Of a stretch of DNA of 64,000 bases, positions 1-64,000 are shown piece after piece. Origin of the DNA: Mytilus trossulus (lineage: Eukaryota); contig NW_026963294.1 of the NCBI RefSeq assembly GCF_036588685.1, positions 124,001 through 188,000 on the forward strand, in the 5' to 3' direction. Below the pieces are notes generated by a model. It saw only the letters and a list, made by a program, of their open reading frames with translations. It was not told the DNA's origin and ran no database searches. The first letter of the stretch is position 1, and each line of letters begins with the position of its first letter. A program made the translations under genes and the position numbers.

Positions 1-239
1 TAAAGAAACTCGGATTAGATTGAAAGACAAATCGGACCAGTTTGAAACAATGATTGGACCCATTTAAGGACGATTCCAAATATTTTCAAAGACAACTATG
101 AACAATGTGAAACACTGATTGGGTCCATTTAAAACGGTTGATTCAAGGAAAAAAAGGGGGTAGAGGATGTAAGACCCGGCTCCCCCCGTTTGATCGCCAA
201 AAATAATAAATAATTTTTCACGCTATATACAATTTTTTT

Positions 240-391
240 GGAATTGGGGAGGAGGGTGTCGTAGAACAACTGATTCACCTCAGTGAGGGTCTGGAATGGG
301 GGAGGAGGGTGTCGTAGAACAACTGATTCATCTCAGTGAGGGTCTGGAATGGGGGGGAGGGTGTCGTAGAACAACTGATTCAACTCAGTGA
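240..391. repeat. 53-bp tandem repeat, about 3 copies
   Basis: ggaatgggggaggagggtgtcgtagaacaactgattcanctcagtga recurs at about 240, 293 and 346. Confidence 0.9.
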
Positions 392-980
392 CACATATAA
401 ATTCAGAAAGTAAATTGGCAATGTTTTTTTGTAGAATAGTATATTTGTTTTGTACAAGTTCAACTTGTATGCGAAAACAGTCATGTACGTGCACTTAATT
501 TTCTTGTTGGCTTTATTTCAAGAAAAAAATAATTTACGTGTTCCCTTGGTAAATGCAGGAATTTTCACTTCCGCACACAAAAGTCTACACTTTCTGATAT
601 GTCAAATCCTCTGTTTGCTAAGAATTTATCTCCTGTTAAAAGTTTCGTTAACAGTCGACAATTTTCAGTTATTTTCTGTTTACTAGATCGTCCGACCTCA
701 CGTTCACCCAACCTTTAGACAGACGGTATATAAGAGGGTGTGGATGGGGTATACAGAATAGAGAAAAATGGGCAAAAATAAAGAATAGAGTAAAATGGGC
801 AAAAAAGAGAATAGAGAATAATGGGGTGCTAAAATATAATGAATAACTGCAAAATTTCAAGAATTGGGTAAAAATATACTGATTACAGAAAAGAACAATG
901 TTCCGTCAGAATACAGTTATCAAGTTATTACAGAATAGCCATTATTGTTAAAGATAACGAATAACAAGCGAAAAAAAATA

Positions 981-1134
981 AAGAATAACAGTACTGTAGT
1001 TGAAGATTTTGATTTGACGGTCGCAAATCTCCGTTTTACTGTCTCCACTACGCGTCGCCAGTAAAACTGCATTTGCGACCGTCAAATCTACAATTGACGG
1101 TGGCATTTCTTCAACTACAGTACTGTTGTTCCTT
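981..1134. mobile_element. Fold-back MITE-like palindrome, about 150 bp
   Basis: Nested inverted repeats: aacagtactgtagttgaaga/tcttcaactacagtactgtt, gatttgacggtcgcaaat/atttgcgaccgtcaaatc, gttttactg/cagtaaaac. The right half recurs at about 2146-2197. Confidence 0.7.
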
Positions 1135-1149
1135 CAATATATACATGCA

Positions 1150-3310
1150 AGCAGCAACACAAAAACACAAATAACACAACGTAAAAGTAAATGTGGAGTA
1201 TACGTCTACATGTAAACAGCAACCAAACAACACACAAAACAGGTAGTAAAAGTAGATGTGGAGTATACGTCAACGTGTATACAGCAACCTAACAACACAC
1301 AAAACAGATAATAAAAGTAGATGTGGAGTATACGTCAACGTGTATACAGCAACCCAACAACACACAAAACAGATCGTCAAAGTAGATGTGGAGTATACGT
1401 CATAGTGTATACAGTAACACAATAACACACACAACAGATAGTCAAAGTAGATGCGGAGTATACGTCTACATGTATACAGCAACCCAACAACACACATAAT
1501 AGATCGTCAAAATAGATGTGGAGTATACGTCATAGTGTATACAGTAACACAATAACACACAAAACAGATAGTCAAAGCAGATGTGGAGTATACGTCTACA
1601 TGTAAACAGCAACCCAACAACACACAAAACAGATAGTAAAAGTATATGTGGAGTATACGTCAACGTGTATACAGCAACGCAACAACACACAAAACAGATA
1701 ATAAAAGTCGATGTGGAGTATGCGTCAACGTATATACAGCAACGCAACAACACACTTAATAGATCATGAGTATACGTCAACGTGTATACAGCAACGCAAC
1801 AACACACAAAACAGATAGTAAAAGAAGATTTGGAGTACGTATACGTCAACGTGTATACAGCAACCCAACAACACACAAAACAGATAGTAAAAGTAGATGT
1901 GGAGTATATGTCAATTGTATACAGCAACCCCACAGCACACAAAACAGATATTAAAAGCAGATTGTGAGTAAACGTCAATTGTATACAGCAACCCAACAAC
2001 ACACAAAACAGATATTAAAAGCAGATCCTAAGGCGAATACATGTACATGCAGTAACCAAGCGTAACAACTAATATATTTTTAACGTAGATGTGGAGTGTA
2101 CATTTATACGTCAGTGTGTTTACAGTAACAAAACGACACACATGACAAATCTACAATTGACGGTGGCAGTTCTTCAACTACAGAACTGTTGTTCCTTAAA
2201 TATATACAAGCAGCAACACAAAGACACAAATAACACAACGTAAAAGTAAATGTGGAGTATACGTCTACATGTAAACAGCAACCAAACAACACACAAAACA
2301 GATAATAAAAGTAGATGTGGAGTAATTGCTACGTCAACGTTTATACAGCAACCCAACAACACACAAAACAGTTCGTCAAAGTAGATGTGGAGTATACGTC
2401 ATAGTGTATACAGTAGAGTAACAAAATAACACATAAAACAGATAGTCAAAGTAGATGTGGAGTATACGTCTACATGTATACAGCAACCCAACAACACACA
2501 TAATAGTTCGTCAAAGTACATGTGGAGTATACGTCATAGTGTATACAGTAACACAATAACACACAAAACAGATAGTCAAAGTAGATGTGGAGTATACGTC
2601 TACATGTAAACAGCAACCAAACAACACACAAAACAGGTAGTAAAAGTATATGTGGAGTATACGTCAACGTGTATACAGCAACGCAACAACACACAAAACA
2701 GATAATAAAAGTAGATGTGGAGTATACGTCAACAAATATACAGCAACGCAACAACACACTTAATAGATCGTCAAAGTAGATGTGGAGTATACGTCATAGT
2801 GTATACAGTAACACAAAAACACACAAAACAGATAGTAAAAGTAGATGATGAGTATACGTCAACATATATACAGCAACACAACAACACACAAAACAGATAG
2901 TTAAAGAAGATGCGGAGTATACGTCAGCGTGTATACAACAACGCAACAACACACAAAACAGATAGTAAAAGAAGATGTGGAGTACGTATACGTCAACGTG
3001 TATACAGCAACCCAACAACACACAAAACAGATAGTAAAAGTAGATGTGAAGTACGTAAACGTCAACGTGTATACAGCAACCCAACAACACACAAAACAGA
3101 TAGTAAAAGTAGATGTGGAGTATATGTCAATTGTATACAGCAACCCCACAGCACACAAAACAGATATTAAAAGCAGATTGGGAGTAAACGTCAATTGTAT
3201 ACAGCAACCCCACAGCACACAAAACAGATATTAAAAGCAGATTGGGAGTAAACGTCAATTGTATACAGCAACCCAACAACACACAAAACAGATATTAAAA
3301 GCAGATTCTG
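1150..3310. repeat. 65-bp satellite, subtype A, arranged as a ~1.06-1.2 kb higher-order duplication
   Basis: Unit aaagtagatgtggagtatacgtcaacgtgtatacagcaacccaacaacacacaaaacagatagt. The block 1082-2145 is repeated from 2146. Confidence 0.95.
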
Positions 3311-3350
3311 GGTATATCCTAAGGCGAATACAGTAACCAAGCGTAACAAC

Positions 3351-4751
3351 CAGGCCTGGGGTAATGATAATTTGTAATTGTAATGCATTGTAATATTACA
3401 TTTTTTGGATGTAATGCAAAGTAATTTGTAATGCACATTTTCTGCATTACAATTACATGTAATGTCATGATTACTTTAGTTAAAAACTGATGTACTGCAT
3501 CCATTACAGTACATTACTTTTCATTACAAATTGGTAAAATAGATAAAATTGAAGAATATTGTATCATAAAAATAAAATATTAACAAAAACAAAAGAAAGT
3601 TTGGAATAAAATTAATTTTTGTCACAGTTAATTACTGTATCAAATTAATTACATCAATCTATAAAACACACATTAATGTGAGAAATATAAAATGGTAAAA
3701 AATATCAAGTCTTTGATCTTGGTTTCTGATATTTGTTTAATATGATATGGGAATATTTTGGTGTTTGGTGGTCTATGAAAAATCTTATAAAAAAAATTAT
3801 CAAACAAAACTATATAGATCAATGAAAAAATATGAAGATGAAAATTTCATAATTCTATACACACCTTACATGTATTTTAATGAAAGATTGAATATATCAA
3901 ACAACATTTTTAAACCAAACTCAGGGTTGGGTCCTGCCTGTTTTGTTATTTCACCTAATTAATATCACAATGTTTTTATTGCAATCAAATCTTCTCAACT
4001 TATGTTTGTCCTCACCTCCCTTAGGCATTTCACAACATTACCCTTTAATGACACATTTATTATATCCCTTTGAAATCCTTAATGATGTCTTAATGATTAA
4101 GTGATCAATGTTAGAAACAAAATTATATGATAATTTATTTATTTTTTACCACCACCTAAGAAACTTGAAAGTGACTTTTTCAGTTTCATGCCTCCTACTA
4201 CTCAATCAAAGGGTATAGACACAGATATGGTGCAGTACATGATGTTGACATCTACTTGTCTGAGCCATGATGATGTGAAGAAATTTCAAACAATGCACTG
4301 GAATAATGGAAGTCAAATTCAGTGTGCCTTTCTTTTTTGGCTAATACAGCTATCAAGTATTTAGCCATTTTCCACACATTAGCTCCTGTAGAAAGGCTTT
4401 TAAGTATTGCCAGAAAAGTGAAAAAAGAACTGATCGCTGTTCTCTCAATGGCATCACATTTAAACCACTTATGATGATAAAGTGCAATGGACATATTAAT
4501 TACCCAGTATTTGAAGTCTATATGTACCTAACACTGTATACATATGTACATTTACCTCTGTTTTTGAAATGCTTTTTGTTTTTATATTGAAAAAGTAATG
4601 TGTAATGTATTATGCATTACACAGGCAAAGTAATTGTAATGTAATGCATTACATGTGAGAAAAATGTAATTGTAATTGTAATTGTAATGGAAAAATCACA
4701 AAGTTATTGTAATGTAATGCATTACATTGCAATGTAATGGCCCCAGCCCTG
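3351..4751. mobile_element. Non-autonomous hAT-type DNA transposon, 1401 bp
   Basis: TIRs CAGGCCTGGGG / CCCCAGCCCTG; 8-bp TSD GTAACAAC (3343-3350, 4752-4759); tgtaat/attac subterminal repeats; empty site in the paralogous block at about 2060-2075. Confidence 0.9.
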
Positions 4752-4779
4752 GTAACAACTAATATATTTTTAACGTAGA

Positions 4780-5674
4780 TGTGGAGTGTACATTTATACG
4801 TCAGTGTGTTAACAGTAACAAAACGACACACATGACATATATAGTAAAAGTAGATGTGGAGTATACGTCAACGTGTAAACAGCAACCCTACGACACAAAA
4901 AAGCATACAATCAAAGTAGATGTGAAGTATACGTCACCATGTAAACAGCAACCCTACGACATAAAAAACATACAATCAAAGTAGATAGAAAGTATACGTC
5001 AACGTGTAAACAGCAATCCTACGACACAAAAAACATCCAATCAAAGTAGATGTGGAGTATACGTCAACGTGTAAACAGCAATCCTACGACACAAAAAAGC
5101 ATACAATCAAAGAAGATAGAAAGTATACTTCAACGTGTAAACAGCAACCTTACGACACAAAAAACATAAAATCAAAGTAGATGTGGAGTTTACGTCAACG
5201 TGTAAACAGCAACCATACGACACAAAAACATGCAATCAAAGTAGATCTGAAGTATACGTCAACGTGTAAACAACAATCCTACGACACAAAAAACATGCAA
5301 TCAAAGTAGATGGAAAGTATACGTCAACGTGTAAACAGCAATCCTACGACACAAAAAACATACAATCAAAGTAGATGTGAAGTATACGTCAACGTGTAAA
5401 CAGCAACCCTACGACACAAAAAACATAAAATCAAAGTAGATGTGAAGTATACGTCAACGTGTAAACAGCAACCATTGTTACGACACAAAAAAACATACAA
5501 TCAAGGTAGATGGAAAGTATACGTCAACGTGTCAAACAGCAACCCTACGACAAAAAAAACATAATCAAAGTAGATGTGAAGTATACGTCAACGTGTAAAC
5601 AGCAACCCTACGACAAAAAAAACATAATCAAAGTAGATGTGAAGTATACGTCAACGTGTTAATTCAACCCTACG
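4780..5674. repeat. 64-65 bp satellite, subtype B (left part)
   Basis: Unit aaagtagatgtgaagtatacgtcaacgtgtaaacagcaaccctacgacacaaaaaacatacaatc, cut by the LTR at ctacg|tg. Confidence 0.95.
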
Positions 5675-6155
5675 TGTAGCGGCCAAATTTGAGAACAAAA
5701 AACATTGTTGCCTATTGTTGCATTTTTTGGTAAGTAGTGATATTCTATTTTGAGATAAGTTACTTTCCCTTTACTTTAATGAACCCCTTCAGTGAATTTG
5801 CACGAAACGTGCTTGATGAAAATCTTTGATTATGATGAAAATAAGGAATACCAGAGTCAACCAATATGGTATGTTTCTTTTAGTTAATGCAGATAAAGAA
5901 TCTTTCATGTTTAAAGTTAGAAGTTTTGAGTTTAATTGATGAAAAACTGATAAAACTTGACCTTGATAATTTGGCAATTATTTACCGTAAATGTTATGAT
6001 AGTTGCACTTTTGTATTGTATTATAATTCACAAAATGTTAGTTTTGATAGTGAATTTAGTGTGTTTTATCTTTTATTTTGTAGTTAATCTTTTCGTTCTT
6101 GAATAAAGAGAATTGAACGGAAGGAATTAGTATTTTATTTGGTATAGACATCATA
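5675..6155 (+). repeat. 5' LTR of BEL/Pao element
   Basis: tgtagcggccaaattt...tagacatcata; matches 26433-26971 apart from a 53-bp indel and scattered substitutions. Confidence 0.92.
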
Positions 6156-6171
6156 TCCTTAGCATATTGAC

Positions 6172-6434
6172 ATGGATTTAATAGAAAGCGACACCAAAGC
6201 TACTAAAGACGAAGAAAGTGCAAATATGATAGACACAAATGTAATTGAAGAAAGTGCAAATATAAAAGACACAAATGTAATTGAAGAAAGTGCAAATATA
6301 ATAGACACAGATGAAAAGGAAGAAACGATCAGTACGACTACATGTAGTTCGGAATCAGAACATGTAGATGGTGCCAGAGCAAGAACATTGTCAGAAAAAG
6401 GACAACAATACGAATTTGATAAGCTAGTCCATAG
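6172..6434 (+). pseudogene. BEL gag N-terminus, interrupted by the Mutator-like element
   Basis: MDLIESD... with about 3 copies of a 12-aa repeat (EESANxIDTNVI) and an R-x-L-S-E-K-G motif; continues after 12518. Confidence 0.75.
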
Positions 6435-7569
6435 GGTACGCACTGAAACCCGGACCGGACCGGACTCCGGACCCGAACTTGGGTATGAAACCCGGACCCG
6501 GACCCGGACTGAACGCCGGACCCGGACTGTCAAAAATTATGAATTTTCTTATCAAACTCCCCGGCAGTTCCAGTTCCGATCCGCATACGGGCCCGAATAC
6601 TACTCTACACTAATTGATGGAGTAAAGGAAAAAAGTTCCGGAACGGAAACGATCACTGTACGGAGTTTGTTTTCTTATAAATACCTTTTCTTTTTTAATT
6701 AAGTGGAAGGAAGATATTTTTTGGAGAACCGTAACACATTATATTAATTATGAGATCATCAAATTTTGCTCTTACTCTTGTATAGTCTAGCATGCAAGTT
6801 AGACTTGCAATGATTCTGAATCTTCAATTTACAGTTGTGCAACTACTTTAAATATATATATATATATATGTATCAATGTTTACAAATGAGTTTAAAAATA
6901 TATATATATATATGTGTATCAATGTTTACAAATGACTTTAAAAAAAAGCCATAGAAATATTTTTTTTATAAATTATAGGGAGAAAGTTGATTTTCTTAAA
7001 ATTATTTTTTCCTTTTTTTGTTCATCTATGTGAGACATATAATACAATTATTATGTTTCTGAAACTATCCAGAAGGAAGTTTATTTTGGCAGAAATATAC
7101 AAGATGCATTACATCTATAATGATTATGAAAATGAATCAGACCTGTATAACCAGACCTGATACATACCATGACAGTAGTTTATATGGGCATTAGTGACGC
7201 GATGCATGAACCTGCATTACGTAATTGTGTAATAAGTGTATAAAAGTCCGATAGGAAATGGCAAGAATACCTAGTCATGTCACCTCACAATAACTCTGGC
7301 AATAATACCATTAGTCATGCTGGTAAATTAGGGAAGGACCGAATTATAAACAAATGTAAAAAGTGTTATGACCAAAATGATATTTTGAAAACTGTTTTTA
7401 CACGGAACACCGCTAGTTTGACTTTGAACTATGTAATGATTTAAGCAATAATCTTATTTATATTCTCAGACATTTATTTGTTTCATAAACGTAGGAAAAA
7501 ATATTTTAAAAACGACTATAGTTGGCAGGAGTCCTTTTGTGCCAGTGAATGTTTTTCAAGGGTATCCTT

Positions 7570-7700
7570 ACCGCAAGATGTACAACTATAAATGGAGTGG
7601 AGGCATTTTCAATAAAAACGTTGAACTGTTTATGGATCCCATCCTTCAATATTTGTAGGTTCCGTTTACAAAATAGGCAAGCGACAAACTACTACATATA
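7570..7700 (+). pseudogene. Possible relic of the Mutator transposase C-terminal catalytic region
   Basis: Frameshifted translation RCTTINGVEAF...YGSHPSIF...QTTTY resembles the MULE RTxNxxExFH...HPxIF motif. Confidence 0.4.
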
Positions 7701-8962
7701 TTAAATTGTGAAACTCAGCAGCAGTATGAACATAACATGTTTCAGAGTAAATGGGGAATGTGTCCATGGGACACAGACGATGTACCCGCTTGCATATCAT
7801 ATATCATTTAATTTTTTTATTTTTTACGTAGTATAACAACTCCAGAAAGGTTTCATTGACATTACCAACATTCGAACTTGATCTCTTTGTTGTGTATAAG
7901 TTTCCTAACATTTGGTAAAGTCAAACCTTCGTGTATGTTAGAGAACGGAAACGAAAATTTCAGCATTTTTTTCCATTTGTAATGGAATTTTACTTTAGAG
8001 TGGTTTAAATGACACTTAAAAAAAATAAACTTGTCTGTGTTTTGTGGTAATATTATTAAGAATTGTGTATACACAGTGTGGGAACAGAACTGTACGGTTT
8101 TCTAATATTTTTGTCATTCTGGAGACTGTTAAGCATGGATCCGACATTTTGAAAATTACAAGTTGCTTGATGGAAACTTTCATGAACTCTAATATTACTT
8201 CATGACGTTTCTGCTTCAAATTTTGATAGCTTAATAATTTTCTATGTAACTATGAACCAATTAGATAATAAAAAAACGTGTTTCTTAGAATGGTGGAGAT
8301 CTGAGTAGAACGATTAAAGCTGTCTCACATCAGCGATCAAAACTGTCAAATAAACATCGAAAAACCAATCGTTTCTACCAGAATTTTCACGTGTACCTTT
8401 TCTGATATATAGTTTCACCTGTCTGAAAGTTTCAAAGCCATTGTTCAAGGAGAATTCCAAATATATTAGTTTTCTCTATGTCAGATATTTTTATTGACAG
8501 TACAATCGCTTGCAAATCTACTGTACAATCACTTGGAGCATTCATACACAATCGATCGACCGAGTTTTATGAAAAACATCGCATATGCATTTCATTGGTT
8601 GTTCCTTGTCTGTCCTAAAATATTCATCTATGGTATTTGAAATGAAAAAGAACTCAAAATCACTCATTTTGCCAATTACGATTATATCAAGGAACCTGTT
8701 TCAGGTGTCTATATCAGAGACAAAACTCGTACAATAAGTATACAAGACAAAATAAAGGTACAGTGCAAATGTAAAGAAATTACTAAAATGTAAATAATCC
8801 TCGTACAAAATAAAAAAAAATATTTATATAAACCGAAAGGTGGCTGTATGCTCTTGAAGGATAAGCATAGTGAAGTTTACTTAATTTATTATTTTCCATC
8901 AATTCAAAAAAAATATATATTTACGTATTTGAACAATACAACAAAATATGTGTTATACTCCA

Positions 8963-10070
8963 AGTCCGGGGTTATTTAAGGTCACGGTCCGGACTCGCCT
9001 AGTATTATTTTGTTGATTCTCGGGTAAACGTCTTTTATTAATGTTTCAGACGATAATCCAGTAAGCAAAAAAATGAATGAATAAAAATGATAAAGTTCGT
9101 TTCATCAAATAATTTGTGAAGTTTTATATCTCTATCGATGTCTATAGTTTGCGAATACACCTAGTCCGGGGTTGCTTCAGGTCACCATCCGGACTCGGCT
9201 AGTACATGTAATTGTTTCGTTAAATGTCGGATAAATAACTTATAATTGTTTTCTGTATTACATGCTTGATCAAAGGTCCCGTCAATATACTTTACGACAA
9301 TAAACAGTGTACATACAGTTAGTCGTCGAAATGCAATACACGCAGGTATAGTAAACTTCAAACTAGTCCGGGGTTTTGTCAGGTCACAGTCCGGACTCAC
9401 CTGTTCAACATTGTGTATTACATGGGTGATCGCTGCTTAAATGTCGTTTATTGATTTTTCCGATGACTATCGAATAATTTAAGAAATAGAAAAAATGAAT
9501 AAAAGAAAAGCCAAAAGAAAAACGGGGAAATAAATCTTTCAATTTAACTAATAATTTGGTATATTTATATACAATCTGTATACTCCCAGTCCGGGGTTAT
9601 TTAAGGTCACGGTCCGGACTCGCCTAGTATTATTTTGTTGATTCTCGGGTAAACGTCTTTTATTAATGTTTCAGACGATAATCCAGTAAGCAAAAAAATG
9701 AATGAATAAAAATGATAAAGTTCGTTTCATCAAATAATTTGTGAAGTTTTATATCTCTATCGATGTCTATAGTTTGCGAATACACCTAGTCCGGGGTTAC
9801 TTCAGGTCACCATCCGGACTCGGCTAGTACATGTAATTGTTTCGTTAAATGTCGGATAAATAACTTATAATTGTTTTCTGTATTACATGCTTGATCAAAG
9901 GTCCCGTCAATATACTTTACGACAATAAACAGTGTACATACAGTTAGTCGTCGAAATGCAATACACGCAGGTATAGTAAACTTCAAACTAGTCCGGGGTT
10001 ATGTCAGGTCACAGTCCGGACTCACCTGTTCAACATTGTGTATTACATGGGTGATCGATCGTTGCTTAAA
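8963..10070. repeat. Six palindromic 33-bp motifs at ~200-bp spacing (2 x 625-bp duplication)
   Basis: AGTCCGGGGTTnnntnAGGTCACnnTCCGGACT at 8963, 9163, 9365, 9588, 9788 and 9990. Confidence 0.9.
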
Positions 10071-10594
10071 TTTTATTGGAGCAATTTAAACTTTGTATCA
10101 TCCAATCAGGAGCTGCATAATATTTTATTCAGAGTACCATCTTGGGGTAAAAAATATCACGGTTAATGGATACGGCCTTTGTAATATGCCACTCATTGTA
10201 TATAACACAAGATTATTTCTGTATTTCTTACCAAAGGAATACTACTGATACGGAGATTACGAGTGAATAATTCTTAAGCGAGGTATCTCAGTTCATTTTG
10301 ACAATGGATTGTCAAATAAAATTATTTCACTATATTGAACATTATTTATTATTTCATTATATCTCGTAGCTAATGCCCCTTTAAATCTAACTTCTATACA
10401 TGCTTGATTATGATTGATAGTGTAGTCTTTGACACCTTTTCACATCTGATTGTTCAATTATTTTTATAGACTTTGTGATGACAATCCGAAATAAGCAAGT
10501 ATATCTTATTTTTTTTTATTTTACTGTAGAAAAAAATGGAGTAATTAAAATACTATAGTTATTGACCAGTGAAGCGTTATTTGAGATGTTGATA

Positions 10595-11010
10595 TAAGAA
10601 TAAGAATGATGTGATGTGATGTGATTGCAAATGAGAGCTGACAAAGAAGACCAAATGACACAGACATATACAACTATAGGTCACAGTACGACCTTCAAAA
10701 CTGTGCAAATTACATACAAGAAACTCAGCTATAGAAGGCCCTAATAATGACAAAAGGAAAAGAAATCGCTATAATGAAAGATATACAAATGTATTACACA
10801 TCAACAAACGACAACCACTAAATTGCAGGCTCCTGACTTGGGACAGACACATACTTAATGTTGTCAGTTTTAACTCGTTTGAAGGCGACAGCCTCCCCCC
10901 CCCTTAACTTGGGGCAGTGCTGTAAAATAAGAACAAACTATTAAAATCAGTAGAAAAAAATATTAACTCATCAGATGGATACAAATAGATTTACAAAAAC
11001 AGAGTATACT
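10595..11010 (-). mobile_element. Degenerate copy of non-autonomous retroposon family 2
   Basis: Reverse complement is similar to 44835-45280, including ggctcctgacttgggacag. Confidence 0.7.
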
Positions 11011-11299
11011 TGGGTTGGTACTAATACTTGGATGGGTACTTATACAACTTATACAGCCACACAACATAACGACACCAACTACAAATATGAGAATGCTCGC
11101 ATTTACTGATCACAGCTAGTACATGGCCAACAACTAAAGGTAAAAAGCAATCCATCGTGGTTTATATTTTGGTTATTTTTAAAAACACTGAATTACCAAC
11201 AGCCTTAACGTATCTTGTAAGTAATTCCTGGTTGTGTCTTCTTTTTTCGTTTTCTTTCAATTAACTCAATATCCTTAAGCGAGTCTGTGTAAAACTTTG

Positions 11300-11600
11300 T
11301 CAATAATACAATATGAGGAACAGTAAAAGATCATAAGAATTAAGAGGAACAATTAAAAAGCATACAAATTCGTAGGAACTATAAGTCTTAGAGATTATAA
11401 TAACTCGGATGAACAATAAAAAGTCACAAGGAACAGCAAGAGGTCATAAGAATTCGGAGGAAAAATCAAGTCATAAGAATTCGGCGAACAATAAAAAGTC
11501 ATAAGAATTATGAGGAACAATAAGATATTATAAGAATTTGGAAGAACAATAAGATATCATAAACATTCGGAGGAACAATAAGAGATCATAGGAATTCTTA
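11300..11600. repeat. Degenerate ~28-bp tandem repeat
   Basis: aagaattcggaggaacaataaaaagtcat-like units. Confidence 0.75.
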
Positions 11601-12518
11601 TGATACTAGTTGACAATTCTGATATGTACAACTCGCTAACGAAAGAGGTTTATATTGATGAATAGAAAGTGATATTCACCTGCAATTTACCTGTGCACAA
11701 TCGGCGCAAATGAAAGATCGAAACTTTTAAAAATCGGCGTAAATGTCAAACACCAAATAAAACACGAGACTTTCATTACACAGTGACATAACAACGCTTA
11801 ATATTAATGTTCTCATGAAAGTGAACTAATATTAAAAGTGATTAATTAAGACTGCCAAAACAAGAAAGATCTAATTTCTTGTCCAATTGCATGTAAAGCA
11901 CAAGTTAAGTCTAAATTCGTAAATTTCGATAAATGTTTATGAAGAGGGAGAAAATAACCGTCATATATCATTTATAGAAGTAAAACATTGAGTCATAAGA
12001 CAAAAAAGTCGTAATAACTCAAAATTTATTTATACAGTTTCTTAGAGAAATATAAACACACGGGCGCATTATTTAGAAAAGCAGGAATTCTATTTTTCCC
12101 TTTATGTCTAGAAGAAGAAAACAAACAAAGAAATATAATCCTCGAATGTTTCAAACTGTTGCGCTTCACTCTTCCTTTGAATGAAAATTTAATTTGCTTT
12201 CATTGATAATAAAAAGATTTTATTAATTTCCATAAAACAATAACGACAAGGGAATTATTTTATCTCTTCCTTACTTTACTTTAATCTTTTTGGTCAATTT
12301 TGCGCTCGGAATGTGGATTTTTTTAAACTATACTATTATTTATTATATGACAGTATAAATCTTAAAAAAATATTCCTGAAAGTGGTTAAAAACCCACAGT
12401 CCGGGTCCGGCATTCAGTCCGGGTCCGGCGACCAGTCCGGGTCCGTGTCCGCGTTTCATACCAAAGTCCGGGTCCGGAGTCCGGTCCGGTCCGGGTTTCA
12501 GTGCGAACCAGTCCATAG

Positions 12519-14152
12519 TTACGGTGGCTTAAATCGTCTTTCGGAAAACATTACTGATCTAATAGCAGACAAAGCACCATATGATACCATCAAAGGGAAG
12601 TATTCAATATGGATGGACAAATATGAAATGTTTATTGAACAACACCAAAACATTATGCCTAAGATAGGTCATGAAGAAGACAAAGAATCATATATGATGG
12701 TTTTCCAAGAAAGAGATGAATATTTACGTGAGATCAAGAGATCAATAGAAAATTATTTCAACGCTATCCGCGAAAAAAATAAACAAACACTGAGGTCAAA
12801 AAGTGTAATTAGTAAACAATCATCACTTTCAAGATCAAGTTTATCATCACAAAGGTTAAAAGAAGAACAAAAACGAGTTGAATTAGAGACAAAATTGGCA
12901 GCATTTAAAAGAAAGAAAGACATTGAGTTAGCAAAGTTAAAATCAAAATTAGAAGAATTACAACTTGACATCGATATAGCTATAGCAGACGCAAAAACAA
13001 AATTATTAGACAAGTATGAAAATCTTGAATCCGAATCAAATAGTACATGTAGTACTCGCGTTTTCAAAGTACAATCAAAACCAAAGAAATCTGGCATTGC
13101 ACAAAAAATAGCTGTGAATTATAACTTAATGGCAAAATCGTTTGTACCAAAGAACGAGATAAAAGAAGTACTCGAAATTAGACGAGTTAAAGCCATAAAG
13201 GTCAATAAAATTATATCTACCGCAAATAACACACATTTGCAAGAACCTAAAAATGAACCTAATATGACTGTGATATCCAGCATTAAACATGATAAAAATA
13301 TGAACAATATTCAGGCTAATACAGTGGAAATAGCAATATAGTGGAAAATAGTATGTCTGAAGTAGTGAAACACTTACGAAAACCTACACCTGATATTAAG
13401 AAATTCGGAGGAAACCTTTTAGAATACAGAAAGTTTTATAGACAATTTCAAGCAAGAATAGTTGCAAATTCAGATAACGAGGAGGAGAAAATGACTTATT
13501 TGGAACAATTTACATATGGCAAAGCAAGCAAAGTAGTAAGTGGATTTAGCCATTTAATATGTGACCATGCATATAGTGCAGCAATCAGACAATTAGAAGA
13601 AATATATGGAGATACAGAAGTTATTGCAAGTGCATTCATTAAAAGAGCACTAAAGTGGCCTAACATACTAGCTGGAGATTCAAAGTCACTTGATGATTTA
13701 TCTTTATTTCTGATTGAATGTGAAAATGCAGCTGTAAGCATGGAAGCTATGCGTATTCTGGAATACTCCGAGACATTAAGCGACTAATGATTAAATTACC
13801 ATTCTACTTTTATGATCCATGGAGAAATGTAGTTATGCGAACAAAGGAAAAGAAAGAGTCCGTAACAATTACACACTTTGTGCAGTCTATGAAACAGGAA
13901 GCTAAAAAGACCAATGACCCAACTTATGGTAATATAGCGGTTTCTGCAAAACATAATAATACAAGAGACCAGAAGGCTATAAATGTAACTGATAACAAAT
14001 CGAAACAGAATTAAAGGATGAGCTTTGTCACAGATGTTAAAAACGAACATGATAAGCATGAAAATGAACTGAAATGTACCTACTGTGGAAACTGTCATAA
14101 ATTAGAAGATTACAAAAGCATACTATCTTTGAGTATTCGAAACCGTTATGAA
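12519..14152 (+). pseudogene. BEL gag (DUF1759-like region) with frameshifts
   Basis: KFGGNLLEYRKFYRQF...KMTYLEQF...LEEIYGD; C-terminal Cys/His knuckle CTYCGNCH. Confidence 0.85.
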
Positions 14153-14260
14153 AAAAAGTAAAATCACAAAAATACTGAACTCAGAGGAAAGTCAATTTGG
14201 ATAGTCCATAATCACATTTCAAAATCAAAAAACAAAACGCATCAAAAACGAATGGACAAG

Positions 14261-14360
14261 AACTGTCATATTCCTGACTTGGTACAGGCATTTTCAAATG
14301 TAGAAAATGGTGGATTAAACCTGGTTCTATAGCGCTAACCCTCTCACTTTAATAACAGTC
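14261..14360 (-). ncRNA. Putative P5-type twister-like ribozyme in the PLE 3' end
   Basis: GACUGUUAU..GAGGGUU..UUUAAUCCAC-CAUUUUC/GAAAAUG-CCUGUACCAAGUCAGG..AUGACAGUU. Confidence 0.6.
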
Positions 14361-14459
14361 TCATCAAATTCCGCTACATTTACATGATGCGTTAAATAAA
14401 CAGTCACAATTAATAAAATAGTCAAAATATGGGTACATCAGTCATCATTGTATAACAAT

Positions 14460-15095
14460 TTTAAAAGGAACAATTTAACAGGACACAAAAACATCTACTA
14501 TCTACGAACACATGGATTGATTTGAGTGTCTGACGTCAGAAAAAATATATACGTCACATAAATTTGTTGTTCATTGTGCATACAATAGTTATCAAAAGTA
14601 CCAGGATTATAAACAATTTAAAATTTACATAGGCAATGAACGCATACAGGGTTAAATAATCATTTGTCGTTCAATGTGCATAACAAACAATTTTAAAATT
14701 TACAAAGGCAATGTACGCATACAGGGTTAAAAAATCAAAAGTATGTAAGAATTAATTACAGAAATAGACCGAGATTCAAACTAGTCCAAAAGTTATACAT
14801 ATAATTTATGAGAATACAAAACTTTTAAAAGGAACAATTTAACAAGACACAAAAACATCTACTATCTACATGTGATCTACGAACACATGGATTGATTTGA
14901 GTGTCTGACGTTAGAAAAATTATATACGTCACATAAATTTGTCGTTCAATGTGCATACAAACAATTTTAAAATTTTCATAGGCAATGTACGCATACAGGG
15001 TTAAAAAATCAAAAGTATGTAAGAATAAATTACAGAAATAGACCGAGATTCAAACTAGTCCAAAAGTTATACATAGAATTTATGAGAATCCAAAA
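14460..15095. repeat. ~365-bp tandem duplication in the PLE 3' UTR
   Basis: ttttaaaaggaacaatttaaca.gacacaaaaacatctac at about 14459 and 14823. The first copy carries a 26-nt retrozyme-end fragment (14586-14611). Confidence 0.85.
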
Positions 15096-15459
15096 ATTGT
15101 TAATTCCACTACGCCATTGATTAATTTTGACGTTTGTGGTTCAACGTATATAGTAATTCATAATAGAAATATATCATAATGACATATTTAGACAAATATC
15201 ATACTGACAGGATCTTTTAAAGTATAGAGTCACGTTATAAGCACAAAAGAAATATAAAGAGTCACATATACAAAACAAATCACCAAAAAATGAAAGCCAA
15301 TACAAACACATTGACGAGATGTATAAGTACCGAGCCACGTCAAACGGATATTACATAAAACCATTCAACAGTAAAAGTAATCTTAATAATAGAACAAAAA
15401 CAAATAAAAGAACAATAAAACATGTTGTTCAGATGATACACAACATCAGTACGCAGAAT

Positions 15460-17058
15460 CTATACATCAAGACCATCGTGTATTATTTGAGAAGTTGATA
15501 CGGAATATTTATCAACAAGGTCTTGGTACCTTCCGATGAACTTTTTTAGAAAAAGGACGAGACGTTCTTTGACATACCCCTGGTTCATCAACTTTCTACT
15601 CAGACACTGATGACGTTTTACAAAGTCTGAGTAGGAGCTGCAAGCTCTTGAATATCGAATAAGTTGGGAAATATATATCCCATATGCAGGTGAAGTTGGT
15701 ATATTGCTACTAAGGTGGGGGAAATTTATAATTTCGAAATTAAAATCGTCTCGTTTGTCATAGATTCTGGTACTGAGATGACTGTGTAAGTCAAATTCGA
15801 GATATAAGTCTAAAAATGAGGTGGAGGAAGCCGTGTCTGTTGTTTCTTTAATCTCGAGTTCTTGGGGATATATTAATGGAACCCAATCAGAAAAGTTCGG
15901 ATTGTTTAAGGAAAGAACATCATCAATATATCTGAAAGTGAAATTAAATAATCTGGCTTCTTTGATCCTCTTGTTTTTGACAAGTGTCTGGAGGAACTCC
16001 GTTTCATATGAAAATAAGAAAAGGTCGGCAAGAAGAGGCGCACAGTTTGTTCCCATAGGAATGCCAACAACTTGTTGGAAAAGTCTACCTCCAAACTCAA
16101 CAAATATGTTGTCGATAAGAAACTCCAGCATACTGACTACTTGTTCTTCTGTGTAGCATGATTTACCTTTTTGTTTGTCACTATTAACGAAATATGCTTT
16201 ATGAAATCCCAAAGTAATAAATTTATAGCGTATGCTACCATTTTCATGTTGAAAGGCATAATGGATTATTCCTTTTAGGCGATTTTTCAATTTTACATGG
16301 GGAATGGTGGTATACATGGTTGAAAAATCAAAAGTTTTGATGGAACTTATTTCAGAAAGAGACCGAGATTTGAAATTGTTTAGAAGTTCTTTAGAATTTT
16401 TAAGAATCCACATATGGTTAATACCACTACGCGAGTAAACAGTTTCACAGTATTTCTGAAGACCCTCTTTCACTGCGGACAGAATTTTAGTCAATCTTGT
16501 AGATAATTCTTTAGTGGAAACAGCAATATACCGTTGTTTGTACGGAATTTTATGAAACTTTGGTATCCAATACAAACAAGGTAAGTCCTCCGATTTGGTG
16601 TTCAATGTAATGTCTATTGAAGCCGTGAAGGACTTATGATTTGCTAAAATCTCATCCTTGTCAAATGATATGTCTTTGTATGTGGGATTACCTGAGTGCT
16701 CCGTTATACCCAATTCTTTTACAAGACATTCGTAGTAATACGATTTACATACAAAGACAATATTATTTGAAGCTTTGTCCGCAGGAACAACAACATACTT
16801 ATCATGAAGAGTTGATAGACATTTCATGACCTCTTTGTCTCTGAAAACGGACTTTGGTCGATCGTTCACACAGTTTTTCAACTTGTGAATGCGACGTTTT
16901 ATCAGAGACCTGATAGTTTTAACCCATTCTGACAAAGTGTCCAGTTCAACTTCTTCTCGCTTAGCCCATGCTCTGGCGTAGTCCTCAATAGAATCCATAA
17001 TTATTTTTGAAGTTATGGTTCCAATTGAAGTGTTGGGGTTCTCTAAACTAAGGACCAT
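15460..17058 (-). pseudogene. Penelope-like reverse transcriptase: a 532-codon open stretch of a disrupted ORF
   Basis: PADKASNN, YWIPKFHK, TFDFSTMYT, GIPMGTNCAP, FRYIDD, FLDL, IYDKRDDF; upstream nonsense codon and frameshift at about 17048. Confidence 0.92.
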
Positions 17059-18166
17059 GAGAAATCACCTTTCGGAGATTTTCATGTTGAATTATATTTA
17101 GATCCCCAGTTATAACATGACCAGAGGGGCTGTAATTATAAAGCGAGTGGGAACAGTCACATGTCTGAGAGTTTTTAAGGTATTGTTCTAAATCAAGGTC
17201 CTGCGATGCCTGTTTATAGTTAAATATTTTAGGTGCAATGGTTTTGGTGTAACTGTAGGATACAATAGGAACAGACTGATTTTGAAAATAAATAGGAATT
17301 TTAGATGTTTCCTCCTTGTGATGTAGAACGTTGCAGATATTGGTTGCATCGATTCCTCTATTGGCAAAATCAACAGGAAGGAATCTCCTATTTTCTTCAT
17401 GTAAAGGTTCAGATCTTACTGGTTTGAAAAGACGGAAAAGAGCTACATCACAAATAATACTGACTAGTCTGTATATTGCAGAAAATGTATATGTGCCTCC
17501 TTTGTCAAGTGCATAATCTCTCAAACGTTTAAGAAAATTAACTGGCAGTGAAAAGAGAATAGTTCTTATGTAATGTAACCCTAGTGGATGATGAAGATGT
17601 GAAAGAAGGTCATCAAAGCTCCCAGATGGTGATCTAGATTTGGAAGATTTTTTACATTAGGCCGATGGTAATGTGTTTGCCCATGACTACGTTGTTGTCG
17701 TAATGAAGTATTAAATAAACTCATTACATTAACATCACTGCAGGCAGGACTTGACAAATTTCCTACGCCTTTAATATCGTCATTGCAACCATATGGCATT
17801 GCAGTCCCTATAACTCCCTTATCCAAACATTTTCTCTATCTTTGCGGAAGGGAGTACTTAGTACAGGGCTATTTGTGTGGTGATAAATTTTCTCAATGAT
17901 GCGTACTTTCATAGATAAAGAAGGATCATGGTCCGGTTGATTAAAATGGTTATAAAGAACCCTATATTGAGGATCTTTATTATCAGACCGGTGTTGATTC
18001 ATTCTTTTACGCAAAGTTTGACGAGTTTCACCAACATAAAGAAGCCCACACAAAGTACATTCGATTCCGTACACGACATTGTCCGTGGAACAGTCCAGAG
18101 GCTCGAAAGATTTAGTATAATATGTTTTAGAGGTTAAATTACTAGTAAAATCAGGAGTCGTGATAA
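17048..18166 (-). pseudogene. PLE GIY-YIG endonuclease plus linker, frameshifted
   Basis: NVVYGIECTLCGLLYVGETRQTLRKRMNQHR...RENVWIREL/GTAMPYGCND; frameshifts at about 17808 and 17625. Confidence 0.9.
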
Positions 18167-19228
18167 ACATTTAAAGAGCAAAGGTCATTGTTTTGATTTT
18201 CTCAAAATAGGACACAGGACAGTTAACTATAAAATGCGTGCCACATGTCTTATTTGTACCAAAAGACATCCAACTTTACTTCACGACAAAGACAAAGTAC
18301 CAAGAGATGTTATACCAATGAAACAGGGTGAACGTTTGACAGAGGTGGAAAATAAGACTAGCAACATGCACAAGCTATTTATCAGATAATAACAGCAAAG
18401 TAGGGGCTGGAGATATGTCATATGCAATGGCTATAATACCAGTAAGGGTAAAACTGAAGAATAAAGCACCTTGTGTAGAGACATACGCCTTCTTTGATTC
18501 AGGAAGTAGCGTGTCATTCTGTACGGAAAATCTGTTGCATAAGCTAGGTGGAAATGGTAAAAGAATGCAAATTACACTGAATACCATGGGTGAACCGTAT
18601 AAGATGACAACTTATGCAGTTTCTGGATTACAAGTATTGGACCTAGAAATGAATGATGTTGTAGAACTCCCAAGAGACTATACAAAGGATGAGATACCAG
18701 TTTCAGTGGATCACATTCCGAAACAAGAAGAAATCTCGAAATGGAGTCACTTGTCTGGAATTAAATAGCATAACATTGATGCTAGTATTGGACTTATAAT
18801 AGGCAATGCTGTCCAAGATGCCTACACACCATTTGAGGTTGCAACAGGACCAAGTGGATCCCCACATGTCACACGCACTAGATTACGATGGATTATATGG
18901 AATATGATACGAAAATGTACAGAAACTAATAAAGTCGTTAATCGAATAGAGATGTCTGCGATTCATGAAGAAGAGCATTCAAGGATTAACGAGTTAGTTG
19001 TAAAATCTATGAACTTTGATTTTCCTGAACGCATTATAGATGACAAGAGAGAAAACTCAGTAGACAACAATTCTTTCTTAGATTATGTGAATAAGAATAT
19101 TTGTTTTGAGAAGGGACAGTACTACATTCCGCTACCCTTCCGTGACAGCAATGTGAAACTGCCGAATAATGCTTCCCAGGGGCAAAAACGCTTGAAAAGT
19201 CTTAAAACAAGTTTATTAAGAATCCTTA
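18167..19228 (+). pseudogene. BEL gag Zn knuckles and aspartic protease
   Basis: GHCF..LKIGH...TCLICTKRHPTLLH; YAFFDSGS; GQYYIPLPF. Confidence 0.88.
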
Positions 19229-22012
19229 CCCAGACAACATGAGTATGTTGGCCCAACATTGGCCCAACGTATATCATTGCATTGGCCCATCGTTGTATTT
19301 TAACGTTGGCCCAACGTATAAGTGCAAAGTGGGCCTACGTTGGCCCAACATGATGGCTTCATGTTGGCTCAACGTTGTAGGGTTATATGCAATACATAGA
19401 GCCAACGTTGGCCCATTGTATGAAAAACGAAATCCATGTTGGCACAACGTTGGACCAACGTAGAAATATCTTTTCTTATGTTGGCACTATGTTGGTCCAA
19501 GGTAGGTATTTCTCATTTTTATGTTGGCAATACGTTGGTCTATTGTTTCAACCAAATTACAATGGATGCTGCATGAGGAGCTGTATATGATAAATACTCC
19601 GGAGTGCATTTGATCTTTTTTTGTATTCCAAACTGCCAAAGTTTAAGGTAGCAATTCTGTATTTTTGTATTACCCATTGTTGTTACCGCCCTTGTTTTTT
19701 TCATGAACTTTGCCTCTTTAATTTTATTTATTGTGTGACGCTAAGATATTTCTTTGGCAATGTTTGATGGATCGACCAGATAAACTCTGTGTCATTTGGT
19801 GTCTTGTAAAGACTTAGAGTTGTCTCATTAGCAATCATACCACATCTTCTTTTTTCATATCAATTTCATTTATTTCTTTAACAGAACAAATGACGTATGG
19901 CTTATGGTTAGGCGATCATACAAATAGTTTTTTTCGGAGTCGAATTTTAGTTGTATTGGTTCCAGATCCAGAATGAAAATTAAATAATTCAGAAGATGAA
20001 ACTTTATTAATTTTAAATTTGATATCATTGGTCGTCACCACGAGTAGTGTCCTCAATTTGAACTTCAACAGTGTCATTATTATTTATTTATGTTATTCTT
20101 TTTTTCCCTTCTCTGTTTCTTGCCACCTTCTCTGTCAAGGCTTAAGCGCCGCCAATCTTTAGCTGCATCATCTATTTCCTAATCCGAAGACTCTTTACAG
20201 CTATGTTTTTTTTTCTTACCGACTCTGTAATAAAGTTATAAGTAAACTTGAATTGCGTATTTGTCTAATGCATGCGTGCGTAATCTCCCTTCTAGATATG
20301 TAATATAAATTAATGTATATTCTAAATAGTTTAAATACTAATTTAATACAAAATAAAATCTTAAATAACCATTTTTTTTATATTGGTTATTTGTCTAATG
20401 GTCAGAAATTCATTAGTATTAGACGGATTTGTGGGTATAACAAACCCTTATTACTATTATTTCAGAATTCGGTATCATACTTTATATATTCGTAATATAC
20501 ATGATATATAAAGAATAAGTTAGATGTGTATTAATGAACAGTTATATATTTGATATATAAAAACACTGTTACACATTCAAGTGTGTATATGATCAGGTTT
20601 CACAAATATATCGTATCTGTTTGCATGCGATTTAGAAATACAATAAAACTAACAAATGGATTTATATTTTAATGAAGTAGAAATCATTATACCACATTTT
20701 TGAAACATTACGGAATAAGGTACATCTTAAGACAATTTTATTCCATTAACTTCAGTAATGATCATACATGTTGTGGATATAGATTTATATAATTTACCAT
20801 TTGTTTGAAGATACTAATGTTCAGTGGCAAATATTTCATGATAATTAATAGGATTGAAATAATTTAAAATCTAGAAAATATTTCGCCCAAAACGTATAAA
20901 CTTCAAGATCAGCATTATAAAATGATAGAAATTAATATATGTTTTGATTTTTAACAACATCCCTCAGATTAAAAAATCATATTGTATTTGTCATTCTGAA
21001 TCGTATATATATATCATTTTTTTTAAAGTTACAACTTACATGTTACTATCTTTCTCTTTGAATCTCAGATGACATGATTTTCTCTTTTTGTTTTCTTCGT
21101 ATCACTGCTTTCTTACAAATACACAACAGGAAATAATCACAAAAGTGACCATCCCATTACATTCAGATTTCCTATAAACTTAATTACCATAGCAACTATC
21201 TTTGAAATTTGTCGAACATATGGTCAACCTTATCAGAATGGGCTTGATTAACAGACTGGCTGTATCAAATATCACTCTGCATAAAATTGCTATTATTATG
21301 TTTCACAAAGTTTAATGAATAAAGTTATTATAAATAATGATTGCAATAAATTTTAATTTTTAACCAGGCAATTATCTATGTTTACGATATACATTTTTTT
21401 TTATTACAGTAATGATATTCCAGTACAAATTTTACCTGACTTATATATAGAGTATAATATATGATCACGCAACGTTGAGCCAGCATTGGCCCAACATAAG
21501 AGTTGTAAATGTAATTTCAGTTGATAAACACTTTCCGTTTAACATTTACTTTTCATAAAGCCTGCTGCAATCGAAATTATCCGCCTCCCAAGAGAAATAA
21601 AGCGTAAAATATTATTTAATCAATTCTATTAACAAAATTTCATATCGTCCCTATGTTGCTACTAACATAATGCCAACATTTGCCCGATTATTTATAACCA
21701 ACATGAGATAATAATATGAATTAACAACAACAGACCAACGTTGGGCCAATGTTGTGCAGCCGACACCAACGTGCGACCAATGTACCGACAATTTGCCAAC
21801 GTTGGGCCAATGTTGTGCAGCCAACATAAACTTGCGACCAACGGACCGACAATTTGCCAACGTAGGGCCAATGTTGTGCAGCCAACATAAACTTGCGACC
21901 AACGGACCGACAATTTGCCAACGTTGGGCCAATGTTGTGAAGCCAACACCAACGGTCGACCAACGGGCCGACCATTTGCCAACGTTGGCCCACTGTTAGT
22001 CTGCTGACTGGG
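19229..22012. mobile_element. Non-autonomous TIR DNA transposon (CCC termini, TA TSD; CMC/EnSpm-like), 2784 bp
   Basis: CCCAGACAACA...TGCTGACTGGG flanked by TA; dense ccaacgttggcc subterminal repeats at both ends, including 41-bp tandem units at 21735-21990; BEL pol is continuous across it. Confidence 0.8.
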
Positions 22013-23507
22013 TAATTCCACCAGGACTATACTGATTTTATGGAAAACTGCTAGAAAGAGGTTATATGGAACACGCCCCAAAAGAACAGTTCAACAGAAA
22101 CGATGGACGAGTATGGTATATCCCGCATCATTGTGTTTACCACAGTCAGACATCCAGACAGAATTAGAATTGTGTTTGACTGTTCAGCTACATATATGGG
22201 TGTGTCTCTGAATAACCAAATCTTACAGGGACCATATCTCACCTACAACCTTCTAGGTGTTCTAATAAGATTTCGTGAAGAGAAAGTTGCAATTTTAGGA
22301 GATATGAAAGATATGTTTCACCAGGTGAAAGTGCCACCACTTGATAGAGACTGTTTAAGATTCTTTTGGTGGCCGAAAGGTAACATGGAGAATGAACCGG
22401 AACAGTATAGAATGACCGTACATTTGTTCGGTGCCACATCATCACCAAGTTGCTTGAACTATGCGCTAAAAAGAACAGCTGAAGACTTCGGTGAACATTA
22501 TAATAAAAAGCAATAACTAAGAGCATGTATGTTGATGATTGTCTCTCGTCATTATCAACTGACGTTGAGGCAATATCGATATCGTTGATAAAGAACGTAA
22601 CTTCTTTGTGTGAAAAGGGTGGATTTCATATGACAAAATGGATCAGTAACAGCCCACTCGTAATTAAATCGATACCAGAGGAGGAGCATGCCAAAGAGGT
22701 CAAGCAGTGGAGTCTTGAGGATGACCTCTCAGTTGAACGTGCATTAGGTGTGCAATGGTCTATAGAGACTGACACTCTTGGATTCAGAATTAAGTGCAAA
22801 GAAAAGATACTAGTTCAGTATACGATTCTTTAGGACTTATATCGCCGTACGTGCTGAATGCTAAATCTATACTATAAGGTTTGTGTAGACAAGGATTTAG
22901 TTGGGATAAAGAACTTACGGGACCTGATTTAAAGAAATGGAACGATTGGTTTAAGGATCAGCTTTCCGACCTTGAGAACATGAGAATAGACAGGTGCTAT
23001 AAACCTGAAAACTTTGGAAAGGTTGTTTCATCTCAGCTTCATTGCTTTTCTGATGCTAGTGAAATTGGCTACGGAATAGTATTTTATTTACGCCTTGTTG
23101 ATAATGAAGGAATGATTCATTGTTCTTTTGTACTCGGCACGTCCCGAGTAGCACCATTGAAAAAGGTAACTATACCTAGGATGGAACTTACAGCCGCAAC
23201 ACGAGCAGTAAAACTAAGTACCGTTATATTAGAGGAGTTAAAATACAGCATAGACAAAACATTCTTTTGGACAGACAGTATGTCAGAATTACGCTATATC
23301 AGCAATCAGAATATACGTTTCCACACTTTCGTTGCAAACCGCTTAGAAGTCATTCATGAAGCTACACTTGTCGATCAGTGGAAGTATATCAATACAAAGC
23401 TTAATCCTGCAGATTATGCATCTAGGGGAATGTCAGTTTCAAAGTTTGAATCAAATCCAGACTGGTTTAATGGACCAGAGTATCTGTGGAAACCAGAAAT
23501 AGAATGA
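22013..23507 (+). pseudogene. BEL reverse transcriptase and RNase H, frameshifted
   Basis: RIVFDCSA, LIRFR, DMKDMFHQV, HLFGATSSP, YVDD; LHCFSDAS, TIPRMEL, WTDS, NPAD. Confidence 0.93.
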
Positions 23508-24230
23508 CCAGAAGGGCACATAGACAAGACTATTATTGATGAAGATAAAGAATTGAAACGAGCCGTTAACACTACAATATTGTCAAGCGAACATCACGGA
23601 TTAGATAGACTGTTCTCTCTATTCTCAGAATGGAAGGAACAAAAGAAAATAACTAGTGGGTTATTTATTGCGTTGGACAACTTGAGGAAACTTGTTAAGG
23701 AAAGAAAACATATAAGAAACAAACGTCAATCAGAAGGTGAGGACTCAGTGGATAATCAGAATGAACTAACAGTCAGAAATTCATTGAACGGAGTGACGAA
23801 AGATATTCAGATCACGTTACCGACAACTGAATCTTTTAATAGATCATTAAATATGAGCAAAATGTTCGCTTTGAAGAAGAAATACATGTACTTCAAAATA
23901 TCGTCCGAGGTAAAGTGTTAAAGAAGTCATCTAAACTCTTCAAACTTAATCCATTTCTAGACGAGAATGGTTTGTTACGAGTAGGAGGAAGATTAGAGCG
24001 TGCTGATTTACCGTATGATGCGAAACATCCAATATTATTACCGAAAGACTCTAACATTTCAAAGTTGATCATTGAAGACATTCACCGTTCAGTAGGACAC
24101 TTGGGTAAAAACTCAATTCTGGCGCAACTAAGGCTAAAATTTTGGATTATTGGTTCTAGCTCTATGATTAAAGAAATAGTATCAAATTGTGTAATCTGTA
24201 GGAAGTACTGTGCACCATTTGTTGACCAAA

Positions 24231-24607
24231 TAGTTATCAAAAGTACCAGGATTATAAATTTTTATACGCCAGACGCGCGTTTCGTCTACATAAGACTTAT
24301 CAGTGACGCTCAGATCAAAACAGTTAAAAAGTCAACACAAATACAAAGTTGAGGAGCATTGAGGACCAAAAATTCCAAAAAGTTGTGCCAAATACGGCTA
24401 TGGTAATCTACTCCTGGGGTAAGAAAATCCTTAGTTTTTCGAAGAATTCAAAGTTTTGTAAACAGAAAATTTATAAAAATGACCATATAATTGATATTCA
24501 TGTCAACACCGGAGTGCTGACTACTGGGTTGGTGATACCCTCGGGGACGAAACGTCCACCAGCAGTGGCATCGACCCAGTGGTGTAAATAGTTATCAAAA
24601 GTACCAG
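24231..24607 (-). mobile_element. Non-LTR retrozyme: one 358-nt monomer plus terminal redundancy
   Basis: 22-nt direct repeat aaatagttatcaaaagtaccag at both ends; type I hammerhead at 24266-24309; inserted in the integrase codons for PFVDQ/KMANLP. Confidence 0.85.
24266..24309 (-). ncRNA. Minimal type I hammerhead ribozyme, core variant CUGAUAA
   Basis: gcgtca CTGATAA gtct tatgt agac GAAA cgcgcg TC tggcgt. Confidence 0.8.
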
Positions 24608-24975
24608 CAAAAAATGGCTAATTTACCAAAGGAGAGACTTATATCCGACAAACCACCATTAACGATGGTTGGAATGGACTTTTTCGGACAGTTTCAGATC
24701 AAACAAGGAAGAAGTTTAGTAAAACGATATAGGTTATCTTTACTTGTCTCTCCATCTGTGCCGTTCACTTGGAAATTGCACATTCTATGGATACAGATTC
24801 TTGTATAAATGAAATCAGACGTTTGATATCTCGCAGAGGTAATCCAGAATTCATAAGATCAGATAACGGAACAAATCTAGTTGGAGCAGAAAGAGAAATG
24901 AGAGAAGAAATAGAAAGATGGAACATAGACAAGATAAATAATTTTATGCTTCAGAAAAGTATAAAATGGGCATTC

Positions 24976-25669
24976 GATGGGCGTTAATATTGATTTACTT
25001 ATAGGGTCTTTGCATCGGAACTAAACACATTTATAAAAAAACAGTTGTTGGCATGACACAGGTTATGTTCTTCTCATATATGTTATGATGGTATGATACT
25101 AAACCCCTAACGGGAAAGAGTGTGCCTGATGTACATATGATGAAATCATAATCTTTCATTCAGTTTAATTGAAGTCTGGAGCTGGCATGTCAGTTAATTT
25201 CTAGTAGTCTGTTGTTATTTATGTATTATTGTCATTTTGTTTATTTTCTTTGGTTACATCTTCTGACATCAGACTCGGACTTCTCTTGAACTGAATTTTA
25301 TTGTATGTATTGTTATTCGTTTACTTTTCTACATTGGCTAGAGGTATAGGGGGAGGGTTGAGATCTCACAAACATGTTTAACCCCGCCGCATTTTTGCGC
25401 CTGTCCCAAGTCAGGAGCCTCTGTCCTTTGTTAGTATTGTATTATTCTAATTTTAGTTTCTTGTGTACAATTTGGAAATTAGTTTGGCGTTCATTATCAC
25501 TGAACTAGTAAATATTTGTTCAGGGGCCAGATGAAGGACGCCTCTGGGTGCGGGAATTTCTCGCTACATTGAAGACCTGTTGGTGACCTTCTGCTGTTGT
25601 TTTTTTACTATGGTCGGGTTGTTGTCTCTTTGAGACATTCCCCATTTCCATTCTCAACATTTCCATTTT
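24976..25669 (+). mobile_element. Non-autonomous retroposon family 1, 694 bp
   Basis: Interrupts integrase KWAF|NPP and is flanked by ATTC. Its 3' end ...acattccccatttccattctcaa recurs at 27784-27836, 43416-43600 and 60848-60928. Confidence 0.85.
25336..25426 (+). ncRNA. Putative P5-type twister-like ribozyme
   Basis: GGCUAGAGGU-AUA-GGGG-GA-GGG...UAA-CCCC-GC-CGCA/UGCG-CCUG-UCCCAAGU-CAGG-A-GCCUCUGUCC. Confidence 0.7.
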
Positions 25670-26432
25670 ATTCAACCCTCCTGCCGCGTCACACTTTGGA
25701 GGCGTGAGGGAGAGATTAATAAGATCAGTACGAAAGTTGTTATATTCTGTCATGCAAGAGCAGAGTCTTGGATTGAACAATGAAAATTTAAATACATTGT
25801 TTTGTGAAGTGGAAGCAATCTTGAATAACCGTCCGATTTCTGAAGTATCTGAACACGTAGACGATTTAAAGGTGCTTACTCCGAATCATCTTCTCTTATT
25901 AAGACCTGGTGAATACTTTCCTCTAGGAACTTTTTGTAAGACAAACAATTACGTAAGAAGACGTTGGCGACAAATACAATATCTAGCCGACATTTTTTGG
26001 AAGAGATGGACTCATGAGTATTTGCCTTTATTACAAAGTAGGCAAACGTGGAACTCTGAGAAGCGAAACTGGAAAAAAGGAGACATTGTATTGATCCAGG
26101 ATAATACACCGAGGAATCTTTGGAACTTAGGAAGAATATTTGAAGTACTAAAGAACAAGTCGGACAATGTTCGTATAGTGAAACTAAAAACATATTTAAC
26201 AACTTTATTACGACCAGTCGCAAAGTTGTGTTTGGTATTAGAAGCTGACATTTACACTCATAGTTTGCACTTGTTGTGTTAGAACAGTAGCTTGTGTTTG
26301 AAAGTACTTTGTTGAATAAATGGACTATATATAAGTTTAGTTTAGAGATTGTCACTTAGATTGAGAAATTATTTGGCCTCCTTATAATTTTTGATAATTG
26401 AGTTCTTTAAGACCACAATTAAGGGGCTGGAA

Positions 26433-26971
26433 TGTAGCGTCCAAATTTGAAAACAAAAAAAATTGTTGCCTATTGTTGCATTTTTTGGTAATTAGTGACA
26501 TTCTATTTTGAGATAAGTTACTTTCCCTTTACTTTAATGAACCCTTTCAGGGAATTTGCACGAAACGTGCTTGGTGAAAATCTTTGATTATGATGAAAAT
26601 AAGGAATATACTAGAGTCAACCAATATGGTATGTTTCTTTTATTTAATGCAGATAAAGTATCTTTCATGTTTAAAGTTAGAAATTTTGAGTTTAATTGAT
26701 GTAAAACTGATAAAACTTGACCTTGATAATTTGGCAATTATTTACCGTAAATGTTCATAATATTACATTTTTTAAAGAGAACAAGTGTATGTTACTACCG
26801 TAAATGTTATGATAGTTGCACTTTTGTATTGTATTATAATTCACAAAATGTTAGTTTTGATAGTAGAATTAAGTGTGTTTTATCTTTTATTTTGTAGTTA
26901 ATCTTTTCGTACACTTGAATAAAGAGAATTGAACGGAAGGAATTATTATTTTATTTGGTATAGACATCATA
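26433..26971 (+). repeat. 3' LTR of BEL/Pao element
   Basis: Follows the PPT and matches the 5' LTR. Confidence 0.92.
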
Positions 26972-29600
26972 CTACGACACAAAAAGCATACAATCACAGT
27001 AGATGTGGAGTATACGTCAACGTGTAAACAGCAACCCTACGACACAAAAACATACAATCAAAGTAGATGTGAAGTATACGTCACCATGTAAACAGCAACC
27101 CTACGACATAAAAACATACAATCAAAGTAGATGTGAAGTATACGTCACCATGTAATCAGCAACCCCACGACATAAAAACATACAATCAAAGTAGATGTGA
27201 AGTATACGTCAACGTGTAAACAGCAACCCTACGACATAAAAACATACAATCAAAGTAGATGTGAAGTATACGTCAACGTGTAATCAGCAACCCTACGACA
27301 TAAAAACATACAATCAAAGTAGATGTGGAGTATAACGTCAACGTGTAAACAGCAATCTTACGACACAAACACATGCAATCAAAGTAGATGTAGTATACGT
27401 TAACGTGTAAACATCAACCCTACGACATAAAAACATGCAATCAAAGTAGATGTGGAGTATAACGTCAACGTGTAAACAGCAATCCTACGACACAAAAAAA
27501 CATACAATCAAAGTAGATGTGAAGTATACGTCAACGTGTAAACATCAACCCTACGACATAAAAACATGCAATCAAAGTAGATGTGGAGTATAACGTCAAC
27601 GTGTAAACAGCAATCCTACGACACAAACACATGCAATCAAAGTAGATGTAGTATACGTCAACGTGTAAACATCAACCCTACGACATAAAAAACATACAAT
27701 CAAAGTAGATGTGAAGTATAACGTCAACGTGTAAACAGCAACCCTACGACATAAAAAAAACTTACAATCAAAGTAGATGTGAATAGATTGAGAATGGAAA
27801 TGGGGAATGTGTCAAAGAGACAACAACCCGACCAAAATACGTCACCGTGTAAACAGCAACCCTACGACACAAACACATGCAATCAAAGTAGATGTAGTAT
27901 ACGTCAACGTGTAAACAGCAACCCTACGACATAAAAACGTACAATCAAAGTAGATGTGAAGTATACGTCAACGTGTAAACAGCAACCCTACGACATAAAA
28001 ACGTACAATCAAAGTAGATGTGAAGTATACGTCAACGTGTAAACAACAACCCTACGACAAAAAAACATACAATCAAAGTAGATGTGAAGTATACGTCAAC
28101 GTGTAAACAGCAACCCTACGACATAAAAACATACACTCAAAGTAGATGTGAAGTATACATCAACGTGTAAACAACAACCTTACGACATAAAAACGTACAA
28201 TTAAAGTAGATGTGAAGTATACGTCACCGTGTAAACAGCAACCCTACGACACAAAAAAACATACAATCAAAGTAGATGTGAAGTATACGTCAACGTGTAA
28301 ACAGCAACCCTCCGACATAAAAACGTACAATCAAAGTAGATGTGAAGTATACGTCACCGTGTAAACAGCAACCCTACGACATAAAAACACGTACAATCAA
28401 AGTAGATCTGAAGTATACGTCAACGTGTAAACAGCAACCCTACGACACATAAAAACATACAATCAAAGTAGATGTGAAGTATACTTAAACGTGTAAACAG
28501 CAACCCTACGACATAAAACATACAATCAAAGTAGATGTGAAGTATACGTCACCGTGTAAACAGCAACCGTACGACATAAAAACGTACAATCAAAGTAGAT
28601 GTGAAGCATAAGTCACCGTGTAAACAGCAACCCTACGACACAAAAAAACATACAATCAAAGTAGATCTGAAGTATACGTCAACGTATAAACAGCAACCCT
28701 ACGACACAAAAAAACATACAATCAAAGTAGATCTGAAGTATACGCCAACGTGTAAACAGCAACCCTTCGACACATAAAAAACGTACAATCAAAGTAGATG
28801 TGAAGTATACGTCACCGTGTAAACAGCAACCCTACGACATAAAAACGTACAATCAAAGTAGATGTGAAGTATACGTCACCGTGTAAACAGCAACCCTACG
28901 ACATAAAAACGTACAATCAAAGTAGATGTGAAGTATACGTCACCGTGTAAACAGCAACCCTACGACATAAAAACGTACAATCAAAGTAGATGTGAAGTAT
29001 ACGTCACCGTGTAAACAGCAACCCTACGACATAAAAACGTACAATCAAAGTAGATGTGAAGTATACGTCACCGTGTAAACAGCAACCCTACGACATAAAA
29101 ACGTACAATCAAAGTAGATGTGAAGTATACGTCACCGTGTAAACAGCAACCCTACGACATAAAAACGTACAATCAAAGTAGATGTGAAGTATACGTCACC
29201 GTGTAAACAGCAACCCTACGACATAAAAACGTACAATCAAAGTAGATGTGAAGTATACGTCAACGTGTAAACAGCAACCCTACGATACAAAAAAACATAC
29301 AATCAAAGTAGATGTGAAGTATACGTCACCGTGTAAACAGCAACCCTACGACACATAAAAAACATACAATCAAAGTAGATGTGAAGTATACGTCACCGTG
29401 TAAACAGCAACCCTACGACATAAAAACATACAATCAAAGTAGATGTGAAGTATACGTCAACGTGTAAACAGCAACCCTACGACATAAAAACATACAATCA
29501 AAGTAGATGTGAAGTATACGACAACAAATATAGAGAAACCAAGCGACACACATACTATATGGTGAAAGTATATGTAAAGTAAATTACAATTTTCATACAG
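26972..29600. repeat. 64-bp satellite, subtype B (right part, about 40 units)
   Basis: Resumes at the TSD; identical units at about 28800-29250; decays at about 29520-29600. Confidence 0.95.
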
Positions 29601-30788
29601 CAACCCAACGAAACACATAACCAAAAGACCTCTACAGGTCTTCATAAATAGACAGATATCTCTAAGACAAGCTTAAAATCGTCCAGAAACTAAAAATGTG
29701 TATTAGCACATGTGTCTTCAGCATGTATATTGTAGATCATTCTAACGAATAATAATTTCTGGTGGTAATACATACGCTGGTAAAGTCTTTGTTTGAATTT
29801 TACCGGATATTCTAGGGAATCATAATTAACAAATTATCAAATATTACAGTACATTCAAGAATCCAAAAACGAAAAATAGATTTTTTTGCTGATCTAGAGG
29901 TTGCACCTGTTTGTTTTTGTATTATTTACAGCTAGCAGTAGTTTGCATGCAATATGCCCCAATTAGAACCAATGGAAAAGGCCTCCTCTACATATTTACT
30001 GTAAATCTGAGGTCGGATAATGTGGTCTTATTTTGAAATCAGGAATCGAAAGTTATGACAGATTCCGGTACTCATTACCACAAGTTAATTTGTGTGTTAA
30101 TGTAATAGATGTGCCTTGATTTGACTAGGTTAATTCCCCTTAATTTGGACAGATTAATTATTTAGTATTTAAATGTTTATTTTAAGTTTAATTTTATTTA
30201 AACACAGTAAGATAAAAGTAAGGATTGTTAATTTAACTGTTTTAGTATTTAACTTTCGATGTTTTTATAATGTTTTATGAATATTTATTTATTCAACTTT
30301 TCTTCAGTACCGTTTCAGTTACAGTTACCCTGTTTAATGACAAGTTTAGAATATCATTTGATATTCAGTCGGAGTCGGCCTTGCACAGGCCTCCAAATAC
30401 TCGCCGGACTGTATCAGTTCACTTGAGTTAGAGTTAGCCACCACTTCGGTGCAGTTCGCCAGAGTTAGTCACCCCTTTATGGTGCAAATTTCACTACTTT
30501 AAAACACAACGCGAAGCAAATTTACTTAACTTTTAAGACTAGCTCTGGGAACACTTCATTTTCATTTTAACTTTGAAATAATTACTCTATTTTTGACTCC
30601 TGTTTATATCCGACTTTGTTTAATACATGCAATTATTGTACTTTTGTGAATAAAATATAGTTTCGTTTGATTCATTGTCTGTTGTTCAGCCATAATCTGA
30701 TATCAGGTATCCCAATGGTCGAATAGGGGCGAAGTACTGGCCGCTACACGTCCCGGAAGGTGTCGTCACCGACCCCCTCCGTTACAAA

Positions 30789-30806
30789 TGGTGCCGTGAC
30801 CAGGAT
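30789..30806 (+). promoter_or_regulatory. Primer binding site, tRNA-His type
   Basis: TGGTGCCGTGACCAGGAT lies 2 nt after the LTR; the tRNA-His PBS is TGGTGCCGTGACTCGGAT. Confidence 0.8.
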
Positions 30807-30882
30807 ATCTGATCCCTCAGGTTTTGGTTTGAATATCTTAATTACATTTATTTTTGATTTTGTTTAAATTTTGATTTTTAAA

Positions 30883-31599
30883 ATGATAAAGTTTGAACAG
30901 AAACCTTGTACCTTTGATGGTGTTAGTGCTGATGTACAAGATTATTTTATTCAATTTGAAGCAGTTAGTTTTTGGAATAACTGGAATTTTTCTGAAATGG
31001 CTCTTCAGTTAGTAATAAATTTAAGAGAAGAAGCACGAACTATTTTACGTCTTCTTACTCCTGTTCAGTTGCAAAGCTACAGTTTTTTGAAAAGTTTGTT
31101 AATTCAACGCTTTAATCCTAAGGAAAGGATACTTTTTTATAAATTTCAACTGAAAAATTGTACAATTTTGCCAGATGAATCTGTGTTTGATTTTGGACAT
31201 AGATTAAAACTTTTATGCCATCGTGCATATCCAGATAATTTCCATAGTATGGAACCTTATGGTATGGACATTTTCATTGACAAATTAGAGAAGGAAATGG
31301 GAGAGTTTGTTCGTTTTAAGCATCCTGCAACTTTTGATGATGCTATATTTTTGGCTACAGAGTTTGAGTCTTTTAAGTTGACAGTTGAACCTGTTGAATG
31401 TGAAATTGAGGAAAGGGAAGAAAGTTTAGATTTAAGTTGTTTGAAGTCTGGTTTTGATCAAATTGTCAAAGTTTTTAAGAAGCTTGTTTATAGGAAGTTT
31501 AAAGTTAAAAAATGTTTTAATTGTTCGGTAGTTGGACATATCAGAGCTAATTGTCCAAATAAAGTTTGTAAAAGTGTCAATTCTGTTCATGTTGTTTAA
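30883..31599 (+). CDS. gag: Retrotransposon Gag with CCHC zinc knuckle, 238 aa from the ATG
   Basis: FDG...DYFIQFEAVSFWNNW...LREEA...LIQRF capsid-like pattern; CFNCSVVGHIRANC. Confidence 0.85.
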   Translation: MIKFEQKPCTFDGVSADVQDYFIQFEAVSFWNNWNFSEMALQLVINLREEARTILRLLTPVQLQSYSFLKSLLIQRFNPKERILFYKFQLKNCTILPDESVFDFGHRLKLLCHRAYPDNFHSMEPYGMDIFIDKLEKEMGEFVRFKHPATFDDAIFLATEFESFKLTVEPVECEIEEREESLDLSCLKSGFDQIVKVFKKLVYRKFKVKKCFNCSVVGHIRANCPNKVCKSVNSVHVV

Positions 31600-32341
31600 C
31601 CAGAAAAACCAGTTTCTACTTCAGTTAATACATGTAATAAGAATGTGAAAAAATCATGTAGAGTTGTCAAAAGAGTTCAAAGTTTATTTCCAACTGATTT
31701 GCATAGTTCTTTATCTGATTATTTGAATTCTAGCATGGATGATTTTTCTTGTTGGAAGGATAAGCCAGTTAAAGTTTTCATATAATATGTTTTATTTGTT
31801 TTAATTTGTATATATTTAGTCTTTTACTTATTTTGTCAGTTTATATTATTGTTTAGTAGGTATGGTTTCAAAGTTTTTGGATTTTGTTGTTTTTCTTGGT
31901 CACGTTAATGAGCCGGATTTGTTATCGAAACCACCCTCAAAAACGTTGTTTGATTAGATTGTGTTTTCTTTAGATGTTGGTTTGTTTAGATTGTAGAGTA
32001 GTTTCTTGTTGGAATAGTTTTATTTATGAGTTTGCTCATTTATTTGGATTTTTAACCTCTCTGAACAAGTTTTATTGTTTTGAATTTGTTTCATTGGGTT
32101 ATGGTATTCCTTTTGTGACTTTTTAAAGTCATGGCAGAAATCTATTGAGTGGCAGTTAGTTTATGTGTGAAGACAACCAGCTGATATAGTAAGCCGTTCT
32201 TGTATCGAGAACACCTTTCTTACTTTTGGTACAACGTTTGATCATCTTGAACCTGGAATCACATGTTTAACGTGATTCTGTGAGATCTACAATGGTGGAC
32301 TAAACCTGGTACAACGATGGACTTAAAGAACCCGAAAACAC

Positions 32342-32731
32342 ATGTTAAGAGTGTTTTTTGTGAGATCAACAATTGGTGGACTATACCTGGTACAACTTGA
32401 ACCATGCAGATTAGCCGTATTTACATTCCGTTTCCGTTTGAAGGACTATTTGTGGAATGCTGTACATATGCTGTGGCCATTTACCGTTGGATATATATGC
32501 TATGGATTATTGTACTTTATAAACCGTGTTTACCGCCTATTCCTGGACGTTTATACCGTGTGGAACTTTCCCGATGGTTGGGCCGTGTGTTTATTTGACA
32601 TTTTTGTGACATTAATTGACATTTTGTTTGCATTGTTTTATATTGTTTATTGTTTTCAACACATCTATTTGAAATATTTTTTCCCAAATATTAATTTCTT
32701 TAATATTTGTCCTAAGGGGGGAGGAATGTAA
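32342..32731 (+). CDS. Hypothetical hydrophobic 129-aa ORF in the env-like position
   Basis: ATG-started ORF ending in the PPT/LTR, with two hydrophobic segments; no recognisable motif. Confidence 0.25.
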   Translation: MLRVFFVRSTIGGLYLVQLEPCRLAVFTFRFRLKDYLWNAVHMLWPFTVGYICYGLLYFINRVYRLFLDVYTVWNFPDGWAVCLFDIFVTLIDILFALFYIVYCFQHIYLKYFFPNINFFNICPKGGGM

Positions 32732-33794
32732 TAGATGTGCCTTGATTTGACTAGGTTAATTCCCCTTAATTTGGACAGATTAATTATTTAGTATTTAAAT
32801 GTTTATTTTAAGTTTAATTTTATTTAAACACAGTAAGATAAAAGTAAGGATTGTTAATTTAACTGTTTTAGTATTTAACTTTCGATGTTTTTATAATGTT
32901 TTATGAATATTTATTTATTCAACTTTTCTTCAGTACCGTTTCAGTTACAGTTACCCTGTTTAATGACAAGTTTAGAATATCATTTGATATTCAGTCGGAG
33001 TCGGCCTTGCACAGGCCTCCAAATACTCGCCGGACTGTATCAGTTCACTTGAGTTAGAGTTAGCCACCACTTCGGTGCAGTTCGCCAGAGTTAGTCACCC
33101 CTTTATGGTGCAAATTTCACTACTTTAAAACACAACGCGAAGCAAATTTACTTAACTTTTAAGACTAGCTCTGGGAACACTTCATTTTCATTTTAACTTT
33201 GAAATAATTACTCTATTTTTGACTCCTGTTTATATCCGACTTTGTTTAATACATGCAATTATTGTACTTTTGTGAATAAAATATAGTTTCGTTTGATTCA
33301 TTGTCTGTTGTTCAGCCATAATCTGATATCAGGTATCCCAATGGTCGAATAGGGGCGAAGTACTGGCCGCTACACGTCCCGGAAGGTGTCGTCACCGACC
33401 CCCTCCGTTACAGTTAACATTACGATAAAACTTCTTACATTAGCATTTGTTAGAACATTTAAACCATATTCTCTTAATAATGTTAAAAACATACATTTAC
33501 AATGGAATTTTCATTTTGGTTGATGATCTGAATTTACACTAGGTCGGTCCAAACGGTTAAAAAGATATGAGTACAGTGATTCTGCATACTAGTCTTCATG
33601 TTAGTTTATAATCAGTATATCAACTTATCACTCATTCTTATGTTATATGCAGTTGATTGTATGCATGGGTTTTCAGTGGCAAATATCACACGCATACCTA
33701 CGACTAGAACATGTTAATGTGATTGATATGATAATAAACCCTCTTTGTATAGACCTAATCATATATGTAAGAATTTCGAGATGTGACAAATAAA

Positions 33795-34180
33795 AATAAG
33801 GAGATCGTGTATGATTGACAATGAGACAACTATCCATCACAGTTCAAATGAAGTGGATGTAATTACATGATTGCTGATTAAATAATTACTAATCAGATGT
33901 AAGAAATCATAAGTCACCTTACGACCTTTAACAATGAGCAAAACCTATACCGTATGGTAAGTTATAAGAGATATCAAAAAATGTAAAACAATTCAAGCGG
34001 GAAAACAAACGGTCGGATTATGATAAAACAATAAACGAACAAACAAAAAATATGATAGACATCAAATAACAGATATCACTAGATTGCAAGTTCCTGACCT
34101 CGGACAGGCACATATAGAATCTTTACGAGCGCCAAACCCTCGCCAAACCGGAGAGAGAACTAACTGTCAACATCAGTTGG
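33795..34180 (-). mobile_element. Degenerate retroposon family 2 copy
   Basis: tatgattgacaatgagacaact...ttcctgacctcggacaggcac. Confidence 0.65.
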
Positions 34181-36859
34181 AAAGGTGCTAACGTACCAAT
34201 GCTATTTATTATTTTTGAAGGTAGTATATATCATATATAGGAAAACGCCAAAAACTTCATAACTGTACAACATTGTATTGCATTTCAAATACCAATACTC
34301 AAACACATTTACTGATTTGTTTTTCGTAAGCGTATATAGTCTGCAATTTAAATATTCAAATGGATACTTTTTTTAATATTTTCATGTTTGAAAATAAACT
34401 TGTTTCAGTGTTATTATTGAAGCCAACACAGAAGTAACTTTTCTTTATCACAATTATATAAAGAGTAATTTTTGTTTTTTGTTATCGACTTATTACGTAC
34501 AGTGAAGAGGTTTGACCGGTTTTCTCTGTATTCGTTTACTCTTAAAAAAAAATTAAAAAAATACAACGGTGTGATTTATGAATACAAAAGTAATGTACAT
34601 GAAAGATTTGTAATGGATCCTCTTAATTAAATTCCTGGAAATATTCGAAGTAAGCTGTCTACAATCAATCAACACACAAGATCATGGAGATTTTGTAATT
34701 AATAATAATTACATTACATGGATGTTGCATTATAATGCATTGTTTTGATTGGCTAACAGCAATCTCGTGTCACTCTAAAATTAACCTTCATTTCAAAATG
34801 AAATGTAAAATTCATGATGACAAGAGCTTCCACACAAAAGTGCACAGGTAAATAAAAGAAAACACTTGATAGAAATCGTGTTTCAATGATCCTAGCAAAC
34901 AATGTAATTATAAGTATGGAATGCTTCTTTTAGTAATTGTATAGGGTTATATAAGAGTTGACCACACGCACATTTTTGAAATGTACTTCGGACAACGCTT
35001 TTTCAACCCAATGAATTTACAATAAGAAGCATTCAATTCAATGAATGACTGTGTGATTCTAAGAAAGAAAAAAAAGAAGTGGACCTTTTTAATTGATAAA
35101 CATTGAGCGACAATAAGGTTGAATCTGTACAGTTATTAACAAAATTAAGTTTAGAGAGGGACAGCCGCTAATAGCGGTTTCTGATGTTTCAGTTTTTTTA
35201 AGCCCAGATTTAATATTACAGAACAAAAAAGTTTTAAAAAAAACCGGTGAACGTCTAAACATGATGTATTTCGAAATGCACTAATAAATATACGAATACA
35301 GTTTGCAACATTCATATTTCTGCAATCACGATATGAAGGATAATGACGTAAGATTCCATGCGAGGTCGAACTCGTAATATCATGCGGAAATTTCACTTAA
35401 ACGTGAGACCGAGCCGAAGACAGTTCTGCAAGTTTATATTTATATAGTCACCTCATGGTAAATATGTACATGAATATGCAGTGAATACTTTTCAATCGCT
35501 TACCATTGAAATGGAATTGTTATTCTATCTGATACATTTAATCTCGTCTGATTACTTTTTGTCCTATAGAATATACGTTAACATCTAATAAGTTATCTCC
35601 AATATGAAAGTTTTCTAAAAGAAAAAAATCTCTTAAGATTTGTGTTTTTTTTATTTATTGGAAACACTTTAATCCCAAAGGATTATTTAAGACGAATGTT
35701 CTCTCATAGGATTTTGTTGTGTCTGCTTAAAAAGACCTTTGAATAGTTTGGCAAAGCACCCCAACAGTTAGGTGCGTCCCGTAACATTCGGGAAACTCAG
35801 CCGATTTTGTCTAGTCGGATTACAGTCGTGCTTATGTCGTGACAGATTCTGCTGTATCGCTGTCTGATCTCAAGCGGGAGTAATAATCGGCAATGTGTGA
35901 ACCCCGCATTACAAAATTTAATTAAAGTTTGAATTTCCATCCACGATTCATAGGATCTTGATGAGACTTTTGATAAATTTTAATCGGGAATGGTCCTGTC
36001 AAGGACGGCAATAAAAATCGTGAATGTGTTACCCCAGCTTTAGGTAGAACATGTTTGGGTTTTATATTACCTGTACCTTGACAGATGTGTTTGCCAAAAT
36101 TAGTTGACCTACCTTGAACAAAAGACGGAATTGAGCAGTGCAAATTATTTTGAAAAATTGTTTGTGACAGGAAACTTGATGTATAGTTATCAACAATAAA
36201 CAGTGTCTGCACGTATCGTTTTCGTTTAAATTAAAGTTTAACTTTATATGATGTGGACATGATTTAGATCAGCTGGCTTAAAAAACTATAAGACTATAAT
36301 TTTACAAAAATGTTTCTTATTTTCACCTATAATAAGAAAACACAATCGATACACTTTAATATCAAATTGATAAAAATAGTAAAAACAGTTTAACAAATAT
36401 ATTTTTTCTAATGAAGATGGCGAATATCTTATTTTACTACATCATATTAATAATGATGGTGGAAGCTTCTCAAAGATAATCAGCACCTGGTTAAAGTTAA
36501 AGAAAGTAAACAAAGCAATTACCAGACCAATAATATAAGATTGAATGATAAAGGACTGGAATAGTATGCACCATTAAGGTTGGTAGATTTATCAACTTTA
36601 GAAAGTGTGGAAAAGATTTATGATGACGGATGAAATATGTTCATCGTATATATCTAACATGCATATTCAGGACAATGCAATTATTGTATTTAACATTTCG
36701 GGGTTGACACGCCAAGCCTCGTTTTAGCGAACCGTTTCATGAAACAGTTCGGAAAAAGATATTTCATCAAACACTAGCACATTATTCCATCTCCGGTCAA
36801 CGCAACCATGTAAAGAAGTGGAGATAATAATGTTCTCTACATTTGTAAATTTTATATAG

Positions 36860-37070
36860 ATATAGGAAGATGTGTTATGAGCGCCAATGAGACAACTTTC
36901 ATCCAAGTAACAATTTATAAAAGTGAACCATTATAGGTCAAGGTACGGCCTTCAACACAGAGCCTTGGCTCACACCGAATAGCAAGCTATAAGGGACCCC
37001 AAAAATTACTAGTGTAAAACTATTCAAACGGGAAAACCAAAATATAAATATAAAAACGAGAAACGAGCAT
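36860..37070 (-). mobile_element. Retroposon 3' fragment (family 2 variant)
   Basis: Reverse complement matches 45420-45525; also similar to 62545-62640. Confidence 0.7.
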
Positions 37071-37493
37071 GTAATCATAATGGAATGGCCATTGATTGTT
37101 TGACTGAATGATAAATGGATTAATTTCTCATTAAATAAAAGAGACGTGGGTAGACGTCAGCCTAGACAGCAACCAAGCGACAAAAATGATCAAAGAGGAC
37201 AACAAAAAGTCTTCAACAAAAAACAGGTGTTTATACGATATGTCAAGCTCTCAATCTTCTCGATTCTATTTAGATTGTGAATACATTTAATAAAAAACTA
37301 TCTTTCAATAGGTTGGATACATATTTTTTTCCCCCATGGTCAGTTGATAGTATTGCTTGTTAACCCGAAACAAGGTTTGGAGACTCGTTACAATTCTTCC
37401 TTTTTAGAATTCTCCCTCTCCGACTAGTTTTGAGACTTTTTCATCTTCTCATTATAATTATCTTTTTTGTTGTTGTTTTTATTATTATTAATG

Positions 37494-39023
37494 TGATTGA
37501 TTGCTTGATTGGTGTTTAACGCCACTTTTAGCAATATTGGCTATTTTTAGCCGTCAGATAATAATGGCGGAGGCAGCTGTAGTGCCCGAAGAGAACCACT
37601 TACTTCCAGCTGGAACACTAACAATCCTAGATAATAAAAAATTGATGCAAATGCACCTGACAAGTGCGAGGATCTAACTCAAAACTTTAGTGATGACAGA
37701 CCAGTGATACGCTAGTTTATATAGATTTAAGGAGAATGCACCTACCAAGTGCGAGGTTAGAACTCAAAACTTTAGTGATGGCAGACTAGTGATACGCTAG
37801 TTAATTAAGAGTTAAGGAGAATGCACCTGTCAAGTGCAAGGTTCGAACTCAAAATTTTAGTGATGACAGACTAGAGATACGCTAGTTTATATAGATTTCA
37901 GAAGAATGCACCTACCAAGTGCGAGGTTCGAACTCAAAACTTTAGTGATGACAGACTAGTGATACGCTAGTTAATTAAGATTTAAGGCAAATGCACCTAC
38001 CAAGTGCGAGGTTCGAACTCAAAACTTTAGTGATGACAGACTAGTGATACGCTAGTTTATATAGATTTAAGGAGAATGCACCTACCAAGTGCGAGGTTCG
38101 AAGTCAAAACTTTAGTGATGACAGACTAGTGATACGCTAGTTAATTAAGATTTAAGGCAAATGCACCTGTCAAGTGCGAGGTTCGAACTCAAAACTTTAG
38201 TGATGACAGACTAGTGATACGCTAATTGATTAAGATAGAAGGCAAATGCACCTGTCAAGTGCGAGGTTCGAACTCAAAACTTCAGTGATGACAGACTAGT
38301 GATACGCTAGTTGATTAAGATTTAAGGCAAATGCACCTGTCAAGTGCGAGGTTCGAACTCAAAACTTTAGTGATGACAGACTAGTGATACGCTAGTTAAT
38401 TAAGATTAAAGGCAAATGCACCTGTCAAGTGCGAGGTTCGAACTCAAAACTTTAGTGATGACAGACAAGTGATACGCTAGTTAATTAAGATTTAAGGCAA
38501 ATGCACCTGTCAAGTGCGAGGTTCGAACTCAAAACTTTAGTGATGACAGACTAGTGATACGCTAATTGATTAAGATTTAAGGCAAATGCACCTGTCAAGT
38601 GCTAGGTTCGAACTGAAAACTTCAGTGATGACAGACTAGTGATACGCTAGTTAATTAAGATTTAAGGCAAATGCACCTGTCCAGTGCGAGGTTCGAACTC
38701 AAAACTTTAGTGATGACAGACTAGTGATACGCTAGTTAATTAAGATTTAAGGCAAATGCACCTGTCAAGTGCTAGGTTCGAACTGAAAACTTCAGTGATG
38801 ACAGACTAGTGATACGCTAGTTGATTAAGATTAAAGGCAAATGCACCTGTCAAGTGCGAGGTTCGAACTCAAAACTTCAGTGATGACAGACTAGTGATAC
38901 GCTAGTTGAATAAGATTTAATGCGAATGCACCTGTCACGTGCGAGGTTCGAACTGAAAACTTTAGTGATGACAGACTAGTGATACACTAGTTGAATCTAC
39001 TTGGACCACTCGGCCATCGAGGC
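37494..39023 (-). mobile_element. tRNA-derived SINE with an internally amplified head
   Basis: A box TGGCCGAGTGG (about 39005-39016); B box GAGTTCGAACC; core gtggttctcttcgggcactac; 3' end gtggcgttaaacacc(aatc)n. Confidence 0.8.
37650..38998 (-). repeat. 85-bp tandem array (about 16 copies), each carrying a Pol III B box
   Basis: Unit aatgcacctgtcaagtgcgaggttcgaactcaaaactttagtgatgacagactagtgatacgctagttaattaagatttaaggca. Confidence 0.95.
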
Positions 39024-41009
39024 AACCGGTCTTTTCGGAGCCAAATATACTACCCCTTACGAAAGTCATTGTCCTTGATTGACGATTTTGTCCATTTTCT
39101 TGGAAATTTATCTTTAAACTATAATATATAGAAAGAAGCTCTACGGAGCAAAAACGATCAACCCAATAAGATCTACAAACAAGTCAGCACAGACGACTCT
39201 TGGAAGGAGTGGTTGCCCTTAAATGATGATAAATTTGAGATTAACGGAAACTTTACAAAATAGATAGAAAAAAAAGAGACAATGATTAGCAAATAAGACA
39301 TGATCAACAAATTAGCAAATAAGAAAGAAAAAAGAGGACCAATGGTTGATGGACTTCTTATAGCGTTAAATGATTGTTTTTTACAAATTTTGACTGTTTT
39401 TACCTTAAATCTTAAACTATTATACTAGATAGAGGGAAACTTTGAACAACGCAAAATTTCGATCTATTTATAATAGTTTTAAGACTTTCACCTTAAATCT
39501 TGAAACTATTATAGATAGATCGAAACTTTGAATAACAAAAACGATCATCAACGCAATGTTTGAAATTGTTGCTTACTATCATGAAAACACTAAACAATAG
39601 ATATAAACTCAGTCTAGAAAAAAAATGATCAGCAAGATCGGTTTTTAGCCCACAGATATTCTTTTTATCATGAATATGCTTATTGTAATGTATCTATTTC
39701 ATGCAATAATACCAAGCGAACAATACAAAAAACAGCCTCTAGTTTCAATATTGTCTGCATCGGCTTGTTAACTTGAAAAAAAAGTCATTAAAGAACCATA
39801 TAACGATATAGGTTTATTATGACCTTTTTTAAGTTAACACCGAAGAGTTGTGAAAAAGGTGACAAAGTAATGTGCTAGACCTACGTGTATTCAGCAAATA
39901 ACAATAAATAACAAGCTCTTGGCTTGGGACAGGAATATAAATAATTTGGTGAGGTTGTACATGTTAACAAGCGTCCAACCATCACCGAGTCCGGGAGCTG
40001 TAACAGCATAACTTACGTTACAGAAATGAGACTTGTTTGAACATAACAATATCAATCAGATAAAGCATTATGCTGATTAAAAAAGATACAAATAAGGAGA
40101 TTTTTCTTATGTCGTAATTATAGTTCGGCAAAGTCGATACCAAATGGTAATATAGATAATAATTGTCTTACATATACAACAATTCTAATACAATTTATAA
40201 TTCTAAATATTTATCATTACGATAAATTCTAAACTTCTATGTATCTCTGACATATTGATTACCTATCACGATAAATTTGCGCATCTTTTCTTTCTTAATT
40301 ATTGCCATAGATCGTCAACATTCCTTCATTTTTAGAACACGGATTAGGAATTTGTAATTGAAACGTATGACACAAAATTCTATGCTAATAACACGTCATC
40401 AGTTTTTTTAGCTTGCTATTTATTAATTAATGAATTTAAACAATGCCAACTATTTCGACTGACGATATTCATAAATATGTTAACATTGTGTCTTACAAAT
40501 ATTACTTCCAAAAATAATGCTCAATCTATTTCTCATCGGGGATTGCTATAACAATTTAAATAAGTTAAAGTGAAGTGAAAACCATCCTGTTAAAAAGAAG
40601 TTTGAACTTTCGTACAAATAAAATCTCTGTTAGGTTGTTCATATCCCAAAAAAAAGATGAGAAATTACTTATAAACAAAGGGCTAAACTCTCATTATATT
40701 AAATACGGCACTACACGAAAAGGCAGATTTGCAACAATTTGGACAGTCATGTAAATCTTTGACAAATGTAACTACTTTTCTGCAAGATATCTTTGCGGAC
40801 CTGCTAATGTATATGTAAATGTATTATTCCTTTGACATTATTTAGGAGGTAGTCAAAGATATGCTAAAGATAATTATTTTATTTCCATAGCTTTAGTCAT
40901 TCTCCAAAGATATGTAAAGATAGGCCATAGATTTACATGCACTTTCCAAGATAGGAGATATATGCAAAGTTTAAAATTTGCATAACTGATTTACAGTGGT
41001 GTGGGCAGT

Positions 41010-41385
41010 TTTGAGAGACCGCGGTTTATAAAACATTCACAACCAATGTAAATGCTGTCAAATGTTTGTGTAATATTTGCAAACGTTTGTCGATATCGTT
41101 CCTGAATGTAAAGAAATGTATTTTATTTACTAATACTTTCCAGTATTATAGTTATTTTGGTAAATATTGATATTTGCAACACATCTTTACAGACGTATGC
41201 AAAGCTTTGAGAGACCGCGGTTTATAAAACATTTACGACCAATGAAAATGCTGACAAATGTTTGTGTTATATTTGCAGACGTTTGTCGATATCGTTTATG
41301 TATGTAAAGAAATGTATTTTCTTTACTAATACTTTCCAGTATTACAGTTATTTTGATAAATATTGATATTTGCAACACATCTTTA
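41010..41385. repeat. ~196-bp tandem duplication in the CACTA left subterminal region
   Basis: tttgagagaccgcggtttataaaacatt...tgcaacacatctttac occurs twice. Confidence 0.9.
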
Positions 41386-43415
41386 CGTTTGTAACAGTAA
41401 ATTGATACTTTTTTTATAGCTTAAAGACACATAATGAATGGATTGATGGATTGATTTGTATAAACGTCCAGCTGCAAATGCTACATCAAACTCAGTTATA
41501 GGGAGAAATGCACTAATATAATAACACTGTACTATATTATAAGCAGCATTACTTTTTGTACTTCAAAATACGAAAAGAAACCGATGGAATTCAATGACAT
41601 CATATTTATTAGAATGAACTCTAAACCAGAATAAATAATCTAATGATCATATCGATCAAAGCGGTACGTTTTTTTTTTACCCAAGCTTAAGTACCAATAT
41701 TGGTGTGGACTTGGAAAAAGTTAGTTTAGTTTCTGCTTATTTGTGATCTTTTCTCATTTAAATCAAGAGAATAATTGAATAATTATTTTGTTCAATATCA
41801 CTTAAGCCAAGGCGTGTGTTTTCAATGTTATGCATAATCGTATGATTTGAAAATACACGAGAATGCACGTACATGTACATGTATTTTATCAGAATGGTTA
41901 TGATTACAATTGAAAATGCCTCATAATACAAAAAAGAAATAGTATCAAGTATCCCTCAATAAGTGGTAAATATGTCACTCGTGTGTAAATTAATGGATTT
42001 TCCCCGACTGTGAAATGGTCCATCTTTTAGCACTACAGGGTTCCTTAAAAGGAAAATCGTATATGTTAATTACCAAAAATGATCTTATAACGCTAATTGG
42101 GTATAATAAAATCCAGACGTTCTAAAGAGATTAATAATATAAACATGTACAAATCATGCAAATTATACGCAAGCCAAGAATATGGCAGATAAAGGCATCG
42201 GGATTATTTCTATAATTAAACATGCAGTTTGTATTCATGAAAATGAGTTAAACTTTGAAAAAGGCAAATAATTTAAAAGTTTACATGCTAGAAAATTACA
42301 GAAGAAATTAGAACAGTAGCCTTGTATCTTAATTCTGTTGAGGATAAACACCATTTCATATTTAAAAGTAGAATGTACATGTCCACGTTTTCAAGCTTAT
42401 TAACTAGAAATATGTTGAAATTATATACAGTAAAAGTATTTTAAAACAATTATCTTTTGTATATAAAACATGCATTCTCGTTTCCCCGCTTCTGATATAT
42501 ATAGCAGATTTCATTTTGATGCAAAGCAAATGATTTAACCTTTAACTTGGATATACTCTCTGTATTTCGTGTTTCAACAAGAATAAAAATGACCAACATT
42601 AATGGAAAAAAACCCATCAATTTCCATAATCTTCCTTCTACTATATTAATCTAATTATAGTCACATTTTCTTATCAAGATTAATAAGATTTAATTATTTC
42701 AAATTTATAAAATGTTGTTGCTGAATGGTGTAAATGTTAATCGCCGATATCGAAATATACCTCCATTTTGTCATAAGTAACAACATATTAAAATTTGAAA
42801 ACCTTTGGATGAAAGGTTCGTAGATTATCGAACGGAAACGATTGGAACAGCCCGCCCGCTCGTCTGCAGTACAACAATAAATCAATAACGGGACTGGAAT
42901 CCGTAAAAAAAAATAGCAAGTCATAAATAAATGTAAAATACACCCGGTTTACCGTCATCCTCATATATATGTCGTATACTTTATTTAAAACTGGTGTTTG
43001 TCTTTGAGTCTCTTTTTGTTTTTACTCAATGCCATCAGAAGTGTGTCGGCACTGATACAAGAAGACCGGGCGGAAGGACAGACATTCTGTATTTCTATGT
43101 TCCCATCGACGCGTCGCGTGGGAGACAAAAATACAACGACATCTTAAAATCATGTTCAATTTAGATTCATATTAATTTGCACTTTGGTCTTCGGGGATGT
43201 GTGTGTTTTTGGTGTTTTGAGTTAGACATGATGAACAGTCCTGGAACAGCTAGTTAAAAACGCACCTTTTCACAAAGTGGGCAGACAAAACGACCCACAA
43301 ACGATTAGCAAAGTTGACTTTTTGTGGGGGCATCTTGGTCACAAAGGCGTCAGAAAAAGCCCGAGAGTATTCACAATCTATTTTAAGGAGTTTTCTTAAA
43401 CAATTTGGAAATAAG

Positions 43416-43600
43416 TATGGCGTTCATTATCACTGAACTAGTATATACATGTATTTGTTTAGGGGCCAGGTGAAGGACGTCCCCGGGTGCGGAAATTTCT
43501 CGCAACATTGAAGACCTGTTGGTGACCTTCTGTTGTTGGTTTTTCTATGGTCAGGTTGTTGTCTCTTTGGCACATTTCTCATTTCCATTCTCAATTTTAA
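43416..43600 (+). mobile_element. Retroposon family 1, 3' fragment
   Basis: Matches 25485-25660. Confidence 0.85.
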
Positions 43601-43809
43601 ATATCTTTTTCATTCCGATGTAACTCGATTAAAAGTAAAAGTGTGTTAAGAAATTTAGGAATCTGGAGAAATGCCATTCGGTATCGTGTTTCTTGATATT
43701 AGTACACAGTTTTGCAAAGCTCTGATTCCATTAGGATTTGGCTATACTTTTTGGATTATAGCTCTTCATCTTTTATATAAGCTTTGGATTTCAAATATTT
43801 TGGCCACGA

Positions 43810-43853
43810 GCATCACTGAAAAGACATGTATTGTCGAAATGCGCATCTGGTGC
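43810..43853 (+). ncRNA. Minimal type I hammerhead of a second retrozyme family, core variant CUGAAAA
   Basis: gcatca CTGAAAA gaca tgtat tgtc GAAA tgcgca TC tggtgc. Confidence 0.75.
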
Positions 43854-44834
43854 AAGAAAATTAGTAACGTTAATTTTATTTGGAATACGAAGAAAAATTT
43901 CCCACTTGCAGGGGAACACGAAACTGCATTAAAAAAAAAAAAAAAAATAAAGAATAGAAAGAGAAAAAGATAGACTAACAGTTTAAGAATAAAGAATAGT
44001 GGGCCTCTAGAATATAAAGAAAAGAGAATAACATGCAAAATTTGTATAGAATACAGAAAACTATGGCGTAAATAATATTAAGAATAAAAGAACACCCACC
44101 TCCCTCCTTTTCTAGACCCTCTTTTATCATATATATTTTACTTTTGATCCTTCTCGGAACGCTCGGTTATTTTTTTAATTTGATCTACTTGAATCGTCTT
44201 TGAATTCTCATAGAATATGATGTGTGTCAACATTTTTTTTACTGAAAAATTGTAATAGTGATCAGGGGCATCCCAATATTTATCTTAGTTGATGAAAATA
44301 GCGACTGCAGTTTTTTGGAGCGCAAAACTTGTCCTAACAAACTATACCCTAATAAGTTGATGTATCACAGGAAAGCAGTATCTTACACCCCCCCCCCCCA
44401 AAAAAAAAACGAAAAAAAAACAACATCCCCCCACACACAAAATTACAATAAAAAAAAACGTTATTGCTAGTACAAATGTATCTGGACAATGACATGCGAT
44501 TCCCAATGCTAGTTAATACGGGTCCAGTACTAGTCCATAACTTGTGTGCATTGTTTAGTTGATACAATCGTGAAATGAGTGTGCGTCTCTTGCCAAAAGC
44601 AATTTACGTCAACATTTCTTTTTACATTTGATCCCATCATATTTTTGTAGCATTCTTTACAATGATTATTAATTTATGAATTAACACTTTGAATAGTTAT
44701 TTGAATATACAGGCATTTGCATTGATAGATTCTGCCAGATTTGCAACTTGCATAATTAACTAATTAAAAATTATAGTAATTAAATTCTACAGGTCACGCT
44801 TGGTACCGAAAGGACTAAAACTTCCATAGATAAG

Positions 44835-45282
44835 CCTACCCGGCCACGTCCACTTGTATTTTTTCTATCTGATGAGTTAGGCCTTTTTCAACTGATTTTT
44901 TTAGATTGTTCTTATGTTATACTGTTATACCACTGTCCCAGGTTAGGGGAGGGTTGGGATCTCGCTAACATGTTTAACCGCGCCACATTATGTATGTATG
45001 TGCCTGTCCCAAGTCAGGAGCCTGTAACTCAGTGATGGTCGTTTTCTTATGTGTTACATATTTGCTTTTCGTTCATTTTTTTACATAAATAAGGCCGTTA
45101 GTTTTCTCTTTTGAATTGTTTTACATTGTCTTATCGGGGCTTTTATAGCTGACTATGCGGTATGGGCTTTGCTCATTGTTGAAGGTCGTACGGTGACCTA
45201 TAGTTGTTAGTGTTTGTGTCATTTCGGTCTTTTGTGGATAATTGTCTCATTGGCAATCATACCACATTTTCTTTTTTATATT
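44835..45282 (+). mobile_element. Retroposon family 2 with a twister-like module at 44930-45035
   Basis: gggagggttgggatc...tttaaccgcgcc...gcctgtcccaagtcaggagcctg; 3' end ttgtctcattggcaatcataccacat. Related fragments at 19790-19860, 46895-47195 and 47700-47892. Confidence 0.8.
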
Positions 45283-48200
45283 TAAATTGAAGTTCAACCT
45301 GAATAGGTATTACAACATCGTTAACGGAGAAGTTGTATGTAAAAAAGATGTTGTATGATAGCCAATGGGACGAATAGGTACCAAAGCATGATGCGAGTTA
45401 AAGATTGAAAAATCAGAAATGTGCTGTTGAAGGCCGTACTTTAACCTATAATGGTTTAATTTTTGAATTGTTGTTTGGATGGAGAGTTGTCTCATTGGCA
45501 CTCACACCACATCTTCCTATATCTACCTGATATATTCATAGACACAGAGGCTTGTCACTTTTTTGTTTATCTTTTTATTGGAAAATATTCTTTAATATTT
45601 CAACTTATTTAGAGTTTTAAACGTTTATCAATGCGATTTGAATATAACGATAGTTCATGTATTTTGCCCCTCTTTCCTTTTCCCCGCCTGTATGAAAAGC
45701 AAGTACAATGATACATGTTTCCGACTCCACTGTTAAAGTACAAATGATACATGTAGTTATTTTTCGACTTTGCGTAAAATATTTTGAAGAAAGAAGTGCA
45801 AGATATTCCATTGTTCAAACACGAATCATATAACTGTCATTTCCGCTAAAACTATAAGTCTAGACTTCGTCATGTTGTACAGGGTACAATTGCCTTTTAT
45901 CTTTTAAAGATATGTTTCCATGGTTTTTTTTTATCTTGTATTGTGACTGTCATTTGTTTTTTGTGTTGTGTGTATAGTATATGTTGTGTAGACCCGTAAG
46001 TTTTTGAGATGCTGATCCAAGCCTAAAAAATGTCTTCTTGAATAATGTTAAAACAAAATGAATTTGTCACATCAATTCTTGTTATTTCAATTAAAAAAGT
46101 GTACAAAGTATATTATTATGTTAAATGTAATTATTGCCAAAAAAATAAAAAAAAATAAAAACTAAAACTTATTTGATCATGACAGACAAAATACGATTCC
46201 TGTCAAAGTACATATGAAAGCTCTAAAATTTTAGGATAGAATAGGCGATAAATGAGATATCGAATGACTAACAGTTCGACAAGTTGCTTGCTTTAAAAAA
46301 AGAAATGCAATCGTAAACCCAAATGCTTGTTTGGCATTATATATATATTAGATAATTGTTTAATAAAGATGTATTGTTTTATATTACTTTTGTTGTGCAT
46401 AAGAATTAGAAACTGACATTGCCTGTTTACTTCATGTAATACCGGCGTCACACATCAACGTATAGATCCGACGTACGTCGACCGTGGTAAAAAAATTCAT
46501 GCACGCTACCAATACGCTAGTAATTTTGATGCATTCAACCTGTCAATTATATCTGTATCGTGTGCACAACCAGCTTAAAGCGTGTATTGGGTGTGCGTAA
46601 AGCGTACCTAAGCGTTTCTCCTAGTCTTTCTACATTCCCAACTGCAGATCTGGGCCGGCTATATGTAAATGTTTGTCAATAAGTCTGTCACATTCGCCCG
46701 TCTCTTTACATGTTTACCAGTCCGTCTATGTTCACTAGCTTTGAAATAGCTTTCGGTAAGTGCGATTATTTTAGTGATTTGTGTCTATTGTTTTTATGTA
46801 AGTGATTATTGTGCACCGTAGCCATATTTTTAGGGACGCGAATTACAACTGATAGTTTACAGTTTTTTCTTGCGATGTGTTGTCTTTAAGGTTTGGTCCA
46901 TTTGGGAGGGTTGGGTTTATGGCCACCACATTGTTTATGTACCAATGTCCATTCTAAAGCCAGAAACATGTAGTACAGTGGTTGTTGTTCATAATTCATG
47001 TCGGTCAACTTTTTTTTCGTAAATTATTTTGTTATTAATAATTAAATGCTGTTTAGTTTTGTTTGATTTTTGTTTTTAAATCTTAATGGTCGGGGCATTT
47101 AATAGCCGACTAAATAGTTTTTTTTTCATTTTTGGAGGCCTTTAAAGACTTACTACCACGTCATTGTAACTCTGGTTTGTACTTGTATCATTAGTGCTGG
47201 ACCATGGTCGTTCCTATGTACCTTTGAGGCAGGCGGGATATTTTTGTAGATCTTGTACAGCTCAAACTAATGGGATTAGTTCCTGTACTTCTATGTCTAG
47301 TCCCATGTTGCATGCCAGTGGTTGGAGAGGGTGTAATATCTTCTGTAGGTTTGATGAAGTTTCAACCGTATCGGATTTCTTCTCCTGAATGAAAGCTTTA
47401 AGGCGACGAGTATCAGTTGTGTATGGAATGTGCCCTTAACGTGTCTCAAACGAATCTGTAGCGTTTTCAACGCTCGTGTAGCGTGAATATATGTGCGTGT
47501 AGTTTACAGGTATACGCTTGACAACCGCTTGAGCTGAATGAATTATTTTATGTTCCATTAAAATTTTCCTGAAATAAAAGCGTTCACCAAGCCTATACCT
47601 TTGCATTTCGACGTACTTCAAACTTATGGAACGCGGGTTTAAACGCTTGCGTAGCGTTCCTCTGGTGATCAACTAATTTACGCATACGATGATACGAACT
47701 TTGTTAATTTTCTTTTTTGACTGATTGTTTTTTACATTATCATTTCGGACCCTTTTATAGCCGACTATGCAGTACGTGCTTTGCCTGTTGTTGAAGGCCG
47801 TACGGTGACCAATAGTTTGTATTTCTGTGTTATTTTGGTTTCTTGTAGATAGTTGACTTATTGACACCAAACCATATCTTCTTTTTTATATTCGATATCT
47901 TATCGCCGACCTGGTTAGGTCTGCTAAAAATGCATTCATGATTTATTTTTAGGTTATCAGTCGTAATTAAATTGGCACATTTAATTGGTTGTTTCATTGC
48001 TTGAAGTATCATTTCTTACATCTGCATGGTCAAATGTGTATTTTTTTTAAATAAATTTTAGATTTAGATTTCAGTCACGGTAATTTTCCCCCCTTCATAT
48101 TGAATATCTATACTTATCAGTCGCATTTTAATGACGAAAAGGATTCAGAGGTTATTATGTGACCTCCTTGTTTTTCAAAAAAGTAAATAATGTTGCAATA

Positions 48201-51200
48201 TTTAAACAAAGAAAATAACTTTAAATTTGCAATATTCATGAAAATAAATACGGACATAACTTTCATAATTCATTTTAACGTTATTTTCAATAAACAAATT
48301 TATTTTTGAAAAATCCTCGTTTTTACACCTATTTGAGGCACGTATTTATGATTATATTTCCATGTCCTTGGTCTATCCTAGACGTAAAATTTTAAAAAGT
48401 GCTAATACTTTTTTTTTTAAAGATTTTATTTTTAATTTTTCTCGTTAAAATATTTTATATTTTGATATTCAATATCTATTCAATTTTATTTCTATTTTTT
48501 TTTTTTTTTATTAAAGTTGCAATATTTACACAAAAAAAACTGTAATTTAATCATAAGCAAGAAAGACTTCCCTTTAATTTCAGTATAAAAGAATAAATAG
48601 CTTACTTTTTACAACATGTACATCTTCACTCAACATGTAAACGTAAAATTTAAAATAAAATACTACTAAAACTCTTTCTAAAGATTTTATTTTTAATTAT
48701 TCTCGTTCAGAATATAAAGCGCATTGTTTACATGAAATCTTATCTCATATCTAAACACAGCTGGTTACATCTTTTGATTAATTAAAATACTACGCATGTA
48801 GGTTAATATTAGCAGCTTGTAATCGTGTGCAAGAAAATATTATATCATAATAAATTTCAGATCATACGTAAAATATCTCTATAGCAACTTAAGATGCTAA
48901 TGCATATTCAACAGATTAGGAAGCTATTGCGCATGCATTTGAAAGGTGGTCATAGCTATTGCGCATGTATTTGAAAGGTGGTCATATAAAGAACAGAAGT
49001 GTTCCGAATAACATCCGGTGTTCCGAAAGACTACATCACTCGTCCAATATATACTGCGTAAACCCTCAGGGGTTTACGCAATAACTTATTTCAGTTTTGC
49101 GTATTTAAAAACAACACAATCAAATTACAACGGGAGAATTGTTTTAGGACAATGTATAATGTTATTAATCATACAGATATGATAATTGTTTGTGCCTTAT
49201 ATTGATGGATATTGATACTAGCGGTGGTCTTCTATTGATCTTTTCGGACCAGATATTTCTGTAAAAGGTGATAATTGTCACATTTCACTGCTGATAAACC
49301 CCGTTGATCGGAGGAAGGGCGACATCTCGTCGATGGAATGATATTATCTATCGACTTTGCTTGATTTCATTGGTAAATTGTGTGTCAATTATGACACGTG
49401 ACTCGCTGGTTCTTTGTTAGTAATGTTTAACGTTCATCCTCACACACAATACAGTTTTTGCAGAGAGAACTTCATGTAGCACACGGAGTTCAACATCTCC
49501 TGACTGGACTTAACGGATAAGGAAAACAAATATTACAAAAGTGAAATATTCGTCAATAGATTTAATGTTTAAGTAGTTGTGCAAACTAGCCGATTCTTAA
49601 AAGACATTCTCTCAAGATGTGTTTTGTGTCAAATATTATGAAGGAATATTTCTATTTCAGAAACTTGGACTTTTTATAAAAACTTGATAAATCGATCGAT
49701 AACCTTCCGAAGGGTATCGATTTAAATTTGATACTACGGCCGCATATGTAGTATTGTTAAGGCTTAAAATGTATATAGTATATATACTCTGCAGTAACAT
49801 ATACATGTATAATACATATTGTAGTAAAATTTATATGTCTCTTTAAAAAATATATATGTTTTATAAACAGAGTGAATTATGACTCGTGCAATTCCAGAAG
49901 TTTCAAAGCGATACTCGAAGGAAACTATCGTTTTATGCGAATGAACCATCCTAACTTATCGAGTAACAAGATGTTGATGGATAAAGAAATTTACGCAGTA
50001 CATCAAATAGAGCTCGAGAAGAGATCAAGAACCGATCAAGATCCGCCTTTTTTTTTTTTTTTTTTTTTTTTATTAAAACGAAATTATTAAAATACATGTA
50101 TAATAAATGATATTACCAATATGCCAAAACCAATCCCAAATCAGCTATATTTGTCATATCATAGCTTGACCAGTAAAGCTATGGCAATATTTGTCAATAT
50201 AATCTGCATCTTTCAAATATATCAGCAAATTAAAAGCAAACATATCTATTTACCATACATTTCTAGCTGTCTGAAATATCTTTCTTTGTCATTTCTTTGC
50301 ATATGTATTCAAAGTAACACATGCCCAATATATTTACACATACATTTCTAGCTGTCTGAAATATCTTTCTTTATCATTTAATTGCATATGTATTCAAAGT
50401 TGCATATGCCCAATATATTTACACATGTCATTGATATTATCATTTGACCACATTTCTTAGTTAAACAAATTGTCTGCAAATCTATGTATTTACCATACAT
50501 TTCTGAATATGTTCAAAGGCTTTTGATATGTTCTGATTTGACATACATTTCAGTCGACAATAAAGACTAACAAAATTATTTCTTTACAATACATTTGACA
50601 GGTCTCTACAGATTAAAGGAAATGATGCTTTACACCCCTCTATAAAGTTCTCGTTTTGAATTGGTTTACATACCAGGAAAATGTAGATGCACCTTACACT
50701 TTATAACCCCTATAAAATCATTTGAATGATGATACTTTGCTACCTGGACAAAGAAACACATTTGCGGATAAATTTACATCATAGAAAAATACATGACAAA
50801 GATTTCCATTTGCAGAGGTATACAAATACATAAGTTTGAAAAAGTTTTGCGACGGTCATAAATATATATAAATTCTAAACTTCAAAATGGTTTGATTAGG
50901 TGTTAATATATTTTATAAACCGCGGTCTCTCATAACCGCCCATAGGAGGGTATAGCACAATAAATATTGATATTTACAGCATGTAAAGACAAGATAAACT
51001 AAATGCAGCGGTTTGTAGATATATGTAAATGTCGGTCTCTAAAAACATTTACATAACATTTGCCTACCTCTTCAAATCCGGGATTTCGTCTAGTGCGGAC
51101 GAACAGAAACTAAGTCATGAAACTACAATGTAACTATCATTTCGACAAAATTCGAACAAATGAAAAAAAAACAACATTTGTTTTCGTTTTACAAAATTGC

Positions 51201-51765
51201 TAACTCATTCATGTCATTAATGAAAGTTACTTATATTGGTACTAAAAACAAATATTATTACAATAAATGACTTAATATGAAAAAAAAATATGACAACGTA
51301 TACGTAGACGTCAAAGATCCAACAACGGAGATATGTAGTGTAGAGTCCATACTAAAGAGGGAAAATGTTAACACAGACATAAAATTCATTTAGACAGAAC
51401 CATACAAATGTGACATCATATATATAAATTGTGTATGACTGTAAATTATCTTGATGGAGTTTTTGAGCCAGACACACTGAAACCGATATATAAGAGCGCA
51501 TCAATGTTACCCCCATGAAAAGAAGTCCAAGCTGAACACTATAAAACAAAGACATGCAAGCACTTTCATGGTGTTTTTAGTTTCAAAAGAAAACATTTGA
51601 GACAGATTTAAAAAATTAAACAGACATAGAAAAGCATATTGGACAAAGGCAAATGATACCAAAGAGACAGTAGAACGAACACGTCGAAAATAAACTGACA
51701 ATGGTTAAAACAGAAAAGGACAAAGAGACAAACAGTACACAAAATACAAAACACAAAGATTGAGC

Positions 51766-52890
51766 AACACGAACCCTACTTAACACTAGGGATTATATCA
51801 GGTGCTCCTGAATTGTAAAACACGAATCCTACTTAACACTAGGGATACAACACGAACCCTTCTTAACACTAGGGATACAATACGAACCCTACTTAACACT
51901 AGGGATACAACACGAACACTACTTAACACTAGGGATACAACACGAACCCTTTCTAACACTAGGGATACAACACGAACCCTACTTAACACTAGGGATACAA
52001 CACGAACCCTACTTAACACTAGGGATACAACACGAACCCTACTTAACACTAGGGATACAACACGAACCCTACTTAACACTATGGATACAACACGAACCCT
52101 CCTTAACACAAGGGATTATATCAGGTGCTTCTGAATCGTAAAACACGAACTCTACTTAACACTAGGGGTTATATCAGGTGCTCCTGAATCGTAAAACACG
52201 AACCCTACTTAACACTAGGGATTATATCAGGTGCTTCTGAATCGTAAAACACGAACCCTTCTTAACACTAGGGATTATATCAGGTGCTTCTGAATCGTGA
52301 AACACGAACCCTACTTAACACTAGGGATTATATCAGGTGCTCCTGAATCGTGAAACACGAACCCTACTCTTAACACTAGGGATTATATCAGGTGCTCCTG
52401 AATCGTGAAACACGAACCCTACTTAACACTAGGGATTATATCAGGTGCTCCTCAATCGTAAAACACGAATCCTATTTAACACTAGGGAATATATCAGGTG
52501 CTCCTCAATCGTAAAACACGAACCCTACTTAACACTAGGAATTACCGTATAGCGGGTTATTTTCGCTGGGTGTAAATTTTCGCTTATTTTCGCCGATAGA
52601 ACAAAATCGCCAAAATAAATTCCGCCAATTTAAAAATGTACATGCAAAGGTAATGTTAAAAATGTTGAATCCGCCAAAATAATAACCGCCAAAATTTTTC
52701 GTATACCCTTTTCAATGAAAATCGCGAAATTTTACACCCGCGAAAATAACCCGCTATACGGTATATCAGGTGCTCCTGAATCGTAAAACACGAATCCTAC
52801 TTAACACTAGGGATTATTCCAGGTGCTTATGAATCGTAAAACACGAACCCTATTTAACACAAGGGATTATATCAGGTGCTCCTGAATTCT
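51766..52890. repeat. Compound minisatellite (30-bp and 54-bp units) inside an interspersed repeat
   Basis: acacgaaccctacttaacactagggataca about 9 times, then 54-bp units adding ttatatcaggtgctcctgaatcgtaa. Confidence 0.92.
52545..52761. mobile_element. Tc1/mariner-type MITE, 217 bp
   Basis: TIRs ccgtatagcgggttattttcgc / gcgaaaataacccgctatacgg; TA TSD; empty sites in neighbouring repeat units. Confidence 0.9.
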
Positions 52891-53149
52891 AAGCATGTGG
52901 CACTCGTCATGTTGCTCTTGTAGTTCAAAACCAAAGCTAGGTCAATAAATGATGGAATACATGTAATGATATGTTTTACTAAAATAGGAAGGTAAATATA
53001 TTGGAAAATGATGCATTTTATGTAAAGTATAACCATGCAAATAGACTGGAATATATCAATCTCCCAGTTGTTAAGATGTAAAAGGATTTGCATTTTCTAT
53101 AATGATTTAGTTTAAACATATTTATTTATAGTGGAATGGGAAACAAGTT

Positions 53150-53380
53150 TTGCAACTTATATTAATTCCTTTCCACTTTGCGGGTGTGAGTGCTGCCTTT
53201 TAGTGGCATTAGCCTGCTATTTTTCGAAATCTACAAGGGTGTCTTTAACGTGCAAGATATATGGTTCTCATTTAACACGGGTCAACCATTTATCGTCCCC
53301 TCCCGACGGACTAGCATCGTTTCCTCAAGACCATACTCGCAAATGGTGTCAAGGGAGAGCCGAAAATTCAGTCCCTGAAA
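53150..53380 (-). mobile_element. SINE fragment, possibly Nin-domain type
   Basis: tctttaacgtgca...acacggg...tttatcgtcccctccc resembles the Nin central domain (recalled, not aligned). Confidence 0.45.
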
Positions 53381-53384
53381 TGTT

Positions 53385-53680
53385 CATCCCAGATTATCAT
53401 GATATAGGGTTGATGCTTACAAGAAAGCTATTGGACAAAAGTTCCAGATGGAGAAATTCAAGTCGACCCTTCGAATCCGTTAAGGACGCCATCATGATTC
53501 GGTTGACCAGTATGAAATATTTATTTCACAGATTACGACGGTATTGTTCCAATGATCGTAGCTGCATTCAAGTTCTCTGTTTTTCGAAAGTTACCTACTG
53601 AATTAGATGTATCACAGGGTTTGTACTAATACTATATGACTGGTTCACTTGTGGATCAGGATCTGCTTACTCTTTCAAAA
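53385..53680 (+). pseudogene. Decayed C-terminus and 3' UTR of a second Penelope-like RT
   Basis: GLMLTRKLLD/KFQMEKFKSTLRIR*GRHHDSVDQYEIFISQI aligns to LSRKLMNQGYVKERLVLFLKKFIGRYQDLVDKYSVSTSQI of the RT at 15460. Confidence 0.75.
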
Positions 53681-54004
53681 TATATTGGTTAAACGAAACC
53701 TGTGGAACAACTCTTTCCAGAATGCACTACAAGCAACTGACTTGTCATACACGTTACCGGAGTGAATATTTGGTGGAATAAAGTGTGATGTGTGAAAATA
53801 TAATTTTTTTACAGCATGGGGTCGGTTTAATATGCAAGGGTAGTAAATCGAACAAAACACCAAACCTGAGTTTTCCTCAGGTAAAAGTAACTGTTTGATA
53901 ACACACTCAAACAAACGAATATAAATCATGCATTATTAGCTATACATCAACGTTGAAAAATACAAATAAACTCATCAAAGATACCAGAACTAAATTTTAT
54001 ATAT

Positions 54005-54048
54005 ACGCCAGACGTGCGTTTCGTCTACAAAAGACTCATCAGTGACGC
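54005..54048 (-). ncRNA. Type I hammerhead with intact core, in retrozyme fragment 53970-54143
   Basis: gcgtca CTGATGA gtct tttgt agac GAAA cgcacg TC tggcgt. Confidence 0.8.
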
Positions 54049-54689
54049 TCGAATCCCAAAAAGTTAAAAATGCCAAATAAATTACGAAATTGAAGAGCAT
54101 TGAGATCCAAAATTCCTAAAAGTGTTGCCAAATACAGCTAAGGCAAAACATGAGTTGCAATTTAAAGTAAATGGCGGTCATGCTAAGTTATTAGAATGTC
54201 TGATATATTCAAATAGGATATTTATTTGGTAAACAAATTGTATAAACATTGAGTTTTGTCGGAAAAGACACCAGAATTTGCATAAACGTTTGCATTTTAA
54301 CAACCCCTATGCGAAAATGTGATTTTTCATGTCAGAATTTCAACATATAGAAATAAGTAATTTAGGTAAACAGCTTATACATATAGTCTTAATCCATTCT
54401 AAAAGATAACATTTTTCAAAAAAATGCTATCTTGAAGGTTTTTAAAAACTCATACCAAAAGAGGGGCGACAGATAGAAATGATTTCAACTTCGCCACTTG
54501 AACTATTGGTTTAATAGCCTCCTTGGGAGCAGAAATCCTAAATCAAGGAAATAATGATATCAAGTGTTCCAATGAGCATTTTTCTTGAAGGACAGATGTT
54601 GCCATATTTTTCCCTTTATGCGAAAAATTCAATATAAGTAATTTACAAAATTAATGATTTTATAAGTATATAGCTAGAATGACCCTTTG

Positions 54690-55022
54690 TGACAATTCTT
54701 TACATATTTCACTCAGAGGTAACGTCTTTATCCCCTGACCGTTTTTTTTTTTGGACTTTAACCTCCTTCTAATGTCAACATTTCATTTCATTTCATTTTC
54801 ATTTTTATGTAAAATTTCATAAAAATAACTTCCGGCATATCCATTCAAATCAATAACATGTTAACAATTCTTTACATATTTCACTAAGAATTAACGCCTA
54901 TATCCCCTGACCTGTTCATTGGACATTAACCTCATTTTAATGTCAACATTTCATCTTTTCATCAATAGTAAAATTTCAAAAAACTAACTTTCGGCCTATC
55001 CAATGAAATCAATAACATGTTA
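54690..55022. repeat. ~172-bp tandem duplication
   Basis: acaattctttacatatttcact...aatcaataacatgtta occurs twice. Confidence 0.8.
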
Positions 55023-56114
55023 CCAAGTCAGGAATATGACAATTGCTTTTCATTCGTTTGATATGTTTGAGCCTTTGATTTTTTCCATTTGATATGACAC
55101 TTCCGATCTGAATTTTCCGTTAAATTCGGTATTTTTTTTAAATTTTACTTTTTTTCAATCCCAATTTACAATGTATTTAAATGATAAATGGAAGTTGTAA
55201 CTTATCGGACTTTGGCATTATCTAGTACTTATAAAATATATAACACAACGGTGATGTCAATTCTAAAATAAGGTACATAATTGGAAAACGGGTAAGAATT
55301 TAAAGTTGTTTGATGGCCATATTAAACAATGTTTTCTTTGTAATAATACAAAATTGATATATGTAACAGAACAATTAAGTAACTAACTAAACACCATCTG
55401 ACACGATCAAAACTAAGAAAAAAGAAGAAAAAATGAATAAAATGATAACGAAATTTATTCCAAGTATGTCATCTTCGTGATCACTGTCACAATGTCTTTC
55501 ATCATAATTTACAACAATGCAATTTGCCACGTGATGCAAGGAAATAGTGATTCCAATATATGGAACAAGATGAACAAATGGTGCAGATACATTTACGTTT
55601 CTGAAGATAAGCATCACAATATAACATACACAGACAATTATCTTAATATAACATAATTGTAGAAAACTTCAAAATATCTCGTTGTTTTATATTTTAAAGT
55701 AGATACGGTGTAGGAATTTCTAGCTTCGGATACAAGAGGAATAGTTTTAAGCACGACGAGCATCAACTCAGTAAGAAAACACCGAAATGGCTATTTTAGT
55801 TTTGTCTTAATTAAAATGTCGGTCAGATACAAGATGGACACACTGAGATAAGAATCTTATTATCAAAACCATTCTACAACAATTCACAGTCATATATATT
55901 TATTACTTTAAGATACATTCTTTAAGTATTTGTATCTCCAATCCATCAATTCTCTGTCAGGAAACATGTTGTTTTATTTCAATTTCATAATAAGGACAAA
56001 TAATAAGCGACTATGTGTCTTCATAGCAAGGATCATACCTTAGTAATTGAAACGCATGTTAAACGTATGTTAGTCATTAACTAGTTATCAAAGGTACCAG
56101 GATTATAATTTGGT

Positions 56115-56158
56115 ACGCCAGACGCGCGTGTCGTCTACATGAGACTCATCAGTGACGC
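56115..56158 (-). ncRNA. Type I hammerhead, GAAA>GACA variant
   Basis: CTGATGA gtct catgt agac GACA cgcgcg TC. Confidence 0.75.
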
Positions 56159-58244
56159 TCATATCAAAATATTTATAAAGCCAAACAAGTACAAAGTTGA
56201 AGAGCATTGAGGATCCAAAATTCCAGAAAGTTGTGCAAAATACGGCTAAGGTAACACGATATCAGATACTCGCAACTTTTCCTCATAAGTTCGTGAGCAT
56301 TCATAAGTGGTGGTCATAATAAAACTTCCAAGAAATACATTTAACCTATTTTCATCGGGGATTGATAAAGCAATTTATCAAAAATTAAATTGATGAGAAA
56401 AAATATCCTGTTATGAGGAAGTTGAAACTTCTGTACTGATGAACTATCTTAATTTTTGTTAATATTTAGACAAATATATTACAATTTACTCATCACAGGT
56501 TCATAACGATTACTTTCATCAAATAACATGACAGCATCCGTGCAAGTGTATTATAAAGCTTACTACCATTTCAACATATTTCTAAAAGGTGACAGAATTT
56601 ACAATTGTTCATTGTTATGTCTCAATTGGTTATTGTTTCAAAAAATTCATTAAAAGCAACATGAGTAAGTTATTGTGGTAATGAAAAATATTGGAATCAT
56701 ACTCAAAGGAACATAATTTTGTTATTGAAACGCATGTTATAAATATCTTAGTTCATATCACGTTATCAGATATTCGCAACTTGTCCCTTTTGAGTGTTTA
56801 TAAGATGTGTCTATAATAAAACTTCCACGAAAAACACTTAACCTTATTTACATTGGGGATGGATATAACAAGTTGTGAGAATTTATTATTGACGAGAAAA
56901 ACATCCTGTTAAGAAGGAAATATTTATTATTAACGAGAAAAACATCCTGTTAAAAGGGTAATGATTATTATTTTGTTAAAATGTAGACAAATAAATTACA
57001 ATTTGCTGATAGAAGTTCATAACGCTTATGTCAATCAAATATAACATGACGAAATCCCCGAAAGTTACGTTTGAAGCGTACTGTCAGTTCAACCTACTTC
57101 CTAAATGTTGTAGAATCTACCAATCTTTATTTTTATTATTCAAATGGTTTATTGTTTCAAGATTGATAATTGAAATAAGTTGTTATGAAAATCATTTGAA
57201 ACATACTAAATGAAAATTATGTCACACATTTTCAATTTTTTTCAAAACATGATATATACAAAATTATGAAAGTCTACAGGTCGGTGCCTCTTTTGTCTTA
57301 ATTAAAGTTTCGGAGATAGTAGAGAGATGTTTTCATATATTTGTTTAATCAGTCAATTGTGATAGTCTATGTATCTGTTCGTGTCATATGATAACGTTAT
57401 CAGTCAATTGTGATAGTTTGTGTATCTGTCCGTGTCATATGATAACGTTATCAGTCAATTGTGATAGTATATGTATCTGTCCGTGTCATATGATGACATT
57501 CAAGTTCAGAAAATGAGGACATCAACCCCATTGTGGTTTAACCGTTCACGCGTTCCCATGAATAGTCTAGTTGAACAAAATGAGAATGTAAAGTTGTTTG
57601 ATGGCCATATGGAACAATGTGTTCTTGGTAATAGTACAAAATTGATATCTGTAACAGAAAAATTAAGTAAGTAACTAATCACCATCTGACACAATCAAAA
57701 CTAAGAAAAAATAGGAAAAAATAAATAAAATTAAAACAACTTTTATTCCAAGTATGTCATCTTCGTGATCACTGTCACAATATCCTTCATCATAATTTAC
57801 AACAATGCAATTTGCCTCGTGATGCAAGGAAAAGACAATTCCAATATATTGAATAAGATAATCAAATGATGCATATACATATACGTTTCTGAAGTTTAGC
57901 ATCACAATATAACATACAAAGACAATTATCTTAATATAACATAATTGTGGAAAACTTCAAAATATCTCGTTGTTTTGCATTTTAAAGTAAGGAATTTCAA
58001 GCTTCGGATACAAGAGAAATAGTCTTAGGCAAGAATAGACTCAATTCAGAAAGAAAACACCGAGACGGCTGTTTTAGTTTTGTCTTAATCAAAATGTCGG
58101 TCAGATACAAGATGGACACACTAAGATAAGAATCATATTATCAAAACCATTCATAGCTAGGATCGTACCTTAGTAATTGAAACGCATGTTACTCATAGGT
58201 TAGTCATTAACTAGTTATCAAAGGTACCAGAATTATAATTTGGT

Positions 58245-58288
58245 ACGCCAGACGCGCGTGTCGTCTACATGAGACTCATCAGTGACAC
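58245..58288 (-). ncRNA. Type I hammerhead, GAAA>GACA variant
   Basis: Same core as the copy at 56115. Confidence 0.75.
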
Positions 58289-60278
58289 TCATATCAACAT
58301 ATCTATAAAGCCAAACAAGTACAAAGTTGAAGAGCATTGAGGATCCAAAATTCCAAAATGTTGTGCAAAATACGGCTAAGGTAACACGATATCAGATATC
58401 CTGTTATGATGAAGTCGAAACTTCTGTACTGATGAACTATCTTGATTTTTGTTAACATTTAGACAAATATATTACAATTTACTCATCACAGGTTCATAAC
58501 GATTACTTTCATCAAATAACATGACAGCATCCGTGCAAGTGTATTATAAAGCTTACTACTATTTCAACATATTTCTAAAAGGTGACATAATTTACAATTG
58601 TTCATTTTTATGTCTCAATTGGTTTTTGTTTCAAAATATTCATTAAAAGTATGTTATTGTGGTAATGAAAAATATTGGAATCATACTCATAGGAACATAA
58701 TTTTGTAATTGAAACGCATGTTATAAATATCTTAGTCCATAACACGTTATTAGATATAAGCAACTTGTGCTATTTTAGTATTACAAGTTGTGTCTATACA
58801 AAACTTCCAAGAAAAACACTTAACCTTATTTACATTGGGGATGGATATAACTAGTTGTGAGAATTTATTATTGACGAGAAAAACATCCTGTTAAGAAGGA
58901 AATATTTATTATTGACGAGAAAAACATCCTGTTAAGAAGGAAATATTTATTATTGACGAGAAAAACATCCTGTTAAAAGGGTAATGATTATTATTTTGTT
59001 AAAATGTAGACAAATAAATTACAATTTGCTGATAGAAGTTCATAACGCTTATGTCAATCAAATATAACATGACGAAATCCCCGAAAGTTACTTTTGAAGC
59101 GTACTGTCATTTCAACCTACTTCTTAAATGTTGTAGAATCTACCAATCTTTATTTTTATATATCAAATTGTTTAATTGTTTCAAGATTGATAATTGAAAT
59201 AAGTTGTTATGAAAATCATTTGAATCATACTAAATGAAAATTATGTCACACATTTTCAATTTTTTTCAAAACATGATATATACAAAATTATGAAAGTCTA
59301 GAGGTCGGTGCCTCTTTTGTCTTAATTAAAGTTTCGGAGATAGCAGAGAGATGTTTTCATATATTTGTTTAATTAGTCAATTGTGATAGTCTATGTATCT
59401 GTTCGTGTCATATGATAACGTTATCAGTCAATTGTGATAGTTTGTGTATCTGTCCGTGTCATATGATAACGTTATCAGTCAATTGTGATAGTCTATGTAT
59501 CTGTCCGTGTCATATGATGACATCCAAGTTCAGAAAATGAGGACATCAACCCCATTGTGGTTTAACCGTTCACGCGTTCCCATGAATAGTCTAGTTGAAC
59601 AAAATGAGAATGTAAAGTTGTTTGATGGCCATATGAAACAATGTGTTCTTGGTAATAATACAAAATTGATATCTGTAACAGAAAAATTAAGTAAGTAACT
59701 AAACACCATCTGACACAATCAAAACTAAGAAAAAATAGGAAAAAATAAATAAAATTATAACAACTTTTATTCCAAGTATGTCATCTTCGTGATCACTGTC
59801 ACAATATCCTTCATCATAATTTACAACAATGCAATTTGCCTCGTGATGCAAGGAAAAGACAATTCCAATATATTAAATAAGATAATCAAATGATGCATAT
59901 ACATTTACGTTTCTGAAGTTTAGCATCACAATATAACATACAAAGACAATTATCTTAATATAACATAATTGAGGAAAACTTCAAAATATCTCGTTGTTTT
60001 GCATTTTAAAGTAGATACGGTGAAGGAATTTTAAGCTTCGGATACAAGATAAATAGTCTTAGGCAAGAATAGCATCAACTCAGAAAGAAAACACTGAGAC
60101 GGCTGTTTTAGTTTTGTCTTATTCAAAATGTCGGTCAGATACAAGATGGACACACTAAGATAAGAATCATATTATCAAAACCATTCATAGCAAGGATCGT
60201 ACCTTAGTAATTGAAATGCATGTTAAACATATGTTAGTCATTAACTAGTTATCAAAGGTACCAGGATTATAATTTAGT

Positions 60279-60322
60279 ACGCCAGACGCGCGTTTCGTCT
60301 ACAGAAGACTCATCAGTGACGC
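60279..60322 (-). ncRNA. Type I hammerhead, fully canonical
   Basis: gcgtca CTGATGA gtct tctgt agac GAAA cgcgcg TC tggcgt. Confidence 0.85.
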
Positions 60323-63244
60323 TCATATCAACATATCTATAAAGCCAAACAAGTACAGAGTTGAAGAGCATTGAGGATCAAAAATTCCAAAATGTTGTGC
60401 AAAATACGGCTAAGGTAACACGATATCAGATATCCTGTTATGAGGAAGTTGAAACTTCTGTACTGATGAACTATCTTGATTTTTGTTAACATTTAGACAA
60501 ATATATTACAATTTACTCATCACAGGTTCATAACGATTACTTTCATCAAATAACATGACAGCATCCGTGCAAGTGTATTATAAAGCTTACTACTATTTCA
60601 ACATATTTCTAAAAGGTGACAGAATTTACAACTGTTCATTTATATGTCTCAATTGGTTTTTGTTTCAAAATATTCATTAAAAGTATGTTATTGTGGTAAT
60701 GAAAAATATTGGAATCATACTCATAGGAACATAATTTTGTAATTGAAACGCATGTTAGAAATCATAACACGTTATTAGATATAAGCAACTTGTGCTATTT
60801 TAGTATACAAGTTGTGTCTATACAAAACTTCCAAGAAAAACACTTAATAATAAAATTGAGAATGGAAATGGGGAATATGTCAAAGAGACAACAACCCGAC
60901 CAAAATAAAAAAATACAACAGCAGAAGGTTAACCTTATTTACATTGGGGATGGATATAACAAGTTGTGAGAATTTATTATTGACGAGAAAAACATCCTGT
61001 TAAGAAGGAAATATTTATTATTGACGAGAAAAACATCCTGTTAAAAGGATAATGATTATATTTTTGTTAAAATGTAGACAAATAAATTACAATTTGCTGA
61101 TAGAAGTTCATAACGCTTATGTCAATCAAATATAACATGACGAGATCCCCGAAAGTTACTTTTGAAGCGTACTGTCATTTCAACCTACTTCTTAAATGTT
61201 GTAGAATCTACCAATCTTTATTTTTATATATCAAATTGTGTATTGTTTCAAGATTGATAATTGAAATAAGTTGTTATGAAAATCATTTGAATCATACTAA
61301 ATGAAAATTATGTCACACATTTTCAATTTTTTTCAAAACATGATATATACAAAATTATGAAAGTCTAGAGGTCGGTGCCTCTTTTGTCTTAATGACAGTT
61401 TCGGAGATAGCAGAGAGATGTTTTCATATATTTGTTTAATCAGTCAATTGTGATAGTCTATGTATCTGTTCGTGTCATATGATAACGTTATCAGTCAATT
61501 GTGATAGTCTATGTATCTGTCCGTGTCATATGATGACATTCAAGTTCAGAAAATGAGGACATCAACCCCATTGTGGTTTAACCGTTCACGCGTTCCCATG
61601 AATAGTCTAGTTGAACAAAATGAGAAACATAATGGTTTATGTATAGTGAATCGGATATTATATTTCCCGTTCATCTATGAAGACAACCATCATTATAACA
61701 TTTCTAATAAAAATGTAGATGCAATTTAAATAGTAAACTATATCCTAATTCAAACCTATAAATATAAGTCAAGTGGGTTTTTTCACACACATCAGTTCAA
61801 TGTGTCACATTTTCAAACAGCATCACATTTACGATCATGGGGTGGTTCATTATGTGAAGTGAGTGATTGTAATTATCATGGTTATGAAATAATAGCGAAT
61901 AAGTTTAGTTAACTCAATTGCACATTAAAGCGCTCAACAGACAACATCATCCACTAGCAATCTGAAATATCTTATCAGGAAGAAAAACACTATGATTTTG
62001 AATCACAGACGAATACAAGAAATGTTTAAGCAAATCACGACGACCATTATCCGAATACTCGGATAATATTCTTAATAAATCAGACTATAGCATAGTTGTT
62101 ATTGTTGTACATTTTGTTCGACCTTGAAAACATGTATATACAATATATAAAGTACTACGTGACAAAGTTATAAGTTAAATAATTACTCATCATAACAGGA
62201 AGATAAAGAGTATAAACATAAGACGGTTTCCGTAGGTTACAAGTGTATACATTATATTCTTAACAGTATTCATTGTTTAAATTTTGGACGTAATATTTAG
62301 TAACTATATTATAGGTTGGAGAGGCAATGAAATTGTACACGTTTTATTTTAATCCCTCAATGCATACACACATCATGTTTAGAAACATTGAAAAGGGCAA
62401 GGGTTGCATATACTTTTCAAAAATAAATCATGTTTTGGATCTTGATAATGATGGTTGATTACTTTTTTGTAAAAGGGTTTTAGTTTTATTGATATTCTGA
62501 AAGTGTTTAAAAGGCTATTTTGAATGTCTTTTGTCAAAATCAGAGTGCAAATGAAACAACTCTCCATCCAAGTCACAATCTATAAAAGCAAACCATTTTA
62601 GGTCAAGGTATGGTCTTCAACACGGAGCCTTGGCTCACAACAAGCATCAAGTCATACCCCCTAGCTAGGTGTACAGGTAATTATTTTATGAAATTTTTAG
62701 ATATACTCATTAATCATTTCTGAGTTGGTTTTTTTTTTCTATTAATGTTTGAAAAAATCAAATTAACAAAAGCATCGAACTCCAACAGAAATTCAAAACG
62801 AAAAGTACTTTATAAAATGGCAAAATCAAAATCTTAAGCACAACATACAAATTGAAAACAACTGTCATAATCCTCACTTATTTACAGGAATTTCCTACTG
62901 TAGAAAATGAAGTATAGGTAACGTAATTTGTAGGACAACCAGATTGTACTGGTATCAACAGAGAGATTACCAAAGCTTACGACTAATCTTTCTAAGGCAA
63001 AGTTGTTTCTTTGTGTGCATGCATCTTGAAAATTGTAGGTTTATATAATTGAGAAAACATAAAAGAATTTAGGGATTGAAAACAATTAATTAAAATTTAT
63101 GAAACAATATGCAAAAATAACGCATTGCTGTTATCCAGATTAACTGTTCTAGTGCCGACAGCGAAAGTTACAAATTCAAATTATGGCTGTTCTCAATGCT
63201 CTTCAACTTTGTATTTGTTTGGCTTTTTCACGGTTTTGATCTGA

Positions 63245-63288
63245 GCGTCACTGATCAGTCTTATGTAGACGAAACGCGCGCCTGGCGT
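63245..63288 (+). ncRNA. Type I hammerhead, mutated (CUGAUCA; GCC triplet), in retrozyme fragment 63190-63321
   Basis: gcgtca CTGATCA gtct tatgt agac GAAA cgcgcg CC tggcgt. Confidence 0.75.
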
Positions 63289-63954
63289 ATTAAATTATAA
63301 TCCTGGTACCTTTGATAACTAATTATATAGACATGATGCTAACCGATTTTGAAACAAGTAACCAGAAATTTGAATAACTGTTTAGATTTGAAAAAAGCTC
63401 ACATTATAACAACATATGAATGCGTCTTAAGATAACCAATACAATCAAAATAGATGCTGTGGGATTGCTATGTAAACTTCTATCCACCAACAGTCAAGCA
63501 ATTTTTTTTAGTGTAAGCAAAAACAATTGAAATCGGGAGATAATTATTGATTTAATCGATGACAGTATTATGATATGCATGCCCAGTGAGTAATGTTATG
63601 TATATAGGAGGAGTAACGGGTAATTGAAATGACATTGATCAGATTTTAAACTTCAATTTAATGGTCAATACGTATTATGTCCTGTATACATTTCGTTATT
63701 CTAGCTTGGAATACTGTAAATTTAGAAATTACTGCGTGCATTTTTTAATGTTATTCTTGCAATTTTATATTAAGTATATTGTCATTTTTATAATTTACTG
63801 TTACAAAACTGTGAATTTTTCGAAAAACTAAGGATTTTCTTATCCAAGGAAAAGATTACCTAAGCCTTATTTTGGCACCTCTTTTTGGAAGTTTGGGTCC
63901 TCAATGCTCTTCAACTTTTTTTCTTTTTTTCACTTTATAACTGTTTTGATCTGA

Positions 63955-63998
63955 GCGTAACTGATGAGTCTTATATGGACGAAACGCGCGTCCAGCGT
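63955..63998 (+). ncRNA. Type I hammerhead with intact core and weakened stem I, in retrozyme 63770 to window end
   Basis: CTGATGA gtct tatat ggac GAAA cgcgcg TC. Confidence 0.75.
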
Positions 63999-64000
63999 AT

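Follow-up and report, generated by a model that had tools for sequence, protein, structure and literature searches.

The window examined here is a stretch of 64,000 nt from Mytilus trossulus (GCF_036588685.1, contig NW_026963294.1, forward-strand positions 124,001-188,000). Its minus strand carries a broken Penelope-like element (PLE) at 14150-18170, whose open reading frames encode first a GIY-YIG endonuclease (EN; Pfam E 1.4e-7) and then CxC, DKA and reverse transcriptase (RT) regions, with a cysteine at DKA+8. By eye the protein is nearly identical to Naiad_Mgal in the part of the PMC8557442 supplement consulted, and on sequence grounds this PLE, hereafter Naiad A, is a third Naiad beside the elements B and C described below. 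Two pieces that the initial annotation had ascribed to the 3' end of this PLE do exist (55021-55156, plus strand; 62752-62909, minus strand), but their identity to A reaches only 74% and 70%, respectively, and they represent old A-like 3' end fragments.

Two further repeat families lie in the window, and every copy listed here terminates at the 3' end of its own family. Alignment recovered all four copies of family 1 that had been reported to have the same 3' end and different lengths. The longest (24980-25663, plus strand, ~685 bp) is 94.6% identical to the young full-length element at locus L034, interrupts the integrase region of a decayed LTR retrotransposon, and consists of the last 14 codons of an RT frame with its TAA (24980-25024) followed by 3' UTR. 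The other three are a plus-strand copy of the 3' 200 bp at 43400-43600, without the twister-like module discussed below and 88.7% identical to B, a minus-strand copy of 80 bp at 60850-60929 within a ~2-kb tandem unit, and a minus-strand copy of ~55 bp at 27783-27839 within a 64-bp satellite. The positions given earlier for these copies hold approximately, except that the first of the three measures 200 bp and not 185. Family 2 is represented on the plus strand by a 5'-truncated copy at 44837-45282 (92% identical to C), an old and short family 2-like copy without the module at 47703-47891 (79% identical to C), and a 3'-terminal fragment at 19818-19860 (95% identical over 43 bp). All three had been reported and have a common 3' end, but of the interval 19790-19860 initially given for the fragment only these 43 bp align well.

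The empty sites noted earlier in sister repeat units are real. Two sister ~2-kb units lack the 80-bp insert, and alignment with them reveals that 4 bp (TTAA) have been duplicated. In the satellite, comparison of the ~55-bp copy with empty sister units gives a 5' overlap of ~3 bp. In agreement with the initial annotation, poly(A) was found at none of 106 family-1 and 77 family-2 independent 3' ends; a tail was present at 5 of 78 exact 3' ends of B. Searches for tRNA genes were negative for the window and for all five loci tested, and none of the features that the initial annotation had named as refuting its reading (TIRs, Helitron ends, a tRNA head or symmetric truncation) appeared.

Neither the 694-bp nor the 448-bp copy has the full length; 28 of the 29 other top family-1 matches run on upstream. 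Of 27 loci in the correct orientation, a count that leaves out loci L014 and L023, 26 had a 5' extension, ranging from 128 to more than 1500 bp. An apparent fixed 5' end at positions 5 and 77 of the query in the first genome searches was discarded, being the query's own truncation point. Elsewhere in the genome, longer family 1 copies reach an EN-RT frame of ~1000 codons, and loci L034 and L036 are ~4-kb elements with a pLTR (in L034, a pLTR at 4179-4716 and a body of 4.0 kb, inside the Naiad range of 3.4-4.4 kb), while inverted pieces of the same element occur in L033 and L039. These sequences identify family 1 as the 3' UTR belonging to a protein-coding Naiad element, young and ~4 kb long, which we call B. 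The frame of L036 has 995 codons with four in-frame TGA, each at a cysteine position, and displays the Naiad traits of a GIY-YIG domain N-terminal to the RT, CX2-5CxxC and CCHH fingers. The RT frame (480 aa) is open and 99-100% identical in all 89 scored matches, with a TGA at DKA+8 and a TAA stop in 30 of 30 each. Pfam recognized neither the EN nor the RT of B, matching only the EN of A, and B was assigned to Naiad by its motifs and by its similarity to A (39% RT identity). Approximately 50 nt past the stop codon, the window copy of B contains a SECIS-like hairpin (25075-25139, plus strand) that scores 22.6 bits with Rfam SECIS_1 (E 0.087), and the young copy in L034 scores 32.7 bits (E 0.001), both being below the Rfam cut-off of 35 bits. 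No hammerhead was found by Rfam at E<=5 in positions 4150-8760 of L034.

The same kind of sequence comparison assigns family 2 to the 3' UTR of Naiad C, an older sister of B. At 26 of 30 loci, upstream coding sequence ran directly into family 2, and the RT frame of C stops ~280 nt upstream of the point where the window copy starts. Longer copies of C (L286, L292, L295 and L297) encode an N-terminal EN, 55-65% identical to B, and an RT, and C copies display the same EN and finger motifs as the L036 frame. All 13 parsed loci (14 of 20 loci tried) had a TGA at DKA+8, a SECIS-shaped hairpin was detected in C by pattern and fold, and B and C both have the CxC linker and the DKA motif.

The tails of all three Naiads carry a module that resembles a P5-permuted twister ribozyme, 165-310 nt upstream of the 3' end. 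The initial annotation had assigned it to both families and the PLE, which is correct for the tails, but only two of the seven listed copies of families 1 and 2 contain it. In Naiad B the fold occupies 25341-25421 on the plus strand, with a predicted cut at U25379^A25380 and palindromes at 25358-25379 in place of P1. It is the only match in the window to our strict descriptor, which by chance gave 1 match in 10 simulated windows. The window copy of C (44939-45024, plus strand) has lost one G and has one P2 substitution compared to the family majority, and fails the descriptor, whereas 8 distinct C variants pass it. The fold of A (14263-14358, minus strand; predicted cut between 14317 and 14316) was identified by alignment and is imperfect, with a P2 strand of 3 nt and, in the young subfamily, a G.A mismatch in T1; 23 of the 30 top copies are identical to the window sequence. 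P2, P4, both pseudoknots and the conserved active-site letters are present in the module, apart from the imperfections of A in P2 and T1. The core corresponds element by element to the S. mansoni twister in the table of PMC8501958, as far as that table was consulted, and the published Naiad_Mphi, Bpla, Scon and Mmer sequences appear by eye to have the same fold with further changes (P4 and T2 CC:GG). Across five families 90.7% of cells were paired and 9 pairs had two-sided changes, although the structure was drawn from the same sequences that were tested and covariation was counted on only five related rows. None of 500 shuffles was as good, and slid alignments gave 31-48%. T1 occurs as GGG:CCC, AGG:CCU and GGU:ACC, and P4 is invariant among the five families. 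The common module is best explained by common descent of the Naiad 3' UTRs.

A P1 helix closing the cut loop is absent from the module, its first helix apparently being swapped for two self-complementary stretches. Because self-complementary stretches replace P1, two module copies in a tandem RNA would be expected to pair and cut out RNA of unit length. The two self-duplexes of the palindromes have predicted energies of −19 to −26 kcal/mol, compared to 0 to −0.8 for the monomer segment. Equally strong shuffles were rare in five of six sequences (0-3 of 300), while the single copy of family E failed this comparison (53 of 300). The palindromes of family D vary as GGGCCC and GGATCC. We tentatively propose from this modelling, with somewhat less than even confidence, that bivalve Naiads, reported to be without ribozymes, contain a hitherto undescribed form of twister, with two palindromes in the position of P1, which would be an obligate-dimer ribozyme cutting only tandem transcripts. 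Such a ribozyme would have arisen convergently as a counterpart of the dimeric hammerheads found in other PLEs; it would number tens of thousands of copies across the genome, and families 1 and 2 would have it in one UTR together with a SECIS.

It is also possible, if rather unlikely, that these are autonomous Naiad tails whose twister is active as a monomer and whose palindromes either can be dispensed with or help to package two RNAs on a dimeric RT. This would fit the accounts, in the consulted parts of PMC11662667 and PMC8501958, that P1 is dispensable for twister activity, and the prediction that a PLE protein dimerises and assists its hammerhead (PMC11167929). Moreover, two helices of ~10 bp between two loops would pose a topological problem for pairing of two copies. 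Monomer cleavage, however, leaves unexplained why symmetry about the centre of both stretches has been kept despite changed letters.

We consider it improbable that the module is a structured but non-catalytic RNA (protein-binding or RT-pausing) that merely looks like a twister. Such a reading would be in line with the absence of Rfam twister matches in the window, the family-1 tail and L034, with the lack of a cut signal in RNA reads, and with the finding that cleavage by the PAc hammerhead is dispensable for insertion in vitro (PMC11167929). The genome search with RF02684 returned 0 matches but is uninformative, as its control also gave none. In the two-dimensional fold of lowest energy, the cut site is base-paired to T1 and the twister arrangement does not form. 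Against a non-catalytic role, the catalytic letters (AA at the cut, the GA step, L4 and the A after P4) and both pseudoknots have been kept with compensatory changes. In addition, 4 of 128 5' junctions lie <=2 nt from the predicted cut, which is weak and post hoc. Pooled, 6 of 25 nearby junctions fell in a 14-nt interval at the cut (p~0.02), a hint only since the interval was picked after inspection; unselected DNA alone gave 4 of 18 (p 0.07), and none for B or D.

Four RNA sequencing runs from 2026, all from fragmented libraries, were mapped on the B element and its pLTR-5' UTR. Sense-biased RNA over the B ORF was clear in one of the four runs (X22), and reads spanning the joint between the B 3' end and the 5' UTR were found in three. 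In none of the four runs did read ends accumulate at the predicted cut, where thousands of read-through copies contribute background, and none contained a GT-AG splice joining the pLTR with the AG immediately past the 3' end. A search for circular RNAs had been suggested as a check, and no circular junction was seen at the predicted cut in any of the four runs. At the cut, sense depth rose by 41 to 58% (antisense 8 to 12%) in the three runs that came from one study, and by 10% in the fourth run. We discarded this step as evidence of cutting, since other positions also show strand-specific steps, of ~20-25%.

With their fixed 3' end and ragged 5' ends, the copies resemble what target-primed retroposition by a PLE-type RT/EN, as originally proposed, would leave behind. 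In 1.0 Mb of unselected DNA the 3' end was reached by 32 of 38 matches of B, 21 of 38 of C, 11 of 19 of A and 25 of 36 of D, and the copy lengths of all four formed a continuum. The accompanying proposal, that families 1 and 2 are non-autonomous partners of the window PLE in an autonomous-plus-parasite system, is refuted because the 5' extensions of the copies reach their own RT/EN frames, each family forming the 3' UTR of a separate coding Naiad. Extension of copies in the 5' direction, the test that decided this, was absent from the checks suggested initially. Neither family has a master without RT or a defined non-coding 5' end, as a non-autonomous retroposon would. That they are moved in trans by the window PLE is therefore barely credible: inside the window they are non-coding, 3'-anchored and have the module in common with the PLE, UTR-only copies prevail in the genome (29 of 33 of B and 22 of 22 of C in a random sample of 1.2 Mb, where 4 of 33 B copies reach the ORF), and non-autonomous partners are described in Chlamys in the consulted part of PMC8557442, but B and C each have their own EN-RT frame, that of B remaining open and near-identical among copies while the window PLE is broken, and no fixed 5' end exists. 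Trans-mobilisation of single copies by the enzyme of another family may occur. Comparison of insertion sites with those of the PLE had been suggested as a check: A, B, C and D each terminate in a T/A-rich tract and insert into AT-rich DNA, with (TA)n targets nearly absent and no family-specific motif, so that insertion sites cannot tell which enzyme moved a copy.

Based on the present data, we regard it as probable that families 1 and 2 are the 5'-truncated 3' ends of two protein-coding Naiads, each likely copied by its own RT, and that their tails, like that of the window PLE, hold a predicted P5-permuted twister likely needing two paired copies. A tandem transcript (pLTR, 5' UTR, ORF and 3' UTR) would be translated, the UGA codons of B and C likely being read as selenocysteine under the SECIS. 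The Naiad protein would then nick AT-rich DNA and begin reverse transcription from a single, fixed position inside the RNA; the fixed 3' end is observed, and internal initiation is suggested by analogy with Poseidon_Ac. Reverse transcription would usually halt within a few hundred bases, so that most copies would be UTR-only. Automated repeat models pick up short and very abundant Naiad 3' ends, according to the consulted part of PMC8557442; such ends are thus already known as typical of Naiads, the repeats are ordinary by-products, and the interest lies in the shared module, an RNA of 80 nt.

As far as the consulted parts of PMC8557442 describe Naiad_Scon and Naiad_Mmer, B corresponds to them in the N-terminal GIY-YIG and Zn fingers, the KR-rich block, CxC, DKA and C-terminal RT, in the ~4 kb size, pLTR, heavy 5' truncation and lack of a canonical hammerhead, and in having UGA in the Zn fingers, at DKA+8 and at the Cys that precedes GIY-YIG, with a SECIS-like hairpin past the stop where they have a SECIS; C shares the EN, CxC, DKA and RT, the 5' truncation and the UGA at DKA+8. 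In those parts, Sec-type Naiads are listed for two clams and two spiders, and the Mytilus entries (Mgal and Mcor) have no Sec comment and match family A. A literature search for a selenocysteine Naiad in Mytilus returned only Craig 2021; B and C, if correctly read, would extend selenoprotein Naiads to mussels. Chlamys MRC1-like elements (PMC8557442) and non-LTR hammerhead retrozymes (bioRxiv 10.64898/2026.07.22.740005), in the portions consulted, are 3'-anchored and non-coding-looking like families 1 and 2, which differ in having their own coding masters. The hammerhead repeat family of the window, rather than families 1 and 2, fits the class of non-autonomous partners.

Compared to the type P5 twister (RF02684; table of PMC8501958, as consulted), the module has the same UAA cut loop, P2, RC/GY pseudoknot, P3, P4, L4, A after P4, and GA step with 3-bp pseudoknot, with ends open in P5; it differs by the two palindromes that replace the P1 hairpin, and by having no Rfam match. 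It is unlike the known twisters of eukaryotic retroelements (Perere-3 LINE), which are P1-type and located at the 5' end of the element. Our literature search found no link between Naiads and twisters, the bivalve candidates in the supplement of PMC11662667 lying outside that search and the main text of that paper, as consulted, focusing on type P1 twisters; for twisters in Penelope-like pLTRs and for a palindromic dimer twister in retrotransposons it returned only the 2019 review. The ribozyme search in PMC8557442 was limited to hammerheads, "twister" occurring 0 times in its main text, and in the part consulted Craig et al. took the absence of hammerheads from Naiads to suggest that PLE ribozymes may be dispensable passengers. 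The closest parallel is provided by the palindromic, dimer-cleaving hammerheads of canonical PLE pLTRs, which, in the consulted part of PMC6765202, occupy the same place (pLTR/3' UTR) and apparently follow the same logic, in that a core helix has been reduced to a palindrome, which obliges tandem copies to pair. The module belongs to a different ribozyme class and has two palindromes rather than one, and its cutting is predicted. If the prediction is true, the twister class gains a P1-less, dimer-dependent architecture, and a second, unrelated ribozyme class in the same place and with the same palindrome trick would be an argument that PLE replication needs tandem-dependent RNA cutting.

The observations of the initial annotation, which read two 3'-anchored repeat families of the window as non-autonomous parasites mobilised by the RT/EN of the window's Penelope-like element (PLE), are confirmed in part. 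When the window was compared with itself and aligned to young family members, the reported copies of families 1 and 2 were recovered with slightly shifted boundaries, and every copy ended at the 3' end of its own family. As claimed, sister units without the insertion were found by alignment for the 80-bp and ~55-bp copies of family 1; compared to its empty sister units, the 80-bp copy shows a duplicated 4-bp TTAA plus two extra bases. Inspection of the 3' ends of both families revealed no poly(A), and no tRNA gene was found when a tRNA head was looked for as a feature speaking against the proposal. The parasite model itself is almost certainly wrong, since both families run upstream into EN/RT coding elements of their own, which belong to the Naiads (PLEs with an N-terminal GIY-YIG endonuclease and an RT) and are designated B and C.

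Family 1 is the tail of the coding element B. A search of the species' own genome (1.3 Gb) scored 40 whole-copy matches with 94-97% identity. Of the 29 further loci fetched, 28 have sequence in common 5' of the point where the window copy starts. In 26 of 27 correctly oriented loci this extension is between 128 and more than 1500 bp long, and an element of ~4 kb is visible in nine longer stretches. Locus L036 contains a single frame of 995 codons that is open with four TGA read through and ends in TAA. All four TGA occupy positions that are cysteine in Naiads, and the frame displays the Naiad order of Zn finger, GIY-YIG-like core, KR-rich block, CxC, DKA and RT. The codon at DKA+8 is TGA in 30/30 B copies fetched, and in a protein search the RT part was open in all 89 scored copies (99-100% identical). 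A SECIS-like hairpin 3' of the B stop scores 32.7 bits in Rfam (E 0.001), under the cut-off of 35; that of the window copy, which starts with the last 14 codons of the B frame, scores 22.6 bits. In L034, a young full-length copy, a 5'-truncated 3' UTR copy forms a pLTR ahead of the element, and inverted B pieces occur in L033 and L039.

Family 2 likewise represents the tail of another coding element, C. Followed upstream, its copies lead into an RT frame whose end lies ~280 nt 5' of the point where the window copy starts, and 26 of the 30 loci found with the upstream piece run directly into family 2. Longer copies go as far as the N-terminal endonuclease, and their identity to the B protein is 55-65%; TGA stands at DKA+8 in 13/13 parsed loci. 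C is older: its copies are 92-94% identical to one another, and no intact frame was seen among those examined. Tails that are older still and C-like, with decayed twister modules, lie at 10613-10985, 33790-34114 and 39907-39966 (all minus strand). Ten other top loci (L041-44, L046-47, L049-52) contain a duplicate of the larger stretch (~43400-45420) in which the family 2 copy at 44837 sits; a single insertion has here been multiplied together with the bigger repeat around it. A, the PLE of the window, is the third Naiad; it has 39% RT identity to B and is near-identical by eye to the published Naiad_Mgal. A fourth Naiad-like family, D (36860-37067, minus; 45425-45522, plus; 62543-62651, minus), carries a twister variant of its own. 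One of its copies lies 3' of the end of an RT frame, and its SECIS-shaped hairpin was seen by eye in locus L226.

The truncation profile of the autonomous PLE equals that of the alleged parasites. In 1.0 Mb of unselected DNA, hit lengths of all four families were continuous, and the 3' end was reached by 32/38 (B), 21/38 (C), 11/19 (A) and 25/36 (D) hits. Independent 3'-anchored copies with at least 85% identity numbered 33 B (4 reaching the ORF), 22 C, 10 A and 22 D in 1.2 Mb, which by simple scaling gives roughly 36,000, 24,000, 11,000 and 24,000 per genome. Heavy 5' truncation of Naiads, with automated models capturing short abundant 3' ends, is described by Craig et al. (PMC8557442), and internal initiation at AT-rich targets has been shown for Poseidon_Ac (PMC11167929). 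The fixed, poly(A)-free 3' ends fit such initiation, a step that we infer here.

It is a type I hammerhead repeat family, not families 1 and 2, that has the appearance of a genuine non-autonomous partner. It occupies 24228-24497, 53974-54149, 56079-56254, 58209-58384, 60243-60418, 63189-63324 and 63767-64000, scores 26-33 bits with Rfam Hammerhead_1 (cut-off 34), and most copies stop at one common end; we take it to be the mussel retrozyme. The 3' UTR of A has received a 27-nt end piece of this family (14584-14610), which the sister repeat lacks. LTR retrotransposon fragments (~12200-13800, 18300-19250, 22050-26300), presumably Bel/Pao-like by their motifs, are interrupted by A, family 1 and other repeats.

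B was covered over its full length in 4/4 RNA runs labelled with a related organism. The UTR signal is two-stranded, reflecting read-through from many copies, and the ORF is clearly sense-biased in run X22. Three runs contained reads that pass from the 3' end into the 5' UTR, as tandem copies, which exist as DNA too, would lead one to expect. Just 3' of the fixed 3' end, at 4717-4790 of L034, tandem copies run into a polypyrimidine-AG stretch and a G+C-rich hairpin-like segment. This region is a candidate RT start signal; no splice to it was seen in the RNA reads.

The twister-like module said to be shared with the PLE was present in the copies at 24980 and 44837, the others being too short to hold it. 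A P5-permuted twister descriptor matched the window once (25349-25416), against 1 strict match in 10 simulated windows, and the parts match, in circularly permuted order, the S. mansoni twister table of PMC8501958. Across five families of the M. trossulus genome 90.7% of cells pair, with 9 pairs changed on both sides, these being five related rows from which the structure was itself drawn and in which P5 of A and E (a fifth family) is one column off; 0/500 shuffles reached the observed value and slid registers gave 31-48%. By eye, this fold is also recognisable in the published consensi of Naiad_Mphi, Bpla, Scon and Mmer, where P4, P2, P5 and the 2-bp pseudoknot carry changes; in about nine other Naiad 3' ends inspected (oysters, pearl oyster, ark shell, hemichordates, a coral, spiders, a crab) it was not seen by eye. 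Against the twister reading count the lack of any Rfam twister match, the imperfect P2 and T1 (pseudoknot) of A and a competing predicted 2D fold. On balance, the modelled structure makes a twister fold quite probable. In supplement S5 of PMC8557442, the 3' ends of Naiad_CGi, Sglo, Tgra, Pmar, Naiad-1_Skow and Naiad-1_Pfla carry a different conserved structured motif of ~100 nt immediately behind the stop codon. An outer stem encloses an inner pairing of 6 bp, and the motif includes a palindrome that varies. The motif cannot be parsed as a twister and is possibly another ribozyme.

Published work already covers Naiads, the short 3' ends of these elements and the selenoprotein type. Neither a Naiad-twister link nor Sec-type Naiads in mussels were found in the literature searched, which misses most subscription papers. 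The module lacks helix P1, and the 21-24 nt due to form it are unstructured alone. They hold two palindromes; the self-duplexes of these add up to -19 to -26 kcal/mol, and in 5/6 sequences 0-3 of 300 shuffles are as strong. Family D has two palindrome variants differing at both symmetric positions. A further point against the twister is that no cut signal was seen at the predicted site in four RNA runs, although the same lack is reported for the active PAc hammerhead (PMC11167929). The excess of 5' junctions at the predicted cut is weak and post hoc. That the predicted twister both cleaves and depends on dimers for doing so is a tentative proposal, somewhat short of an even chance. Under it, the module would cut as a dimer through its palindromes, as PLE hammerheads do via a palindromic stem (PMC6765202).

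Follow-up and report, generated by a model that had tools for sequence, protein, structure and literature searches.

We propose that the stretch at 25336-25426 (plus strand) of the window, the whole analysed sequence of 64,000 nucleotides, is a twister-class self-cleaving ribozyme motif of type P5, which lies on the sense strand in the 3' UTR of Naiad-type Penelope-like elements (PLEs) and is predicted to cut at a U^A step. Judging from the sequence evidence set out below, we give this reading a probability of roughly 60%. As read from the sequence, the 91 bases contain every core part of a twister, in the type-P5 order and at fixed spacing. On the plus strand, the 5' strand of P5, GGCUAGAGGU (25336-25345), has its partner GCCUCUGUCC at 25417-25426 and is separated by AUA (25346-25348) from the 5'-located strand of P2, GGGG (25349-25352), which pairs with CCCC at 25382-25385. 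Then come G25353, at the position of the twister general base, and A25354, the T1 partner of a loop A (roles assigned after McKinley 2024, PMC11662667), and the GGG strand of pseudoknot T1 (PK2; 25355-25357), complementary to CCC at 25405-25407. A linker of 21 nt (25358-25378), holding the palindromes UGAGAUCUCA (25359-25368) and AACAUGUU (25371-25378), stands at the place of the P1 hairpin and leads to the predicted scissile site, U25379^A25380, with A25381 beside it, as expected from the twister rule N^AA-P2. The 3'-located P2 strand continues directly into the T2 (PK1) strand, so that CCCC and GC together occupy 25382-25387, and the GC (25386-25387) pairs with GU at 25410-25411 by one G.U and one C-G pair. 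The P3 hairpin CGCA-UUUU-UGCG (25388-25399) is recovered by MFE folding, and is followed at 25400-25416 by P4 (CCUG at 25400-25403 with CAGG at 25412-25415), its loop L4 (UCCCAAGU, 25404-25411) and the conserved A25416. MFE folds also recover P5, which has 7+2 bp in this copy since T25423 gives a C.U mismatch; other copies of the same family have a G at this position and a helix of 10 bp. Save for that mismatch, the part-by-part description in an earlier sequence-only reading fits the DNA, its type-P5 architecture is borne out by the core parts, their order and their spacing, and the cuts that it predicted (25379|25380 here and 44975|44976 in a second copy) are consistent with the N^AA rule.

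Features of the twister class were analyzed as summarised in McKinley 2024 (PMC11662667). The scissile N^A step, with one more A between it and P2, is kept in copies of the families F1 (to which the copy at 25336-25426 belongs), F2 and F3 and at the metagenome loci L111 and L136. The P4 hairpin carries the expected loop U-CCC-A-A-G-Y in the form CCUG-UCCCAAGU-CAGG. For T1, the loop CCC(A) is matched by (A)GGG 3' of the general-base G and 88.7% of cells pair; for T2, in which the dinucleotide following P2 pairs with the final two bases of the loop, the figure is 91.4%. T2 is GC with GU in the copy at 25336-25426 and AC with GU in L111, L136 and F3, and wobbles in PK1 are reported to be tolerated (McKinley 2024, PMC11662667). 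P2 is GGGG/CCCC with the conserved G25353 in F1 and is paired in 73% of cells overall, being weaker (2-3 pairs) in F3, a family with an ACC loop that includes the third copy of the window. The intact families retain every catalytic or near-catalytic position, namely A1, A2, the general-base G and the As of the loop. The one structural feature that we did not find is the P1 helix, as the linker at 25358-25378 has no stable intramolecular fold.

The motif is present several times in the window. Two further copies had been named before, and both exist with the stem sequences then given. The second (F2; 44939-45024, plus strand, 73.2 bits with our covariance model) has P5 CAGGU/GCCUG, P3 CACAU/AUGUG, a mutated P2 (CCGC) and a predicted cut at 44975|44976, and the third (F3, loop UACCAAGU; 14262-14359, minus strand, 86.9 bits) is predicted to be cut between 14317 and 14316. 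A fourth, decayed F2-like copy lies at 10826-10911 (minus strand, 63.1 bits) and a fifth, strongly decayed one at 39909-39997 (minus strand, 33.8 bits). Altogether the model matched the window eight times, with E <= 1e-5 in five cases, and the 16-mer of P4/L4, CCTGTCCCAAGTCAGG, occurred six times with at most two mismatches, as compared to none in 100 shuffles.

The earlier reading had pointed to the Rfam twister-P5, -P1 and -P3 models as a check, and here the outcome was negative: the mollusc copies were not significantly matched, though positive controls scored. In the window the twister models gave no match at the gathering threshold, and at E <= 10 just 13.3 and 16.1 bits over P3-P4; six metagenome copies of the mollusc form likewise gave no significant match to the P1, P3 or P5 model. 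With the controls scoring well, we attribute this failure to the missing P1 hairpin, the long linker and the extra P3 of the mollusc form. When metagenome contigs were searched for the P4/L4 17-mer, 120 loci were retrieved. Many of them are canonical P1-type twisters on contigs that are either host-associated or of bacterial or phage origin, and these twisters reach 43-52 bits (E <= 1e-6) with Rfam twister-P1. The 17-mer of the copy at 25336-25426 is identical to that in the Rfam-scored twisters of metagenome and viral contigs. Bacterial type-P5 twisters (L144), with the same order of parts and the same loop as the mollusc motif, reach 43-48 bits with Rfam Twister-P5, above threshold. Among the loci L065-L184 (Ga0056108, Ga0056133, Ga0056135, Ga0126325 and others) there is a large canonical P1-type twister family with the same P4/L4 17-mer; it is carried by dispersed repeats in host-associated metagenomes, probably of an invertebrate host, and its member L074 scores 46 bits with twister-P1.

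Selection on the RNA fold was analyzed by covariation among lineages sampled in the window, in further genomic loci and in metagenome contigs. In an alignment of 12 sequences (MAFFT, alignment A3; P2, P3, P4, T1 and T2) 84.2% of cells were paired, as compared to 30-44% in slid controls, with a covariation score of 0.25 against at most 0.09; the observed value was reached by none of 500 shuffles, a control that overstates significance for related sequences such as those aligned here. A covariance model without pseudoknots then gave 67 matches in 290 kb of loci, or 58 distinct rows, where 85.6% of helix and pseudoknot cells were paired (35-45% in the slid controls), the score was 0.256 (at most 0.078) and 11 pairs had changed on both sides. 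These figures bear out the covariation of stems and pseudoknots between families. T1 and T2 were absent from the alignment model, and therefore their support was not fitted. In the 58 rows the third pair of T1 is G-C in 33, U-A in 7 and U.G in 2, the change of the loop from CCC to ACC in the ACC-loop family being matched by a change from GGG to GGU, and T2 has as its first pair G.U (40 rows) or A-U (16 rows). Compensatory changes were seen in P2, P3, P5 and T1. P3 differs by family (CGCA/UGCG, CACAU/AUGUG, CAUUUUC/GAAAAUG), with compensatory changes in three of its four pairs; P4 is invariant and therefore gives no evidence from covariation. At least seven unrelated sequence versions of P5 were found, among them GGCUAGAGGU/GCCUCUGGCC, UUGGCCAAU/AUUGGCCAA, CUACGA/UCGUGG, ACUGUCAU/AUGACAGU and UUGCCAUAU/AUGUGGCAG. 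When the helix was anchored at the junction, at least 6 bp of P5 could be formed by 40% of the flank pairs from one and the same copy, as compared to 4% of cross-lineage pairs; an unconstrained search for the best helix within 20 nt of flank failed to separate own from cross pairs (mean 6.9 vs. 5.7 bp).

These data also bear on whether the motif is under selection at all. Copies of a repeat resemble each other by recent common descent, and a motif can be carried along as a neutral passenger. Such an explanation fits the 93-100% identity among copies of one family, as well as the conservation profile of two close lineages, L111 and L083, in which the motif is not clearly better kept than its flanks. 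Against this, the motif is common to families with just 41% identity between their reverse transcriptases (RTs) and with UTR flanks that have diverged beyond alignment, and the stems change in sequence yet keep their pairing, which makes neutral descent a very improbable account.

MFE folding of the motif recovers P5, P3 and P4 but pairs GGGUUG (25355-25360) with YAACCC (25379-25384). This competing helix joins the T1 strand and two Us to the scissile site and P2, and according to the MFE fold it would mask the predicted active site. It is kept as well as the twister pairs (85.4% paired, score 0.20 vs. at most 0.108) and one of its pairs has changed on both sides in 10 sequences. The functional unit might instead be a simple hairpin, GGGUUG...YAACCC with a palindromic loop, flanked by neighbouring hairpins, and the likeness to twister a coincidence. 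The MFE choice and the two-sided changes would be accounted for in this way. A hairpin of this kind leaves unexplained the near-invariant 8-base loop UNCCAAGU and the 17-base identity with twisters that Rfam recognises, as well as the match of the loop C-to-A change by a G-to-U change in T1 and the conserved G-A and AA positions. Moreover, a rough estimate from the descriptor gives about 0.1 chance matches for a genome of 1.3 Gb like this one, yet the motif occurs in several families with different stems. We therefore regard a coincidental likeness as improbable; under the twister reading, the GGGUUG/YAACCC helix may be an off-state of the fold.

The motif at 25336-25426 had been placed in a non-autonomous repeat, and this part of the earlier reading did not hold: the motif lies instead in the 3' UTR of an autonomous Naiad-type element that encodes an RT, in copies truncated at the 5' end. 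Comparison of the window by BLAST with 30 copies from the genome delimits the host at 24980-25657 (plus strand) as the dead tail, consisting of the last codons and the 3' UTR, of a 5'-truncated F1 element. The 30 copies are 95-100% identical over the motif and have a common sharp 3' end, corresponding to 25657 of the window, while their 5' ends vary. Longer F1 copies, followed upstream, lead into an ORF with reverse-transcriptase motifs, and one of them (L056) shows a C-N-C motif in addition to the RT motifs. A SINE or MITE was rejected as host because these longer copies extend into the RT ORF. Pfam found no significant family in the F1 RT ORFs, which we call RT because of their motifs, their homologues and their 41% identity to the RT of a second element within the window.

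This second element lies upstream of the third motif copy, on the same strand. Its Naiad-type ORFs at 15460-18170 (minus strand) comprise a GIY-YIG domain (17808-18170; Pfam 32.2 bits, above cut-off), a CxC linker (17048-17524) that contains a C-D-C motif, and an RT (15460-17058; RVT_1 weak). The ORFs are split into pieces, and they have 1847 homologues, some annotated as reverse transcriptase in pearl oyster. Pearl oyster is the source of those protein relatives that bear a species name, which points to a bivalve, probably a mussel, as the origin of the DNA. The motif follows about 1.1 kb past the RT stop of this near-complete element. Naiad-type PLEs are described as having an N-terminal GIY-YIG, a CxC linker and a C-terminal RT (Craig 2021, PMC8557442), and the minus-strand element has this order in one reading direction, so that its assignment is one from domain layout. 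Other Naiad traits are also visible: 5'-truncated insertions, partial tandems, and no canonical hammerhead in the window by Rfam. Naiads are reported to dominate bivalve genomes and to be without canonical hammerheads (Craig 2021, PMC8557442). The metagenome loci L083, L111 and L169 repeat the layout of the window element and F1, with an RT followed by the motif.

Among the copies examined for their host, only the family of the copy at 44939-45024 seems to form a short unit of some 445 bp (approximately 44837-45281), with no RT found adjoining. A hammerhead near this copy, suggested by the upstream string CUGAUGAG, was ruled out as Rfam gave no match. An AT-rich long hairpin at 45233-45386 adjoins the same copy and has weak matches to several models of plant microRNA precursors; most probably it represents the inverted-repeat end of a transposon and not a microRNA. 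The long 3' UTR of the window Naiad has internal direct repeats between the RT stop and the motif (14450-15100, minus strand), with 147-nt copies 274 nt apart and 86-nt copies 375 nt apart that are 93-95% identical.

The host Naiad family also looks selenoprotein-coding. In L056 (357-2783) a frame of 809 codons is open save for one in-frame TGA, and a SECIS-like element precedes the motif in the same 3' UTR at 25075-25139 (plus strand; Rfam SECIS_1 22.6 bits, E 0.09, below gathering). The homologous UTRs of L083 and L111 match SECIS_1 at 30.9 and 28 bits, also below the Rfam threshold. The TGA and these weak matches fit the selenoprotein-coding Naiads described by Craig 2021 (PMC8557442).

High copy number had been claimed from the sequence, and it was confirmed in the genome. 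Each family gave 1600-2000 or more first-look candidates at 93-100% identity, and in a model search all of 150 scored candidates, drawn from roughly 8 x 10^5 candidates at first look, reached at least 93 bits. On two contigs of genome G000 the model matches are spaced by 4273-4280 bp (C7:21535518/21539797/21544077, C7:1128964/1133238 and C6:67979124/67983397), and this spacing indicates full-length units arranged head to tail. Such tandems are what a ribozyme that processes transcripts to unit length would act on.

The linker in place of P1 has a pattern of its own. A pair of palindromes is present at the position of 25358-25378 in all families, and the symmetry is kept across at least eight sequence versions. 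The first palindrome occurs as UGAGAUCUCA, UGGGAUCCCA, AGCUAGCU, UAGCGCUA, UGGCUAGCCA, UGGCAUGCCA and UGGUACCA, the second as AACAUGUU, AACUAGUU, AACC-A-GGUU, AACA-A-UGUU and AACU-A-AGUU. A first palindrome of at least 8 nt was found in 49% of distinct linkers, as compared to 7% of shuffles. The predicted energy of the palindromes as monomers is -1.5 kcal/mol or weaker, and as homodimers -13 to -20 kcal/mol (-15.4 kcal/mol for the copy at 25336-25426).

Structures recognised by the RT sit in the 3' UTR of many retroelements. The fold might derive from a twister that has lost cutting and be kept as a structural RNA signal, either for recognition by the RT in target-primed reverse transcription or for palindrome-based dimerisation or packaging. 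The location of the motif in a 3' UTR, the missing P1, the failure of the Rfam models and the conservation of a helix that masks the cut site would all agree with such a signal, as would the strong predicted homodimers and the evidence that the palindromes are under selection of their own. For the ribozyme reading, it is not obvious what use a cut about 280 nt before the 3' end of the element would be to a single, non-tandem copy. On the other hand, the intact families keep the catalytic and near-catalytic positions, of which a mere structure has no need, and the complementarity of T1 and T2 is maintained through two-sided or wobble changes. The absence of P1 likewise loses weight, as this helix is reported to be dispensable for twister activity (McKinley 2024, PMC11662667, and earlier work). 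We consider a non-cutting signal unlikely, and prefer a type-P5 twister.

Since the P1 hairpin has given way to a linker that carries two palindromes, this twister may need a second, paired copy in order to cut, as do the dimeric hammerheads of PLEs. According to the 2017 work as cited in PMC7761336, small PLE hammerheads cut as dimers and have a weak terminal helix with a palindrome. Possibly, the P1-less Naiad twister is active only when two copies, in tandem units or on two RNAs, are paired by their palindromes, which would open the GGGUUG/YAACCC helix and couple dimerisation, self-cleavage and perhaps circularisation; we put this forward tentatively, as a rather doubtful extension. By analogy with these hammerheads, the pairing of two copies may either supply the missing helix or open the masking one, and we offer this as a hypothesis only.

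A possible course of events is modelled on the proposals made for PLE hammerheads and retrozymes. Transcripts through tandem or read-through units of active master copies, often arranged head to tail, would fold into P5-P2-P3-P4 with T1 and T2, and the twister fold would sever the U^A bond, which is 25379|25380 in the copy studied here. This would yield unit-length RNAs with 5'-OH and cyclic-phosphate ends, which a host ligase might circularise and the RT of the element might copy. The copy at 25336-25426, being a dead 5'-truncated tail, would cut only if transcribed by read-through.

Twisters and their P5 permutation are already known, as are hammerheads in PLEs, twisters that lie at the 5' end of LINEs and the prediction of twisters in bivalves. 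Type-P5 twisters, reportedly described by Roth et al. 2014, form Rfam family RF02684. They have the same arrangement as the mollusc motif: an open P5, a P2 strand, G-A-GGG, the P1 region, N^AA, P2, the PK1 dinucleotide, an optional P3, P4 with a UCCCAAGY loop, A and P5. The mollusc form differs by lacking the P1 hairpin, by its linker of 21-23 nt with two palindromes and by carrying P3, and it is eukaryotic, borne by a repeat and undetected by the Rfam model. P1-type eukaryotic twisters (RF03160) obey identical rules for P4/L4, PK1 and PK2 but have their termini in P1, whereas those of the mollusc motif are in P5. P1-type twisters, many of them repeat-borne, have been predicted in bivalves and gastropods (McKinley 2024, PMC11662667), and our comparison with these bivalve candidates is by description only.

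In Schistosoma mansoni, twister T-variants at the 5' end of Perere-3, an RTE-type non-LTR element, are of P1 type and cut in vitro and in reporter cells (Liu 2021, PMC8501958). They share with the mollusc motif the twister class within a retrotransposon, an unusual or imperfect P1 and a very high copy number, and the role proposed for both is the processing of element transcripts. Unlike them, the mollusc motif is a predicted ribozyme, is permuted and belongs to the 3' UTR of a Penelope-like element. Like the PLE hammerheads outlined in PMC7761336, it is a small motif, in this case putatively self-cleaving, close to the 3' end or pLTR of PLEs with tandem copies; the ribozyme class is a different one. 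Among the papers that we searched, none links Naiads with twister.

The report that Naiads are without hammerheads has cast doubt on whether a ribozyme matters to PLEs. If our reading is true, the Naiad clade swapped its ribozyme class instead of going without, which would strengthen the case for self-cleavage as part of the PLE life cycle. With their very high copy number, the mollusc copies would add possibly the first type-P5 twisters from a eukaryote, and for mechanistic work they would offer a natural twister that lacks P1 and is possibly both dimer-dependent and switchable. Should the dimer model also be true, Naiads would have in this motif a twister equivalent of the dimeric hammerheads that other Penelope-like elements carry.
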